From Phycisphaerae bacterium (GTDB lineage Bacteria > Planctomycetota > Phycisphaerae > UBA1845), in assembly GCA_963666835.2 (NCBI GenBank), contig CAXXGO010000006.1, positions 2,208,001 through 2,272,000 on the forward strand: DNA of 64,000 nt, written 5' to 3'. Below the pieces are notes generated by a model, which was not told the origin of the DNA, made no database searches, and worked only from the letters and a program-made list of their open reading frames with translations. Below, piece by piece: positions 1-64,000 of this stretch. Positions within the stretch are counted from its first letter, which is position 1. Each line of letters starts with the position of its first letter. Made by a program: the position numbers and the translations under genes.

Positions 1-1168
1 GGGTGATTACGGGGAAGAAGGTCACGATCGTTCGGTAGATGAACATCAACAGAGAGACCAGCCCGATCGACACTGCGAACTCGCCTATCGACGGGAAGTA
101 GCTCTTCACCGGGTAGAGCGGCTGGTAGCCGATGAGGAAGACGTTAATCCGATTTAGCGTTACGCCCAGGACGATCATCAAGGCGGCGATAAACAGCCAC
201 TTCGGCGAGTTACGCACTTCTGGTGACAAGAGCATGACAAAAGGTGCGATGACCCCGAAGAGCATCTCGATGATGAACATCGTGCTTTGTACGGAACCCT
301 CGACTAAATATACGTAGCTGCCCCGGATTGCCATGTCGCCAATCTTGAAACCCAGGTAAATGCCCAGAAGGACCGGGATGTACTTGGCGAGAGCACTGAG
401 TATCTCCATCTCGGGCTTGAGCTTCAGAGCCCACGAGGCGAACATGGATTCGAATATGACCATCGGGAATCCGACGGCTATGGCCGACAGCAGGAACATG
501 ATGGTCAGGATCGGAGTCCACCACAGGGGGTGCACCTTCGAAGGCGCAATAACCATCAGGTTCCCCAGCGAGGACTGGTGGGCACACGACAACACCACGC
601 CCGCGATAATCAGCAGGAACATTATCTTATCGAGCCAGGCGTTCGCCGCTTTCAGGAAACTCCCGATCGGGGCAAAGAACTTGTCGCCCATCAGTCGCTC
701 GCACACGATCGGGGCGAACTCGAGGTACAGGACGGTCAGGTAGCACGTCACGCAGATACCGACCTCGAACAACGCGGAATTCGGGCTCCACATGGTCGGC
801 CACAGCGGGTGCCATATATTGTAATAGCGGCCCAGGTCCGCGAGCAGCCCGATAGCCACGAAGGTGTAGCCCAGCATGGCCGTCAGCAGGGCGGGACGTA
901 CCACTGCGTGATAGTGTTCCCGATGGAAAATGTGGGCCAGCGCCGAAGTGGTGAACCCGCCGGCGGCCAAGGCGACGCCGGTTGCGACATCGAATGCGAT
1001 CCACAATCCCCAGGGGTGTTGCTGATCGAGATTCGTTGTCGAACTGAGACCGAAAATGAAGCGGTAAGCTGCGACACTCGCACCGATGACCACCAAGGCG
1101 AGCATGACGCACACGCCGGGAGTTATCAACTTGCGGTCGACGGGCAACGGTTGATGATGGTCACTCAC
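1..1168 (-). CDS. NrfD/HybB/HmcC-family integral membrane subunit (runs off the left edge)
   Basis: Not in the ORF track. Manual translation from GTG 1168 (RBS GAGGAG): MSDHHQPLPVDRKLITPG...TTNLDQQHPWGLWIAFDVATGVALAAGGF...DLGRYYNIWHP...NSALFEVGIC, typical NrfD-family motifs. Lies downstream of a HybA-like ferredoxin. Confidence 0.88.
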   Translation of the reverse strand, partial: MSDHHQPLPVDRKLITPGVCVMLALVVIGASVAAYRFIFGLSSTTNLDQQHPWGLWIAFDVATGVALAAGGFTTSALAHIFHREHYHAVVRPALLTAMLGYTFVAIGLLADLGRYYNIWHPLWPTMWSPNSALFEVGICVTCYLTVLYLEFAPIVCERLMGDKFFAPIGSFLKAANAWLDKIMFLLIIAGVVLSCAHQSSLGNLMVIAPSKVHPLWWTPILTIMFLLSAIAVGFPMVIFESMFASWALKLKPEMEILSALAKYIPVLLGIYLGFKIGDMAIRGSYVYLVEGSVQSTMFIIEMLFGVIAPFVMLLSPEVRNSPKWLFIAALMIVLGVTLNRINVFLIGYQPLYPVKSYFPSIGEFAVSIGLVSLLMFIYRTIVTFFPVIT

Positions 1169-1228
1169 GCTCAGGGCTCCTCTCTTAATCTGTTCGTTGA
1201 AGGGGAATCGGATCGACCTCGCCGAGAT

Positions 1229-2146
1229 TCAGCATTCAGAGTCGGGTTCGGGATCTTCCTCTTCAGGTTTGCTCAGCCACATGGCTGCGCCGAGCAACCC
1301 GAACCACATCATCGGGGGAAGGAAAAACTTGAACTCAGCGTGCTGGATCTTCTCCGTCAACCGAGGCGGAGCCGTAGTATCGAATTGCCGGAACCCGACA
1401 TCCTTGGGTGGAATGCTGGAGAGCCACAGCCACGAAGTTCCCCCGGCCTCGTGCTCGCCGTACACGTGGTCGACGTACGTGTCGGGCTCGTTGCGGATTT
1501 TCTCGTGGGCCAGCTTCAGCAGATCGCTTCTCTTGCCGTAGGTCATTACTTCTGCCGGGCAGATCTTCACACATGCGGGGACCGCCTGGTGATCTGGGAC
1601 CAGATGAGCGCACATGTTGCATTTTCGGACCTGCGGTGTCAGAGGCATGTCGTAGTCGTACGACGGAATCTCAAATGGACAGGCGACCATGCAGTAGCGG
1701 CATCCCATGCAACGGTTGGGTTCATAAACGACCGGGCCATCCTCGCGCTTGCTGAACGCGCTGACGATGCACGCGGACATGCACGCCGGGTCGATGCAGT
1801 GGAGGCAGTTGAATTTGTTGTAAATCGGCGCCTCCGGCGTCGCCGGGTTGGCATACTCGTTGATTACCGTGTGCGAACGCGGGTAAGGTCGGCGCGCCTC
1901 GACGAAGACCGACTTATCTTCGAAATCCTCTACCGGGGGCGGGGAAAAGCCGGCCGCCTCCTGGCAGGCAAACTCGCATCTTCGGCATCCGATGCACTTG
2001 GTCGAGTCCACCAGCACGCCCATCAGGTTTTCAGAGACGTGAGGTCCTTCGCTAGCCAGAGCGCTCTTGGTGGCGCCACCGGCCGCAGTGCTTCCGACGC
2101 CGACAGCCGCCAGGTTCTTAAGGAAGTCCCGTCGCGATACCGCCAT
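1229..2146 (-). CDS. Tat-exported multi-[4Fe-4S] ferredoxin (HybA/HmcB-like) with C-terminal TM anchor
   Basis: SRRDFLK Tat motif; CIGCRRCEFAC, CLHCIDPACMSAC, CMGCRYCMVACP, CNMC...PACVKICP; YGEHEAGGTSWL; RBS GGAGG before ATG 2146. Confidence 0.9.
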   Translation of the reverse strand: MAVSRRDFLKNLAAVGVGSTAAGGATKSALASEGPHVSENLMGVLVDSTKCIGCRRCEFACQEAAGFSPPPVEDFEDKSVFVEARRPYPRSHTVINEYANPATPEAPIYNKFNCLHCIDPACMSACIVSAFSKREDGPVVYEPNRCMGCRYCMVACPFEIPSYDYDMPLTPQVRKCNMCAHLVPDHQAVPACVKICPAEVMTYGKRSDLLKLAHEKIRNEPDTYVDHVYGEHEAGGTSWLWLSSIPPKDVGFRQFDTTAPPRLTEKIQHAEFKFFLPPMMWFGLLGAAMWLSKPEEEDPEPDSEC

Positions 2147-2793
2147 CAATAGGCCTCCTGTTCAATCCGGATTCTTGGTCTCGCCCAACACTCATTCGCA
2201 AAAGTGTACAGTGTATAGTATAGCGATTCGCGCACCACCGCCGAACGCAAAAGTCGGGTTTGTTGGGGTGGAATCACGTATAAAAGCGTGGACGTGCGGT
2301 AAAGGACGACTGGAGGATGAGAGTCGGAGCGATTCTTGAAGTGTGCCGGCCTTCGTTTGCGCGTTGAGTACCGGGGCTGAGGGCGTTGTCGTTCTCCTTG
2401 CCGGGTGAGCCCGACGATGCGACGGTATACGTTGCACGGGGGTGTAAGATGGGCGGTGGTGGGCGAATGGGTAAGTATTGCGCCGTTTCCGTGGGGCTGC
2501 GCGATGTGTTAACGGTGCAATGACCGCCCTTGTGCAGCTTCGCAACGGCTACCGGTTCAGGTGGCGAAAGACAAGCTCATGTCAGTAGGTGCATGGCGGG
2601 CGCCGGTAAGTAGTCGCGTCCGTTGTTGCGGCGGGCGTCCAACGAGCTCGAAGATGCTGGTGTCGACATCCCAGGTTGGTAAAGGAACGATTGCGAAAGG
2701 GGCTTGCACGGTGCGCTCAACCGCTGCAAAATGCGGCGTTTCTGGGCGCGCGCGCGTCTGGGTTGCTCGTTCTTTCTAGGGAGTGTTATCAGA

Positions 2794-3468
2794 ATGACAA
2801 CACGTGGTGTTTGGGATTACGCGTCGCGTACCGTGGCCGTATTGTCTGTGATCGGTTGCCTGACGTTGGTGATCGGTTGTCCTGTTGCTCCGCCGACACC
2901 GGAGTGCCTGGTTGATACGGATTGTGCCGAGGGCGAGGTCTGTACGGATGGCGTTTGCGTAGAGGAAACGACTCCGGAGTGTACCGAGGACGCTGATTGC
3001 GCCGAGGGCGAAGTCTGTACGGACGGCGTTTGCGTAGAGGAAACGACTCCGGAGTGTACCGAGGACGCTGATTGCGCCGAGGGCGAAGTCTGTACGGACG
3101 GCGTTTGCGTAGAGGAAACGACTCCGGAGTGTACCGAGGACGCTGACTGCGCCGAGGGCGAAGTCTGTACGGATGGCGTTTGCGTAGAGGAAACGACTCC
3201 CGAGTGTACCGAGGACGCTGACTGCGCCGAGGGCGAAGTCTGTACGGATGGCGTCTGCGTAGAGGGAGAGACTCCACTGGACGGCGCCACGCTTTACGCG
3301 GACAACTGTGCCGCTTGCCACGGGGCTGACGGCGCGACCGGTTTTGCCAACGACATCACCGGTATGAGTGCGGCCGACTTGACTACGGGGCTTGAGTCCG
3401 CCACCCATGGTGGCATCGACTTGACTGCCGACGAAGTGAGTGCCATCGCGACGTTCCTGGGCGGGTAG
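2794..3468 (+). CDS. Lipoprotein with five Cys-rich repeats and a C-terminal monoheme cytochrome c domain
   Basis: RBS GGGAG before ATG 2794; lipobox-like LVIGC; 5x ECTEDADCAEGEVCTDGVCVEETTP; DGATLYADNCAACHG heme motif. Confidence 0.8.
   Translation: MTTRGVWDYASRTVAVLSVIGCLTLVIGCPVAPPTPECLVDTDCAEGEVCTDGVCVEETTPECTEDADCAEGEVCTDGVCVEETTPECTEDADCAEGEVCTDGVCVEETTPECTEDADCAEGEVCTDGVCVEETTPECTEDADCAEGEVCTDGVCVEGETPLDGATLYADNCAACHGADGATGFANDITGMSAADLTTGLESATHGGIDLTADEVSAIATFLGG
2902..3276 (+). repeat. Five tandem 75-bp coding repeats (25 aa, CxxDxDCxxGxxCxxGxC)
   Basis: Units start at 2902, 2977, 3052, 3127 and 3202; near-identical at the nucleotide level. Confidence 0.95.
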
Positions 3469-3706
3469 GTTTCGGACCGAGGCATCGCGGCCGGGTCACG
3501 GGAGCGGGCTTTGCTGCAGCGGCGGAATTGCGCTGTGCGCGAAAAGGCCCGAAGGGATGCATACGGCCTTCGAAGGTCGTTACTGCGTTCTAACCGGTGG
3601 GCCGTTGTTGATCACTGCGTCATGGAATACGGGTGGGTGCGCCGGGTCAACGCCCGGTGTCCCGCCCGTTCTCTTTCTTGTCGGCGGCTCGCGCCGTAGT
3701 CGGCGG

Positions 3707-4957
3707 TCAGCTTTCCGCGCCCTTGCTCACCTCCCGGGTGACGTTGGTGGCGTACGCTCCCGGTGGCAGGGCGAAAGACAGCCGGAGGAAGGCTCCGCGT
3801 TCGTCCTCGCCGGCGTCAACTTCAGGCTGCTTCAGGGGCACGCGAAGTGGTCGGCGGGCTCCGTCCAGCTTTGTTCCGTCTCGCGTTCGAACCTCGCCGC
3901 GGGACAGTTCGAACGTCTCGAGGACTGCAGTTTCTCTCTCGCCGGGTCTGCCCTTAGCGGGTTTCATCTTCTTGCCGAACAGGGGGCCGGTCGGGGAGAT
4001 CTCGAACTCGTCGCAACGGGGTTGTTCTACATCGGCATCCTCGACGAGAAAGCACGCACCGTTGCGGTGCTTCCACGCGACGTCGCCGGTCTCGATTCGG
4101 TCAAGCGCCGCGATGCGTTCGGCGAGGATCCGGTTGAACAGCTTGCTTTGAACGGCTGAGACGTAGAGCTTCCGCAGCGTGTGGTCGACTGCGCGCCACG
4201 CTTTGCTGAAATCGCCGTCAGTTGTAACGAGGGTCCGACAGACTCGGGCTTGTTGTGCGAACTTTCGTGGCCAGGCATCAGCCGCGGCGTGGAAATCGCC
4301 CGCATCGAACAACTCTCGAGCCCGGCGCATCGGGCCGTGGTCTGCTGCGGTGGGGCTTCCGAGCATTAGCGTTACGGCGAGCTCGAGATCATCGTGCAGT
4401 ACTGCCATGCCGATGTCAGCGTTATCGCCGCGGACTCCGAAGCGTTGCGGGCCGAAGTAATTGGGAACGCCGCGGGTCGCGAGCACGCCGACGATTCTCC
4501 GGGCGTCCTCCAACCCGGATGGCGCTGCCTTGCGGATCTTGATGCAGAAGCGATTGCCGGCCAGGTGGCCGAGTTTGAGCTTGTTTGTGTGGAGGCCGAC
4601 GGAGAGGATTTTGATCTGAGCCAGACTCAGTGATTCGACCTGGGCGGGATCGACGTGCTCCACGCTGAGGGTCTGGCGGGTGACGCCGTGAGCGTCCTTG
4701 AGCCCGGCGTACCCGATCTCGCGAGGCTTTCTTCCGAGTGCCCGGGCGATCAGATCAATGGCCGCCAACGTTGCGAGTCCGCGCTTCTCTATCGTGAAGT
4801 AGACGTGAGTGCCCCGCCCGGTCGGCAGGTATTGCGGTACCTCCTCGACGAAGAAGTCCTCGTCGAACTGTTTGATGACACCGCCCGTACCGGGCAGGTT
4901 ACAGGTCAAGTAGGGCAGTTCGCCGACGGTCTCATGGAACGAGTTCATGTTGGTCAA
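3707..4957 (-). CDS. truD: tRNA pseudouridine(13) synthase
   Basis: DFFVEE, GYAGLKDAHGVTRQ, KLKLGHLAGNRF, GVPNYFGPQRFG, SAVQSKLFN, FALPPGAYAT motifs. Confidence 0.95.
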   Translation of the reverse strand: MTNMNSFHETVGELPYLTCNLPGTGGVIKQFDEDFFVEEVPQYLPTGRGTHVYFTIEKRGLATLAAIDLIARALGRKPREIGYAGLKDAHGVTRQTLSVEHVDPAQVESLSLAQIKILSVGLHTNKLKLGHLAGNRFCIKIRKAAPSGLEDARRIVGVLATRGVPNYFGPQRFGVRGDNADIGMAVLHDDLELAVTLMLGSPTAADHGPMRRARELFDAGDFHAAADAWPRKFAQQARVCRTLVTTDGDFSKAWRAVDHTLRKLYVSAVQSKLFNRILAERIAALDRIETGDVAWKHRNGACFLVEDADVEQPRCDEFEISPTGPLFGKKMKPAKGRPGERETAVLETFELSRGEVRTRDGTKLDGARRPLRVPLKQPEVDAGEDERGAFLRLSFALPPGAYATNVTREVSKGAES

Positions 4958-5079
4958 TCTATCCGGGACCGAGGCAAGACGGAACTGGACGGCGGATTGG
5001 AATAGCTAATCGACGCGCATAGGTGGGCGTATTTCGTCAAGTTGCCGCCGAGGCGGGCGACGACTACGATGGCCCGACT

Positions 5080-6435
5080 ATGCGTTGGTTGGCCGATTTG
5101 GCGTATTTTCTGGCGGGGATGCTATACCTACCGGTTGCGCTCTACCAGATGGTAGTGCTCGGCAAGAACCGGCGCGGATGGGGCGAGCGATTCGGGCTGG
5201 TGGGCCCGTTTGCCCGATCGAAGCCGCGGCTCTGGATTCACGCGGTATCCCTTGGCGAGGTCAATTGCACTCCTCGGTTGGTTTCCGCCTTGCGCGAGGA
5301 TCTCCCCGATCACGAATTCGTCGTCTCGACCACGACTGACACGGGATTCGCCAGGGCCGTGGAGCTTTATGGCCGGGAGCGCGTCTTTCGGTTTCCCCTG
5401 GACTTCAGCCCGGTGATCAGTCGCGTGCTGGCTCGCTTGGCTCCGTCCCTGATCATATTGGTGGAATTGGAGGTTTGGTTCAACCTGGTACGGCTGGCGG
5501 ATCGGCGGGGGGTTCCGGTGGCCGTGGTCAACGGTCGGCTCACGGAGCGAAGCACGCGGCGTTTTCGATGGCTCGGGGCGCTGGGGATGTCGATGTTTAG
5601 CCGTCTGGCGTGGGTTGGGGCGCAGGATGACGCTATTGCGCGGCGGTTTGAAGCTCTGGGAACGCCTCCGGATCGGATAGAGGTGACGTCGTCTTTAAAA
5701 TGGGATACGGCACTAGTTGCCGACCGGATCGACGGCGAGGAGGCTCTGGCGAAATCGATGGGTATCGCTGCGGATCGCCCGCTTTGGGTGTGCGGGAGCA
5801 CGGGCCCGGGCGAAGAGAAGATCATTCTCAGTGCCTATCGTCAATTGTTACAGGAATTGGGCGGTTTGGCACAAGGCGTGCATAGCGGTCCGGAGGTGTC
5901 TGTGGGTATCGGACTACCCGCTCTCGCCGTTGTCCCGCGCAAGCCCGAGCGGTTTGACGAGGTTGCCCGCCTTATCGAGCGGGCCGGCTTCTCATGCGTT
6001 CGCCGTAGTGACAACCCGGACGGCAGCGATCCGGGAGTCCAACCGTCAGCGGTGATGCTCGGGGACACGATGGGAGAGTTGCGGAAGTTCTATTCGCTGG
6101 CCACCGTGGTCTTCGTCGGGCGGTCTCTGGTGCCGATGGGCGGGTCGGACCCAATGGAGGCGGCAGCGCTGGGTAAGCCGGTGCTGGTGGGGCCGCACAC
6201 GGCGAACTTCCGAATTCCGGTCGAAGCGCTGGCGAGGCGTGACGCCATCCGTATAGTAGCTTCTCCGGACCAGCTCTCGGGTGCGGTTCTTGCGATGCTC
6301 CAAGATCCCTCGGCAGCACTGGCCCTGGGGCAGCGTGGCCGGGAAGTGGTGACGCGAAACCAGGGCGCGACGAAACGTACTGCCGCCGCGGTGGTCGGCC
6401 TGCTCGCCGCTGCCCGATCCGGTTCTGTACGGTGA
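5080..6435 (+). CDS. waaA: 3-deoxy-D-manno-octulosonic acid (Kdo) transferase
   Basis: N-terminal TM; WIHAVSLGEV, STTTDTG, FPLDF, VNGRL, VPRKPERF, GDTMGEL, FVGRSLVPMGG motifs. Confidence 0.92.
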   Translation: MRWLADLAYFLAGMLYLPVALYQMVVLGKNRRGWGERFGLVGPFARSKPRLWIHAVSLGEVNCTPRLVSALREDLPDHEFVVSTTTDTGFARAVELYGRERVFRFPLDFSPVISRVLARLAPSLIILVELEVWFNLVRLADRRGVPVAVVNGRLTERSTRRFRWLGALGMSMFSRLAWVGAQDDAIARRFEALGTPPDRIEVTSSLKWDTALVADRIDGEEALAKSMGIAADRPLWVCGSTGPGEEKIILSAYRQLLQELGGLAQGVHSGPEVSVGIGLPALAVVPRKPERFDEVARLIERAGFSCVRRSDNPDGSDPGVQPSAVMLGDTMGELRKFYSLATVVFVGRSLVPMGGSDPMEAAALGKPVLVGPHTANFRIPVEALARRDAIRIVASPDQLSGAVLAMLQDPSAALALGQRGREVVTRNQGATKRTAAAVVGLLAAARSGSVR

Positions 6436-6585
6436 TTATGGAATAAGTGGGTGCCGGGTCGATGCTCGGTAGCCCTTGGTAAGCGTGGGGATGTGAAAGA
6501 CCTTACGTATCGAATGCTATAAACGTTGGATGTCGGTGCGAGGCGTCCGTGCCCGGCTGAGTCTACTTGTGCAGGAGTAAAGAAC

Positions 6586-8574
6586 ATGAGCGATAGTGTC
6601 AGCGCGACCTCGGCTCCTTCAGGAGCTGATGTCTATCAACCCCCGAGTGAACTCGCTTCCCGGGCGCACATCAAGTCCTTTGAGCAGTACAAGGAAATGT
6701 ATGAGCGCTCCATCAACGACCCGGATGGGTTCTGGGGCGATGTAGCCAACGAGTTCCACTGGGAGAAGAAGTGGGACAAGGTCCGCGAGTACGATTTCAA
6801 GGGGTCGATTTCGATCAAGTACTTCGCCGGCGGCAAGACGAACATCACGTACAACGCGCTCGACCGCCATTTGGAGAAGCGCGGCGATCAGGTCGCGATT
6901 CTCTGGGAAGGCAACGAGCCGACCGAAGACGCCAAGCTCACCTATCGTGAGCTGTATACCGAGGTCTGCAAGTTTGCCAACGTGCTCAAGAGCCGCGGCG
7001 TCAAGAAGGGCGATCGGGTCTCGATCTACATGCCGATGGTCAAGGAATTGGCCATTGCGATGCTGGCCTGTGCTCGTATCGGTGCGGTGCACTCGATCGT
7101 GTTCGGCGGGTTCAGTCCGGATTCGCTGGCGGATCGGATCGTCGACTCCACTTGTGAGTTCCTGGTCACGACCGACGGCGTGATGCGTGGGGCCAAGGCC
7201 GTGCCGCTGAAGGGCAATGCCGACGCGGCGATGGAGATCAGTGCGAAGCAGGGCGTGAACGTCAAGACCTGCGTGGTATACGAGCGGGTGGGGGCGGACA
7301 AGGCCAAGATCGAGATGAAGGACGGCCGGGATGTCTGGTGGCACGAGGTGATGAAAGACGCCTCAGCCGATTGCCCGCCGGAGTGGATGGACGCCGAAGA
7401 TCCACTGTTCATCCTGTACACGTCGGGTTCGACCGGCAAGCCCAAGGGCGTGCTGCACACGGTCGGCGGTTACATGGTCTATACGACCGTTACGTTCCGG
7501 TACATCTTCGACTACCACGAAGGCGACATCTACTGGTGTACGGCCGACATCGGCTGGGTTACGGGGCATTCCTACATCGTGTACGGCCCGCTCTGTGCGG
7601 GAGCTACGACGTTGATGTTCGAAGGCGTTCCGACTTACCCGGATGCGGGCCGGTTCTGGGATGTGGTCGACAAATACAAGGTTACGCAGTTCTACACCGC
7701 GCCGACGGCCATTCGCGCAATCATGCGTGAAGGCGACGGTCCGGTGAAGGCGCGGAGCCGCAAGAGCCTGCGTTTGCTCGGTAGCGTCGGCGAGCCCATC
7801 AATCCGGAAGCCTGGCGGTGGTATTACGAGGTGGTCGGCGACAGCCGGTGCCCGATCGTCGACACTTGGTGGCAGACGGAGACTGGCGGTATTCTGATTA
7901 CGCCATTGCCGGGAGCCATTGCGTTGAAGCCCGGTTCGGCGACTCTTCCGTTCTTCGGGGTCAAGCCGAAATTGCTCGAGCCGGAAGGCAAGGAGATTGT
8001 CGGCGCCGGTGCGGGTGTGCTCTGTATGGAAGAGCCCTGGCCGGGGATCATGCGGACGGTTTACGGACAGCATGATCGCTTCAAGGAGACGTACTTCAGC
8101 ACCTATCCGGGTTTGTACTTCACGGGTGACGGGTGCCGCCGCGACGAGGACGGCTACTACTGGATCACCGGGCGCGTTGACGATGTCATTAACGTATCCG
8201 GGCACCGCATGGGTACGGCCGAGGTCGAAAGCGCGCTGGTTTCCCATGATAAGGTCACCGAGGCCGCGGTGGTCGGCTTCCCGCACGAAATCAAGGGGCA
8301 GGGCATCTACGCCTACGTCACCTTGAAGGCCGGCGAGGAGTATACCGATGCGTTGAAGAAGGAGCTGGTCATGCACGTGCGTAAGGAGATCGGCCCGATC
8401 GCAGCTCCTGATGTCATCCATTGGGCACCGGGGTTGCCGAAGACGCGGTCCGGCAAGATCATGCGGCGGATTCTCCGGAAGATCGCCGAAGGTGAGCCGG
8501 ATAAGGTCGGTGACGTCTCCACGCTGGCTGATCCGAGTGTGGTGCAGCATCTGGTGGATACGTATAAGAAGTAA
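6586..8574 (+). CDS. acs: Acetate--CoA ligase (AMP-forming)
   Basis: [70 protein letters not shown]. Confidence 0.97.
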
Positions 8575-8646
8575 TCTGCGGTTCTCTCCGGTTGCGGACG
8601 GGTAGCCTGTCCGTGGCAAAGCCGGGTGGACAGGCCGAAGAATCAA

Positions 8647-8684
8647 GCGGGGCGGGCTCCAAGAGTCCGCCCCGCCTTTTTTTT
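8647..8684 (+). terminator. Rho-independent terminator after acs
   Basis: Stem GCGGGGCGGGCTC / GAGTCCGCCCCGC followed by T8. Confidence 0.85.
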
Positions 8685-8687
8685 GGC

Positions 8688-8960
8688 GAATGACAAGATC
8701 ATGGCAGAATCGTCCGGGGTAAGGTTGTCTGAACATGGGGGGCGATGACGATAGCCGCTGGTAGTCGGCGGCAGGTCTCGTTCCTCGACCATGCCCTACG
8801 GAGGTCGGGTGGCCCATGTTCTCTTGGGTCTGGAGAATGACAAGATTATGTCAGAATCGTCCGGGGTAAGGTTGTCTGAACATGGGGGAGCCGATGACGA
8901 TAGTCGCTGGCAGGTCTCGTGCCTCGACCATGCCCTACGGAAGGTGCGGCCCATTTCTGG
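8688..8960. repeat. Imperfect intergenic tandem duplication, period 147 bp
   Basis: GAATGACAAGAT...CAGAATCGTCCGGGGTAAGGTTGTCTGAACATGGGG...CCTCGACCATGCCCTACGGA begins at 8688 and again at 8835. Confidence 0.85.
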
Positions 8961-8961
8961 G

Positions 8962-10080
8962 CTAGCAAGCTTGTCCGGTTGATAACTTGGTAGGGGCGGC
9001 GGCGCTTCGCAGGCCGATCCATAAGGCCGCGGTGGATGCAACGACGAGGCCGAAGGCGATCCACGGATCGCGCAGAATCTCGCCGAATTGCGTGAATACG
9101 GGGAACGCCCCGGCCATCAACGCCAGGCAGGTCATTCCGAACGCGAAGGCGGGTTTGCCGGGGAACCCGGCGACGATCGTAACGAGAATCACCCCGGTGG
9201 GCATCTGGAACAGTAACATCCCCAAGGCGGCCACGTAGACGATCGGCGATCCGAACGACATTAAGGGGATCGAGATCAGCAGGGCGCCGACGGCCGCAGG
9301 TTTCCATCCGTACCGGTCGGCCAGGATCCCGCCGGAGGCCTTGCCTACTGCGGCGGCGAGTGCCAAAAGCATGGCCCCAGAGACAGTCGGCTTCGCCGCG
9401 ATTACGGCGGTCAAGCCCACCAGCGACCGAATGACGGTTGAAAAGAGCAGCAACACGATGACTGCATCGGAGATTGTCGATTCGCAAGGCTCAGTGATCT
9501 TACTTCGAGGCGCCGGGTCCGCGCCGGAACGGAGAATGACGGCGCCGGCCACCAACAGCAACGCCCCGGTTACAAATGGCAGAAGAGGCATCTGCGGACC
9601 CATCGTTACTCCGAGAACCAGCCCCAGTGCCCCGGGGGCGATGAAGATCCCCGGGGCCGCGCATCGCTTTGGAGTGAGGTTCAGGCTGAGCGATCCGGCG
9701 CCGACGTGGAACATGGCGTTTCCGACGCCGGCTACGCAGATTGACGATACCGGGAAAACGCCGACGGTGAGCACCGGCAGGGCGGTCAACAGGCACCCGC
9801 CAGCGGCCGCGAGCCGAGCAGAGTTCTTGCGATCCACGGCGAAGCCGACGAAGGGCTGGATTCCGAAAGCCAGAAAATCATAGGCCATGACCAGAGACCA
9901 GGCGGCCAGAGCGCTGAAGTCGTGTTGCGTTAACGTCTTAAAGAGGATCGCCGCGCACGAGGCGTCTATTAAGAAGTGAGCCACGGAGTAAGCGGCCAAG
10001 CTGCGGCCGGTGTTCTCTGTCGCGGTAGTGGCCGCTCGGGGCGTTGTGCGGCAGGCTATGTCCAAAGCGGGATGTACCAA
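8962..10080 (-). CDS. MFS-like multi-pass membrane protein (start uncertain)
   Basis: About 12 hydrophobic segments; AHFLID and GGILADRYGWK MFS-type loop motifs. Confidence 0.7.
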   Translation of the reverse strand: MVHPALDIACRTTPRAATTATENTGRSLAAYSVAHFLIDASCAAILFKTLTQHDFSALAAWSLVMAYDFLAFGIQPFVGFAVDRKNSARLAAAGGCLLTALPVLTVGVFPVSSICVAGVGNAMFHVGAGSLSLNLTPKRCAAPGIFIAPGALGLVLGVTMGPQMPLLPFVTGALLLVAGAVILRSGADPAPRSKITEPCESTISDAVIVLLLFSTVIRSLVGLTAVIAAKPTVSGAMLLALAAAVGKASGGILADRYGWKPAAVGALLISIPLMSFGSPIVYVAALGMLLFQMPTGVILVTIVAGFPGKPAFAFGMTCLALMAGAFPVFTQFGEILRDPWIAFGLVVASTAALWIGLRSAAAPTKLSTGQAC

Positions 10081-10442
10081 AGTTCACCAAAGGCAAACGA
10101 CGCCAGGTTTGCTACGACGATAGTAGCATAATCGTGCGCCAAGGTGGCGCGGGGCAAGCCCTGTTTGCGGTGGAAAGCCGCCCAAAACAACAGGCATTCC
10201 GAGGCCGGGGCGAAGGTCTCGGCCACCAGAAGATACGTCAGCCGGTCCCCGGCGGGAGAGAAGAAATACGGCAAGACGACAACGACAATCGGGTAGCTGC
10301 AGCTCGTAAGCCAGGCTCCGGCGAACAAACGGTGCCGCCATGGATGTCGCGGCGAAAGCGCTGCCATCAATAACGGAGTCTCGATCAGAACGGTTAACGC
10401 GAAGCCGATCAGAGGCTGCAACCAATACACCATCGAGTTCAT
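10056..10442 (-). CDS. Small four-TM hypothetical membrane protein
   Basis: Hydrophobic ORF (FALTVLIETPLL...AETFAPASECLLFW...VANLASFAFG) in an operon-like arrangement. Confidence 0.65.
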   Translation of the reverse strand: MNSMVYWLQPLIGFALTVLIETPLLMAALSPRHPWRHRLFAGAWLTSCSYPIVVVVLPYFFSPAGDRLTYLLVAETFAPASECLLFWAAFHRKQGLPRATLAHDYATIVVANLASFAFGELWYIPLWT

Positions 10443-10493
10443 CAGCCGGGCTTTCCCTACGCCGCTGCCCGCCGTGGAGCTTCCCCGCTTCGC

Positions 10494-10730
10494 CTACTTG
10501 CGGCGCCGCCGGGAATGCAGCGCAAGAAAGCCGGTCCCCACGAGCAACAACGATAGTATTCCGGCGCCTATCGCTCCGCACGTAGCGGACGAACCCGAAA
10601 CGATCGGAGAGGGTACGTCCGCCCATGCGGGATTCGCCAACGCCACAATTGCCAACCCCGCAAACAGGCGGGTGCTGCCCCGGAACAAGCGTCGCGAACC
10701 TCGCCGGTCGTCATGGGGTAGTATTCGCAT
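10494..10730 (-). CDS. Small protein: signal peptide plus C-terminal TM and basic tail
   Basis: RBS AAGGAG; ...LANPAWA|DVPSP...; ends GAGILSLLLVGTGFLALHSRRRRK. Confidence 0.6.
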   Translation of the reverse strand: MRILPHDDRRGSRRLFRGSTRLFAGLAIVALANPAWADVPSPIVSGSSATCGAIGAGILSLLLVGTGFLALHSRRRRK

Positions 10731-11011
10731 GATAGACTCCTTCCGTTTCGTTTATCTGCTGCGCTGAAGTCCAACCACAAGGTGCCGCGCCGAGCGTTAT
10801 CAAGCCTGTATGCTCGGCCCTGTTCGCGGTCGATCGCGCTCAACCATGTGCGAATCAACACTGCAACCATACGCGGCACGAAGTGTCCATGCAACTACGC
10901 AAGGAACACCCCGGTGCCGCGTGGGGCGTTGTTTCCGGTGGGGGCGGAGGGTACGATGTCCATGCTTCACGGCGAGACCGCGTGACCTTGGATCCCGCGA
11001 AAGGAGTTGCG

Positions 11012-11992
11012 ATGGCAGGGAAGAACAGAAAGGCGGAAAAGCACCGGCGGAAGCGCCAGGCGAAGAAGAACGAGGGCCGGATCCGGGCATTGCGGATGGA
11101 GAGCCGCATGAAGAGTGATGCCTGTGTTCTGTATGCTTGTACGGCCAATCGGTACTGGCGGGAGAACGGAGAAGCGACGATTCTGGTGGCGCGCTCGGTT
11201 GGCCCGGGGCGGGTGACCATGGCCGCGTTTCTCGTGGACATCTGGGCGATGGGGCTAAAGGACGCCTGGGGACGGGTCGACATTCCGGTCGGCGAGTTTG
11301 ACGACATGCGTGCCAGACTTTCCCGTGATCTTGACTCGGCACCGCTCGATATTGGCACCGCTCGACACCTGGTTTTCGGAGGGATAGAGCTGGCCACCGA
11401 GCTGGGTTTTCGGTTGCCCCGGCGGTACGAGAGGTGGACGGCGATCCTGGGGCCCTTGCCCGATGGGGAAGCGCCGGACATGAGCCTGTTTCTGGCGGAC
11501 GGGCGCATTCGCCTGATCTGCAGTCAACGGGATCTCGAGGCTCGGTTGGTCGGTAGCAGCATCGAGACATTCCTGCAGCGTCCGGATGTCGACTTGATGA
11601 TGGGTTCCGATGACTTCACGCTGGTTGATGAGGACAAGGATGGTCTTGATGACACCTTGTCGTTGCTCGAGGACCGGATGCTCAACGCCGCCAAGGAGTG
11701 GTGTTTTGCCAATGGGCAGAGCCCGCATCCGCGTCTGGAGGATGTGGTAGGTGCGGCGGTCGAGGCGATGGTTCAGAATATCCCGGAGGGTATCGACGAG
11801 GATGAGCTGGAGGCCATTCCCCAAGAGGCCCATGAGGTAGTCAGTGATCAGATCGCCTCGTTCGTTCGGGCAACCGGACACGACGACCCCGAAGGTATGA
11901 TCGCGGCCACGGCACAGTTCGAGGAGTTCATTCGGGGTACCGAATCACCGGAGAAGTTCATGGAACTTCTGAGCTTGCCGGACCCGCCGTAG
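11012..11992 (+). CDS. Hypothetical protein
   Basis: RBS AAGGAG before ATG 11012; long ORF with typical codon usage; FLVDIWAMGLKDAW segment. Confidence 0.75.
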   Translation: MAGKNRKAEKHRRKRQAKKNEGRIRALRMESRMKSDACVLYACTANRYWRENGEATILVARSVGPGRVTMAAFLVDIWAMGLKDAWGRVDIPVGEFDDMRARLSRDLDSAPLDIGTARHLVFGGIELATELGFRLPRRYERWTAILGPLPDGEAPDMSLFLADGRIRLICSQRDLEARLVGSSIETFLQRPDVDLMMGSDDFTLVDEDKDGLDDTLSLLEDRMLNAAKEWCFANGQSPHPRLEDVVGAAVEAMVQNIPEGIDEDELEAIPQEAHEVVSDQIASFVRATGHDDPEGMIAATAQFEEFIRGTESPEKFMELLSLPDPP

Positions 11993-12551
11993 AATGCCGG
12001 GGCATACCGGACCATCGTTCGCGCGCGGGGTGGTTGACGCGGGTATCTGTTGGGCTGTTAGGCTCGCGACAAGTTGAGACGCAGCAAGTTGGCGAGGACT
12101 TGCTCTTCAACCTGGTTGCGACGGTCGGTCAGCTCGTGTCCCTCGGACAGTGCTCGCCCGGCGCCGGTCTCTACCCAGACTTCGGCCCAGTCTTCATCCC
12201 ATCCCCCGTCGGAGTCGACGGCTTCATAAGCGGCCAGCACAGCGCGATCGAGCTTCTCGTGCGCAAGCCGAAGCCAGGTGGGGCGTTCGTTGTAGAGGTT
12301 GGTCAAAGTGCGTCTCTTCAGGTTGGGGTCTTTGGCGGCCGCCGCGTCGATTGCCGACTGCCGGATCAGGCGCCGAGCCTCCTCGCCGCTGACGCGGGCG
12401 ACGTCGGCGAAATCGTCCTCGGCGTCGATTTGCGCGGCGATTTCCGCGATCCACTCGGGCGGATTGAGCCAGCGCTCGCGTTGCTCGTTGAGTTCACGGG
12501 CGGCTTCGGATATGCGATGCCACGCATCAGACTCCGCGCCGTTTGCGCCGG

Positions 12552-12848
12552 TGTCACCCCCTGAGCCGCGACGTTTGTTCCCTGAGCCGCGCCATTCATG
12601 TCGCGCGGTGTTTCGACATTCATGTCGCGCGGCGTCTTGGCACTCGTTTTGCGCGGAGTCGCGAGAATCATGTTGTGAGGAACACGGTTCGGGTGCGGTA
12701 TCCGGCGCGGTATGGATGTTACGGGCGGCATCGGTGTTCCGCGCGGCATGAATGCCGCGGCTCGGGTCTATGCCGCGGCTCGGGTTTATGCCGCGGCTCG
12801 GGTTTACGTCGGTGCTCGGGTCTATGCCGGGGTTCGGGTCGGATGGGA
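12552..12848. repeat. Inverted REP doublet with degenerate 18-bp tandem copies (REPIN-like), translated in frame inside the RM gene
   Basis: GAGCCGCGCCATTCATGTCGCGCGG at 12584 and inverted CCGCGCGGCATGAATGCCGCGGCTC at 12739, followed by four 18-bp units at 12764-12835. Confidence 0.75.
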
Positions 12849-13975
12849 TTACGGGCTCTTTGCCGGGGGCCCAGGGGAGCGGAAACGTCTCGAAACAGGT
12901 TGTCGGGGTGTAGCGAGGTCTGTCCTCAAGCTGGGTTCCCTGGCGTAGTGCCCAAAGCTCGTGAATGCTACTGTGCAGGACACCGAAGAAGTAATCGTCC
13001 GAACGAGCAAAGGCGATCAACTGGTGATCGGGGAGGACTTGTCCAGACAAGATCTTGAAGAGGCGAAACTTTGTGAGGTTAGGTGTTGCGAGGAAACGGT
13101 TGCTCGGAAGAGCCTCGCGCATTGCGGGGCGGGGTTCAACGTGGAGCCACCAGCGCGCGGCGTACGAGGCCCGCCTATTATCTTTACGCGTGGGCCAGAC
13201 GCGTGCTTGGACGAGCGCGAGCGGTTGTTCGTATCCGGCGGCCTGCTCCAGGGTCATGTCACAGCCGAAGTCCACGATCCACATTGCACGAATGCGCTTG
13301 CTGATGTCGCTGCCGTTGGCCCATGGTCTCAGTGTGTCGGCATTGGCGCGACCGTTTGGGTTCGGTTGCCCGAGCATTAGTCGGGCTTCGGTCGGGGCGA
13401 TGTCGAATTTCCCGCCTTTTGTGTCGCCCATGTAGGCGAGGTTCTGATTTTCGCGGAGGACATTCGCTTTTGTGGCGTCCACAGTTGAGGTCAGGTCGGC
13501 GTTGATTCTCTCCGCGGAGATTCCGTCGAGGGTTGGCGGGGTTTCCTGACCACTGCCGAACCCCACAATCGATACATGCACGGCGGCGCCGTCGAGGACC
13601 CACTGGCGGTCGGACCATGCCATGAAGATGTCGCCGGTCTGCTTGATTCGCTCGAGGACGGTTCGGTTGGCGCCGCCGCGGATACCTTGGGTGGCCAGGA
13701 GACCGGCGCGAACGTTCGGCTGTTTCTCGATTACACGGCGGGCGAGTTCAAACCAATAGCAGCACAGGTCCGAGGTGTTCGGCAGGTCGAATGCCTCGTA
13801 TAACGCCTGAATGTACTCGTCCTCCAGCCCTTGCTGGCGGAACAGTTTGGAACCGAGAAACGGCGGGTTGCCGATTATGAACTCGGCTTCGGGCCATTGG
13901 GCGGGTCGCGGTGTCTGATCCGCGCCGCTCGCGCCCACCTGATCCGAGCAGCTCGCGCGTGCCCCACCAGCGACA

Positions 13976-14710
13976 GTCACCCCCTCCCGAGCCGCGACAT
14001 TTATGTCGCGCGGCAGGCAATGCTCTCGATTCACGACATTCATGTCGCGTGGCGTATTGAGATCCACGTCACGTGGATCGTGCTCCAATGCCAGCAGAAT
14101 CGACGGCTGGTCGCGGACGTAATTCACCGCGTTCTCATTCGCGCGGCCGTCACGCAGCAGGCGGCGAGAGCCGCTTGCGGTCCACCAGGAACCGGACGGC
14201 TGACGACCGAAGCGTTGACCTAAACGGCGCGAAGATACGCCCTTGAAGAGATTCAGCAGGCGGGGGCCTTCGTCCTCGTCCGACGCGACGACCAGGTGGA
14301 CGTGCGTGGCCATGATTGCCCCGGCGTGGATGGTGAGATTGTATTTGTCGCAGACTTCACGAAAGGCGGCCGCGCAGATCTCAGCCGCAGCGCGGTCGAG
14401 TCTGACGGGCGGGCCCTTCTGCCGCGACAGGGCGGCCTTGCGGAGGGCGGGTTCGTCGGCGTCGTAGGGTTCGCCGGGAATGTTGTGGATGACGTGACCG
14501 CCGTCGCCGTCCGGGACGCGACTGACGAATCCGCGTTCGTCGCCGGGGAGCCACGTTCCGTAGGTTGTCCAGGTGAGAAGGTAGGTGCCGCCGCGGCGGA
14601 GATCCGCACGGCATGAACGCTGGGAGTCGGGCGGGTTTTTATCCGCACGGCATGAATGCCGTGGCTCGGGGGCGTGACATGAATGCCGGGGGTCGGGGGG
14701 AGTCGGGGGG
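13976..14710 (-). mobile_element. REP-flanked RAYT/IS200-type HUH-Y1 transposase module inserted in frame in the RM gene
   Basis: TYLLTWTTYGTWLPGDERG...AIMATHVHLVV (HVH at 14296-14304)...WWTASGSRRLL...NAVNYVRDQ (Tyr at 14119-14121); REP palindromes at 13989-14013 and 14643-14667 in opposite orientation. Confidence 0.85.
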
Positions 14711-16411
14711 ATGTCGAGGATTGCGTCGCGGCATTCTATTGTTCTCAACGGTTCCAGGATCGGATCGGAGGGAGCTTTGAACCCGTTGTCACGCATCCAT
14801 TGGAGATAGCCTATCCAGATCGCTACTTGGGCCAGCTCGGCGGCGTAGGGGTTGATCTCCAGGCCGTAGAGTTGCGTCGGACGGACCTGCGGGATCAGAC
14901 CCGCGGCGATGTCCGGCCGTGCGGCGAAGGTGATTACCTCCTTTTCGAGGTTCAGAAGCTGCTGGATGGCGACGTACAGAAAGTTGCCCGACCCGCACGC
15001 CGGATCGAGGATTCGGATGGTCGAGAGACGCTCGACGAAATCTTGCAGGAGCTAGGCGGCCGCCCGGTCGGCCTTCTTACGGGTATTCGAGGTTTTGGCC
15101 TTTGTTCGTCGTTCGAGTTGGGCTTCGACCTTGGCCTGGACGTTTGCCCATTCCCGACGGAGCGGGGCCATCACCACCGGCTCGACCACGAGCATGATGT
15201 CCTCCCGGCTGGTGTAGTGGGCACCGATCTGGGCGCGGGTATTGGGGTCGAGCGAGCGCTCGAAGAGGGTTCCGAAAATAGCAGGCTCGACGCTGGCCCA
15301 ATCCTGCCTGGCCGCGGTGATGAGGAGATCGACCTCTCCGATCATCAACTCCAAAGCCGGGGCGTCGTCGAACAAGCCGCCGTTGAAAGTCGGGATGTCT
15401 TCGACGCCCAAGCTGCCGCCGGAACGCATGTTGTCAAAAAGAACCGTGAGGTCTTGCGTCAGCCGCTCCGGGTTGCTCCGCCGGTTTCGCAGGAGTCGCT
15501 CGAACAGTTTATCCGGCAGCAGCCCGACATCCTCGGCGAAGAGGCAGAACATGCACTTCATGAGGAAGTGGGCGGCGATGTGCGGATCGTGGTCTCGATC
15601 GCGCAATGCCTGGGCCAGTGTGCCGAACTGTCGGGCGATCCCCTCGGTGACCGTCTCGGAAGTCAGGTTCGGCCTCAGCGACGCCGGATCGGTGAAGACC
15701 CGGCGGAGCAGGTCGATCGACTCGGCCTCGGCCAAACGGTCGAGTTCGATGACGTGGATCTGCTTGGCCGTGCCGGTGAAGTTGGTGTGAATCTCCGTAC
15801 GGGCGATGTCACTGACGATCAGCAGCGGCGGGTTCTCCAACGCCTCGCGGTATTGGCAGAGCTGGCGGTATGCCTCGCCGAGGTCGCGATACTTGCCCTT
15901 CCGCTTGTATTCCCAGGCGAACTTGCCGCGCCACCATACGTCGGCAAAGCCCCGCTCGCCGCGCGTTCCTTTGGACGCCGGCCCGCTTACGGCCACACCC
16001 TTCTCGAAGGTGTACTCGGCGCCCGTGGCGTCATGCCCGGCTGGAGTCGGCTGGCCGAGCATCCGGCACAGGTCGAGGAAGTGCTCCTGGCTGGCGGCCC
16101 GCTCGGAAAGCGTCACGCGAGACCACTTGGCGGTGAATGCAGAGGGTGTAAGTTCGGTAGTCATACAGGTTATTGTGCTCCAGAACAGCAAAGGTGTCGA
16201 GTGGGTCGGTGAATCTCTCGAGTGACGACGGACGACGGCTGTGCCGCTACTCGAGGACAACGTAGCGAGATGGATGTCGCCCAGCAGGTCAAGCCGGCGA
16301 GTTGCAGGACGGTTCCTCCCCGTTCGCACGAACTTCCCTCTGTCCCTCCTTGGTAAGGGGGGAAGTAAGACCATCGGCACGCGTCTAAGGCACGATATCG
16401 GTTTCGCCGGT

Positions 16412-19400
16412 CTAAACGGCGGTGGTGTCGCCGCGGGCGAGGGTTAGGGGGATAACTCGCTTCTGGGTGCCTAAGACGCATACGGCTTGCGGCCCGACCA
16501 ATTGAACGAGCTTATTCAGAAGTTCCGGGCGGCACCGGACTTTCAAAGAGGCATGGCATTGGATCTGGGCGATGAACTTGTCGGCGGTTTCGACGTTCAG
16601 ATAGACGGGGCATTCCCCCGCCGACGTCCTAAGCAGTGACACCAGCTCGTCAACGGGGGTATCGGGTTTGACGTTGACCAGCAGGGCCTGGGCGAGTTCC
16701 TGGCACGCTTCATCAGCTTCGATTACGCGGGTCGTTCGGATGGACGGCTCTTCGCGTTTGCGATCCACCGTCCCTTGCACGAAGACGACCGAGTCGGGGG
16801 CGAGGATTGCCTGATATTTGGGGAGGTCGTCGGGGAATACGACCGCTTCGACGCGACCCTGCAGATCTTCCAAAGCTATGATACCCAAACGCTTGCCGGA
16901 ATTACGCCCGTTTCTTGCCACTACGGTTCGGAGATTGGAGACCATCCCGCCGACCACCACTTCCGTGCCGTCTTCGAACTCACTCAGCTTTGCTGTCGAG
17001 GTCGTGGCACATGCCTGGATCCGGCGTTCGTGGCTCGCCAGCGGATGGCGGGTGATATAGAGGCCCAGCACCGCTTTCTCCCTGGCGAGCATCTCGGCTT
17101 CGGGCCACTCCGCGGAAGAGAGCTCCGGTTCCGGGGGAGTTGTGTCCGCCAGTCCCCCACCCATCCCGAACAGCCCCATCTGCCCGCTGCGCCGGTCGCT
17201 CTGTAGCTGTTGTCCGGCGGTGACGGCGCGATCTATGGCTTCGAACAGAGCCCGGCGCATCGCCCCGGTGCGATCGAAGGCTCCGGCACAAACAAGGGCT
17301 TCGATAGTGGCGCGATTGACGGCGGAGAGATCGACGCGTTCGCAGAAGTCGAAGAGGTTCTGGTAGGGCCCGTTCTGCTTACGTTCGTCGACCACGGCAT
17401 TCACTGCCTTGGTTCCGACACCTTTAAGGGCGCCCAGCCCGAACCGGATGACTCCCTTTGTCCGGATCTTCTTCGAGCCGCCGTCCGTCGGCGTGGCTGC
17501 GGCGATGAAATTCAGTTCCGACGCATTTACACAGGGCGGCTCAATCTCGATGCCCATCTCCCGGCACTCGTCACGATATTGGGCGATCTTGTCGGTGTTT
17601 GACATTTCCAGAGTCATGACCGCCGCCATGAACTCGACCGGGTAGTAGGTTTTCATCCACGCGGTCTGATAGGCAACCAGGGCGTAGCCCGTGGAGTGGG
17701 CCTTGTTGAAGGCGTACCCGCCGAACTTGAGAATGTCCTCGAACACTTCGTTGGCGACGTTGCGTTTCACGCCGCGGGCCTCGCACCCGTCGAGGAACGG
17801 GGTCCGCATCGCCTCGATCATCTCGGTCTTCTTCTTGCTGATCGCCTTGGCCAGGCGGAAGGCGGCTTTGAGTTCTATTCCGCCCAAGCGGTTCACCAGG
17901 CGCGACACCTGCTCCTGATAGACCATGATGCCGTAGGTTTCCTGCAGAACCTCGGTCATGATCGGGTGAGGCGTGGTCCAGTTGGCACCGTGCTTACGCC
18001 CGATGTACTCCGGAATGTACTCCATCGGTCCGGGACGGTAGAGGGCGTTGGCTGCGATAAGATCTTCGATGCGGTTCGGCTTCATCCGCATGAGCACATC
18101 ACGCATGCCCCCGGACTCGAACTGGAACACGCCCTGGGTATCGCCCCGGGCGAACAGGTCGTAGACCTTCTGATCGGTGAGATCCAGTTTCCCAAGATCA
18201 ATCTTCTCGGTGGTGCTTCGCTGGGCCAGTTCCCGGGCGTGCTCCAAAATGGTCAACGTGCGCAGGCCCAAAAAGTCCATTTTGAGCAGCCCGACCTTCT
18301 CCACCGTCGGGCCGTCGTATTGCGTGATTAGACCTTCCTGTCCGGCCGCCCGGTAGAGCGGAAGGAAGTTGTCCAGCGGCTGATCGGCGACGACGACCCC
18401 GGCGGCGTGAATCCCGGCGTTGCGGGCCAAACCTTCGAGTTTCCGTCCGATGTCCAGAACGTGTCTGATGGTGGCGTTGGTTTCGTATTGCTTGCGGAGT
18501 TCCGGCTCGCGTTCCAGGGCTTTATCCAGAGTGATCTTCAGTTCGGTTGGGATCAGCTTGGTTAGTTCGTTGGCCTGTTCGAAGCCGAGCCCCATCACCC
18601 GGGCGACGTCTTTAACGGCCGCCTTGGCCTTGAGTGTCCCAAAAGTGATGATCTGGGCGACGTGCCCGTACTTGCCCCGAACGTAGTCGATCAACTGCCC
18701 GCGCCCATACTGGCAGATGTCCAGATCGATGTCGGGCATTTCGTCCCGGTCGGGATCCATGAACCGCTCGAAGTAGAGCCCGTAGCGGATTGGATCGGGT
18801 GTGCTGATGTACAGGCAGAAGGCCACGACCGAGCTGCATCCGCTGCCACGAGCTCCGACCGGGATGCCGTGTTCTCTAGCATAGTTCACGCAATCCCAGA
18901 CGATCAGGAAGTAGCTGGCGAATCCCTTGCTCGTAATGACCTCGAGCTCGTAGTCGATTCGCTCACGCAGCTCCTGGGAAATCTCCCCGTAACGCTCGGT
19001 TGCTCCCTGGTAAACCAACTGCCGCAAATACTCGGCGGCCGTGAGCGGCTTACCCGCGTCATCCGTGATTTCCTCTGGGACGCGATAGACCGGGGCGTGG
19101 CGTTTGGAAAGATCCAGCTCCAAATTGCACAGGTCCGCCACCTGAACCGTGTTTGTGATCGTCTCGGGGTGATCCGGGAACAAGGCCGCCATTTCCTGGG
19201 GGCTTTTGAAATAGAACTGGTCGGCCGGGAATCTGAACCGGTCCTCATCGGTGAGCAGGCTGCCGGTGTTGATACAGCACAGGGCGTCATGAGCTTCGAC
19301 GTCGCTGTGGTCGAGATAGTGGACGTCGTTCGTGGCCACGGTCCGCACGCCCATCCGGTCGGCAAGGTCGAGCAGTTCGGGGTTCAGGGTCTTCTGTTCT

Positions 19401-19948
19401 GGCATCCCGTGATCTTGCACTTCGATGAAGAACCGCTCCGGGCCGAAAACCTGCAAATAATCACTGGTGAGCTTCTCGGCCGCCGGGCGATCCTGTTGGA
19501 GCAAGGCGTGGGGGATCTCTCCGCTAATGCACGCGCTCATGCAGATCAGGCCCGCGGCGTTCTCGCGAAGTGCCTCCCAATCGATCCGTGGTTTGCGGTA
19601 GAAGCCCTCCGTGTATCCGATACTGCTGAGGCGCAGGAGGTTGTTGTAGCCCTCGGTATCCATGGCCAGCAGGATTACGTGGAAGTGCTCCTTGCCCTGG
19701 CGGACATCCCGGCCGCGACGGTCTCCGGCCGCCAGATACAGCTCGCACCCAACGATCGGTTTGATCCCCGCCTTGTTGGCGGCGGTGTAGAACTCTATTG
19801 CTCCAAACAGATTGCCGTGATCGGTAACGGCCACTGCCGGCATGTCGTGCTCTTTCGCCCGCTTGACCAGCTCGTTTATCCGGGTAGCGCCGTCAAGCAG
19901 GCTGTAATGCGAGTGGACGTGTAGATGGACGAACGACAAGCTGGACAT
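16412..19948 (-). CDS. dnaE: DNA polymerase III subunit alpha
   Basis: FVHLHVHSHYSLLDG (PHP domain), GARGSGCSS, MPDIDLD, KMDFLGLRTL, YAFNKAHS, C-terminal OB fold. Confidence 0.97.
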   Translation of the reverse strand: MSSLSFVHLHVHSHYSLLDGATRINELVKRAKEHDMPAVAVTDHGNLFGAIEFYTAANKAGIKPIVGCELYLAAGDRRGRDVRQGKEHFHVILLAMDTEGYNNLLRLSSIGYTEGFYRKPRIDWEALRENAAGLICMSACISGEIPHALLQQDRPAAEKLTSDYLQVFGPERFFIEVQDHGMPEQKTLNPELLDLADRMGVRTVATNDVHYLDHSDVEAHDALCCINTGSLLTDEDRFRFPADQFYFKSPQEMAALFPDHPETITNTVQVADLCNLELDLSKRHAPVYRVPEEITDDAGKPLTAAEYLRQLVYQGATERYGEISQELRERIDYELEVITSKGFASYFLIVWDCVNYAREHGIPVGARGSGCSSVVAFCLYISTPDPIRYGLYFERFMDPDRDEMPDIDLDICQYGRGQLIDYVRGKYGHVAQIITFGTLKAKAAVKDVARVMGLGFEQANELTKLIPTELKITLDKALEREPELRKQYETNATIRHVLDIGRKLEGLARNAGIHAAGVVVADQPLDNFLPLYRAAGQEGLITQYDGPTVEKVGLLKMDFLGLRTLTILEHARELAQRSTTEKIDLGKLDLTDQKVYDLFARGDTQGVFQFESGGMRDVLMRMKPNRIEDLIAANALYRPGPMEYIPEYIGRKHGANWTTPHPIMTEVLQETYGIMVYQEQVSRLVNRLGGIELKAAFRLAKAISKKKTEMIEAMRTPFLDGCEARGVKRNVANEVFEDILKFGGYAFNKAHSTGYALVAYQTAWMKTYYPVEFMAAVMTLEMSNTDKIAQYRDECREMGIEIEPPCVNASELNFIAAATPTDGGSKKIRTKGVIRFGLGALKGVGTKAVNAVVDERKQNGPYQNLFDFCERVDLSAVNRATIEALVCAGAFDRTGAMRRALFEAIDRAVTAGQQLQSDRRSGQMGLFGMGGGLADTTPPEPELSSAEWPEAEMLAREKAVLGLYITRHPLASHERRIQACATTSTAKLSEFEDGTEVVVGGMVSNLRTVVARNGRNSGKRLGIIALEDLQGRVEAVVFPDDLPKYQAILAPDSVVFVQGTVDRKREEPSIRTTRVIEADEACQELAQALLVNVKPDTPVDELVSLLRTSAGECPVYLNVETADKFIAQIQCHASLKVRCRPELLNKLVQLVGPQAVCVLGTQKRVIPLTLARGDTTAV

Positions 19949-20452
19949 CGTGCGCACGGATTCCTTTCCGGTAACGGACGATGCCGCGGATCGGCTGTCA
20001 GGCTCCAGGCCGCCACACAGCCGCCCGCGACACGACGCGGCATCTTACCCGCGGACGTCCGGGTGGTCCAAGTTTTCTGTTAGCGCGTGGCTGTCCAAAT
20101 GGAGGCACATGCTGTGAATAAAGGGAACTTCACAAGTCGTTGGGAGGGTGAGGCTTTGACGGCTGCCGCGGCCTATCTGGGCGAGGACAAGGGGGCAACA
20201 AGTATGTCTAAGGCCGTGTGGCGGTTGCGGGATGTGTACGCCGCCAATGTCGGCGCCGCGAGGATCGCGAACTCACGATTCGGGGGCGATGTTTGAGCCG
20301 ATGGAGTCCTCGGCGCGGGTTTCGGTGACTCTGGGCGGTGGACAATCAGCGGTGGAGGACCCCGCGCGTAGTAGCGGCGGTCCCCGTCGCAGATCACCAG
20401 GGTTGCAATAGGGCCGATTCAGGCTGCCGTAAGACGCGACGTATCCGGCCGA

Positions 20453-20854
20453 TCAGGCATGGCTTGGGCAGTAACGCCTTAATCGGATATCCACGCCGCA
20501 GATATGCTGTATCAGCCACTTCTGGAGCGTTCTCAGCAGATCCTTGGCGAGTTTGTCGCTGTATCCTTCCGTTTCGGCGCGGTTAAGGAAACCTTCGAAG
20601 ACCTGACGGAACTCGGCGTGCGCTTTCTTGTTGTCATCGGCGGCCGGACAAGCGAATTCATCCATGATGGCCTCTTCGGTTTTGAAGTGGATGGTGACGT
20701 AGTCGCCAAGGAACCTCAGGGCCTCGCAGAACCGATCTTTGGCGGTTTTGTTCCGCACGAGTTCCTCGAAATCATTGACCATGTTGAAGAGCTTCTTGTG
20801 TTGGTCGTCTACTTTTCCGGAGCCGGTGGCGTATTTCTCGATCCAATCCAACAT
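20453..20854 (-). CDS. Bacteriohemerythrin-like protein
   Basis: W...Y.TG...VDDQHKKLF, HFKTEE, HAEF, WLIQHICGVD ligand pattern; RBS AAGGA. Confidence 0.88.
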   Translation of the reverse strand: MLDWIEKYATGSGKVDDQHKKLFNMVNDFEELVRNKTAKDRFCEALRFLGDYVTIHFKTEEAIMDEFACPAADDNKKAHAEFRQVFEGFLNRAETEGYSDKLAKDLLRTLQKWLIQHICGVDIRLRRYCPSHA

Positions 20855-21560
20855 AGTCTGTTCCTTATCCGTTTGGCGGACATGCCCCGTACAGAGTACG
20901 CCGGTTAGCAGCCCACCGCCCGCGCGGTGGCGTATTGGTTATGCTCACCGGAGCTGGGTAACGTCACGATTGCCGGGACGACGGCACTCGCCCGTGCTAG
21001 GGGTACTTCGGAGTTCAAGTGCCGTGGCCTTGCGTAACAGACATGAAGTCTCGGGTTTGACCGGGGGGAGCGGCGGCTTACGGGGGAAGCGTACCTCCAG
21101 AACCCGGCGGACGGAGTTATCGGCTTTGGGGAATCCGACGGCCTTACCAGGGACAAACCCCGGTGCGCATCGGAGAGAGCTAAGTGCTCTACCGGCAGTT
21201 GCGGGGGCTCGGCGTTCGGTGGTCTCGACCGTGGTCGGGGGCGAAAAAGGGCCATCGGGTACTTGTCTCCAGCGTAGCCGTTTGGCGGCAACCTCAGGCG
21301 ACGAATCGTCTTCGGCGTACGTTGGGAAATCCAATGCGTGCCCGTAAGGCAGCTTCAACTGCCGGCGAGTCTTGTGAGATAGGGTCGGCGAGGTTATCGT
21401 CTGCTTGTGCTCTCGCCCGAAGGAGCGGGGAGCCGCGGTGGGCTGTGAGTCTCGCAGGCCGCGGAGCTGTGGCTCCAGAGGTGACGGGGAGTATCGCGGA
21501 GGCGGGCGATCCTGCTGCGGGGAGCCCGGATTCGATCCTCTTACGAAGGAGGCTCAAGTA

Positions 21561-21995
21561 ATGTCGACGATCCGAGATGTACTGGCCAAGAAGGACGTTG
21601 ACGTCGCGACGGTCGGTTTGACAGACACCGTTCTAGACGCGGCGAGGATTATGAACGAACGCCGGTTCGGAGCTTTGTGTGTTATGGACGGCGACTCGCT
21701 CGCCGGGGTGTTTACGGAGCGCGATCTACTGACTCGGGTGGTTAGCGCCCGGCTCGATCCCGCCACCACCACCTTGGCCGGTGTAATGACGACCCCGGTC
21801 ACCACGTGCGGGTTGGACGGTCGGACGGACGATTGCGCCGCTGTCATGTCACACAAACGTATCCGTCACCTGCCGGTGGTAGAGGACGGCAAGTTGATTG
21901 GCATGGTATCAACGGGCGACCTGATGGCGCTTCAGGTGGCCGAGAAGCAGGCGTTCATTGAAGACCTCTATCAGTACCTCCACGGACGCACGTAG
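21561..21995 (+). CDS. CBS-domain pair protein
   Basis: RBS AAGGAGG; GVFTERDL, VMTTPVTT, IRHLPVVEDGKLIGMVSTGDL. Confidence 0.92.
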   Translation: MSTIRDVLAKKDVDVATVGLTDTVLDAARIMNERRFGALCVMDGDSLAGVFTERDLLTRVVSARLDPATTTLAGVMTTPVTTCGLDGRTDDCAAVMSHKRIRHLPVVEDGKLIGMVSTGDLMALQVAEKQAFIEDLYQYLHGRT

Positions 21996-22002
21996 CATGG
22001 AT

Positions 22003-23214
22003 TCAGGTAACGGGCACGGTTGCCGCAGACGCGGCCGGCGCGCCTGGAAGCGGCAGTTCCGGTTGGGGGCGGCAGACTTCGTGCTTGACCGCGCGGGCTT
22101 CGCGTTCAAACAGCCATGCCAATCGCGCCCCGCAAAGACGCGAGAGCCCCGGGCGGGGATTGGCGAGTTGCGTCTGCCAGAATGTTGAGTACATCTGCGC
22201 GGTACGCGTCCATGTCAACATCTTGGCATGATTGAATGCCTGCGAAACCAGCGCGGCGCGCGCGGGGAGATGCTCGATATAGTATTCCACTTGTGCGGCC
22301 AAATCTTCGCCGGTTGCCACCGTGACCACGTGCGGACTGAAGGATTCCGCCCCGACGTAATCGTGCTTGAGCGGGTCGCCATAGGCGGCGAAGACCAGAC
22401 GCTGCCGGGCCATGGCTTCCTGAATGGCCATCCGCCCGTCGAGGAACGCGAAGCATGAGTCGGTGATGAATCGCTGGGCGTCGGCGACCCGCCCGTGAAA
22501 CTCGACCGGCAGGGCGTCGCGCTCGACCGTGCCCTTCAGGGCCGGCATGAGCGTGCCGTCGCCGTATACGTCCAGCCGAAACCGGCGTTTCTGTCGATGA
22601 GTCAGGATTCGAACGGCGTCGAGGTATATTCCGATGCCGGTGTCCGGTTCAAGTCGGCCGATGTAGACGGCGGATTCAGGTTCGGGTTCGGGGATCGGTT
22701 GGAGATCTGCGGCCGTGGGGGACAGACCCTGGTCAGGGCATAGATCCGGGGCGACTTCCAGCCACTTCTCGATGAAGTTGCCGTCGTGAATGACTCCGGA
22801 TACTAACGCCAGAGAGCGAAAGGCCCGCTGTTTCTGCGAGTCAGGAACCGGATACGTGCAAGCCATGCCGTGGCGGATCAGGAAGGTCTTACGCGGGTCC
22901 ACCCATGGTCCGAGCATCCGCCAATAATACTCCAGCATGTGGGTGTTGCTGACGCTGACGACGTCGGCGCGCTTGAAAAGGTGTCGCATCCGCCAGAGTT
23001 CCCAGCGGCAGCGCAACGGGGAACGCAACGCGGGGAAACGGTGGATGCGGATTCCGTCATGGGCCTCGCGCGATGGAAGGTCAACAGTGTGGGCCCCGGC
23101 CACGACGTCGACTTCATGCCCGGCGTCCACGAGGGCTCGACCCAGTTCATGTACGTACTTCTCGACTCCGCCGACGCTCGGCCAATACCGGTGAACCAGG
23201 AAGACGATCTTCAT
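22003..23214 (-). CDS. Glycosyltransferase family 4 (GT-B)
   Basis: MKIVFLVHRYWPSVGGVEKYV...GHEVDV; YIGRLEPDTGI; EAMA. Confidence 0.85.
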   Translation of the reverse strand: MKIVFLVHRYWPSVGGVEKYVHELGRALVDAGHEVDVVAGAHTVDLPSREAHDGIRIHRFPALRSPLRCRWELWRMRHLFKRADVVSVSNTHMLEYYWRMLGPWVDPRKTFLIRHGMACTYPVPDSQKQRAFRSLALVSGVIHDGNFIEKWLEVAPDLCPDQGLSPTAADLQPIPEPEPESAVYIGRLEPDTGIGIYLDAVRILTHRQKRRFRLDVYGDGTLMPALKGTVERDALPVEFHGRVADAQRFITDSCFAFLDGRMAIQEAMARQRLVFAAYGDPLKHDYVGAESFSPHVVTVATGEDLAAQVEYYIEHLPARAALVSQAFNHAKMLTWTRTAQMYSTFWQTQLANPRPGLSRLCGARLAWLFEREARAVKHEVCRPQPELPLPGAPAASAATVPVT

Positions 23215-23226
23215 CCGGTCAACCTC

Positions 23227-24567
23227 TCATGCTCCCGTTCTGGTGTCCGCCGTCAAAGTCGCTCGGCCGGCGGTCTTCTCAGGGGCTATCGGATGTTCGC
23301 AGCCCGCGGCAAACCCTGACTCATCGAGAAAGCGATACAGCTTGCCTGCGTACTGGCGGTGGGCCGCGGCGCTGGGATGGCCGTCGTGCGGTTTGTTGTT
23401 GTATTCGCTGAGGCTCAGGTCCACCGAGATGTCCACAGTAGGAATCCCCTTGCGGGCGAAGTGTTGTAGCATTTCGGCCGTGCCGGGTTGGTCATCGATG
23501 CCGGCAAGTACTATCTTGATTCCGTGCTCCGCGCAGGTTTCGGCGAACTCGGCGATGATGGCCTTGGACACCTCGAAGCTCCGCAAAGCACACGTTTCCC
23601 GCTGGTTATAGTATCGTTCAATCGCGTGAAGGACCGCAGAGTGCCGCATGCCCGGCAGTTCATGGTATGGCAGATGATCGTGAGAGATCACCAGCTCGTT
23701 GTTCTCGTTCAGGCGGGCGTGGGGTTGCTGCAGCGAACCGGTGACCTTGCGCCGGGACCGCTGGAACGTGTTGCGTTCGTCGTGAAACGAGGCATAGGCG
23801 AGCACGGCCAGTGCCGGGTGACGTCCGTTCGCGAGGTTCTCCTGCAGTTGAATCAGCGAATGTAGAGTGCCGTAGCCCGTTACCCCGAAGTTGACCACGC
23901 GGTAGTTCGACAACATCTCGTCCAGCAGCCAGGGGTAAGTTTCGTCGTCATTCACCGACCATCCGTGAGTGAAGGAGCAGCCGAACACCCAGATCTCCTC
24001 GAGGGCCGAGACGTTCTTCGGCGAATCGGCCGGCCGGGTTATTCGTAGCGTGTCGGGTCCGTGAGTGACCGTGAACGTGTAGCCGTCCCAGAGCGTAAAT
24101 GTCATCTTGCCGGGCACGTGCGTGTATCCCAGCGTGGCATGTTTGAGAAAGGCCTTCCCGCCGCCTTCAACGTACGGGTTCTGCCCGCTTGGCTGCCAGG
24201 GCATCTGTCCCGTCACCCGCAGTGCGACTTCCCCGACACCGAACATCAAAACCGCAAAGATCGCACACAGCGTCGCGGCAAACAACGCGCGTTTGGGTAA
24301 GCCGAGTTTCGCAGCCCCAGCGGGGCGTGTCTGCGGAAGCAGGGAGTGGCACAGAAACATCCCGATGCCGGCGATGCTGAGTCCGCCAAGCAGCAGGATG
24401 ACCTGAGTGGAGCCGATGCTGCCAAAGGTCAGGCCGACTTGCGGCCAACCTTGGGGTAGGGCACGACTCATTACGACCAGTCCGGGGACGATCGACAGTG
24501 CAATGAGGATTCTGCCGCTCCGCCCGGAGTCTTTTCGATCTTGTCCGGCGTTTTCCGCCAAGGCCAT
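23227..24567 (-). CDS. Membrane-anchored SGNH/GDSL hydrolase-family protein
   Basis: N-terminal TMs; VFGCSFTHG (block I), NFGVTGYGT (block II), DGHPS (block V); start chosen at MALAEN. Confidence 0.82.
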   Translation of the reverse strand: MALAENAGQDRKDSGRSGRILIALSIVPGLVVMSRALPQGWPQVGLTFGSIGSTQVILLLGGLSIAGIGMFLCHSLLPQTRPAGAAKLGLPKRALFAATLCAIFAVLMFGVGEVALRVTGQMPWQPSGQNPYVEGGGKAFLKHATLGYTHVPGKMTFTLWDGYTFTVTHGPDTLRITRPADSPKNVSALEEIWVFGCSFTHGWSVNDDETYPWLLDEMLSNYRVVNFGVTGYGTLHSLIQLQENLANGRHPALAVLAYASFHDERNTFQRSRRKVTGSLQQPHARLNENNELVISHDHLPYHELPGMRHSAVLHAIERYYNQRETCALRSFEVSKAIIAEFAETCAEHGIKIVLAGIDDQPGTAEMLQHFARKGIPTVDISVDLSLSEYNNKPHDGHPSAAAHRQYAGKLYRFLDESGFAAGCEHPIAPEKTAGRATLTADTRTGA

Positions 24568-24581
24568 CTCAGTATTCCCGG

Positions 24582-25382
24582 TCAACTTGTGGTTTCTTTG
24601 CGTGAACCGAACATCAACAGGACGAACCCCATCAGCCCGTCCAACAGAGAGGGCGTATCGGCCCACTTCGGGCGGCGACCGGTGATTCTTTTGCACCAGT
24701 GGTCGGCAATCGATTGCCGGAACCCCATCGCGTGCGTGTTGATCCGTTCGAAGCCGGCGGCGCGGGCCCGGCGGATTAGCTCGGTTCGACTGTAGGGGAT
24801 CTCCATCCCATAAGGCCACCAACCGCGGAACTCCAGATACGCCTTCCAGGCTCGATACGGCAGGCATTGTGCGTGAGGTACGCTGACGATGGCCAACCCG
24901 CCCGGGCGTAACATCCTGTGGTGGGCTGCCAGGGCGGCGGTGCGGTTGTCACCCCGGAAGTGTTCCACCACGCCCAGGGATACTACGACGTCGTAGTCTC
25001 CGGTAAGCGAACGGCATGCCTTGAACATGTCACTTCGTTCCAGCCGGGCGGAGAGCCCGAGCCGAAGAAACCGCTCACGAGCCGCATCCAGAGCCGCCTG
25101 GCTTTGATCCAGCAGGGTGACGTCGGCGCCCCGCTCGGCCAGCAGGGCGGAAAGATCTCCGCGGCCGCACCCCAGCTCGATGGTCCGCAAGCCGCCGATG
25201 CAGCCGAAGGTGGTCTCGATCCGGTCAAGGATGATCTGCCAGCGTAGTCCGCGGCGCTCGCGGGCGAGGATTTCGTCGTCCTTTGTACTGGAAGAGCCGT
25301 TCTGCCACAGCCGATCCCAGACCCCCGCGACGGAAGGCTCGATCGAAGGCTCTGCGCTTATTGCCGACGTGTTCACCGTCAT
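24582..25382 (-). CDS. Class I SAM-dependent methyltransferase
   Basis: IELGCGRG, LLDQS, YDVVVSLGVVEHF, LRPGG. Confidence 0.88.
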   Translation of the reverse strand: MTVNTSAISAEPSIEPSVAGVWDRLWQNGSSSTKDDEILARERRGLRWQIILDRIETTFGCIGGLRTIELGCGRGDLSALLAERGADVTLLDQSQAALDAARERFLRLGLSARLERSDMFKACRSLTGDYDVVVSLGVVEHFRGDNRTAALAAHHRMLRPGGLAIVSVPHAQCLPYRAWKAYLEFRGWWPYGMEIPYSRTELIRRARAAGFERINTHAMGFRQSIADHWCKRITGRRPKWADTPSLLDGLMGFVLLMFGSRKETTS

Positions 25383-25634
25383 GTTAGCCCATCTCCGACC
25401 TCGGTGTTCCAATCCGCACACCTGGCGCGGACCCGACGCATGTTTATCGGACGACGAGGCTCGAGGCTAAAGCAACCCGGCGCGTAACGCAGGCTTCCAG
25501 CCCGCCCCCGCTACCAGAAAGCCCGTCGCGTCTCTTCCTCCCCTCCTTACCAAGGAGCGGCCGGGGGACGTTCCTCTTTCTGAATGTCCCTCTTGAGGAG
25601 GGAAGGCCGCATAACGATCATCGTGAAACCGGCG

Positions 25635-26642
25635 TCAGCTTGCCGACGCCGCACGCGGGGCCGGTAGCGGGCGATCGTGACGAGGAGCACCCCCTAATAA
25701 CCAGCGAATGACGGCGTGGCCGGTGTCCCAGGCGACGGCAAGGCTTCTTCGGTAACGCAACGACTCCGCGAAGTAACGGGCGGCGCGGCGATAGTAGCCT
25801 CGGTGATAAGTGTTGAATCCGAGCTGGCGGCAGGCGCCGGCGAGGTTGTCGTCAACGGCCGCCCGTTGTCGACCATCGAGATCGCCAAAGGCCGTTCTGA
25901 TCCGGTGCAGCACGTCACGGTAGCGTTGCATGTTCCGATGCTTATCGGTGCGGGACAGGCTACCGTCCACGTAGTGATGCAGGCAGAGGGGTTCGTCCAC
26001 GAAGCCCGCACGACACGCCCGTGACACCGTCAGATAGAACAGCCATTCTTCGGCATAGGAAAGGTCCGCGGGGAATCGGATCGTCTCGCCGAGAACCGAC
26101 CGCCGGACCATTCCGACGATCGTCGCTATGAAGTACCCGCGAATCAGCGTGTCGAACAGGGTGCCGTCGCACACCCGTAGGTTCGAGCCCACCGTCGTAC
26201 ACGGTACCTCACGGGCGAGCCGTCCTTTGGTGTCGAAAACGCTTTCATGGCGGACGCCGTCGCTATCGATAAACGCGTAATCACTATAAACCAGGCCCAG
26301 CTCCGGGCAGAGTTCGAACAGGCGGATCTGGCGTTCCAGCTTGCGGGGCAGGTACTCGTCGTCGGAGTCGAGGAACGCGATGAACTCGCCCCGAGCGGCG
26401 TCAATTCCCCGATTCCGCGCCGCGCTGCTGCCGGCGTTGTCCTGTCGAAGGTGGATGAACCTCGATCCCAGTCGATTGGCGTAGTCGGCGGCGACGGACT
26501 CGGTCTCGTCGGTCGAGCCGTCGTCCACTAAAACGATTTCCCAGTCCAGAAAGGTCTGGGCGATGACCGATTCCAACGCCCGGGGCAGCAACGCCGCCCG
26601 GTTGTAGGTGGGGATCACTACGGAGACGGTCGGTCTGTTCAT
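25635..26642 (-). CDS. Glycosyltransferase family 2
   Basis: VSVVIPTYNR, VDDGSTD, SAARNRGI, FLDSDD. Confidence 0.92.
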   Translation of the reverse strand: MNRPTVSVVIPTYNRAALLPRALESVIAQTFLDWEIVLVDDGSTDETESVAADYANRLGSRFIHLRQDNAGSSAARNRGIDAARGEFIAFLDSDDEYLPRKLERQIRLFELCPELGLVYSDYAFIDSDGVRHESVFDTKGRLAREVPCTTVGSNLRVCDGTLFDTLIRGYFIATIVGMVRRSVLGETIRFPADLSYAEEWLFYLTVSRACRAGFVDEPLCLHHYVDGSLSRTDKHRNMQRYRDVLHRIRTAFGDLDGRQRAAVDDNLAGACRQLGFNTYHRGYYRRAARYFAESLRYRRSLAVAWDTGHAVIRWLLGGAPRHDRPLPAPRAASAS

Positions 26643-28027
26643 GACATTCCCGCTCCCACCGGTTTTGGCGCCGGCTCTTCCTTCTGACGCGAAGCCCCGA
26701 TCAGGCGATTAAGCACCGAGGCGAGCTTCTGCGCCAAACGCAGCCGACTGAATGGTGCCAGAGCCTCGGCCGGGCAGCCGGGGATAGGCCGGCCGATATG
26801 CCACCCGATCATCAGCTGCGCCAAGGCGTCGGCGATCTCATCTTGATCGAAGTTCGTGGTTATGCCGGCCGCGCACGAGTTGACGATCCGCTCTGCTTGC
26901 CCATCCTCAGGCCCGACCACCAGAATGGGCCTTTCCGCCGCCAGGTACTCGAACAGCTTGGCCGGGATCACCGAGTCGGCGTTTGGGCCGTCCGGCACGT
27001 TCAACAGCAGGGCGTCGGCGGTTCTCATCTCGCGAATCGCCTCGGCGTGAGGCACCTCCCCGGCGAAAGAGCAGGGCGTCTTCGTGGCGTCCAACCTGCG
27101 GCGGGTCTCGGCGCTCACATGCCCGACGATACGTAGCTCGAACCGGCATTTCTGCTCACAGAGAGTGTCAACAAAGTGTCTCAGCCCGTTGAACCACGCC
27201 GGTGGAGTCCGCCGGCGATCGAATCGGCCGACGTGCGTTAAGACGAACGGTCGAGAATCCGCACTTCTCGGGGGCATCTTCTCGGTGAAATCCGCCGGGT
27301 CGAAACCGTTGGTGATGGTGATGAACTTGCTACGCTGCGGCGGCGGCAGATGCCCGGAGAGTATCTCCGTCTGTCGCTCGGTCACTGCAATCACTATATC
27401 CGCAGTCTGCAGTATTTGCAGTTCGAGGCGCCGATGGTGGCCGCGGCGCTTTTCGCACGGCTCATCATAGCGGTAATCGTCGGTCCAAAGGTCGCGGAAG
27501 TCGGCCACCCAGGGGAGGTTCGTCCTGCGTTTGACGTCCAGAGCCAGCGTGTGGTTGCAGATCGGGCTGAACGTAGAGTAGATCGCCGCGACGTTTTCCT
27601 CCCGGATCAGTCGGCAAACCGGGGCGACGCTGCTTCGTACCCACGAGCTGCCGTCGTTCGCCGAGTCCGCCGTCGCCAGCCGGGCATCCAAACGCCAGTC
27701 GACCGCCTTGGCCAGCTTCGATAACAGTCCGTCGCCGTCCGACACGTTGCGCAGGGACCTGCGAACCGCGCGGATCGTGCCGCCGTTACCGTGGCGGTAA
27801 ACGCGAACCTCGGTCGGCAAGTCCGCCAGGAGAGTCGGGTCCTGCGGCAGCTCGTCGACGGGCTCCTGCGTCCAGGCGAACGGCTGCCAACCGGACTGCG
27901 GAAGGTACTTGGCGTACTTGGCCGTGCGCTGGACGCCGGGCCCGCCCGTGGGCGGGAACGCCGAGGCGATCATTAGCACCCGATGACCGTCGCCCGGCCC
28001 GCCGCCGTTTAAGAGCCCGTTAGCCAC
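26639..28027 (-). CDS. Glycosyltransferase family 4
   Basis: FPPTGGPGVQR, PWVADFRDLW, ITNGFD, IPAKLFEYLAA; overlaps the GT2 start by 4 bp. Confidence 0.88.
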   Translation of the reverse strand: MANGLLNGGGPGDGHRVLMIASAFPPTGGPGVQRTAKYAKYLPQSGWQPFAWTQEPVDELPQDPTLLADLPTEVRVYRHGNGGTIRAVRRSLRNVSDGDGLLSKLAKAVDWRLDARLATADSANDGSSWVRSSVAPVCRLIREENVAAIYSTFSPICNHTLALDVKRRTNLPWVADFRDLWTDDYRYDEPCEKRRGHHRRLELQILQTADIVIAVTERQTEILSGHLPPPQRSKFITITNGFDPADFTEKMPPRSADSRPFVLTHVGRFDRRRTPPAWFNGLRHFVDTLCEQKCRFELRIVGHVSAETRRRLDATKTPCSFAGEVPHAEAIREMRTADALLLNVPDGPNADSVIPAKLFEYLAAERPILVVGPEDGQAERIVNSCAAGITTNFDQDEIADALAQLMIGWHIGRPIPGCPAEALAPFSRLRLAQKLASVLNRLIGASRQKEEPAPKPVGAGMS

Positions 28028-28381
28028 GCGGGTTGTCCCTGTCGCAGATGATGCAATCCGCGCGCGGCAATCCGCGCGCTCTCGATGAGGTTATCGGCAC
28101 AACACAGGGGCCGATGGAGACTCGTAGTCCGATATTGGCCGCGAGAGCGGGGAAGGGGGGTCGACCGACGCGGCGTGGAATCTTCTTGGAAAATGCCGAT
28201 TTTGCTTGATTCAACAATTCCAGTGCGATAGGATCTGGATATGCGGACGTTTGAAGCGAGCGTCCCATGGGTCGGTTCGGAGTATTCACGTCGACCGCCT
28301 CCCCGGGATTCGGCGGTCTTTGGGCTTGAGGTTCGCGCTCACTCGATCGCGGGCCGGACTCACTTTCGGAGACTGAGAATC

Positions 28382-31300
28382 ATGAAAAGGACGTATCACG
28401 GACGAGATCGAAGCCGCCTGAGGCGCGTGCCGCGGCCTCCGTGCTCGCGGGGGCGACCGGGGATCGCCGGCGTTTTCGAGCATGGGCCATCTGTGCGGCC
28501 TCCGCGTTTGACGGGGCGACCGTGGGGGATGCTTCGGCCTATCGCGGGTGGGATAGCCCTGGCCGTGGGGTTGGGGATGCTGATCACGCTGGCGTTCTTC
28601 CCGCAGGTCGAGGCCCGCACGTCGGAAGGCCCCGAGCTTACCGGGGAAGAGCCGTACGTTGCGGTGGTCGATCCGCGGGACGGCCCCGACCCGGCCGAGC
28701 CGGAGCGGGGAGTGCTGCGGATTCGGGTGGTTACCGACGTCGGAATCCTGTTGATCCACGACGGCGGCGGCACCGCGGAGAATCCCGGCCCACCGGCGGA
28801 GTATGCGGATCAATGGCAGGAGCTTGACGACCCGTATGCACCTGCAGATTCGCTTGAGTACCCGAGCGCGCCGCCGGAGTACGCGGGTCTATGGCAAGAC
28901 CCCGATGACGCGACTGCGTTGGAATCGGAGGACTGGGCCGACGAACCGAGTGCGGAATCCGAAGAGTGGGCCGGTGATCCGGCCGCTTGGGAGGATGAGG
29001 AATGGCCCGCCGAGCCGAGTGCTGCGGATTCCGAGGAGCGGGCTGACGAATCGAGTGCTCTGGAAAGGGGAGAATGGGCCGACGACTCGGCTGCGTTCGA
29101 ATCGGACGAATGGGCCGCTGGCTCCGCCGCCTTCGAACCGGAGCAATGGCCGGCCGACCAAGATGACGTTGACGCGGCAGCCGCCCCCGAGGCGGTCGAC
29201 GGGACGAGCGGCGCGTACGTCGCCCTCTGGCACGATTTCGAGAGCCATCGGCTCTTCGTGTTCGAACGCCCGATCTTCGAGATGTTGGACGTCGGCCATG
29301 CGGTCGTAAACCTCGAGCGCGATCTAGGAATCGACGCGCAGAGCCTGGCCGCCGAGGTCGCGGTAGTCTCCGAGGCGATAGACGCGGCCTGGTCGCAAGA
29401 CGAAGACGCCACCACGTGGGAACGAGCCAGCGTGGAGATGATCGAGTACCTGCTGGCGTTCGACCCCCACGGCCACCCTGACCGAGCAGACCCTCCGCCG
29501 CTACGCCCCTGGAAGAGCATAGAGTGCGACGGGCTCATGCGGCTCGGGGCGCTTGGGTGGCAGGTTCTGTTTTTAGGTGACCTTTCGAATTGTGTTCCAA
29601 CTGGCGGCTGTACGGGACCATGCTGCGACGATCCGGACCCCTGCTGTGGAGACCCGGACCCATGCTGTGGCAGTTCGGACCCTTGCTGCGGCGATCCCGA
29701 CCCATGCTGCGGCAGCTCGGACCCTTGCTGTGGCGATCCGGACCCCTGCTGCGGCAGTTCGGACCCCTGCTGCGGCGATCCCGACCCATGCTGCGGTAGC
29801 TCGGACCCCTGCTGTGGCGCGGACCCGTGCGATCCGGTCTGCGGTAATCCTTGCCTGTGTTTGAGCTGTGACGACGGCAATCCCTGCACGGTTGACACGT
29901 GCGATCCGGATACCGGGTGTAGCCACGAGGACATGTCCTGCGGGAGCGGGAATGGAAGCTGCTGCAACCCGCCTGCGGATTGCTGCAACGGAGTATGCTG
30001 CGCGGTAGGTGGAAGTTGCTGCGGCAGCGGCTGTTGCGACCCAGGCCGGGAGTGCTGCGAAGGCGAAACCACGTGCTGCGCGGTGGGTGGAAGCTGCTGC
30101 AACGACGAATGCTGCAATGGCCCCTGCTGCCAAGGTAATTGCTGCCCAGCGGAGAATTCCTGCTGCGGGAGCAACTGCTGCGCTGCAGGCCGGGAGTGCT
30201 GTGAAGGCGAAACCACGTGCTGTGCGGTGGGTGGAAGCTGCTGCAACGACGAATGCTGCAATGGCCCCTGCTGCCAGGGTAATTGCTGCCCAGCGGAGAA
30301 TTCCTGCTGCGGGAGCAACTGCTGCGTTGCAGGTCGCGAGTGCTGTGAAGGCGAAACCGTGTGCTGCGCGGTGGGCGACGTTTGCTGCGGCGACGAATGT
30401 TGTGATGAGGATCGTTGTTGCGGAAACGGGGAGTGTTGCGCGGAGGAGTGTGAGGAGTGCCTGGACAACGGGTCGCTGTCGGGCGGAGCGGTAAGTGTGG
30501 TACCGCAGGTAGTGTGCATCGGGCAGACGATCACCTTTGCCATCGACGGCGTGGTCGATAGCGGCGGTCTGAAGCGGGTTGATTGCTCCAGCACCATCGA
30601 CCTTCCGGCCGTGGAGCCGAGCTACACGTGGGTGATCACGACGCCGGACTCGACCACGGAAAGCGGCTCGGGTGCGTCGGCCAACGTCACAACCGACCAG
30701 GCCGGAGTCTACTCATGCACCTTCACGGCCACCGCCAACCGCGACTGCCCGCCGGCGGATCTGAACGTCGGTCCGGCGACGAAGCAACTGGCGTTTGCGG
30801 CCGAGCTGACGCTTGACCCCTCGTCAATCTCGGCATTTGCCGGCTGGGGCGGGCCGAACTATAGATACTCGCGGATCACGGTAGAGTGGGACCCGCCCGA
30901 GTGCGAGGGACGCGTGGAAATCGCGGAACTCGAGCCGGCCGGGGATTACGTTCCGCCGAACGACGGATGGGTGACAAAGGATGGCGATCACTGGGTCTAT
31001 GAAGCGTTTGCCGAGCCGCAGGATGCATTATGTCCGGAGGCCGTGCGCGTGTGGGTGGCGGCCTTCCAAGGCGATACGGAGGTGGCTCGCCGGAGTATTC
31101 TCGTGCTCCCGGTGCATACGTTCTGGACGACCGGGCACCAGCACGGCCCAGGCGCCCAGCAGCACCCGCCGGACAACGACGACTTCTGGAACGACTACGA
31201 CTTCCTGCGCTGGAAGTACGCCGCGGTTCACGCGACGACGGGAGGGACTTTCGCCGCTGTAAGGATCAGCAATAATCCCTGCGTTGACTGCCGTACCGGC

Positions 31301-31570
31301 CTGTTTACCTGGGTTTGTGTGCCCGCATGCACGCATGACGATGGAAGTGTCGATTTTGGCACGGGTGCGTTTGCCGGATCCGAGAACAGTGCAGCCAGCA
31401 TGATTGGCCACGAACTCACGCACACAATTGGTGCGACTGAGTGTCAGGCATATACATGGGAGTTCAATAACGATGCCGCTACCGGCATCTTTCCGTGCGA
31501 TGCCGACTATCTTGCAGATGTTGTGCAGAAGCTAAACTGCGAGTGCAGCGGGATTGGGTGTCCGGAGTAG
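28382..31570 (+). CDS. Full-length Cys-rich exported protein (putative polymorphic toxin carrier) with C-terminal HExxH metallopeptidase-like domain; start may be 28529
   Basis: Signal-like GIALAVGLGMLITLAFFPQVEA; acidic Trp repeats; CC repeats; CDDGNPCTVDTCDP (Dictyostelium-type) repeat; Ig/PKD-like anchor; C-terminal GHELTH (31409-31423)...ECQAY. Confidence 0.8.
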   Translation: MKRTYHGRDRSRLRRVPRPPCSRGRPGIAGVFEHGPSVRPPRLTGRPWGMLRPIAGGIALAVGLGMLITLAFFPQVEARTSEGPELTGEEPYVAVVDPRDGPDPAEPERGVLRIRVVTDVGILLIHDGGGTAENPGPPAEYADQWQELDDPYAPADSLEYPSAPPEYAGLWQDPDDATALESEDWADEPSAESEEWAGDPAAWEDEEWPAEPSAADSEERADESSALERGEWADDSAAFESDEWAAGSAAFEPEQWPADQDDVDAAAAPEAVDGTSGAYVALWHDFESHRLFVFERPIFEMLDVGHAVVNLERDLGIDAQSLAAEVAVVSEAIDAAWSQDEDATTWERASVEMIEYLLAFDPHGHPDRADPPPLRPWKSIECDGLMRLGALGWQVLFLGDLSNCVPTGGCTGPCCDDPDPCCGDPDPCCGSSDPCCGDPDPCCGSSDPCCGDPDPCCGSSDPCCGDPDPCCGSSDPCCGADPCDPVCGNPCLCLSCDDGNPCTVDTCDPDTGCSHEDMSCGSGNGSCCNPPADCCNGVCCAVGGSCCGSGCCDPGRECCEGETTCCAVGGSCCNDECCNGPCCQGNCCPAENSCCGSNCCAAGRECCEGETTCCAVGGSCCNDECCNGPCCQGNCCPAENSCCGSNCCVAGRECCEGETVCCAVGDVCCGDECCDEDRCCGNGECCAEECEECLDNGSLSGGAVSVVPQVVCIGQTITFAIDGVVDSGGLKRVDCSSTIDLPAVEPSYTWVITTPDSTTESGSGASANVTTDQAGVYSCTFTATANRDCPPADLNVGPATKQLAFAAELTLDPSSISAFAGWGGPNYRYSRITVEWDPPECEGRVEIAELEPAGDYVPPNDGWVTKDGDHWVYEAFAEPQDALCPEAVRVWVAAFQGDTEVARRSILVLPVHTFWTTGHQHGPGAQQHPPDNDDFWNDYDFLRWKYAAVHATTGGTFAAVRISNNPCVDCRTGLFTWVCVPACTHDDGSVDFGTGAFAGSENSAASMIGHELTHTIGATECQAYTWEFNNDAATGIFPCDADYLADVVQKLNCECSGIGCPE
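29621..29827 (+). repeat. About ten 21-bp coding repeats (CCGDPDP/CCGSSDP)
   Basis: Alternating heptapeptide units read directly from the sequence. Confidence 0.9.
30044..30331 (+). repeat. Two 144-bp coding repeats (GRECCEGETTCC...CCGSNCCxA); a third unit start at 30332 begins the shared anchor
   Basis: Units start at 30044, 30188 and 30332. Confidence 0.9.
30332..30778 (+). repeat. 447-bp shared anchor, copy 1 of 5 (others at 33325-33771, 37998-38444, 41832-42278, 51340-51786)
   Basis: GRECCEGET...CLDNG...VVPQVVCIGQTI...SYTWVIT...GVYSC...CPPAD..PA is near-identical in all five copies; sequences diverge within a few codons after it. Confidence 0.95.
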
Positions 31571-31591
31571 ATCAGACTATTGGAGTCAGCT

Positions 31592-33115
31592 ATGATACGA
31601 GTATCAACATTGCGGAAAGCAACGCTTGCACTGTGTGTGTTTTCTTGCAGCCCACTGTGCGCGTTGGACGTGTGTGTAGCACAAGAGCAAGACGTAGTCT
31701 CTAGTGTTCTTCCCTTGAGTGCGACTCCTGTGCCAACTCCGGGGACTACTATCAGGAAGACGTTTCATTCGACAGTGGAGTGGGAAGGGCAGGAGTACTG
31801 CGCACCTGATGGGGCAACTGTTCTGATGGAGGTGATCACAACGCCCGCAACCGACACAGACACGCGTGCAAAAGCACTTCAGTGTTTGAGCCGGTTGCGA
31901 AGCAGAGAGATTACTTCGCGACTAATAACTTTATACGACGTTCTGGAGAAACGCGAGGAAAGGCTCGGGATTATACGATGCCTGACGCTTTCTGAGGATC
32001 CACGGGCTCTGGCATTGTTTACACGTGTGCTGGAAAGCGAAGACGACAAGGTGCAGCGATTATCTGCCGCCAGCAGTTTGGCACAATGGAACGTACGTAG
32101 GGGGGCTGCGGAGCTGGTGGAGCTTCTCGACTGTAGCGAGGTGCTCCCTGGACCCACACGAAGGCAGTATGTTTGGGACAGCGCCCTTGATTTGTTTCTC
32201 ACGAAGAACGAGCACAAGGGATGGGGGTTTCCGGCAAAGGCGATTAGAGAAAAGATCTCAGCCAGGGCAGCCCTGAATGAGCACGAGAAGTTACAGCTCT
32301 ACATCGCGGAGATCAAGAAGTGGTTCACAGCGAACGAGCAGCGTTTTCCGGAGTGGAAACTCGGTGACCCACTGCCTGCGGCGCCGGAGTTACCACCGAT
32401 TCCCCCTGGGCCGGAAAGCACGTTACCGCTGAGCGCGGATTTCACACCGCGCCCGACAGTCTGGACAGTGGGCGAGACAGGGGAGGAAGAACTTCTCTGG
32501 AAAGGCGAGCGCTATAGGGCGGCGGAGGGAGTCGATCTTCTCATGAATGTCGCCCTGGAACCCGGTAGCGTGAAGGATCGGGCTGTTGCTCTTCGCCGCC
32601 TGGAGAGGTTTGCAGGCCGCCTGAGAAATACAGAACGTATCGCTCAACTGTTGGAGCTGTACGAACGACTGTCGGAGCGGTCGGAGAGAGTTGCTGCTCT
32701 GTTCTGCTTGGCCTATAGCGCAGATCCGCGAGCGCTCCCTCTGTTTGCAGAAACGCTGGCCAAGGATGATGGAGAGGATCTCCGCCTTCCGGCTGCGTAC
32801 GGGCTGGCAGTGTGGAATGTGCGTTACGGGGTCGGTGAGCTTATAGAACTGCTGTCAGTAGCAAAGACGAGGGAAACCGCGATTTTGCTTAGGCAGCTCA
32901 ATCAAGGGAAGTCGTGGTGGATGCCGGAGTCGGACCTTTTTGCCATCGCTCGTGTCCCCAACAGAGCGGAGAATGATGCGTTTGATGCGAGCTATGCGGA
33001 ATTGAAGAAGTGGTTCGCGGAGAACGAGCACCGCTTCCCGGAGTGGAAACTCGGCGACCCATTGCCGAAGGTGACGGAGAAAGAACCGGAGACGCAAGGA
33101 TCGGCGACCGAGTGA
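31592..33115 (+). CDS. Exported HEAT-like repeat protein, internally duplicated; candidate immunity protein 1
   Basis: RBS GGAG; signal-like N-terminus; two halves each with DPRAL.LF...LA.WNVR...KKWF..NE.RFPEWKLGDPLP. Confidence 0.75.
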   Translation: MIRVSTLRKATLALCVFSCSPLCALDVCVAQEQDVVSSVLPLSATPVPTPGTTIRKTFHSTVEWEGQEYCAPDGATVLMEVITTPATDTDTRAKALQCLSRLRSREITSRLITLYDVLEKREERLGIIRCLTLSEDPRALALFTRVLESEDDKVQRLSAASSLAQWNVRRGAAELVELLDCSEVLPGPTRRQYVWDSALDLFLTKNEHKGWGFPAKAIREKISARAALNEHEKLQLYIAEIKKWFTANEQRFPEWKLGDPLPAAPELPPIPPGPESTLPLSADFTPRPTVWTVGETGEEELLWKGERYRAAEGVDLLMNVALEPGSVKDRAVALRRLERFAGRLRNTERIAQLLELYERLSERSERVAALFCLAYSADPRALPLFAETLAKDDGEDLRLPAAYGLAVWNVRYGVGELIELLSVAKTRETAILLRQLNQGKSWWMPESDLFAIARVPNRAENDAFDASYAELKKWFAENEHRFPEWKLGDPLPKVTEKEPETQGSATE

Positions 33116-33267
33116 ATCGATACCCGGCCACGCGGTGCCGGCGACTGGCCCGCCAGTATAGAGGCTCGAGGGATCTGGCGTGGCGTGACCGATTGTAGAC
33201 GTTGACTTATTGCTACCCCGCGGCACCGGGCGGGTGATTCCGTTCGGCGCCGCGGGTGGTTTGCGCG

Positions 33268-34455
33268 ATGCCCGGTGACAGTTCGCGGGCAGTGGCGGAT
33301 GTCTTTTGGCTTCCGTTGTGCCCGGGCCGGGAGTGTTGTGAAGGCGAGACCACGTGCTGCGCGGTGGGCGACGTTTGCTGCGGCGACGAATGTTGTGATG
33401 AGGATCGTTGTTGCGGAAACGGGGAGTGTTGCGCGGAGGAGTGTGAGGAGTGCCTGGACAACGGGACGCTGTCGGGCGGAACGGTCACTGTGGTGCCGCA
33501 GGTAGTGTGCATCGGGCAGACGATCACCTTTACCGTCGACGGCGTGGTCGATAGCGGCGGTCTGAAGCGGGTTGATTGCTCCAGCACCATCGACCTTCCG
33601 GCCGTGGAGCCGAGCTACACGTGGGTGATCACGAAGCCGGACTCGACCACGGAAAGCGGCTCGGGTGCGTCGGCCAACGTCACAGCCGACCAGGCCGGAG
33701 TCTATTCGTGCATCTTCACGGCCACCGCCAACCGCGACTGCCCGCCGGCGGATCGAGACATCGGCCCGGCGACCGGCACGGCGGATGGCGCGTATCTGGA
33801 CTTGACAATGCCAAACCCTGGAGCGGTTTTGACGCTGGGGAACGATCTCCTGGTTGAGTATGAGGTCGGGCCGTCCAACGGCAGTGGATTCGATTCTGTC
33901 GAACTGGAGATCAGCAACGCCTTCGGTAACCAAGTGTTCGTGTTGGACGGTCTACCATCCACGCCCGGGAATCACTCGGTGGTCTGGGCCGACGGACGTT
34001 GGAACGTGACCTACCCGGGAACGTTCGCAAACCCGAACAACGGGCCTTACGAAATCAAGCTCATCGGGCAGCAGAGCATCTGTCCCGACGACGAGGCGTC
34101 AACATCGGTATTTACGGAACTCGTAATCGAGGCGGACGTCAAAGATGACATGCCCGGTGGCGCGACGGCAACTCGCAGCGCCGGCTTGGATGACATGCTC
34201 GATGCGCTCGAGATCGTGATGAAGCTGGGGACGGTTGAGACGATAATCTCCGGCCCCGCGGGGATTACCGTAACAGGGCCAGACTCGGCCGACAAGCATG
34301 TTAGGGCTGATGCCCCCGTCCTCAATACGCTTCAGGACGGAGCCTACGACGTGTTGTTCCGCAATCTCCGCGACGAGATCGGCAACTTCGCCGACAGCGA
34401 CGGAAACGCGAGCAATGGAATACAGCCAATAACCTTCACATTGGAGCTACGCTGA
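33268..34455 (+). CDS. Orphan cassette 2: anchor plus FlgD/Ig-like C-terminal domains (5'-truncated)
   Basis: Anchor at 33325-33771; no signal peptide or clear RBS; C-terminus LQDGAYDVLFRNLRDEIGN...ITFTLELR. Confidence 0.72.
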   Translation: MPGDSSRAVADVFWLPLCPGRECCEGETTCCAVGDVCCGDECCDEDRCCGNGECCAEECEECLDNGTLSGGTVTVVPQVVCIGQTITFTVDGVVDSGGLKRVDCSSTIDLPAVEPSYTWVITKPDSTTESGSGASANVTADQAGVYSCIFTATANRDCPPADRDIGPATGTADGAYLDLTMPNPGAVLTLGNDLLVEYEVGPSNGSGFDSVELEISNAFGNQVFVLDGLPSTPGNHSVVWADGRWNVTYPGTFANPNNGPYEIKLIGQQSICPDDEASTSVFTELVIEADVKDDMPGGATATRSAGLDDMLDALEIVMKLGTVETIISGPAGITVTGPDSADKHVRADAPVLNTLQDGAYDVLFRNLRDEIGNFADSDGNASNGIQPITFTLELR

Positions 34456-36104
34456 TGACGGTGATCAAGAAACGCGCGATCAACATCCGTTCGTCGCGGA
34501 TAATGCGTCGAACACCCCTGGTCCTCTCCATCGCGGCATGCCTCTCTGCCGCGACATGCGACAGGAATGGGCCAAAGACTGAAGCACGGCCCGGGTCCGA
34601 AACCAAGGCGCCGGCCGCACATCCCGAACACCAGGCGTTTCACCACGAGATGACCGAAGCCTATGAGCGTGCAGAGTATACGCGGGCACGAGAGCTTGCT
34701 CGCGAGCATCTGACGCGAGACCGTGAGAGGTGGCTTACCGCCAAGTCGGACAGCGATCGCAATGGGGTGTGGGTGCGGATTCTGGCCGTTCTGAGGTCGA
34801 TGCTGGATTCGGAGCGGTCACTCCCACCGGAAGAGAGGTTCGGGGCTGATCCGGTCCTCACCGGGTTAGTACATGATCTGGTCCTTCAACTCCGAGAGCC
34901 CTCTCGGGCGATCATCGCTCGCGAACCCGAGCGAATGAGAATCATGAAGACGATGTACCATGCGGTAGTACGGGATTGGTTGTTGGTTCGCGCGGAGTGT
35001 GTACCGCGCGTCCAATGGGAAGACTTGTATGCTACATTCCAATCGGAACTGCGTGAGCAGGGATTCGACTCCGCCGACGCGATACTGGCGTGCTCTAACT
35101 CGAGCAGTCCAAAGAACCGTTCGGCGTTGGCCAAGCGTCAAGTCGAAACCGCACGCGGCCCCGTGCCTTCCGCTCCTCAGCATACTGCAGGGTCCGCCGC
35201 CGAAGACGCTCATTCTAGGCGCAGAGTGTTCTGCTACGATGTTAACGATGCCTATGCGCGTGGCGACTATGCGTTAGCTCGCACGTTGGCGCGCCGCCAC
35301 TTGGACCGAAACCGGCAGACTCTGAAGACTGCGAAGTCCGATACGCACCGGGAAGGGGCTTGGCGGAGGATACTCACAGTCACCAGTGCGGTCCTTCACC
35401 ACGAAGAGAAGGCTCCGCGTGCGGAATCGATGGTCAACGACCCTGAGTTTGCCGCAGCGTTGGAGGCGTCACTTCTTGAGATCCGCACGCCTGCGCGCGC
35501 GTTCATTGCCCGGAATCCGGCCCGAACCAAGTTCCTTCACGTGTCCCTTTGTGAAGCTGCGAGAATGTTGCTTGTCCTTCGTGCCGATATGCTGTCACGC
35601 AGTGAATCGGAGGAGCTGTTCTCCACGTTTGGACCGGAGTTGCTTGTGCAGGGTTTCGACCGGCTCGATGCCGTTCTCGCGGCAGAACCACCGGCACCCG
35701 CGCCGGGAGAGAAGATTCGAACCGTCAGCCAACCCGAAGCGGATCGAATTGTCGAGTCGATTCGGCAGTTCTACCGGGGAATGGCCACCAAGAACACCAG
35801 GCTGCTTGGATTGGCAACCGGTCTGCCGCCCGGCGAGTGCGAGGTGTTCCTTGAAGCCTTACGTGCTGAGTTACAGGAGGACGGCTACGTCGACCTCAAG
35901 AGCTTCTCGATCCCCGCGTTACGGAGCGCGGACGTTCTCCTGCGAGAGGCTCCGCGGCAGCCTGACACCTATTCGCTCACAATAGAGGACGTGACCTTCA
36001 CGATGGAGCTTCCGGATGGGCGGCATGTCACGCGGGTTACGAAGAAACTGTTCATGATACGGCTCAACCGTGGCGGGGAATGGACAATCTTGCCACCGAA
36101 GTAG
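34455..36104 (+). CDS. Putative lipoprotein with a duplicated helical domain; candidate immunity or partner protein
   Basis: TGATG coupling to cassette 2; LSIAACLSAATC lipobox-like; two copies of AY.R..Y..AR.LAR.HL.R.R....TAKSD..R.G.W.RIL. Confidence 0.72.
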   Translation: MTVIKKRAINIRSSRIMRRTPLVLSIAACLSAATCDRNGPKTEARPGSETKAPAAHPEHQAFHHEMTEAYERAEYTRARELAREHLTRDRERWLTAKSDSDRNGVWVRILAVLRSMLDSERSLPPEERFGADPVLTGLVHDLVLQLREPSRAIIAREPERMRIMKTMYHAVVRDWLLVRAECVPRVQWEDLYATFQSELREQGFDSADAILACSNSSSPKNRSALAKRQVETARGPVPSAPQHTAGSAAEDAHSRRRVFCYDVNDAYARGDYALARTLARRHLDRNRQTLKTAKSDTHREGAWRRILTVTSAVLHHEEKAPRAESMVNDPEFAAALEASLLEIRTPARAFIARNPARTKFLHVSLCEAARMLLVLRADMLSRSESEELFSTFGPELLVQGFDRLDAVLAAEPPAPAPGEKIRTVSQPEADRIVESIRQFYRGMATKNTRLLGLATGLPPGECEVFLEALRAELQEDGYVDLKSFSIPALRSADVLLREAPRQPDTYSLTIEDVTFTMELPDGRHVTRVTKKLFMIRLNRGGEWTILPPK

Positions 36105-36118
36105 AGAGGAGCGTACTA

Positions 36119-37738
36119 ATGACCGCAACAGAACAGCGATGTACGACGCGCGGCAGACGGTGTGGTTGGCTGGGCCTTCCGATAGCACTGTGCCTTTCGG
36201 TTCAGGTCTATGGGGCCACCTATACCGTTACGGGGATTCTCCACACAACCGACGGCCCGAATCCGGAAGTTAACGATGTTCCGGCAAGGTACATCAGGGT
36301 CATCGTCATGGATAAGGACGTTATCTTCGATGACGAGAAGGGAAGAGGGTACACCGGGCTGATCGGCCAGTTCTCGATTACGTTTACCGCTTCGGAGGCA
36401 CCTGATGTCTACATCAACGTCGAGCATGTCGGAATCGGCGTGGGCGGACACCTGGTTGAAGTGCGAACGGACATTGCCGACCCGGCGCCGATTCTCCTGG
36501 AGAACATCGAGGGGATTGTTCATTGGGATATTCCAGCAGGTACGTTGGGGTTAGGTACGTTACGCCTGAGCAATACACATCCCAACATCATAAACCAGAT
36601 GGGTGATGCTGTGCGGTTCCTTGAATCGCACGGGGGGTGGACCATGCCAGAAGATGTCGATGTACAGGCCCCGACGAACTCCGGAGGAAGTGCAGTGGCT
36701 GGTGATGCTTCATACGTGGAGATCTCCGCAGATGACTACGATCATCCGGGCTTTGGTGACGGAGCGTTGTCCAACATACATCATGAGGTGTTTCATTGGG
36801 CGGCATATCGGGCCTACGGCAATAGATGGCCGGCTCCTCCTTGTGACCCACCTGAGCACTATTCCGACACCGAGTCCTGCGAGGCATTTGCGATAATGGA
36901 GGGATCGGCCGAGTACTTTCAGACGATCTCGGCGGAGCCGGATAACATGAACATCCCACCCGGTCCCGAAGTATGGCGGGGTGAGGATGGGACCGGGCAT
37001 GATCACTCGGGCGAGATAGTCGAAGGTGCTTGCGCCTCAGTCATGTTGTCAGTAGCCGACGAACCTGGCGTCCTGGCTGTCCTCCTGAGCGATGCCCCCG
37101 ACTCCATCAGAGAGTTCAAGGACGGATACGTCGCTGACAAAGGGATGACTTCCGTAGCAGTCCGCGACTTCCTAGACCACTGCGCCGCCAACGGTATCGT
37201 ATATACACGAGGTAGGATCGGTGGTTTCGCTCCGGGCGACCCGCCGGACGTGGGTCCGCCTTCTGCGGGGAATCACAAGACGATTGACAACATTGTGTTT
37301 GTCCGCGGTGAGATTGAGCCCTCCATAGTCCAGTTGCCTGCGGGGGACCTTCGCCTTGCGGTCGGTTCCGCGACGATTGCCGCGGACCGGAAGGAGCTGG
37401 GTATCAAGCCGGCACTGCCGGGCCTTGCCGAGGCCAACGCTGGCGGATTCTCTTTCCTCGGTTCGGTGGGCTTTTCGTCACCCTTGATCTGGGACACAAC
37501 AGGTCACGCCGACGGCGACTACGACATCATCGCCCGCGCGCGGAACATCCACGGTTGGGTCGACACCTTTGACCCTGATTTCACCGGTGATTCTCATACT
37601 GCAACGGACTCGACCGAGAAGTGGCTTAAGACGTTGCAGACTTGGTACAACCAGGATGCTGTGCCTGATAACGACGATGAAGGGAAGGTGATTGTCGACA
37701 ACACAGCGCCGACCGTAACGGGGTTTCAACCGCTCTAG
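36119..37738 (+). CDS. Secreted HExxH zinc-metallopeptidase-like protein
   Basis: RBS GAGGAG; signal LCLSVQVYG|A; HEVFH at 36782-36796 with downstream AIMEGSAEYF (gluzincin-like); ends VDNTAPTVTGFQPL. Confidence 0.78.
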   Translation: MTATEQRCTTRGRRCGWLGLPIALCLSVQVYGATYTVTGILHTTDGPNPEVNDVPARYIRVIVMDKDVIFDDEKGRGYTGLIGQFSITFTASEAPDVYINVEHVGIGVGGHLVEVRTDIADPAPILLENIEGIVHWDIPAGTLGLGTLRLSNTHPNIINQMGDAVRFLESHGGWTMPEDVDVQAPTNSGGSAVAGDASYVEISADDYDHPGFGDGALSNIHHEVFHWAAYRAYGNRWPAPPCDPPEHYSDTESCEAFAIMEGSAEYFQTISAEPDNMNIPPGPEVWRGEDGTGHDHSGEIVEGACASVMLSVADEPGVLAVLLSDAPDSIREFKDGYVADKGMTSVAVRDFLDHCAANGIVYTRGRIGGFAPGDPPDVGPPSAGNHKTIDNIVFVRGEIEPSIVQLPAGDLRLAVGSATIAADRKELGIKPALPGLAEANAGGFSFLGSVGFSSPLIWDTTGHADGDYDIIARARNIHGWVDTFDPDFTGDSHTATDSTEKWLKTLQTWYNQDAVPDNDDEGKVIVDNTAPTVTGFQPL

Positions 37739-37940
37739 AAGGCTGGAATCGGGCTGGGAAGGAGTAAGAAGGGCTGAGAATCCCTGTTAGTGCGGTTTGG
37801 GGGTAGGATAGCCACGCCGCCGCTGACGGTTCGGATGCAAGAGGACGCAGAACGCGTACTGGTCACTATAGCCGCTAATCTAATGCCGCTCCTCGGCACC
37901 GGGCGGGTCACTCCGTTCGGTGCCGCGGGTGGTTTGCGCG

Positions 37941-40559
37941 ATGCCCGGTGACAGTTCGCGGGCAGTGGCGGATGTCTTCTGGCTTCCGTTGTGCCCGGGC
38001 CGGGAGTGCTGTGAAGGCGAAACCGTGTGCTGCGCGGTGGGCGACGTTTGTTGCGGCGACGAATGTTGTGATCCGGAACGTTGTTGCGGGAACGGGGAGT
38101 GTTGCGCGGAGGAGTGTGAGGAGTGCCTGGACAACGGGTCGCTGTCGGGCGGAGCGGTAAGTGTGGTGCCGCAGGTCGTGTGCATTGGGCAGACGATCAC
38201 CTTTACCGTCGACGGCGTGGTCGATAGCGGCGGTCTGAAGCGGGTTGATTGCTCCAGCACCATCGACCTTCCGGCCGTGGAGCCGAGCTACACGTGGGTC
38301 ATCACGAAGCCGGACTCGACCACGGACAGCGGCTCGGGTGCGTCGGCCAACGTCACAACCGACCAGGCCGGAGTCTACTCATGCACCTTCACGGCCACCG
38401 CCAACCGCGACTGCCCCCCGGCGGATCTCGAACTCGCCCCGGCGATCGGCACGGCGATTGAACTCCTATTGGACGCTCCGCCGGTTTCCTATTTGCCGGA
38501 GAACGGGAACACGGTGCAGTTGACGGCGACGATCGACGGAGGCACGGCCACGGACCGGATTCGGTTCGAGCTTCTTCAGGTCAGCGATTTCCCCGGCGAT
38601 GCCATGAATCACGGGACGCAATCCGGTGCGGATCCGGACTTCAAGTTCGAATCTGCCGGGAACCCGGGCTTCACCATCTCGTCTAATCAGTTGACGGCCA
38701 CGACGAACGCGGCTGTGGCCGGCGCCACGGTGACGATCAGCGCTTATGACTATGGGGCGAGGGCGAAGATCAAGGCTACGTTGGTGAATCTGGGCTGTGA
38801 GTCGGATGAGCGTGATATACCCCAAGATACGGACGGCGATTGGCTGCCCGATGCGTATGAGAACCTCCAGGCGGACAAGGACTCCGCTAGTGCCGATACG
38901 GACGGCGACGGTGTCCCGGACGGGGAGGAGGACGATGATCCTGAGCGCCCGGTATTGGCCAACGCAGGGCCGGATTCGTATCCCGGTGCCCGGACCGACC
39001 AGGGGCTGACCGGCGATGGCCTCGTCGCGTTCGAGGAGTATCGCGGGTTCTTCATCATGGGAACGCATACCCGGACAACGACGGAGACGAAGGATGTTTT
39101 TGTGGGGGTGGATGCTGCTCCGCCGAACGACATCTCCGTTCACCTCGGCTTTCTAACGAACCTGACCGGATTCGATATCCACGAGATCCAAGTTGCCACG
39201 CCACCTGCGGAATGGGCTGGAGCAGGGACTCGTTTCGTAAACTCGCAACGCGCTGGCATTCCGGGCGCAACGGATCAGCGTGCCCTTCGGGTAGTCCGGA
39301 ACGATACGCTTCAGGATGCTGCTGGGAATCCGTCTTTCGGCATAACCAATGAAATCCCCGGACAGTTGACGGTACAGTCGCCCAACGAAACGGATTATAT
39401 CGAGGTCAATGTGCAGTACCACTACTCCGGCCTGTATGGAACATTGCCGGGTACGGACGGAGTCTACGGCACGCCCGATGACACCACGCGGGCGCTGACA
39501 GCAGCCGAAGCCAATGACGCCCTCCGAGAGACCGTTGGGCATGAATGCGGACACGGCGTCCATATTGAACACAACTGGATTGTCGGAGATGAGCATCAGT
39601 TCGCCGAAGGACACGGCGAACCGGATTCGAACAACATCACAACCGGGCCGGACGGAGTCTGCGACACCGCGGCCGTCGGGAACGACGTACAGTTGATCCC
39701 GGTTGGGCAGGGGACGCCGGGTTCGGTCATTATCACAGACGGCGGTGACGGCCTCGATGCCGGAACACTCCTGTTCTTCGATGACATTATTGTCGGAGAT
39801 AATGTCGTTTCGGGGCCGGATGGTATTGCTCAATCCACGGCAGGTGCCAACGATGTGCAAGCGATTCCGGTCGGGCAAGGCTCCCCAAACACCGTCATCA
39901 TCACGGACGGAGGTGATGGTATCGACTCAGGAACGCTGGTTCAGGGGGACGACGTAATCAATGGAAACACCGTTACTTCGGGCCCGGACGGCGTTGCGCA
40001 GTCCACTGCGAGTGGCAACGACGTGCAGGTGATCCTGGTAGGACATGGATCGCCAGGCTCGATCATCGTTACGGGCGGCAGCGACGGGGTCAACTTGGGG
40101 ACGAACGTTCTGGGAGATGATCTCGTCGCAGGAAACACTGTCATTTCTGGCCCTGATGGCATCGCTCAGTCGACGGCCGGCGGCAACGATGTGCAAGCGA
40201 TTCCGGTTGGGCAGGGTCTGCCGAATCAACCAGCGGTGTCAACGGGAGCGGATGGGATCTCCGATTCGGTTGGGGCCGGCGATGACGTTCAACGGATTCC
40301 TTTGGGAAACGGCGAGCCCTACGCGATCGGGATCACGGCCGGCCCGGACGGCGTTTTGCAGGCAACCCCGTGGGGTGACGATACGGTCATTGCCCTGCCG
40401 GCGATAACCACGGGACCGGATGGCATTCTCGATACATACTCGGATGCCCCGGCGTACGGGGTTCCGAGCATCATGACGTCCGACCTGTTATTGCCGATTC
40501 CCAATACGTACAAGAGTGATGAACTTGACCAGGTACGTTTTCATTTGAAGCATCCATAG
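37941..40559 (+). CDS. Orphan cassette 3: anchor plus Ig, DxDGD loops and metzincin-like domain with GPDG repeats (5'-truncated)
   Basis: Anchor at 37998-38444; DTDGDWLPD, GDGLVAFEEYRGF; HECGHGVHIEH at 39540-39572; 56-aa repeats; SIM near the C-terminus. Confidence 0.75.
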   Translation: MPGDSSRAVADVFWLPLCPGRECCEGETVCCAVGDVCCGDECCDPERCCGNGECCAEECEECLDNGSLSGGAVSVVPQVVCIGQTITFTVDGVVDSGGLKRVDCSSTIDLPAVEPSYTWVITKPDSTTDSGSGASANVTTDQAGVYSCTFTATANRDCPPADLELAPAIGTAIELLLDAPPVSYLPENGNTVQLTATIDGGTATDRIRFELLQVSDFPGDAMNHGTQSGADPDFKFESAGNPGFTISSNQLTATTNAAVAGATVTISAYDYGARAKIKATLVNLGCESDERDIPQDTDGDWLPDAYENLQADKDSASADTDGDGVPDGEEDDDPERPVLANAGPDSYPGARTDQGLTGDGLVAFEEYRGFFIMGTHTRTTTETKDVFVGVDAAPPNDISVHLGFLTNLTGFDIHEIQVATPPAEWAGAGTRFVNSQRAGIPGATDQRALRVVRNDTLQDAAGNPSFGITNEIPGQLTVQSPNETDYIEVNVQYHYSGLYGTLPGTDGVYGTPDDTTRALTAAEANDALRETVGHECGHGVHIEHNWIVGDEHQFAEGHGEPDSNNITTGPDGVCDTAAVGNDVQLIPVGQGTPGSVIITDGGDGLDAGTLLFFDDIIVGDNVVSGPDGIAQSTAGANDVQAIPVGQGSPNTVIITDGGDGIDSGTLVQGDDVINGNTVTSGPDGVAQSTASGNDVQVILVGHGSPGSIIVTGGSDGVNLGTNVLGDDLVAGNTVISGPDGIAQSTAGGNDVQAIPVGQGLPNQPAVSTGADGISDSVGAGDDVQRIPLGNGEPYAIGITAGPDGVLQATPWGDDTVIALPAITTGPDGILDTYSDAPAYGVPSIMTSDLLLPIPNTYKSDELDQVRFHLKHP

Positions 40560-40577
40560 AAGTTAGGAGTCACTAGC

Positions 40578-41684
40578 ATGTTAACCAGCACATTGAAGAA
40601 TAGACGCCCAATCGGGCTCTTGCTGCTGCTGATTTCGCCGACTGGTGCCGCGCATTTGCTGCTGGCGGACACTGCTGTTAACGACGACGTGTCGGTTGCG
40701 TTGCATGCGTCAGTCGCCAATCTGGTGAGAGAGGCCGACCCCCAAAACCCGGACGGCGGAGACTATTATGAAGTGGACGCAGAATCGCTACGGATGATGC
40801 CCATCATCCTTCAAGTGAATCTCTACGCCCATCCGCGAGATACGACAGTGCCTTTGGCCAGTCGAACAGTGCATTGGACCGATGAGATCGAGATGTCTGT
40901 CGAGCGAGATGGACGGGACGTTGAAGGGTTCAGCCTGCGCCTGATCCCGGGATCGGAATTGGCCATATCGGCGGACCAAGCGCGTGTAGGTGATTGGAGA
41001 GATGCTCGCAGAAATCCGACCGCGTTGGCATCCAATGAGTCGCTTGCGTCGTTCTTCGAGTTATCGAGACCGAGACGTGAACCACTTCAGGGAGGAAGGT
41101 ATACGATCTTGCTGGGGCTTACTGACCGCGCCGAGGCGCTCCTTGGTGTGCGAGCTCTCACCTCGCGTGCCGTGGTCTTCGCCGTGAAGTCTCCTCGCCC
41201 GGAAGGGGACGATCTGTTCACCGAGGATCTCATCGAACGGCACTACTTGTGGGGTTGCTGGCTCTACAAGTTCGACAGGGTCGCCAGCAAGAAGGAGTTC
41301 GAGAAGGGCTGGGAGTTGGTTTCCGAGTACATCCGCGCCGGTGCCGGCGACGAACCTGAGCTGTGGAACATCACTCCGCGCTACCAGGCGTCGAGGATTG
41401 CCGGCTGGCTCGACGACAAGGAGCGACAAATCTCGTACCTGAGTCAACTGCTATCCAAAGACGCAACGGCCGCGAGCGAGGGAAGGGACTGTAAGATGCG
41501 TTTCTACCACTTTCATCGCGAGCGCGGCCATTTGCCAAGGAACGTGCGAGACGACCTCACGCGCGGTGTGAACCGGCTGTACGAACGAGTATATGGAAAG
41601 ACGATGAGCGGAAAGACCGTTACACCGCAGGTGCCGCCCGAGAAGAACTTCCCCGATGCATCCGGCGAGCCGGCAGACGAATAG
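40578..41684 (+). CDS. Exported hypothetical protein; candidate immunity protein 3
   Basis: RBS AGGAG; starts 18 bp after cassette 3; signal-like N-terminus. Confidence 0.72.
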   Translation: MLTSTLKNRRPIGLLLLLISPTGAAHLLLADTAVNDDVSVALHASVANLVREADPQNPDGGDYYEVDAESLRMMPIILQVNLYAHPRDTTVPLASRTVHWTDEIEMSVERDGRDVEGFSLRLIPGSELAISADQARVGDWRDARRNPTALASNESLASFFELSRPRREPLQGGRYTILLGLTDRAEALLGVRALTSRAVVFAVKSPRPEGDDLFTEDLIERHYLWGCWLYKFDRVASKKEFEKGWELVSEYIRAGAGDEPELWNITPRYQASRIAGWLDDKERQISYLSQLLSKDATAASEGRDCKMRFYHFHRERGHLPRNVRDDLTRGVNRLYERVYGKTMSGKTVTPQVPPEKNFPDASGEPADE

Positions 41685-41774
41685 CCCCAGCATCAGGGAC
41701 CGTAGTCTATGAGTGAGTGCCACCTTGCGGCACCGGGCGGGTTGCTCCGTTCGGTGCCGCGGGTGGTTTGCGCG

Positions 41775-43703
41775 ATGCCCGGTGACAGTTCGCGGGCAGT
41801 GGCGGATGTCTTCTGGCTTCCGTTGTGCCCGGGCCGGGAGTGCTGTGAAGGCGAAACCGTGTGCTGCGCGGTGGGCGACGTTTGTTGCGGCGACGAATGT
41901 TGTGATCCGGAACGTTGTTGCGGGAACGGGGAGTGTTGCGCGGAGGAGTGTGAGGAGTGCCTGGACAACGGGTCGCTGTCGGGCGGAACGGTCAGTGTGG
42001 TGCCGCAGGTCGTGTGCATCGGGCAGACGATCATCTTTTCCGTCGACGGCGTGGTCGATAGCGGCGGTCTGAAGCGGGTTGATTGCTCCAGCACCATCGA
42101 CCTTCCGGCCGTGGAGCCGAGCTACACGTGGGTGATCACGAAGCCGGACTCGACCACGGAAAGCGGCTCGGGTGCGTCGGCCAACGTCACAGCCGACCAG
42201 GCCGGAGTCTACTCATGCACCTTCACGGCCAACGCCGACCGCGAGTGCCCGCCGGCGGATCTCGAACTCGCCCCGGCGATCGGCACGGCCGCAGAGCTGG
42301 TGGACCTGTCCTTCGAGGGACTCGCTGCGGACGACGAGGACGACCCGGGCGGGTTCTTGTGCGTCGACGGGCCTGCTCCTCTGCCGGCGCTGCTCATCGA
42401 GGCCGACGGAGCGTTGACGAACGGGACCGTGGAGTTCGAGGTGGTCAGCGGCGAGAACCTGATTCAGATGTATAATGACGCGGCCGCAACCACTCCGGTC
42501 ACGTACTTCAATCAGTCGTGGCCGGTAGCGGATTTGCCCATAACGCGCTACGTTCGCGGTATCGAGGTCAGCGCCGCCCCCCGCGACGTAGAGTTCCGCC
42601 TGAGCTACACGGGTGACGGCGGACCTTGCGCCGATACAATGCGGTTGACGGTGGTGAAGGTCGATCTTAAGTCCTTGACATTTACGAGTGACCACGGGGT
42701 CTTGTTGGACAAGAACGACAACTTCGAAAAAGGCGGGGCGTCATTCGGAGAACCTGAGTGGGACGCCGACATACGCCCGCTTGGTGTGCCAATCTCGCAC
42801 ACGATGGGAGAGCACGTGACGGTCGACGTGGAAGTCGAGATCTCCCCACTCGCATTGCCGCCCACTCAGTTTGCTCTTGCCGGGACCGGTCCGCCCGGCT
42901 TCAATTTCGCTGACTTGCCTAGCTTGCACGGAGGCCAGAACGTCGTTCTTGCGACCTCAGCAGACACTGTCGACGAGCAGTTTCATTGGTTCGCGCCGTC
43001 GATCACGTGGCGAATCGAACGTGCCGGACGCCTCTTCCTGGAGACGGAGGCCAGTCCCAAACTGGTATACGTTACGATGGGCGCTCCGCGCGACACGGGG
43101 GCCGACCAACACCAAGCGACTCAGATTCGGATGGAGCGGGCCGTCCAATACGCCGGCGCAGTCGGCTCGCTGAATCCCCATGAGATTGTTGCCAAAGTGC
43201 GCGATGCCGCAGGCACTTATGATCTCAACGCCCCACGCCTCAACGCGTGGGAGGTGCCCGAGAAGGGCGGTGATTGCCAGTCAATCATCCGTTTCGTCGA
43301 GAAGGTAGTTAAGATGGTGGATGTACCAGGCACGTTCGAACATAAGCACATCTATGCCATCGAGACCGCTCCGGCGGTGGCCATAGAGGGTACTGCGACA
43401 GACGGCGGACTTAACGACAATATCCGCATTCATCCGACCCAACCTACGTGGACCTTGTCGTTGATCGATGGCACGCCAGGGTGCAACGCCTACGAGGCGA
43501 CCGCGAGCTACCTGGAGTGCAGCAAACTCCGATACTACCCTGGCGGTGTCCCGCTTGGTGTTATGGCCAATAAAGACGATGTGTTGAGGGTCTTCGCAAC
43601 CCTATCGTGGGTCGAGTTCGTTGGAGGGGTATGCACAGTCCGTGCGGTCGCGTACACGTATCCCGCGGTTCCTGCGCCGCCGGCGGTTCCGAACTGCCCC
43701 TAG
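41775..43703 (+). CDS. Orphan cassette 4: anchor plus Ig-like domains and a possible Cys-dependent (transglutaminase/papain-like) domain (5'-truncated)
   Basis: Anchor at 41832-42278; GGDCQS (Cys 43275-43277), GCNAYEA, RYYPGG; the enzymatic call is tentative. Confidence 0.65.
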   Translation: MPGDSSRAVADVFWLPLCPGRECCEGETVCCAVGDVCCGDECCDPERCCGNGECCAEECEECLDNGSLSGGTVSVVPQVVCIGQTIIFSVDGVVDSGGLKRVDCSSTIDLPAVEPSYTWVITKPDSTTESGSGASANVTADQAGVYSCTFTANADRECPPADLELAPAIGTAAELVDLSFEGLAADDEDDPGGFLCVDGPAPLPALLIEADGALTNGTVEFEVVSGENLIQMYNDAAATTPVTYFNQSWPVADLPITRYVRGIEVSAAPRDVEFRLSYTGDGGPCADTMRLTVVKVDLKSLTFTSDHGVLLDKNDNFEKGGASFGEPEWDADIRPLGVPISHTMGEHVTVDVEVEISPLALPPTQFALAGTGPPGFNFADLPSLHGGQNVVLATSADTVDEQFHWFAPSITWRIERAGRLFLETEASPKLVYVTMGAPRDTGADQHQATQIRMERAVQYAGAVGSLNPHEIVAKVRDAAGTYDLNAPRLNAWEVPEKGGDCQSIIRFVEKVVKMVDVPGTFEHKHIYAIETAPAVAIEGTATDGGLNDNIRIHPTQPTWTLSLIDGTPGCNAYEATASYLECSKLRYYPGGVPLGVMANKDDVLRVFATLSWVEFVGGVCTVRAVAYTYPAVPAPPAVPNCP

Positions 43704-43750
43704 TCGGGCGACAGCGGTTGTTGTATTGTGAGAGGTGCTGCAATCGGAGG

Positions 43751-44008
43751 AAGGGGGTATTGGGTTCGCTGCCCCTGGCTACGGCGGGCTTCGGCCCACG
43801 ATGGCGAACGGGGAACAACGGGCGCGCACGACCTGTCGGAGCAGCCCGCACCCCAAAGCAGCGGCTCGGGAAAGGCCGGACAGCGTCCATGAACCGGGAA
43901 ATCAAACCCGAGAACCTCGCCGCCTGGCCGGCCAAGCCGCCCCAGCGGCCGAGTGCTCAGCCATCCCGGCGGACTGCCGGACAGGGGCAGCGAACCCAAT
44001 ACCCCCTT
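43751..44008. mobile_element. MITE-like element of about 257 bp with perfect 27-bp terminal inverted repeats and a 7-8 bp target duplication
   Basis: AAGGGGGTATTGGGTTCGCTGCCCCTG at 43751-43777, reverse complement at 43982-44008; TCGGAGG(A) direct repeat at 43744 and 44009. Confidence 0.88.
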
Positions 44009-44065
44009 TCGGAGGATTGGCCTTCCTTTCACAAGGAGTTGAGGCAACCGCGAAAGGAGATGGAT

Positions 44066-44884
44066 ATGAATATACTACAGCTATTTGGATGTATCACATT
44101 ACTATCGGGGATAGTGGTTGTGGCTGGAGGATCTCAAGCGGCGAGCCAGACGGCTCGGCTCAAAGAACGGGAGGCGGAGTTCTACCATCTAGATTTTGGC
44201 CGGAGTCTCGTTCGCGACCGCCCCAGCAACGAGTTCGTGGATCTGACGTTCGAGGCGATTCCGACGGAACTCGTCGATCAGATGTACAGTTACCTGGCCT
44301 TCTCGGTGCATTGGGCAGCTCATCCGCAAAAGCAGGGAGAGGGGCGCGTGGGAGGCGATTTCCGTGTACGTGCCTACGCTGCGCACGGCAAGACAGAGGA
44401 CGACCTGATCGAGTACGCGTGGACGCGGTTCGGACAGGACCTTCGTCTAGTTGCGGGGCTCAATGCGATGCGACTGGACATTAACTTGGGCGACGTCTTA
44501 CGAAATCGAGAAATGGACGATTACGGGTCCAACGCCGTGGCAAGAACCAAGGGTCTTCTTTCGCAGATCCTCCGACTGGCGGGGGTTGATAGAGATGGAC
44601 GCAGTTTCGAGGTCTATCTTCCCTGGCCGGAGGAGCTCGTAGAAGGAACACGGTTCTGCTCGAATTTGGATACTAATCTCATACGCATGAAGAAGTGGCA
44701 CGAACGCGTTGACGTGTATGTCCATGATGGGATCCTGTCCGTTTTGATCTACAAGAAGGTGGAACAGTTGATTGGGTATCAAGACGGCTCGACGTGGTTT
44801 CCCAGCGAGTTTCGGGAATTGGTGCACAGGAAGGCCGAGAAACAGGCCAAGGCGGGCCAATCCGAGAGCGTCAGCAAAGAGTAG
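44066..44884 (+). CDS. Exported hypothetical protein; candidate immunity protein 4
   Basis: RBS AAGGAG 6 nt before ATG 44066; signal MNILQLFGCITLLSGIVVVAGGSQA. Confidence 0.72.
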   Translation: MNILQLFGCITLLSGIVVVAGGSQAASQTARLKEREAEFYHLDFGRSLVRDRPSNEFVDLTFEAIPTELVDQMYSYLAFSVHWAAHPQKQGEGRVGGDFRVRAYAAHGKTEDDLIEYAWTRFGQDLRLVAGLNAMRLDINLGDVLRNREMDDYGSNAVARTKGLLSQILRLAGVDRDGRSFEVYLPWPEELVEGTRFCSNLDTNLIRMKKWHERVDVYVHDGILSVLIYKKVEQLIGYQDGSTWFPSEFRELVHRKAEKQAKAGQSESVSKE

Positions 44885-45052
44885 GAGACCGCCTAGGGAA
44901 GAAGGAAACCGGGAGGGAGATCGGGAAGGATTGTCGGCGATGCCTCGATATTGCGTGAGGGTCGCTGAGTCCTTCCTGACCCGGCCGGGACCATTCCGGC
45001 CAACGTATTCGGGCAGTCGATTCAGGCTCCGGCCACGTATTACGTTCGCACC

Positions 45053-46912
45053 GTGGCGCCCGGTGATGCCGAGCTACGGCTGACGCTCGAAAGCGATCCC
45101 GATGGGTGTGAAGACCGCGTCATGTTGAGGATCTGGCCTACCGATCTGGACGGCGATGCCGACCATGATGCGATAATCGATGATGTCGGTCCCGACGACG
45201 ACCTCGAGGATACTCTGCCGGGCGTTATTGTCCTGTGCAATCAGGACGACGACAACGGAGACGCGGTTGTCGACAATGCGGACGGTGTCATTAACGGGCC
45301 GACTGACGGCGACGATCTGGCGCCGGTCGTGATTCGGATTATGCCGGACCTTCCGTCAGCCTGGACGGTTACGCTTGCTCTGGAGAATCCGACCAACGTT
45401 GCGGCCGGGTTGGGCGCGGGCGACGTCGTTCGCGTTTACCCGGAACTGACGGACGGTACGCCCAGTCTGCTGGGGCCGGGGTCGACCAGCTTCACTCTGC
45501 CCGAGACCGCTGCTGCGCACGATGTCGATCTCACGACGTTGCGTACCGGTGATGTGCCTTTGTGGGTAGAGGGGCTGGAGTTTGCGGCCGAGGTGAAACT
45601 CCGTCTAACGGTCAACGACGATGCCGGCGTTCTGGTTTGCGAGGACGTGATTCAGTTGAAGGTGTCGCCGCTGATTCTGCTGTCGAATCTCGAACCGGCG
45701 GAGACGAGTTATGTATCGCAAGTAGTCGGGACGCAGCCCGTCACGGCCGATTCGTATGCCTATACCACTCAGAGATTCCCGGACCAGACGCCACCGGGAA
45801 TTGTGGATACGATTATCTACCCGCCGGACAATAGCGGTTGGGACGTCTGGGCCCGGGACGAGCTTCAGTTTTGCTACCAGGATTCGCCCGAGAAGAGCAT
45901 GTACGTTGTGCTGGATTCGAAGCGGGACCGCCAGGGAATCGGCTTGCAGCCGTTCCCGCTGACCTTGCTCGGGCCGGATTTCGGCCATATCCAGATAGAA
46001 GATGGCATCTACTCTGCAAACTCGTTCGATTCCTTCGGGAATCTTGAGGTCTCACCTCCGTGCACAACCGCTGTCGGTGACTATCCGCTGGGCCGGATCT
46101 ACTACGGGGATGATGACACACTGGACCTCGAAGATCGCATGGACTCCACGCTCCGAGAGTTTCTTGCTCGGCAAGGCGTGCAGAATCCCTTCACATTGGT
46201 AAGTAGCTGGCTCTTTGTGGGGCACGTGGACGAGTTGATGTCAATCGTTCCAAACCCCTATGCCACTCACGGATGGACAGTCCTGCTGGCCGATCCGGTG
46301 CTGGCCCTCGACATCCTCACCGGTGATGCCGTGGTGAGCGGAGGAGTTGACCAGGCACTCCATATTCCGAAGTACAATGACTACAGCGTAGTACAGTTGG
46401 ATGCGCTGCTCGGGCGCACGACGTCAGATGGTTCGATGACAATCGAACAATACAATGCGGCGGGCGGTGCTTTGGCGTTACACCTCCAGGACTGTAGGGA
46501 TGCCCTTGAGACGGAGCTCGAGTTAAATATGTCCGAGGACTTCTATACCGTTCCTGTGCTGTTTGACTCGGTTGACGGCACAGCGCTAGCGATTACTCCG
46601 AATCTGGTTAACGGCGGCGTATTCGGGACGACGTTGATCGCGCCGGATCCCTTTCTTTGCGCCGCTACGGAGGAGGATGTCAACGCGAACTATGTGCTCG
46701 ATCCCGGCGAGGACACGAACAGCAACTTCATGCTGGACACCACACGTGACCCGTTCCAGGTCTGGCTTAACGCGAACGTGCCGCCCGGCGTCAACGTAGA
46801 GTACGTAGACGATTGGTTCCTTTATCATATTGAGCGCGGCGAGGTCCATTGCAGTTCGAATGAGAAGCGGGCGATACCAAGTGGCCCTGCATGGTGGGAC
46901 TCGATGCCTTGA
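45053..46912 (+). CDS. Protein-arginine deiminase (eukaryotic PAD type), 5'-truncated orphan cassette
   Basis: WARDE, FDSFGNLEVSPP, YPLGRI, WLFVGHVDE, GEVHCSSN: the complete Asp/His/Asp/Cys catalytic set of PAD1-4 type enzymes; no RBS or signal peptide. Confidence 0.88.
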   Translation: MAPGDAELRLTLESDPDGCEDRVMLRIWPTDLDGDADHDAIIDDVGPDDDLEDTLPGVIVLCNQDDDNGDAVVDNADGVINGPTDGDDLAPVVIRIMPDLPSAWTVTLALENPTNVAAGLGAGDVVRVYPELTDGTPSLLGPGSTSFTLPETAAAHDVDLTTLRTGDVPLWVEGLEFAAEVKLRLTVNDDAGVLVCEDVIQLKVSPLILLSNLEPAETSYVSQVVGTQPVTADSYAYTTQRFPDQTPPGIVDTIIYPPDNSGWDVWARDELQFCYQDSPEKSMYVVLDSKRDRQGIGLQPFPLTLLGPDFGHIQIEDGIYSANSFDSFGNLEVSPPCTTAVGDYPLGRIYYGDDDTLDLEDRMDSTLREFLARQGVQNPFTLVSSWLFVGHVDELMSIVPNPYATHGWTVLLADPVLALDILTGDAVVSGGVDQALHIPKYNDYSVVQLDALLGRTTSDGSMTIEQYNAAGGALALHLQDCRDALETELELNMSEDFYTVPVLFDSVDGTALAITPNLVNGGVFGTTLIAPDPFLCAATEEDVNANYVLDPGEDTNSNFMLDTTRDPFQVWLNANVPPGVNVEYVDDWFLYHIERGEVHCSSNEKRAIPSGPAWWDSMP

Positions 46913-46941
46913 CAGGAGAGAGACTCTTCGGAGATAGAATC

Positions 46942-48177
46942 ATGAACATGACACGTAAGAGTTTTACATGCATCACGCGGGCGGTTGTGTTTCTCGCCTT
47001 GCCGCCATTCTTCGCGGGCACAACAAGGGCCGGGCAGGATCTGGCGGCACTGGAACGCGTGGCGAAAGCCGGTGGCGAGGAGTATATCCGATTGCGCAAC
47101 GCGCTGCTGAAAACACATCCCGAGCCGTGGGATGTCGCCAATGCCGCAGCGCATTCTTGGGATACCGGGATTGCGGCCTTCATTCTGAATGAGCGACAGA
47201 AGGCGGCGGATATGTTTGTTAAATGGGATGCGCTACGCCTGCGGGTTTATGCTGATGGGACGTCCTACGCACTCCACCAAGGCACGTCAGACGCCGCCGC
47301 GGCATTTCTACTTGAGAAGATATGGAAGAGTCCTTCGGAGAGGGAACGCGACAGAGCCTACCGGCAGTTCTGCCGGGGGCACAAGGAGGAGTTCGCTCAT
47401 GCCGGCGATCCAGCATTATGGACCGCTACCTGGGAGCAGTGTGAGGACGAGCAAATCCGATACGCAGTGCTTTATCAGGTTTGCGCTTCCTGCGATCCCT
47501 CCACGCAGCCAATTATCGTGGGGCTCCTAGCGGAAGAGGGCGACTCACTGCCTGTACGTCGGTTGAGGGCTCAGTGCATGAGTGGCCTGTGGCACCGCGA
47601 TACGGAGCAGACTGTGGACGCTGTTCTCGGGGTCTGGGATGTTCTGAGCAAAACCGGCCACTGGAAATACAGCGGTGCGGGCGTACTGGCCAACAACAGC
47701 AGTGAACGGGCCCGTCGGTTTGTGCATGATCTTGTGCTCGATTCTACTGAGGACGAGGATCTGCGGGCCGAGATAGTGATCAAGTGCTGCCTTCGGCCGC
47801 ACCCGGGTGACCTCGAAGTGTTCCGCAGGTTCTTTACCGGGCCGGGGTCGGATAAAATGAAAAAGGACGCACTACGCGGGCTCTACAGGTATCCGCTCAG
47901 CGGCATTCGGCCGCTTCTTCGAGAACTCCTGGTCGAGTCGACCGACCCTGTGATGATCGCCGCCGCGGCACTGACCTTCACCCAAGCGCACCGCTGGGCA
48001 AAAGACGTGCCCGAAGCGACGAAGGCTGAGGATATTGCATTGTTTGAGGAAGTGCTGCGTACGAAGGAGGGCTTATCGGGCGCTACGCGCGTCCACATAG
48101 ACATGTACATCCAGGAGCTCCGGGCCAAGCCGGGCGATCCGCGGCCGACGCTGCCGGATCCTCCGCAGGATAGGTGA
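46942..48177 (+). CDS. Exported HEAT-like protein, paralog A (candidate PAD immunity)
   Basis: RBS GGAG; signal-like N-terminus; helical repeats; ends RAKPGDPRPTLPDPPQDR. Confidence 0.75.
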   Translation: MNMTRKSFTCITRAVVFLALPPFFAGTTRAGQDLAALERVAKAGGEEYIRLRNALLKTHPEPWDVANAAAHSWDTGIAAFILNERQKAADMFVKWDALRLRVYADGTSYALHQGTSDAAAAFLLEKIWKSPSERERDRAYRQFCRGHKEEFAHAGDPALWTATWEQCEDEQIRYAVLYQVCASCDPSTQPIIVGLLAEEGDSLPVRRLRAQCMSGLWHRDTEQTVDAVLGVWDVLSKTGHWKYSGAGVLANNSSERARRFVHDLVLDSTEDEDLRAEIVIKCCLRPHPGDLEVFRRFFTGPGSDKMKKDALRGLYRYPLSGIRPLLRELLVESTDPVMIAAAALTFTQAHRWAKDVPEATKAEDIALFEEVLRTKEGLSGATRVHIDMYIQELRAKPGDPRPTLPDPPQDR

Positions 48178-48345
48178 TGCACCGGAAGCCGGCGTGGCGT
48201 GCCCGCATCCGCCCGCCACGCCGGCGTTTCTTGCACGGTCCAACGTACGGAATCGGCGAGATTGGATATCGGCGAAACGCGGCATCCAGCGGTTGCGTCC
48301 GGCCAGATGGTCAGGGCCATGCGGGCAGTGTTCGGAGACGGAAGC

Positions 48346-49581
48346 ATGAGCATGAGACATAAACGTATCATCTGCACCGTAGGAGTCTTCGCGACCGTCG
48401 CCTTGCCGCTGTTCTTGGCATTGACGACGCGAGGAGGAGAGGATTTCGCGCGACTGGAGCGCGTGGCCAGAGCCGAAGGCGACGAGTATGTCCAATTGCG
48501 CGATGCGCTACTTGAGACGCACCCTGAACCGTGGGACGTTGGTGTTGCGGCGGGCCAGTCGTGGGATGCCGGGGTGATGGCGTTCATCCTGAACGCCCGC
48601 CGTGGTGCAAAGGACACGTTTAGGGGTTGGGACGCACTAAGTCCTCGGTACACTGCATCTGGTCGAAGTTATAGCCTCTCTGGCAAGGATTGGACGAGCG
48701 TATGGGCATTCCTGATCGAGAAGATATGGAAGGGGGAGACGGCTAGAGAGAGGGACGGTGCGGACTATGATCTCCAACAATACTGCAGAGAGAGCACCAT
48801 AGAGCTGGGGCATCTGGCCCTCTGGCATGCCATATGGGATGGTTGTGATGATGAGCGGTTGCAGTCTGTTGCGGTGTTCCAGTTGTGTTCGAATCCGGAT
48901 CCATCCACCCAGCCAATTATCGTGGAGCTTCTGAAGGGCGGGAATGGCTCGTTGGACGCGCGTCGACTGAGGGGTCAGTGCATGAGTGGCCTGTGGTACC
49001 GGGATACGGAGCAGACTGTGGACGCTGTTCTCGGCGTCTGGGATGCTCTGAGCAAGACCGGCCACTGGGAATACAGTGGGGCGGGCGTACTGGCCCGCAC
49101 CAGCAGCGAACGCGCCCGGCGGTTTGTCTATGACCTTGTGCTCGATTCTAGTGAGGACGAGAGGCTGCGCGCCGAGACGTTGATGCACTTCTGCCATCGC
49201 CCGCAGCCGGGCGACATCCAAGTGTTCCGCAAGTTCTTTGCGGGACCGGGTTCGGATAAGATGAAGTGGGATGCACTGGGTGGGCTGTACAGGTATCCGC
49301 TCAATGACATTCGCCCGCTTCTTCGTGAACTTCTCATGGACTCGACTGACCCGAAGATGATCGCGAGTGCCGCGTTTGCGCTGAGCAAGGCCGACCTCTC
49401 TACGAAGGATGTGCCCGATGCGACGAAGGCGGAGGATATTGCACTGTTCGAGGAGGTTCTGCGAACAAGAGAGGACTTGCATGAAACGGCTCGCGTTCAC
49501 ATAGACCTGTACATTCGGAGGCTCCGGGCCAAGCCGGGCGATCCGCGGCCGACGCTACCGGATCCTCCGCAGGATAGGTGA
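48346..49581 (+). CDS. Exported HEAT-like protein, paralog B
   Basis: Tandem paralog of 46942-48177 with the same C-terminal peptide. Confidence 0.75.
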   Translation: MSMRHKRIICTVGVFATVALPLFLALTTRGGEDFARLERVARAEGDEYVQLRDALLETHPEPWDVGVAAGQSWDAGVMAFILNARRGAKDTFRGWDALSPRYTASGRSYSLSGKDWTSVWAFLIEKIWKGETARERDGADYDLQQYCRESTIELGHLALWHAIWDGCDDERLQSVAVFQLCSNPDPSTQPIIVELLKGGNGSLDARRLRGQCMSGLWYRDTEQTVDAVLGVWDALSKTGHWEYSGAGVLARTSSERARRFVYDLVLDSSEDERLRAETLMHFCHRPQPGDIQVFRKFFAGPGSDKMKWDALGGLYRYPLNDIRPLLRELLMDSTDPKMIASAAFALSKADLSTKDVPDATKAEDIALFEEVLRTREDLHETARVHIDLYIRRLRAKPGDPRPTLPDPPQDR

Positions 49582-49749
49582 TGCACCGGAAGCCGGTGTG
49601 GCGTGCCCGCATCCGCCCGCCACGCCGGCGTTCCTTGTATGGTGCAACGTACGGAATCGGCGAGATTGGATATCGGCGAAACGCGGCATCCAGCGGTTGC
49701 GTCCGGCCAGATGGTCAGGGCCATGCGGGCAGTGTTCGGAGACGGAAGC

Positions 49750-50982
49750 ATGAGCATGAGACATAAACGTATCATCTGCACCGTAGGAGTCTTCGCGACC
49801 GTCGCCTTGCCGCTGTTCTTGGCATTGACGACGCGAGGAGGAGAGGATTTCGCGCGACTGGAGCGCGTGGCCAGAGCCGAAGGCGACGAGTATGTCCAAT
49901 TGCGCGATGTGCTACTTGAGACGCACCCTGAACCGTGGGACGTTGGTGTTGCGGCGGGCCAGTCGTGGGATGCCGGGGTGATGGCGTTCATCCTGAACGC
50001 CCGCCGTGGTGCAAAGGAAGAATTCAAGGGTTGGGACGCGCAACGTCCTCAGCCGACAGCCTCTGGCCATAGTTACGACCTCTGCAGCAGGGATTGGACT
50101 AGCGCATGGGCATTCCTGATGGAAAAGACCTGGAAAGGGGAGACGGCTAGAGAGAGGGACGGTGCGGACTATGACCTCCAACAATACTGCAGAAGCGCCA
50201 TAGGGTCGGGTTACCTGGACCTTTGGCACGCCATATGGGACGAGTGCGACGATGAACGGTTCCGCTTGGTTGCGGTGCTTCAGTTGTGTTCGAATACGGA
50301 TCCATCCACCCAGCCAATTATCGTGGAGCTTCTGAAGGGCGGGAATGGCTCGTTGGACGCGCGTCGACTGAGGGGGCAGTGTATGAGTGGCCTGTGGTAC
50401 CGGGATACGGAGCAGACTGTGGACGCTGTTCTCGGCGTCTGGGATGCTCTGAGCAAGACCGGCCACTGGAAATACAGTGGGGCGGGCGTTCTGGCCAACA
50501 ACAGCAGCGAACGGGCGCGGCGGCTTATCCATAAGCTCGTACTCGACCCTTCCGAGGACGAAAAACTACGCGCTGAGACTGTGTGCCGGTGCTGCCTGCG
50601 GCCGCACCCGGGCGACCTCGAAGTGTTCCGCAAGTTTTTTGCCGGACCGGGTTCGGTTAAGATGAAAAGCGATGCACTACGCGGATTGTACAGGTATCCG
50701 CTCAATGGTATTCGGCCGCTTCTTCGAGAACTCCTGGTCGAGTCGACCGACCCTGGGATAATCGCCGACGCGGCAGTGACCTTGACCCAAGCGCACCGGT
50801 GGGCGAAAGACGTGCCGGAAGCGACGAAGGCTGAGGATATCGCATTGTTTGAGGAAGTGCTGCGTACGAAGGAGGGCTTATCGGGCGCTACGCGCGTCCA
50901 CATAGACATGTACATCCAGGAGCTCCGGGCCAAGCCGGGCGATCCGCGGCCGACGCTGCCGGATCCTCCGCAGGACAGGTGA
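49750..50982 (+). CDS. Exported HEAT-like protein, paralog C (B/A mosaic)
   Basis: N-half nearly identical to B, C-half nearly identical to A. Confidence 0.75.
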   Translation: MSMRHKRIICTVGVFATVALPLFLALTTRGGEDFARLERVARAEGDEYVQLRDVLLETHPEPWDVGVAAGQSWDAGVMAFILNARRGAKEEFKGWDAQRPQPTASGHSYDLCSRDWTSAWAFLMEKTWKGETARERDGADYDLQQYCRSAIGSGYLDLWHAIWDECDDERFRLVAVLQLCSNTDPSTQPIIVELLKGGNGSLDARRLRGQCMSGLWYRDTEQTVDAVLGVWDALSKTGHWKYSGAGVLANNSSERARRLIHKLVLDPSEDEKLRAETVCRCCLRPHPGDLEVFRKFFAGPGSVKMKSDALRGLYRYPLNGIRPLLRELLVESTDPGIIADAAVTLTQAHRWAKDVPEATKAEDIALFEEVLRTKEGLSGATRVHIDMYIQELRAKPGDPRPTLPDPPQDR

Positions 50983-51003
50983 TGCACCGGAGGCCGGTGT
51001 GGC

Positions 51004-51283
51004 GTGCCTGATAACGACGACGAAGGGAAGGTGATTGTCGACAACACAGCGCCGACCGTAACGGGGTTTCAACCGCTCTAGAAGGCTGGAATCGGGCTGG
51101 GAAGGAGTAAGAAGAGCTGAGAATCCCTGTCAGTGCGGTTTGCGGGTAGGATAGCCACGCCGCCGCTGACGGTTCGGATGCAAGAGGACGCAGAACGCGT
51201 ACTGATCACCATAGCCGCTAATCTAATGCCGCTCCGCGACACCGAACGGGTTGATCCGTTCGGTGCCGCGGGTGGTTTGCGAT
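51004..51283 (+). repeat. Duplicate of 37661-~37940 (last 25 codons of the secreted peptidase gene plus downstream intergenic and leader)
   Basis: GTGCCTGATAACGACGA...TTTCAACCGCTCTAGAAGGCTGGAATC...GCCGCTAATCTAATGCCGCTCC is present at both places. Confidence 0.9.
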
Positions 51284-51327
51284 GGGCGGTGCCAGTATGC
51301 GGGCAGTAGCGGAGTTTCTCTGGCGCG

Positions 51328-53031
51328 TGTTGCGCTGCAGGTCGGGAGTGCTGTGAAGGCGAAACCGTGTGCTGCGCGGTGGGCGACGTTTGTTGCGGCG
51401 ACGAATGTTGTGATCCGGAACGTTGTTGCGGGAACGGGGAGTGTTGCGCGGAGGAGTGTGAGGAGTGCCTGGACAACGGGTCGCTGTCGGGCGGAACGGT
51501 CAGTGTGGTGCCGCAGGTCGTGTGCATCGGGCAGACGATCATCTTTTCCGTCGACGGCGTGGTCGATAGCGGCGGTCTGAAGCGGGTTGATTGCTCCAGC
51601 ACCATCGACCTTCCGGCCGTGGAGCCGAGCTACACGTGGGTGATCACGAAGCCGGACTCGACCACGGAAAGCGGCTCGGGTGCGTCGGCCAACGTCACAA
51701 CCGACCAGGCCGGAGTCTACTCATGCACCTTCACGGCCAACGCCGACCGCGAGTGCCCGCCGGCGGATCTCGAACTCGCCCCGGCGGTCGGCACGGCGGA
51801 CGAGTTGGTGGAAGTGACCGTTGAGGCAGAGGACGGGCTCATCGATTGCATGGAAGGACGAGTCGTTACGTTCACGGCAACGGTTGAGGGTGTTGTGCCG
51901 GAGAGCCAGAAGCCTATCGAGTACACTTTCCACTTTGAGCACGCGGATGGTACGCCGTGGACCCATACAATCGTGTCGCACATGTTGCAGGTGGACTACG
52001 ATGCCATCGCGTCACAGGTGCCGGAGGGCAATCCGGATCACTTCTTCGATACACCCATCTACGTCGAAGTGCAACTCCAGGCGTGCGATCCCGTGACGTC
52101 GGATACGCTGGATATTCGAGTCTATGAGCTGTGGATCAACGACTTTCGGCACCACGCCAGTGGCCGAGACTGGCAGGTTGTTGTTGGCGAGGCGATCGAG
52201 TATGCCGCCACGGCGTCATCGGACTGCACCAGCTGGGATTGGGATATGGAAGATGGGTTCCCCGATGTGTGGAATCCGTCGGGAGGTAATGCGAAGACGG
52301 GCGCCAACATGGTAATCCCTTTTACCGATCTTCCGGGGCTGGATGGCGATGATTTCGGCGACGAGTATGGCACCGTTAACGTGTTCTGCGAGGACGGGGA
52401 GGGAAACAACCACCGAGTCTACTCCGCCGATCTCGCGCCGCCGAGACTCGCCAAGGTGTTCTCTGATCCGGCGCTGGACACGAGTGGCAGCCCGCCTAAC
52501 CAAAGTTCTCCTCCATGTTGGTTTCTCTTCTGGCAGAATGGCGCATGTCCCGACCTAGATGAGTTCGAATACAGGCACATGAATGCGTACGGAGAGTCTC
52601 AAGTCATCTTCGGCTGGTTCTGGGATACACACATCCTTAGGGTCGGCATCCCAGCGGGCGGGACGCATTATCCCAATGGCCTATTGATCAACGGCGTGCA
52701 ATATGGAGGTGCATCGGGAATCGACTGCTGCGCGGAAGTGGTCGTTCATGAGATGCACCACAACGTCCTCTCCGTCGAAATAAACGACGGAGCGACAGAT
52801 ACTGATCCGGCGAATCCGCCCGCGGCACCGCACATCGGCGTTTGGTTGCCCGATGCCAGAGAACCCGGACTGGGATGCTCGAACGCGAATAAGGACACTT
52901 TCAATCTGGCAATTCTCAAGGCTCCGGTATACATTGGATATGGCGATAATGAGTACTCTGCCGTAACCACGGCACATGGAAGCATCGGTGTTGCAGCGAA
53001 GGACTGGTCTAAAGGAGGAAAGCAATGGTAG
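51328..53031 (+). CDS. Orphan cassette 5: anchor plus HExxH metallopeptidase-like C-terminus (5'-truncated, in-frame TAG upstream at 51307)
   Basis: Anchor at 51340-51786; EVVVHEMHH at 52747-52761, DNEYSA; ends DWSKGGKQW. Confidence 0.75.
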   Translation, partial: CCAAGRECCEGETVCCAVGDVCCGDECCDPERCCGNGECCAEECEECLDNGSLSGGTVSVVPQVVCIGQTIIFSVDGVVDSGGLKRVDCSSTIDLPAVEPSYTWVITKPDSTTESGSGASANVTTDQAGVYSCTFTANADRECPPADLELAPAVGTADELVEVTVEAEDGLIDCMEGRVVTFTATVEGVVPESQKPIEYTFHFEHADGTPWTHTIVSHMLQVDYDAIASQVPEGNPDHFFDTPIYVEVQLQACDPVTSDTLDIRVYELWINDFRHHASGRDWQVVVGEAIEYAATASSDCTSWDWDMEDGFPDVWNPSGGNAKTGANMVIPFTDLPGLDGDDFGDEYGTVNVFCEDGEGNNHRVYSADLAPPRLAKVFSDPALDTSGSPPNQSSPPCWFLFWQNGACPDLDEFEYRHMNAYGESQVIFGWFWDTHILRVGIPAGGTHYPNGLLINGVQYGGASGIDCCAEVVVHEMHHNVLSVEINDGATDTDPANPPAAPHIGVWLPDAREPGLGCSNANKDTFNLAILKAPVYIGYGDNEYSAVTTAHGSIGVAAKDWSKGGKQW

Positions 53032-54014
53032 GCGTGTTCTGTCGACGTGGCGCGTTTTTATGGTATCTGGCGACTGCAGTGGCGCCCATGGGTGGGCTTG
53101 GCCGCGTTGCGGCGGACGGACCAGAGCCTGGGTGCGATCGTCTCGCTCTTGAGTTGGTTTCCCCTGATGTCAAAGCACGCGAGGCGGCACTCGCCGAGTT
53201 GAATCGCGTGAGACGTCGGTCGAAGGGTGAATTCGACTTAGAACATAAGCTCCTGCTCTTTAAGCAGATTGTGGCATTGGACTCGCCAAACTACGCGTAC
53301 AGGGCGACCTGCTTCCTCGCAAAACTACCCGTGGATGATGAGGTTCTGACGTTGGCAAAGCGGGCCGTTGCGGACGAGAAGTGTGGATTGAGTCTGCTGA
53401 TCGGCAGTCTGGCGTACGCCGAAGGACATGCGCCGGAGGAGTTCGGCAGCTTCTTCAGAAGTCGCAAGTACGAGGAACATGACAAGGCAGTTTTGGCGCT
53501 GTTTGCAGCTTCGGAGGCGGTCCAGGAAATCAGACATGCGCACTTCGGGAGCTTGGTTGATAGCTACCTGACGTGGCAGCCGGGAGACGTGGCCGACACC
53601 GAGAACCCGTTCCGGCCGGCCATCCTGCGCGCCGGTAACTCCATCGTTCCCGAATTGCATGCCGCCTTGAGCACGTGTGGGCAAAACCGGGGATCGGCTA
53701 TCAAGGTCGTGTGGATACTGGGAGAGATCGGTAGTCCTGAGAGTTTCGACCTGTTACTGACTGAGTATTTGGCGGCCCCGTCTCACAGAGTTGGCATCTC
53801 CCTCGGGGCATGCCTCGGTAGCCTTAACGTGGAGCGACTTTTTGCGGAGATAGACGATACGCGGGTGCTGAAACAGCTTCTCAGTGACGTTTATGGGCGT
53901 GATTGGGGGCGTGTCGAGAGTTTCGCGTTGCCTGCAATAAGGAACGATATGATCAAGAACCTGCAAGTGATACGGGAGAACTGCAAACGCCGGAGTGTAC
54001 CGATGTTGGGCTAG
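53025..54014 (+). CDS. Exported HEAT-like protein; candidate immunity protein 5
   Basis: Start overlaps the cassette stop (ATGGTAG), RBS AAGGAGG; signal-like N-terminus; SPDVKAREAALAEL, WILGEIGSPESF. Confidence 0.72.
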   Translation: MVGVFCRRGAFLWYLATAVAPMGGLGRVAADGPEPGCDRLALELVSPDVKAREAALAELNRVRRRSKGEFDLEHKLLLFKQIVALDSPNYAYRATCFLAKLPVDDEVLTLAKRAVADEKCGLSLLIGSLAYAEGHAPEEFGSFFRSRKYEEHDKAVLALFAASEAVQEIRHAHFGSLVDSYLTWQPGDVADTENPFRPAILRAGNSIVPELHAALSTCGQNRGSAIKVVWILGEIGSPESFDLLLTEYLAAPSHRVGISLGACLGSLNVERLFAEIDDTRVLKQLLSDVYGRDWGRVESFALPAIRNDMIKNLQVIRENCKRRSVPMLG

Positions 54015-54160
54015 AGCGAACAGTGAGCTGGAGTATCGGTTCATAGGAAGGTCGCGACTGCTGCGTGCGGCGCGATCGGTTGTGGGCGGATGGACATGGT
54101 CCGTCGCTCGTCGGACCGACGCAGTGAGCTGTCGGACGAAGGCCGAAGGAGGAAAAAGGA

Positions 54161-55267
54161 ATGCTAGTATTCAGTATGGTACGGATCGCAGCCCGGTTGC
54201 GATTGTCCATGATTGTCACGGCTATGCTCGTGGTTATCGCGAGCGCGCACGCTCAGCAAGCGAAACGGATGACCGCGATGGCGTGTGATGACGCACGCGT
54301 GGCGCAGATCAATGCATGGGACGAGAAGACGATTCTGCGCGAGTTGGCCCGAATCCTCGGCACTCAATCCGGCGCCGAGGTCGACTGCAACCGGGTCGTG
54401 CTAAGAAGGGTCCGCGATATGAGCCTCGTCGCCGCTGAGGAGCAGTTAAGGACGTTCGTTGGCGAAGTGCGTCCGCCCTCCAAGTCGCACATTCGCGGTG
54501 AGAGCGATCCGCGATGGGCGATTAAGTATGATGTGATGGCTACCTTGCTGAGCTTTGATTTGGACAGGCGCGGGCTCGACAGTATCGAGGATCGCGCTGC
54601 ATACCTGTTTGCAGCAGTGGAGAAAAAGACGACGACAAAGAGCGATGTGATTAATGCCGAAATCATTTTGCTGCGAGATTGTGCGTCGGGGTTGACGGAC
54701 GTACTACTTAGAATGATCGACAGACCGGCTGGCGACGTGCTGCGGACTGTGGCGCTTGACGTTGGGCGAAATTCGGAGGATCTACGATTCGAGGATGAGC
54801 TTCTGGTGCGAATCGACGACATCCGAACGACCGACCCGGCTATGTATCGCCGGATGCTGGGCGTGCTTGGGGCGATCGGCAGCGAGAGGTCGGTTGCGTA
54901 CTTCGCCGGTCGTTTGAATGGTATTGACGGCGAAGAGAGGAGTGATGCGGCCAGCGGTCTGCGGCTTCTCGCGGCTCACGGGCGAACCAAGCAGGTGCGG
55001 GCGGCCGCCGATGAGGCACTCGCTCAGGAGGCTCCGGCCGCATCGGTGCCTGGGCAAGATAACCGAGATGGGGAGACGCCGGGGGAAGCCGACAGTCCGA
55101 GACGCGTCACGAAGGAAGAGAAGAAACCCAAGTTTGCACGGCCCGAGGAGGTCGGGGAAGACCTGTCCGGGTTGCCTTCGTCGGAACTACTGCGCCGGCT
55201 GGTTCGATCATCCGACAGGATTGAGCGCCGGAAGGCGGCGAAAACGCTCGGTGACAGAGAGCTCGGC
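54161..55267 (+). pseudogene. Exported HEAT-like protein truncated by a REP/RAYT scar (frame reads on to 55480)
   Basis: RBS AAGGAGG; signal ...ASAHA|QQ; LGAIGSERSV, ERSDAASGL; a new HEAT unit ERRKAAKTLGDRE runs into REP sequence at 55268. Confidence 0.65.
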
Positions 55268-55672
55268 AAAACCGGGGCAAAACCGGGGACAGTCAAAACC
55301 GGGGACAGTCACCGATTCACCGGGTCCTTTCCGCATGACCGTCGTGTCTTCTCCGTTGGCGCGCGGCTTCCTAAGGCGGCCCACGGGTATCGCCACGGCA
55401 CGCGAACCACCTTCGCCCGGACCGGGTTCCGCTCGCCGTACCGCAGCCCGCGCCACAGGTGCAACTCGTCCATAAAATAGGTGACTGTCCCCGGTTTTAC
55501 CGTCCCCGGTTTTACCCAACCACCTTCGCCCGGACCGGGTTCCGCTCGCCGTACCGCAGCCCGCGCCACAGGTGCAACTCGTAGATAAAATAGGTGACTG
55601 TCCCCGGTTTTACCCCACTCGTAGATAAAATAGGTGACTGTCCCCGGTTTTACCCCGGTTTTACCGGTTTTA
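55268..55672 (-). mobile_element. RAYT transposase remnant within a GGGGACAGTCACC REP cluster
   Basis: Minus strand from 55473: MDELHLWRGLRYGERNPVRAKVVRVPWRYPW (RAYT C-terminal Y...NPVRA motif), partly duplicated at 55518-55582; flanked by AAAACCGGGGACAGTCACC and inverted GGTGACTGTCCCCGGTTTT copies. Confidence 0.8.
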
Positions 55673-56020
55673 CGGGTTGGTGGAGCCCATTTGTGTTGAC
55701 GGGGCCGTCCACCGGGCGGCGTTTGAACCGGGGGTGGTTGAAGCCCGATGGGAGAAGCCCCAGGGCAACCGCGTCTAATCTGCTGCAGTCTGCGTGGCGG
55801 ACCACTATCGCAAGTTACGTTAAGAGAGGTCAGACGTCGACGATGCGATGTACCGGGCGCCGGTGTTCCAAGGCCGGAAGCCGCGATCGAGGTTTGAATG
55901 CGATTGCCCGCGGAGGCGCCCGCGGTGCGAGCAGGGGCATGGACATGATCCTGGGGCGTGGGTTACGATGTCCATCTGCCGGAGGGTCGGCGTTCTTCTT
56001 GGATTCGGATGCGGACAACG

Positions 56021-56743
56021 ATGAGCGGTTCCGAGCGGGCAGACAATAGGGGGGGCGTCGGAGTTAGTGCAATCGTAGCGATTGTGCTGCTCATCGGGTG
56101 TGGTGCGGCCTATCGGATTGCGACCGCCCGACTCGCGGATGTCTCGGGGTGTGTTCCGCTTCCTCGCGGCACGCTCGAGGCATTACCCACGAAGATTGGT
56201 TCATGGGTCGGGGAGGATATGCCGCTGTCCGAGGTGGTTGTCGAGGCCACCGATACCGATGATCACGTCAGCCGGGTTTACACGCGCTACGGCGGCGGGG
56301 TGGCGTTGTTCGTGGCCTATGGGGTACGTTTTCGTGACTTGGCCCCGCACCGCCCGGAGGTCTGCTATCCGGGTTCCGGCTGGGTACGTCAGGGTGCGGA
56401 GGTGATAGACGTGCCGTTGGCGGATGGATCGAGCCTGGCCGGTCAGCTTCATCACTTCGCCCGTGGAGCCTTTGACTCCGAGACTATTAGCGTACTGAAC
56501 TACTACATCGTGGATGGCAGGCACCATCAGGATATCTCGCGGCTTCGCTCGTTGGCCTGGCGGTTTGAGGCAGATGCGAAGTACGTCGCTCAGGTGCAGA
56601 TAGCTTCTTCTTTCGGAGAGTTCTTTGATCGTTCTGATGAGTTAGTGAAGACGTTCGCGTTCGATGCTGCGCCCGTGATCCGTGCGCTGCTGGAGGAGAA
56701 GGTGGCGGAGGCGATGTCGGGGCGAGAGACGAAACCGGATTGA
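56021..56743 (+). CDS. epsI: Exosortase-associated EpsI-family protein
   Basis: N-terminal TM; LPTKIGSWVGED, SRVY, PHRPEVCYPGSGW. Confidence 0.85.
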   Translation: MSGSERADNRGGVGVSAIVAIVLLIGCGAAYRIATARLADVSGCVPLPRGTLEALPTKIGSWVGEDMPLSEVVVEATDTDDHVSRVYTRYGGGVALFVAYGVRFRDLAPHRPEVCYPGSGWVRQGAEVIDVPLADGSSLAGQLHHFARGAFDSETISVLNYYIVDGRHHQDISRLRSLAWRFEADAKYVAQVQIASSFGEFFDRSDELVKTFAFDAAPVIRALLEEKVAEAMSGRETKPD

Positions 56744-56814
56744 CGCTCTCCGGCACGGCATGAGGTGAGGGCACGACGTATGTATCATAGCCGTCTGCTC
56801 GTTGGAGGCGAGGC

Positions 56815-57714
56815 GTGACATCCTCAGGCAAAGCTGTTTCCGCGACGGACCCCGGGCAGGGCAAGATGTCGGCAATGTGGCTGCTGCCCACCTTGGTTGC
56901 CGGGGCTCTGTTGTGGTCGTATTGGCCGACCGCGTGTCCACTCTGGCATGAGTGGCAGACCGACAGTGATTACTCCGTCGGGCAGTTGGTTCCGCTTGCG
57001 GCTCTGTACCTCGTTTGGCAAGAGCGAAGGGCTTTGGCCAAGTGCGGGGCGACACCATGCTGGTGGGGGCTTGGAGTCATTCTTGTGGCACAGGCGGCCC
57101 GCGCCTTCGGCCTTCTGTTTCTCTACGAGTCCGCCGAGCGATACTCGCTCGTGCTGACCGTAGTCGGACTCACTCTCTTGATTGCGGGCCGGCAGGTTTT
57201 CTGGCGCGTCCGTTGGATATTGGCCTTTCTGTTCCTTATGGTGCCGTTGCCGGGGAAGATCCACAATCTCATATCGGGGCCTCTGCAATCGGTTGCGACG
57301 ACAAGCTCCGTGTTCGTCCTGGAGTTGTTCGGCGTTACGGTGACGCGCGAAGGGCATGTCATGGTGTTGAACCACGACACGCCGGTAGCTGTTGCAGAAG
57401 CGTGCAGCGGATTGCGCATGTTGACGGCGTTTGTGATCGTAGCCTCGATTCTAGCGTACGTGGTGAACCGGCCTGGATGGCAGAAGGCGACGCTGGTGCT
57501 TTCCAGTATTCCGATCGCGATTCTGTGCAACGTTGTGCGCTTGGTTGCCACTTCGGTGCTGTTCATGGTGGCGAGCAATGAAACCGCCGAGCGGTTCTTT
57601 CACGACTTCGCGGGCTGGACCATGATGCCGGTAGCCGTACTGGCTCTCGTCGCTGAGTTGTGGATCATGTCCAAATTGGTGGTGGATGCGCCGGTGGGGT
57701 CTAAAGCGCGCTGA
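56815..57714 (+). CDS. Exosortase (EpsH family)
   Basis: Multi-TM; LFLMVPLP, VAEACSGLRML (catalytic Cys), CNVVRL (Arg), FFHDFAG (His). Confidence 0.92.
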   Translation: MTSSGKAVSATDPGQGKMSAMWLLPTLVAGALLWSYWPTACPLWHEWQTDSDYSVGQLVPLAALYLVWQERRALAKCGATPCWWGLGVILVAQAARAFGLLFLYESAERYSLVLTVVGLTLLIAGRQVFWRVRWILAFLFLMVPLPGKIHNLISGPLQSVATTSSVFVLELFGVTVTREGHVMVLNHDTPVAVAEACSGLRMLTAFVIVASILAYVVNRPGWQKATLVLSSIPIAILCNVVRLVATSVLFMVASNETAERFFHDFAGWTMMPVAVLALVAELWIMSKLVVDAPVGSKAR

Positions 57715-58060
57715 TCGCGGCGGAATCAGGGGGTGGGCTTCGATCCGGAAGTGCTTGTCGTGGTCCCGGCCGTATTGAATGGGGGGGCATCGCGCGGCCG
57801 GGCCGCGACCGGCTTTCCCGGGGCGATCCACCCCGAGTGGCTACGTTGAAGCTAATCGGTGGCGTGAGGGGCATCTCGCGGTACTCTCGCCCGTGCGGGG
57901 AGCGGGCGCCGAGGGGTGGACGACCTCTGAACCGCCGGAAATCGATCGAGCGTTTGCCCGTATTAGGGGCTTGACCCGGGATTGGGCATGTGCGATACTA
58001 TTATCTTGTGTTTTTTCACTTTCTTGCGGGTACCGTGTACTTGCGCTTGGAGGGGCGAAA

Positions 58061-60262
58061 GTGAAGCGAAGACACATCCAGGCGATCCTGATGGGTCTCC
58101 GACTGGCGGTGGTTCTGGGTAGCGTTCTACTCTTTGCCAATGCGGCGAAGAGTGGCGGCGGCCCGGAGAACGCGCTGCTGATTATTGATCCGAGGAGTGC
58201 GGAAGCCGTCTACGTAGGGAACTACTACAGGAACATCCGCAACGTTCCAGACCGGAACGTTATTTACATGGATCCGTCGGCGAGCGACTACGAGAGCCAC
58301 GCCGAGGTACAACTCGACGCATTGTTCGGCATGCTGACGAACCTCGGGGTCGACGATCACATCGACTACATCATCATCCCGCCGGGTTCGTCGTTTTTTG
58401 TGAGTGCGGAGGGGCTCGTTACCGATGCCTGTTCGGCGGTGACTCGTTTCTCGATTTCCTCCGTTTACACCATGGCCTTTCTGGCGGACGAGATTCTGGA
58501 GAGCGCCCAGACCACGCCGGTTTCTACCCAGTTGCGCAACGAGTATTACACGGAGTACAACATCGCTAAAGCGTTCGATGGGAACACCATGTGGTACAAT
58601 GGTAATACCTGGCCGCCGGAGATGTCACTTGCGCGGCGTTACTTCATCGGTGCCTTGTTGGGCTATGATGGTGCGCTTGGCAACACTATCGAAGAAACCA
58701 TCGCGATGATCGATCGTAGCGTGATGGTGGACGGTTCGCGGCCGGCGGGCACGTTCTACTTCATGGAGACATCGGACGAGCTTCGAAGCGGCCCCCGCGA
58801 CGTGGAGTTCTCTGCGGCAGTGGATGCCATCGAGGACATTGGCGGGCAAGCTGAACATCTTCTTGGCGTTCTTCCGCTGGACCACCACGATTGCCTCGGC
58901 ATCATGACCGGGTGGGCGTCTCCGGAGATTGACTCTCCGGACATGACTCTCCTCTCTGGAGCGTTCTGCGATCACTTAACAAGCTACGCCGGCCAGTTTG
59001 ACATTTCGTCGCAGGCCAAGCTCTCGCGGTGGATTGCGGAAGGAGCCAGTGGTTCCTACGGGACGGTTCAGGAACCGTGCAATTACCCGGGTAAGTTCCC
59101 CGACCCGCGTATGCATGTGTTCTACGCTCAAGGGGCGTCGCTTGGCGAGGCCGTGTTGCGTAGTCTGGAGTACGTGCCTTTCCAGGGGTTGACGTACGGT
59201 GATCCGTTGACAAGGCCCTTTGCGTATTTGCCGGATGTCGAGGTCGCTGACGCTCCGTCCGGGGAGATCTCGGGCAATCTCGTTTTGACGCCCACGGCGA
59301 CTACACCGAATCCCGAGGCGGGAATAAGCGGCTTCGATCTGTATGTTGACGGGATACTCCTTGCGGCCGCCGAGGTCGATTCGAGTTTCGTTGTGGATAC
59401 TACCGAATGGCCGGACGGCACTCATGACGTGCGGATTGTGGCGTACGAGGACAGCTCCGTTGCTTCGCAGGGTCGGTGGATTGGGTCGGTTCGAACCAAC
59501 AACCACGGTCGGTCGGCGACGCTTGGCGTTGACCAGGCGGACGGTGAGTTGGGCACGTTGTTTACGATCGACGTATCGGCTTCCGGGGCCGAGGTTACCG
59601 AGATTCGTCTAATAAGCGGGGCTCGTGTATTAGCGAGTTCGCCCTACGCTGCCGGCAGTTTGAAGTTGTTGGGGAAGGACCTTGGCCCGGGGCCGGTGCG
59701 CCTGCACGCGGAGGCTGAGTTTGACGATGGGTTGCTTGCCTTGAGCGATGTCGTTGTCGTCGACGTGCAGCCCAGCGGCGAACCGCAGGCCCACTCAGAC
59801 CCGCCGGTTGCATTCAGTTACCGGAAACATGTCCCTCGGAATGTTCCGATCATTGTCGAGTTGCCGGCCAGCAACCTCGATGGAACTCCGTTGTCGTACA
59901 CGGTCGGGGAGCTACCCGCGCAGGGCGTTTTGGTTGGTAGCGGGCCTACTCGGTTATTGCGGCCGGATCCCGGTGCTGCCGGTGAAGACGCGATCACGTT
60001 TGTCGTAGAAGACGAGGATAGTACCTCAAGTGTCGCGACGATCTCAATCCGGTACGAGTATGTCCTTCTAGGCGATCTGGATCTCGACAGGGATACGGAT
60101 TTGGCTGACCTTAGTCTGTTCCAACGGTGTTTCTCCGGTTCCGATAATCCTCCGGCGTCCGCGTGCCCCGGGGAGGTCGACGCCGACATCGACGGGGATG
60201 GTGGTGATGTTGACCTGGATGACCTCGCGGCATTCATTGATAACATTACCGGACCGTGGTAA
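58061..60262 (+). CDS. TIGR03790-like exported protein with Ig/cadherin-like domains and a C-terminal dockerin-like domain
   Basis: GGGPENALLII, DHLTSYAG, GSYGTVQEP, GASLGEA, GDPLTRPF; GDLDLDRDTDLADL...DIDGDGGDVDLDDL; GTG start after GGAGGGG. Confidence 0.78.
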   Translation: MKRRHIQAILMGLRLAVVLGSVLLFANAAKSGGGPENALLIIDPRSAEAVYVGNYYRNIRNVPDRNVIYMDPSASDYESHAEVQLDALFGMLTNLGVDDHIDYIIIPPGSSFFVSAEGLVTDACSAVTRFSISSVYTMAFLADEILESAQTTPVSTQLRNEYYTEYNIAKAFDGNTMWYNGNTWPPEMSLARRYFIGALLGYDGALGNTIEETIAMIDRSVMVDGSRPAGTFYFMETSDELRSGPRDVEFSAAVDAIEDIGGQAEHLLGVLPLDHHDCLGIMTGWASPEIDSPDMTLLSGAFCDHLTSYAGQFDISSQAKLSRWIAEGASGSYGTVQEPCNYPGKFPDPRMHVFYAQGASLGEAVLRSLEYVPFQGLTYGDPLTRPFAYLPDVEVADAPSGEISGNLVLTPTATTPNPEAGISGFDLYVDGILLAAAEVDSSFVVDTTEWPDGTHDVRIVAYEDSSVASQGRWIGSVRTNNHGRSATLGVDQADGELGTLFTIDVSASGAEVTEIRLISGARVLASSPYAAGSLKLLGKDLGPGPVRLHAEAEFDDGLLALSDVVVVDVQPSGEPQAHSDPPVAFSYRKHVPRNVPIIVELPASNLDGTPLSYTVGELPAQGVLVGSGPTRLLRPDPGAAGEDAITFVVEDEDSTSSVATISIRYEYVLLGDLDLDRDTDLADLSLFQRCFSGSDNPPASACPGEVDADIDGDGGDVDLDDLAAFIDNITGPW

Positions 60263-60550
60263 CGCTGCCCGACCAGGCGTTCGTTTCGCTATGCGTGTAA
60301 GTCTAGGGGGAACTTTGCCGTTTACTGCGTTCTTTTGATGTAGCCTGGGGACGGTTGGTGCCAAAGTCGGGCGCCGGGTTCACTTGAACTGTAGCGCTGC
60401 CGGGCGGGGCGGTCGGCGGGAAAAGGCAATTACATCCTTGACAGACGGGGGTCATTCCAGTTATAGAAGGGTAGCATAGCGTATGTAGCTAAAGGCGTGG
60501 GGGTGTGCGCAGACGCAACCCGGCGGCGGACTACAAGGGATGTGAGGTTA

Positions 60551-61159
60551 ATGGTCAACACGGCACGGCTTAGTCTGGCTGTTTTGTTCGTAGCGTGGAC
60601 GGCGGGAGCGGTCCATGCAGACCTGACGCCGACCGTGCTGCCGACACCGGCGATGAGCGATTCAGTTGGCTTGCCGCAGGTTGCCGACGCTGATGGGCCC
60701 GGTGGAGGGCCTTCGGCTGATTTTGGTGCGAATCTCGGATCGCACCAGTTTGATGTCGTTGGTGCTCTGGGAGGGGTGTTCGGCACAGGAGTGTCGGATG
60801 GCCTGGTTCGGAGTGACGAATCGGTGGCACGGCGGATCGATCCTCTGCCCAGCAGCCTGAGTCTGTTCTTTTCCGCCATGCTGAGTGTCGGCGGATGGCA
60901 TTTAGCGCGTTCCGCCCGGCACGTGCGCCTGGGTACTCTCCCCGGGTGGTACCACACTGATGCACCGGCCCAGATTGGGCATACCCTTTCGTTCGATTTC
61001 AATTACGCGCCGACAGTGTTGCGTGTTTTCGAGTCCGCGACATGCGGAGTTGATCAGCAAGCTGCCTGGCGCGATCCGTGGGGTGAACGGTGTTTGCGTT
61101 GCACCTCGCAGACTTTCCTGCTTGTCGCGGAACCTCGCGGCCCTCCCAGCGTTTCCTGA
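60551..61159 (+). CDS. Exported protein with an internal PEP-CTERM-like TM segment and extended tail
   Basis: Signal ...AGAVHA|D; DPLPSSLSLFFSAMLSVGGWHLARSARH followed by about 75 aa ending EPRGPPSVS. Confidence 0.6.
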   Translation: MVNTARLSLAVLFVAWTAGAVHADLTPTVLPTPAMSDSVGLPQVADADGPGGGPSADFGANLGSHQFDVVGALGGVFGTGVSDGLVRSDESVARRIDPLPSSLSLFFSAMLSVGGWHLARSARHVRLGTLPGWYHTDAPAQIGHTLSFDFNYAPTVLRVFESATCGVDQQAAWRDPWGERCLRCTSQTFLLVAEPRGPPSVS

Positions 61160-61320
61160 GTACCCGCAGAGCGACACGATAGGGGGCGAATACCCCGGTC
61201 TTGTTGTGCGTTTTTGGTGTTTGAGGAAACGAGAGTTATCAGTTTATAGAAGGGCTTCTCCGGTCCTTCGCCTTGTTGAGGCGGTGGACGCGGTTCGGGG
61301 CGGAGAAAGGGAAAGAGGGG

Positions 61321-62091
61321 ATGAGGACACTGATTTGTATTTTGAAGGTCGTAGTGGTTGTGGCGTTCCTTGCGGCGCCGGTGTTGGCTGATTATACGAG
61401 CGTCACCGGTCCCGGTGAGACGGGGATCCAGAACCTTTTGAATAACCTTTATGGGACGACGTTTTCGCCGAGTGGTTCCAATGCGTCCTATTTCGACAAT
61501 TCTGCTGTCGGAGGGAGCATCTGTGTCACGCGGGTTCACGATCACCTTGCTAGCGGATATGCGGGCGACCCCCTGCACCTGTTGTATGGGGCTACCAGCC
61601 TCGACGATACCGACCAGGTTTGGACAGACGGCATTGCGGCTGTGCGGGCTCGAGCTCGGTTCGCGGGCTACAGTCAGCATTTCGGGTGGGATGGGGGCCT
61701 GGGAACGACTCAGGCGAACTTCGCAGCCAACACTCTGTTTAGCGTATCCGAGGGGTACCACGAGGGTGCATTTACGGGACCGCTGGCGATATCCGGTGAC
61801 TTCCGCTGGGCGCGTGCGAATAACGCGAGCGGTACGAGCAATCTGCAGTGGTCTGAAGTGGCGGCCAATACCGTTGATGGCTTGGACCACATGATAACTT
61901 ACGAGGTCACCGGGGTTGCCGCGCCGGACGTGAGAACATGGTTGATTTTCTTTGATGACCAGATCGGTGGCGGAGACCGCGACTTCAACGACCTTGTCGT
62001 TGAGATTCAGGCCGTTCCGGTGCCCGGTGCCGTTCTTCTGGGCGCGCTGGGATTAGGCATGGTTGGCTTGGTCAAGCGGCGGTTCTCGTAG
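61321..62091 (+). CDS. PEP-CTERM-type sorted protein (DUF4114-like C-terminal domain)
   Basis: Signal peptide; GDRDFNDLVVEI; VPVPGAVLLGALGLGMVGLVKRRFS. Confidence 0.85.
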   Translation: MRTLICILKVVVVVAFLAAPVLADYTSVTGPGETGIQNLLNNLYGTTFSPSGSNASYFDNSAVGGSICVTRVHDHLASGYAGDPLHLLYGATSLDDTDQVWTDGIAAVRARARFAGYSQHFGWDGGLGTTQANFAANTLFSVSEGYHEGAFTGPLAISGDFRWARANNASGTSNLQWSEVAANTVDGLDHMITYEVTGVAAPDVRTWLIFFDDQIGGGDRDFNDLVVEIQAVPVPGAVLLGALGLGMVGLVKRRFS

Positions 62092-62165
62092 GCGGAGCGA
62101 TTGATTATTCGTGCTCGTTACTGTCCTGACGGTGGCGAATGCGGCTTAGAATAGGAAGGGCTGAG

Positions 62166-62906
62166 ATGACGGGAAAGACATTTGTGCCGGGGGCTCTGGT
62201 GTTGATAACACTGTTTGCCGCACCGGCTTTCGCGGACATTACGACTTTCTTTGGAGAAGACTTAGGGTTGGGCGAGTGGACCAGGTTGCCGGCTTGGTCG
62301 AACGCGGCCGGTGCTCGCGCCGATTTCGATGCAATGCTCACGGGGGGCGTTTCGACCGAGGATTTTGAATCGTACGCTCGAGGTACGTCCCTGCCGCTGG
62401 ATCTGACCTTCACGGGCGGTTACGGCGATATCGGAGCCACGATATCGAGGACCGGGGGAACTTTCGACCCGTACGTCGAGGAAGTGCCCACGGGTACGAA
62501 TGGCTACGGGCGCTTCCCCACGTCCGGCGACAATTACCTGGAGACCAGCAATGCGATGAGGATCGATTTCAACACGGCCGTTGCCGCATTCGGTTTCTAC
62601 GGGATTGATATTGGCGACTTTGACGGCCAGGTTACCGTGACCACCGTCAACGGCGGGACGCACACGTACAATGTCGGCAACACGATGAACGGGGCAGGCG
62701 GATCAGTGCTCTTTTGGGGCATCATCGATACGGATCACCTGTTTACGTCCATCGAGTTTGGGAACACGGCATCCGATGTTGACTGTTTTGGCTTCGACGA
62801 TATGACCGTGGGTGACCAGTATCAGGTCATTCCCGCGCCCGGTGCCGCTCTTCTTGGGGTGTTGGGTCTGAGCATGGTCGGCTGGGTCAAGCGGCGCTTC
62901 TCCTAA
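62166..62906 (+). CDS. PEP-CTERM-type sorted protein
   Basis: Signal APAFA|D; VAAFGFYGIDIGD; IPAPGAALLGVLGLSMVGWVKRRFS. Confidence 0.85.
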   Translation: MTGKTFVPGALVLITLFAAPAFADITTFFGEDLGLGEWTRLPAWSNAAGARADFDAMLTGGVSTEDFESYARGTSLPLDLTFTGGYGDIGATISRTGGTFDPYVEEVPTGTNGYGRFPTSGDNYLETSNAMRIDFNTAVAAFGFYGIDIGDFDGQVTVTTVNGGTHTYNVGNTMNGAGGSVLFWGIIDTDHLFTSIEFGNTASDVDCFGFDDMTVGDQYQVIPAPGAALLGVLGLSMVGWVKRRFS

Positions 62907-62978
62907 GGACGGGGCTATCGGGTGTTTCCGCCTCCACTGAGGGTGGCGGATCTTAGAGCTTATGGAAGGAAAACGCTC

Positions 62979-63692
62979 ATGGTAAGACAAAGACAACTCA
63001 CGAGTTTGGCTGCTGTTGCTGCGTTGATTGTGGCTGGGCTGGTGATATCGGCGCCCGCGCAGGCGGACCCGTCCGTGTTGTCGTTCGGCTATAACACGCT
63101 TGCCGGGTCCTTTACGCCAAGTGGCAGTAACGGCGGCGGTTTCGTTGCGACGGCAACCACGAGTCTGGGCGGCGGACCGTTGTTTACTCAGGGGGCGGCG
63201 ACGAGGTTGGTGGAGCCTACTGGGACAGCCCAGTTTCTCTTTCACCCCGATTTCGACTTCGGCGATGCGGATTTCTCGCTCAATCTGAGTATCTTCGATA
63301 TAGACCGAGACCTGAACACTGCGTTGGCGCACGGGACGTTGACGGCTATTGACATAGACGGAGACGTGATCACCGGTAGTGTGTCCGGCGGCTGGACTCT
63401 GATCGGCGGCCAGGCGACTTTTACCGGTGGTATCAGCGAGCTGGCCATCAGCAGCGATGATGGCTCGTTCGACGGACAGTTCGGGACGGATTTTGATGCC
63501 GCGTTTGATGATCTGGACCAGATGATCGGCGTGGTGACTGATATAACCGGTGTTTCGGGCGGGTTCTTCGAGGAGGGGTTCATCGACCACTCGTCGCTCG
63601 TAACCAGTCAGATTATCCCCGCGCCTGGAGCTGTGGTGCTGGGGGTCATTGGGCTGGGTATGGTGGGCTGGATTCGCAAGCGCACCGGGTAG
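62979..63692 (+). CDS. PEP-CTERM-type sorted protein
   Basis: Signal APAQA|D; IPAPGAVVLGVIGLGMVGWIRKRTG. Confidence 0.85.
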   Translation: MVRQRQLTSLAAVAALIVAGLVISAPAQADPSVLSFGYNTLAGSFTPSGSNGGGFVATATTSLGGGPLFTQGAATRLVEPTGTAQFLFHPDFDFGDADFSLNLSIFDIDRDLNTALAHGTLTAIDIDGDVITGSVSGGWTLIGGQATFTGGISELAISSDDGSFDGQFGTDFDAAFDDLDQMIGVVTDITGVSGGFFEEGFIDHSSLVTSQIIPAPGAVVLGVIGLGMVGWIRKRTG

Positions 63693-63733
63693 AGACTTTC
63701 CGTACAACAGACAGGGCATGACTTAGCAATTGG

Positions 63734-63774
63734 CGCCGGCGGGGGCTGTGATGAGCCCCGCCGGCGTTCTTCTT
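63734..63774 (+). terminator. Probable intrinsic terminator after the PEP-CTERM genes
   Basis: Stem CGCCGGCGGGG(G)CT / AGCCCCGCCGGCG followed by TTCTTCTT. Confidence 0.7.
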
Positions 63775-63936
63775 GTCCACCTTCTGAGCGCCCAGATCTG
63801 CAACGATGCGGTTCGCGAGCGTTTCTGGTAGAGTGATCCCAGCGGTAGGGTGGCCGGTGTTCCGACGGGCTCGCCGCTCATTCTAACGGTCAACACATGG
63901 TGGGGTTGGTTGCCTCACACGGAAAGGATTCTCGCC

Positions 63937-64000
63937 ATGAAAGCGTTGCGCCATTCTGGCCGAGTCAACGTCAGGTCGCTGGTCATTCTCGTGCTGGTTG
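63937..64000 (+). CDS. Start of a probable exported protein (runs off the right edge)
   Basis: RBS AAAGGA; MKALRHSGRVNVRSLVILVLV signal-like start. Confidence 0.45.
   Translation, partial: MKALRHSGRVNVRSLVILVLV

Follow-up and report, generated by a model that had tools for sequence, protein, structure and literature searches.

Rhs/YD-repeat toxins with orphan rhs-CT/rhsI modules are known, as are the orphan arrays of the CdiA-CT/CdiI and MafB systems. The general scheme of modular polymorphic toxins was set out by Zhang et al. 2012 (PMC3482391), whose text, in the part considered here, describes a Sec-dependent 'T2SS' class that includes metallopeptidase tips and immunity through repeat proteins such as Imm-HEAT, and lists Planctomycetes among the hosts of Sec-dependent polymorphic toxins. 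Here, we describe a locus in a 64,000-nt stretch of planctomycete DNA (the window) that is probably a polymorphic toxin/immunity locus whose carrier belongs to a previously undescribed class, confined for the most part to a single planctomycete family. Support for reading it as polymorphic toxin/immunity is good but falls short of proof.

The locus is built on a 447-nt anchor common to one full-length gene and four 5′-truncated copies, the orphans. The five copies begin at 30332, 33325, 37998, 41832 and 51340 and share 92–100% pairwise DNA identity over positions 1–447; their proteins are identical in sequence through CPPAD, past which no alignment is possible, and in the next 33 nt DNA identity drops to 12–55% (76% for orphans 4 versus 5). 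From 28241 to 55480, all 16 of 16 long ORFs lie on the + strand. An earlier note, made from the letters alone, had claimed these five copies, the break just past CPPAD and the single orientation, all of which the alignments and ORFs confirm. The features are as follows.

28241–31570, +, full-length carrier gene (ORF and translation; likely start 28382 or 28529); in order, signal/TM segment (~28529–28615), acidic repeats, conserved N-domain, DPCCG 21-nt repeats (29583–29834), 144-nt CC-rich repeats (30017–30448), anchor and tip 1
30332–30778, +, anchor copy 1 (149 aa), Cys-rich knot and Ig/PKD-like sandwich, ending R-D-C-P-P-A-D
30779–31570, +, tip 1, small domain with conserved IGHELxH zincin-type motif
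31580–33115, +, partner 1, exported, internally duplicated HEAT-repeat protein (HEAT_2 at 1.3e-9)
33212–33260, +, hairpin copy 1
33256–34455, +, orphan 2 (anchor 33325–33771, then tip 2, 227 aa)
34455–36104, +, partner 2, lipoprotein-like leader; start overlaps the orphan 2 stop
36080–37738, +, exported protein with HEVFH motif, anchorless (ORF and translation)
37885–37933, +, hairpin copy 2
37920–40559, +, orphan 3 (anchor 37998–38444, then tip 3, 704 aa)
40578–41684, +, partner 3, signal-like leader
41709–43703, +, orphan 4 (anchor 41832–42278, then tip 4)
41719–41767, +, hairpin copy 3
44057–44884, +, partner 4, signal-like leader
45053–46912, +, anchorless PAD (protein-arginine deiminase) cassette (Pfam PF03068 at 1e-61)
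46891–50982, +, three tandem exported HEAT-like paralogues, 63–84% identical (46891–48177, 48199–49581, 49603–50982)
51004–51281, +, duplicated flank, 95% identical to 37661–37938 (end of gene 36080–37738 plus hairpin)
51228–51276, +, hairpin copy 4, within the duplicated flank
51367–53031, +, orphan 5 (anchor 51340–51786, then tip 5 with HEMHH motif)
53025–54014, +, partner 5, overlapping start, weak HEAT matches
54161–55480, +, exported HEAT-like protein, final gene of the run

The carrier has a signal peptide, judged by eye, and an N-domain common to about 15 relatives. No Pfam or NCBIfam family matches the full-length protein at E ≤ 0.01 and it therefore bears no Rhs, haemagglutinin, LXG or PAAR signature, as the earlier note had held. 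The structure model of the anchor is all-beta (pLDDT 92.4), with weak matches only (E ≥ 0.01) to PKD/Ig families. In tip 1, the IGHELxH motif is kept in all full-length members of the tip family, and three of the four members match PF13699 weakly, under the cut-off.

The orphans begin MPGDSS.. and have no hydrophobic leader (translations inspected by eye), and an in-frame TAG lies upstream of orphan 5. The distance from tip to next gene is 9, −1, 18 and −7 nt, and about 350 nt between orphan 4 and partner 4 if the latter starts at 44057. Absent signal peptides, a stop upstream of cassette 5 and close or coupled following genes, all proposed before, are thus borne out. Because all four orphans are intact ORFs with an in-frame ATG or GTG shortly 3′ of the hairpin (by eye), they could be separately expressed paralogues instead of silent spares. 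Site patterns in the anchor are incongruent between the copies, as expected if the copies exchange sequence.

Some of the tips have relatives elsewhere. Tip 2 is related to the tips of two library proteins (P0021 and P0150), and tip 3 combines a HECGHGVHIEH motif with 168-nt repeats. The C-terminal 349 aa of tip 4 are a Cys-containing domain common to DUF4157 proteins: it is the C-terminal module of nine proteins with N-terminal PF13699 (DUF4157/eCIS_core), which also carry PG_binding_1, OmpA or Tse3_N and align with tip 4 at 29–35% identity over >90% of the query. The PAD gene aligns from residue 31 with tips that directly follow the anchor in relatives, and its GEVHC motif shows no variation across the alignment of the family. 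For the exported HEVFH protein (36080–37738), we found no family match and no relative among the family tails.

An imperfect hairpin with a 22-bp stem and a 4-nt loop, pairing better on one strand, lies directly 5′ of every orphan in the window. New here is this element marking the orphan 5′ edges, which the earlier note did not mention. The same genome has this hairpin before orphans in two further arrays, one a genuine Rhs array (RHS_repeat at 3.5e-18) and the other a metzincin array; these three arrays hold 15 of the 17 copies, and the hairpin was not found in other sequence searched. Orphans at five related loci showed no such element upstream; arrays of this kind therefore do not require it in general. 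Most likely, the hairpin would mark module boundaries at the transcript level, where it would stop transcription, stabilise the RNA or block translation; alternatively, it may serve for recombination.

Relatives of the anchor number 169 in the library at E ≤ 1e-3 (98 at E ≤ 1e-10), and across them a conserved anchor end, R[DE]CPPxxxxxGP, is followed by divergence. We clustered 127 tails of at least 100 aa, taken from 120 library proteins, among which are three orphans of this same window, and from 7 window sequences, into 38 single-linkage clusters, 17 of them singletons; one of the 38 is not a tip, leaving about 37 unrelated tip clusters. By Pfam, the tips include PAD (P0023, P0037 and P0091), phosphodiesterase (P0013 and P0126), Peptidase_M15_3 (P0102) and a LAS-type HH_signal domain (P0072). 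The earlier description of the tips as protein-modifying enzymes accordingly fails as an exclusive label, given the Cys-containing domain of tip 4 and the M15/LAS peptidase and phosphodiesterase tips of relatives. Longer relatives carry dockerin, Big_5, Glucodextran_B and CarboxypepD_reg domains in their N-terminal parts; ordinary secreted and surface-bound enzymes typically have such domains too. Of 279 genomes of the order, 22 have the anchor, and these include 18 of the 100 other genomes from the same family. Tandem anchor copies occur in six genomes (G565, G625, G558, G570, G574 and G616), and the order tip, small gene, truncated copy, small gene recurs at three loci (L048, L050 and L052). 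The same kind of tandem array is found in other genera, one such genome being a single contig.

The downstream genes covary with the tips. A same-strand ORF follows 27 of 28 anchor genes within −101 to +253 nt. Across 351 locus pairs, with loci from 17 other genomes, both tips and partners are homologous in 11, tips only in 10, partners only in none and neither in 330; partners thus lack detectable homology in 10 of the 21 pairs with homologous tips. Homologues of partner 1 sit after tip-1-type tips in three loci (L052, L063 and L062), homologues of the three HEAT-like paralogues sit after PAD genes in two other genomes (L049 and L064), and a partner 4 homologue follows a tip-4-type gene in L061. 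The earlier note had recognized the layout of an orphan toxin/immunity array and proposed looking at relatives' C-termini and linked genes; the variable C-termini, covarying downstream genes and similar arrays in other genera agree with that layout. A hydrophobic N-terminal segment in 22 of 27 partners (crude scale) suggests that partners are mostly exported, which indicates action outside the cytoplasm. Their size of 215–550 aa is large for immunity proteins and counts against the immunity reading. Known secretion system genes are absent from the flanking ORFs scanned, and no delivery machine is evident there.

In the scheme that we infer for toxicity, immunity, switching and delivery, the full-length gene would encode a Sec-exported protein consisting of a leader, acidic and Cys-rich spacers, a 'pre-toxin' module (the conserved Cys-knot and Ig-like domain ending in R[DE]CPP) and, at the C-terminus, an enzyme tip, which in the strain described here is a small HExxH peptidase-like domain. 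Each tip would have a dedicated partner encoded downstream, a HEAT-repeat or other protein that is in most cases exported and that neutralises the tip in the periplasm of the producing cell. A reserve of alternative tip/partner modules would be formed by the PAD cassette together with the four headless copies, each orphan module marked at its 5′ edge by the strand-specific 22-bp hairpin; homologous recombination at the 447-nt anchor, the proposed target, would put another tip on the exported gene, and partners of stored modules may go on protecting against kin. Because the partners appear exported and the tip types are peptidases, PAD and a domain found elsewhere alongside peptidoglycan-binding modules, the targets would lie outside the cytoplasm, in the cell wall or among envelope proteins. 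If true, this would be a new family of bacterial swappable-tip toxin systems whose spare cassettes are flagged by one DNA hairpin.

Operons that pair a protease with an inhibitor are known, such as alkaline protease with its periplasmic inhibitor, and the locus might likewise encode ordinary enzymes, secreted or at the surface, that serve in feeding or in remodelling the surface (peptidases, deiminase, phosphodiesterase); a dedicated periplasmic inhibitor or chaperone would protect the producer from each of them before export, and the truncated copies would be debris of tandem duplication instead of a working reserve. The surface-type N-terminal domains of relatives' carriers, the export of partners and the lack of a visible delivery system fit this account, which we nevertheless regard as unlikely: in mere debris, four or five tip ORFs would not all have stayed intact together with their matching partners, and the signature of polymorphic toxins is what is seen here, with extremely diverse tips behind one conserved module, an abrupt end of similarity at a fixed motif and strict tip–partner covariation. 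The occurrence of tip 4 in DUF4157-type proteins and the recurrence of arrays in several genera also speak against it. Antigenic variation loci, too, have a silent-cassette layout, and cassette exchange could alter the exposed end of an adhesin or surface antigen against phages or grazers, or for binding, with the downstream genes as assembly helpers. An Ig-like module and Cys-rich spacers would suit a surface stalk, but the tips carry catalytic-type motifs (HExxH, GEVHC) and belong to enzyme families rather than binding repeats, and helpers would not need one-to-one covariation with tips, making this possibility decidedly improbable.

We give very little credence to mis-joined or inflated repeats. 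Repeats of this length can break short-read assemblies, and the contigs from public runs do break there and are short, so that cassette order is not confirmable from them. Yet chance would not begin to account for five 447-nt copies, nearly identical and each with flanks of its own; they can be told apart at diagnostic sites, and unique cassette parts were recovered with 0–2 differences in contigs from runs of two studies, which argues against invention by the assembly; the arrays in other genomes, including the single-contig one, point the same way.

Among known systems, integron attC sites and REP elements with RAYT transposases resemble the hairpin in being short, imperfect hairpins repeated at cassette boundaries with one strand pairing better, and the genome has nine matches to the Y1 transposase family. 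The hairpin differs in showing no GTTRRRY-type core (by eye), in the window yielding no integrase gene, in having 15 of its 17 copies concentrated in the three toxin arrays rather than scattered, and in flanking no Y1 gene. DUF4157/eCIS_core proteins share the tip 4 domain as their C-terminal module, and the tip 1 family weakly resembles PF13699; however, PF13699 has no match in the full-length window protein at E ≤ 0.01, tip 1 alone falls under the cut-off, and the window holds no contractile-injection genes. As in CdiA-CT/CdiI and MafB arrays, modular tip/immunity pairs are stored downstream and a short homologous segment would allow tip replacement, but the window lacks haemagglutinin repeats, a VENN motif, a CdiB-type transporter and a MafB N-domain, and has a Sec-type leader only. 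The Sec-dependent 'T2SS' class is similar in having a signal peptide as sole trafficking signal, HExxH peptidase tips and a HEAT-repeat partner (PMC3482391). In the part of that text considered, Imm-HEAT is paired with a restriction-endonuclease-fold toxin, whereas the window partners appear exported; there, 'arginine deiminase' and 'cysteine-rich' do not occur, and we did not find the R[DE]CPP module named. From Rhs, the window locus differs in having no RHS repeats or PxxxxDPxGL boundary (by eye), in its conserved Cys-knot and Ig-like module ending in R[DE]CPP, and in its apparently exported partners and extracytoplasmic-type enzyme tips, in contrast to the mostly nuclease tips of Rhs. In both, a full-length gene is followed by 5′-truncated copies that keep a core piece, the C-terminal tips vary past a fixed boundary motif and each tip is immediately followed by its cognate gene; the orphans of both arrays in this genome are also preceded by the same hairpin.

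The array occupies positions 28241–55480 of the window and comprises sixteen long open reading frames (ORFs), all called on the + strand. It opens with a carrier gene, whose ORF runs to 1109 amino acids at its longest reading (likely start at 28382 or 28529) and encodes, from N to C terminus, a hydrophobic leader, acidic W/E/D repeats, an N-domain common to about 15 relatives, DPCCG repeats encoded by 21-nt units, three CC-rich repeats of 144 nt each, a 149-aa segment referred to here as the anchor and a 263-aa C-terminal tip. The leader, read by eye, ends in VEA, and full-length relatives of the carrier likewise begin with leaders. The anchor DNA recurs at 33325, 37998, 41832 and 51340, each time within a 5′-truncated copy of the gene (orphan); the gene directly downstream of a tip is its partner, a candidate immunity gene.

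28241–31570, + strand: carrier gene, with tip 1 at 30779–31570
31580–33115, + strand: partner 1 (HEAT repeats)
33256–34455, + strand: orphan 2
37920–40559, + strand: orphan 3
41709–43703, + strand: orphan 4
45053–46912, + strand: PAD ORF
46891–50982, + strand: three paralogous HEAT-like genes
51367–53031, + strand: orphan 5

The anchor copies are 92–100% identical in pairwise comparison over 447 nt, and identity over the next 33 nt is 12–55%, the exception being orphans 4 and 5 at 76%; the encoded proteins are invariant as far as CPPAD and unrelated beyond it. Variable sites sort the anchors into conflicting groups, as expected if the copies exchange sequence. All four truncated copies open with a short, non-hydrophobic peptide, an in-frame TAG lies upstream of orphan 5, and one or two genes stand behind each copy, most of them encoding products with a signal-like N-terminal segment. 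Alongside these four orphans, the stand-alone cassettes of the window include the PAD ORF, which has no anchor, matches PF03068 over its full length (E = 1e-61; 209.6 bits against a curated cut-off of 25) and is followed by the three HEAT-like genes. The layout set out in the earlier note is thereby borne out, from the single leader-bearing gene with four truncated copies sharing a 447-nt anchor and diverging just past CPPAD, to the anchorless PAD cassette, the linked downstream genes on one strand, the orphans without signal peptides and the stop before the fifth cassette.

Several repeats lie within and beside the array. The HEAT-like genes at 46891–50982 are tandem partner paralogues with a period of about 1404 nt, 63–84% identical, behind a single PAD gene, and look like a small poly-immunity run; partner 1 has an internal duplication with a unit of about 230 aa. 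Positions 51004–51235, in front of orphan 5 and directly after the third HEAT paralogue, are a 95% copy of 37661–37893, which holds the last 78 nt of the gene at 36080–37738 and its downstream spacer; this duplication is a scar of past rearrangement within the array. At the 3′ end of the array, 55405–55614 holds two tandem 97-nt repeats whose minus strand encodes the fragment ..LRYGERNPVRAKVV. This fragment corresponds to the 3′ end of a Y1 transposase gene (C6:1415414–1415473, 90% over 60 nt; C6 is the contig that holds the window). The final 30 nt of the repeats constitute a separate short repeat that occurs at least 15 times in the genome.

Housekeeping genes, polysaccharide genes and an exosortase pair flank the array. 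A glycosyltransferase cluster lies directly upstream, and an exosortase gene (EpsH, 4.7e-60) with a DUF3485/EpsI-like gene directly downstream (55958–57714). Elsewhere in the window, a 912-aa ORF (12058–14796, − strand) joins an IS200-like Y1 transposase domain (2e-7) to MmeI-type methyltransferase and target-recognition domains in an odd fusion, and a small protein (2704–3468) has a cytochrome c domain together with four Cys-rich units of DUF7107/Dickkopf-like type.

The cassettes are present in public sequencing runs of two studies, as short contigs that stop at repeats; no RNA data set is listed among these runs. Contig joints, for example from 48198 to 37661, are accounted for by paralogous parts or the shared hairpin described below and so carry no information on tip switching. 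In contigs of one run from the second study, the 265 nt at 43744–44008, between tip 4 and its partner, are missing, and the stretches at 39107–39228 and 45719–45848 are diverged; this is strain-level variation within cassettes.

A full HMMER search of 1.84 billion representative proteins with the anchor returns 169 proteins at E ≤ 1e-3, of which 98 reach E ≤ 1e-10; the four best hits are proteins of the window itself or nearly identical to them. Among these relatives the anchor match ends in a conserved R-[DE]-C-P-P, usually with G-P within a few residues, and the sequences then diverge. We clustered 127 tails of at least 100 aa, from 120 library proteins (three of them the window's own orphans) and seven window sequences, by single linkage into 38 clusters, of which 17 are singletons and one consists of ORF 36080, which is not a tip. 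Modelled with AlphaFold from a 17-sequence alignment, the anchor has a Cys-rich start followed by an all-beta part, and the model is confident (pLDDT 92.4). A Foldseek search with it finds generic, weak PKD/Ig-type matches (best E 0.011), so that the label Ig/PKD-like is fair but loose.

Of 279 genomes from the order, 22 contain the anchor: 18 of them are among 100 other members of the window's own family, and three belong to two other families; in a phylum-wide sample of 400 genomes it was found in the present genome (G000) only. A related-locus search found a single, trivial match of 24 residues. Two or more anchor copies 2–4 kb apart occur in the related genomes G565 (at three loci), G625, G558, G570, G574 and G616. 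ORFs called across 26 loci in 17 genomes show truncated copies also at loci L048, L050, L052 and L064. The gene order of the window recurs, for example at L050, where a gene of 1087 aa that has both leader and anchor is followed by a 327-aa gene, a truncated copy that retains just the last 46 anchor positions and carries a new tip, and a 257-aa gene with a leader.

Tips and partners were compared across 28 anchor genes, the window's included, that retain the whole anchor end and carry a tip of 100 aa or longer. A same-strand downstream ORF lies within −101 to +253 nt in 27 of them. Homologous partners occur only where tips are homologous:

Locus pairs (351) by homology of tips and of partners; counts are given without a P value because related genomes are not independent
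Tips homologous, partners homologous: 11
Tips homologous, partners not homologous: 10
Tips not homologous, partners homologous: 0
Tips not homologous, partners not homologous: 330

Particular pairs recur, PAD with a HEAT-like gene at L049 and L064 and a tip-1-type tip with a HEAT gene at L052, L063 and L062. On a crude scale, 22 of the 27 partners have a hydrophobic N-terminal stretch.

Pfam names few tips among anchor relatives: PAD directly after the anchor (library proteins P0023, P0037 and P0091), type I phosphodiesterase (P0013 and P0126), Peptidase_M15_3 (P0102) and a LAS-type HH_signal domain (P0072). The PAD ORF of the window can be aligned, from residue 31 onwards, to the P0023 tail, and it is therefore a tip that lost its anchor; GEVHC, which we take to be the catalytic Cys motif, is invariant in the six sequences of this PAD family. 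IGHELxH is found in all full-length members of the tip 1 family, three of whose four members match PF13699 weakly, below the cut-off; structure prediction for tip 1 from a four-sequence alignment (pLDDT 40) is too poor for a fold search. HExxH motifs also occur in tip 3, tip 5 and ORF 36080.

Tip 4 reaches furthest beyond the family. Its C-terminal 349 aa match 20 longer proteins, namely one of the window's own, ten carriers of the anchor-family kind and nine PF13699 proteins from Kaistia, Verrucomicrobiae and Chthoniobacterales (by source name). These nine have an N-terminal DUF4157/eCIS_core domain, PG_binding_1, OmpA or Tse3_N in the middle and the tip 4 domain at the C terminus (29–35% identity over more than 90% of the query), and a Cys in G-x-x-C context is conserved in pairwise alignment. 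At least this tip is, judged by its alignments, a module in common with another toxin-type architecture, where it accompanies peptidoglycan-binding domains. That company, together with the predicted exported partners, points to putative tip targets in the envelope. No such sharing was found for tips 1 and 5, a PDB sequence search with tips 3 and 4 gave nothing meaningful, and a protein-atlas look-up for tip 4 gave weak leads (transglutaminase-like, 0.75–0.76; DUF4280, 0.77).

About 60 nt upstream of the anchor of each orphan lies a conserved element whose core is a hairpin with a 22-bp stem, one bulge and a 4-nt loop. The earlier note does not mention this hairpin. Its copies in the window, and the 17 copies that a profile search finds in the whole genome at E ≤ 1e-6, are as follows.

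33212–33260: hairpin copy, orphan 2
37885–37933: hairpin copy, orphan 3
41719–41767: hairpin copy, orphan 4
51228–51276: hairpin copy, orphan 5
Window array: four copies
True Rhs orphan array, C6:1.06 Mb: eight copies
Metzincin-motif gene array, contig C5: three copies
Outside the three arrays: two copies

For thirteen of the 17 copies, a truncated toxin cassette coded on the same strand follows immediately, and two copies precede partner-like genes within arrays; none of the 17 stands before a full-length gene or after the last module. The two copies outside the arrays, at C1:1059948–1060005 (− strand; C1 is a further contig) and C6:2312897–2312953 (+ strand), are diverged, one behind a 1053-aa Laminin_B/PKD lipoprotein gene and the other between two minus-strand genes, and both retain, upstream, about 60 nt that fold into a further small hairpin. 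Searches of 40 relatives and of two large contig collections (genome and metagenome) did not find the exact hairpin pattern, and five related orphan junctions hold no comparable inverted repeat. The hairpin is a lineage-specific element tied to orphan modules.

The other two arrays have features of their own. The true Rhs array (C6:1058001–1081000; L001 and L002) comprises a full-length gene with RHS repeats and seven or more 5′-truncated orphans that differ in their C-termini, with small membrane or zinc-ribbon genes alongside. It also holds an inserted group II intron (reverse transcriptase ORF at L001 7558–8976; Rfam matches at 7093–7313 and 8959–9034), and this intron stops some 160 nt short of the hairpin, which is thus no part of it. 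Rfam gave no match in the window at the gathering score and group II intron models only in L001 at E ≤ 1. In the third array (C5:181000–194000, − strand; L003), a 660-aa HExxHxxGxxH gene is followed by two long truncated paralogues, both preceded by the hairpin, with exported TPR-like genes in between and an IS1595 (ISXO2-like) transposase inserted at L003 10069–11019.

Perhaps the hairpin has a boundary function in RNA, a reading to which we give about even weight. In the alignment, 97.1% of cells pair; there are no double changes, and eight pairs vary on one side with pairing kept (for example G-U to A-U and C-G to U-G). The + strand folds 5–9 kcal/mol more stably than its complement, owing to three G-U pairs, and the element is therefore likelier to act in the transcript or as single-stranded + DNA than as a duplex site. 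Possible roles in RNA are the termination of read-through, 5′ stabilization behind an AT-richer, promoter-like stretch and the masking of GGUGG, a ribosome-binding-like word that is part of the stem; by eye, an in-frame ATG or GTG follows about 4–25 nt past the hairpin. Scans for consensus promoters and terminators did not flag it.

Alternatively, the hairpin could be the joint of a cassette-moving mechanism common to unrelated polymorphic toxin loci. A structure-specific recombinase, which might be a single-strand enzyme of HUH/Y1 type, would act at the hairpin to insert or excise whole orphan modules, each made up of hairpin, short linker, core fragment, tip and partner. Such a joint would explain why the same element stands at orphan 5′ edges in three different arrays, why most orphans within an array are cut at the same core point, why similarity of the hairpin region between arrays stops within a few bases past the stem's 3′ foot and why no hairpin follows the last module; if true, it would be an integron-like way to stock toxin arrays. 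Integrons themselves have an adjacent IntI-type integrase and attC sites with paired R and L boxes, whereas no integrase family was found among the ORFs scanned here and the attC box consensus is not visible by eye in the hairpin. Likewise, REP/RAYT systems have dispersed intergenic copies that flank a Y1 transposase gene, whereas 15 of the 17 hairpins sit in three arrays and none of the genome's nine matches to Y1 (IS200-like) transposases adjoins or is linked to one. We regard the recombination joint as unlikely, and a boundary role in RNA as the better candidate. A hairpin common to three unrelated arrays offers a concrete, testable point of entry to the question of how orphan cassettes arise and how they are kept silent or come to be expressed.

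The candidate toxin locus as a whole fits a polymorphic toxin system in the general sense of Zhang et al. 2012 (PMC3482391). It has a conserved body with variable C-termini that break sharply at R[DE]CPP (38 clusters in 127 tails), a downstream gene that varies with the tip (11 homologous partner pairs where tips are homologous versus 0 where they are not), truncated or stand-alone cassettes in the window and at L048, L050, L052 and L064, and a tip domain found in other toxin architectures (tip 4, in nine PF13699 proteins). As the earlier note had read from the sequence, no RHS, haemagglutinin, LXG, PAAR, VENN or Hint signature appears: the full-length carrier matches no Pfam or NCBIfam family at E ≤ 0.01, whereas the genome's own Rhs gene, a positive control, gives RHS_repeat at 3.5e-18 in the same kind of scan. 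Rhs/YD toxins have RHS/YD repeats and a PxxxxDPxGL core end, and the carrier has neither; the haemagglutinin/FHA repeats, VENN motif and CdiB gene that characterize CdiA were not found in the array or in 25 flanking ORFs; and the N-terminal or pre-toxin domains of LXG, PAAR and Hint toxins gave no match in Pfam or NCBIfam at the same threshold. The flanking ORFs scanned include no toxin transporter of known type. A new carrier family inside the polymorphic toxin scheme, with unusual tips and predicted exported partners, is a well-supported prediction. Literature searches found no paper linking peptidylarginine deiminase with polymorphic toxins and, on orphan toxin/immunity genes in Planctomycetota, nothing relevant by title or abstract.

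Most known contact-dependent or secreted toxins with exchangeable tips come from proteobacteria and firmicutes, and nuclease tips with cytoplasmic immunity are the usual combination. To these, the locus would add a planctomycete-specific carrier with a new, predicted well-folded pre-toxin module and boundary motif, tips that seemingly act outside the cytoplasm, including a protein-arginine deiminase, predicted exported repeat-protein partners, and about 30 families of tips whose fold is unknown, every one paired with a candidate inhibitor.
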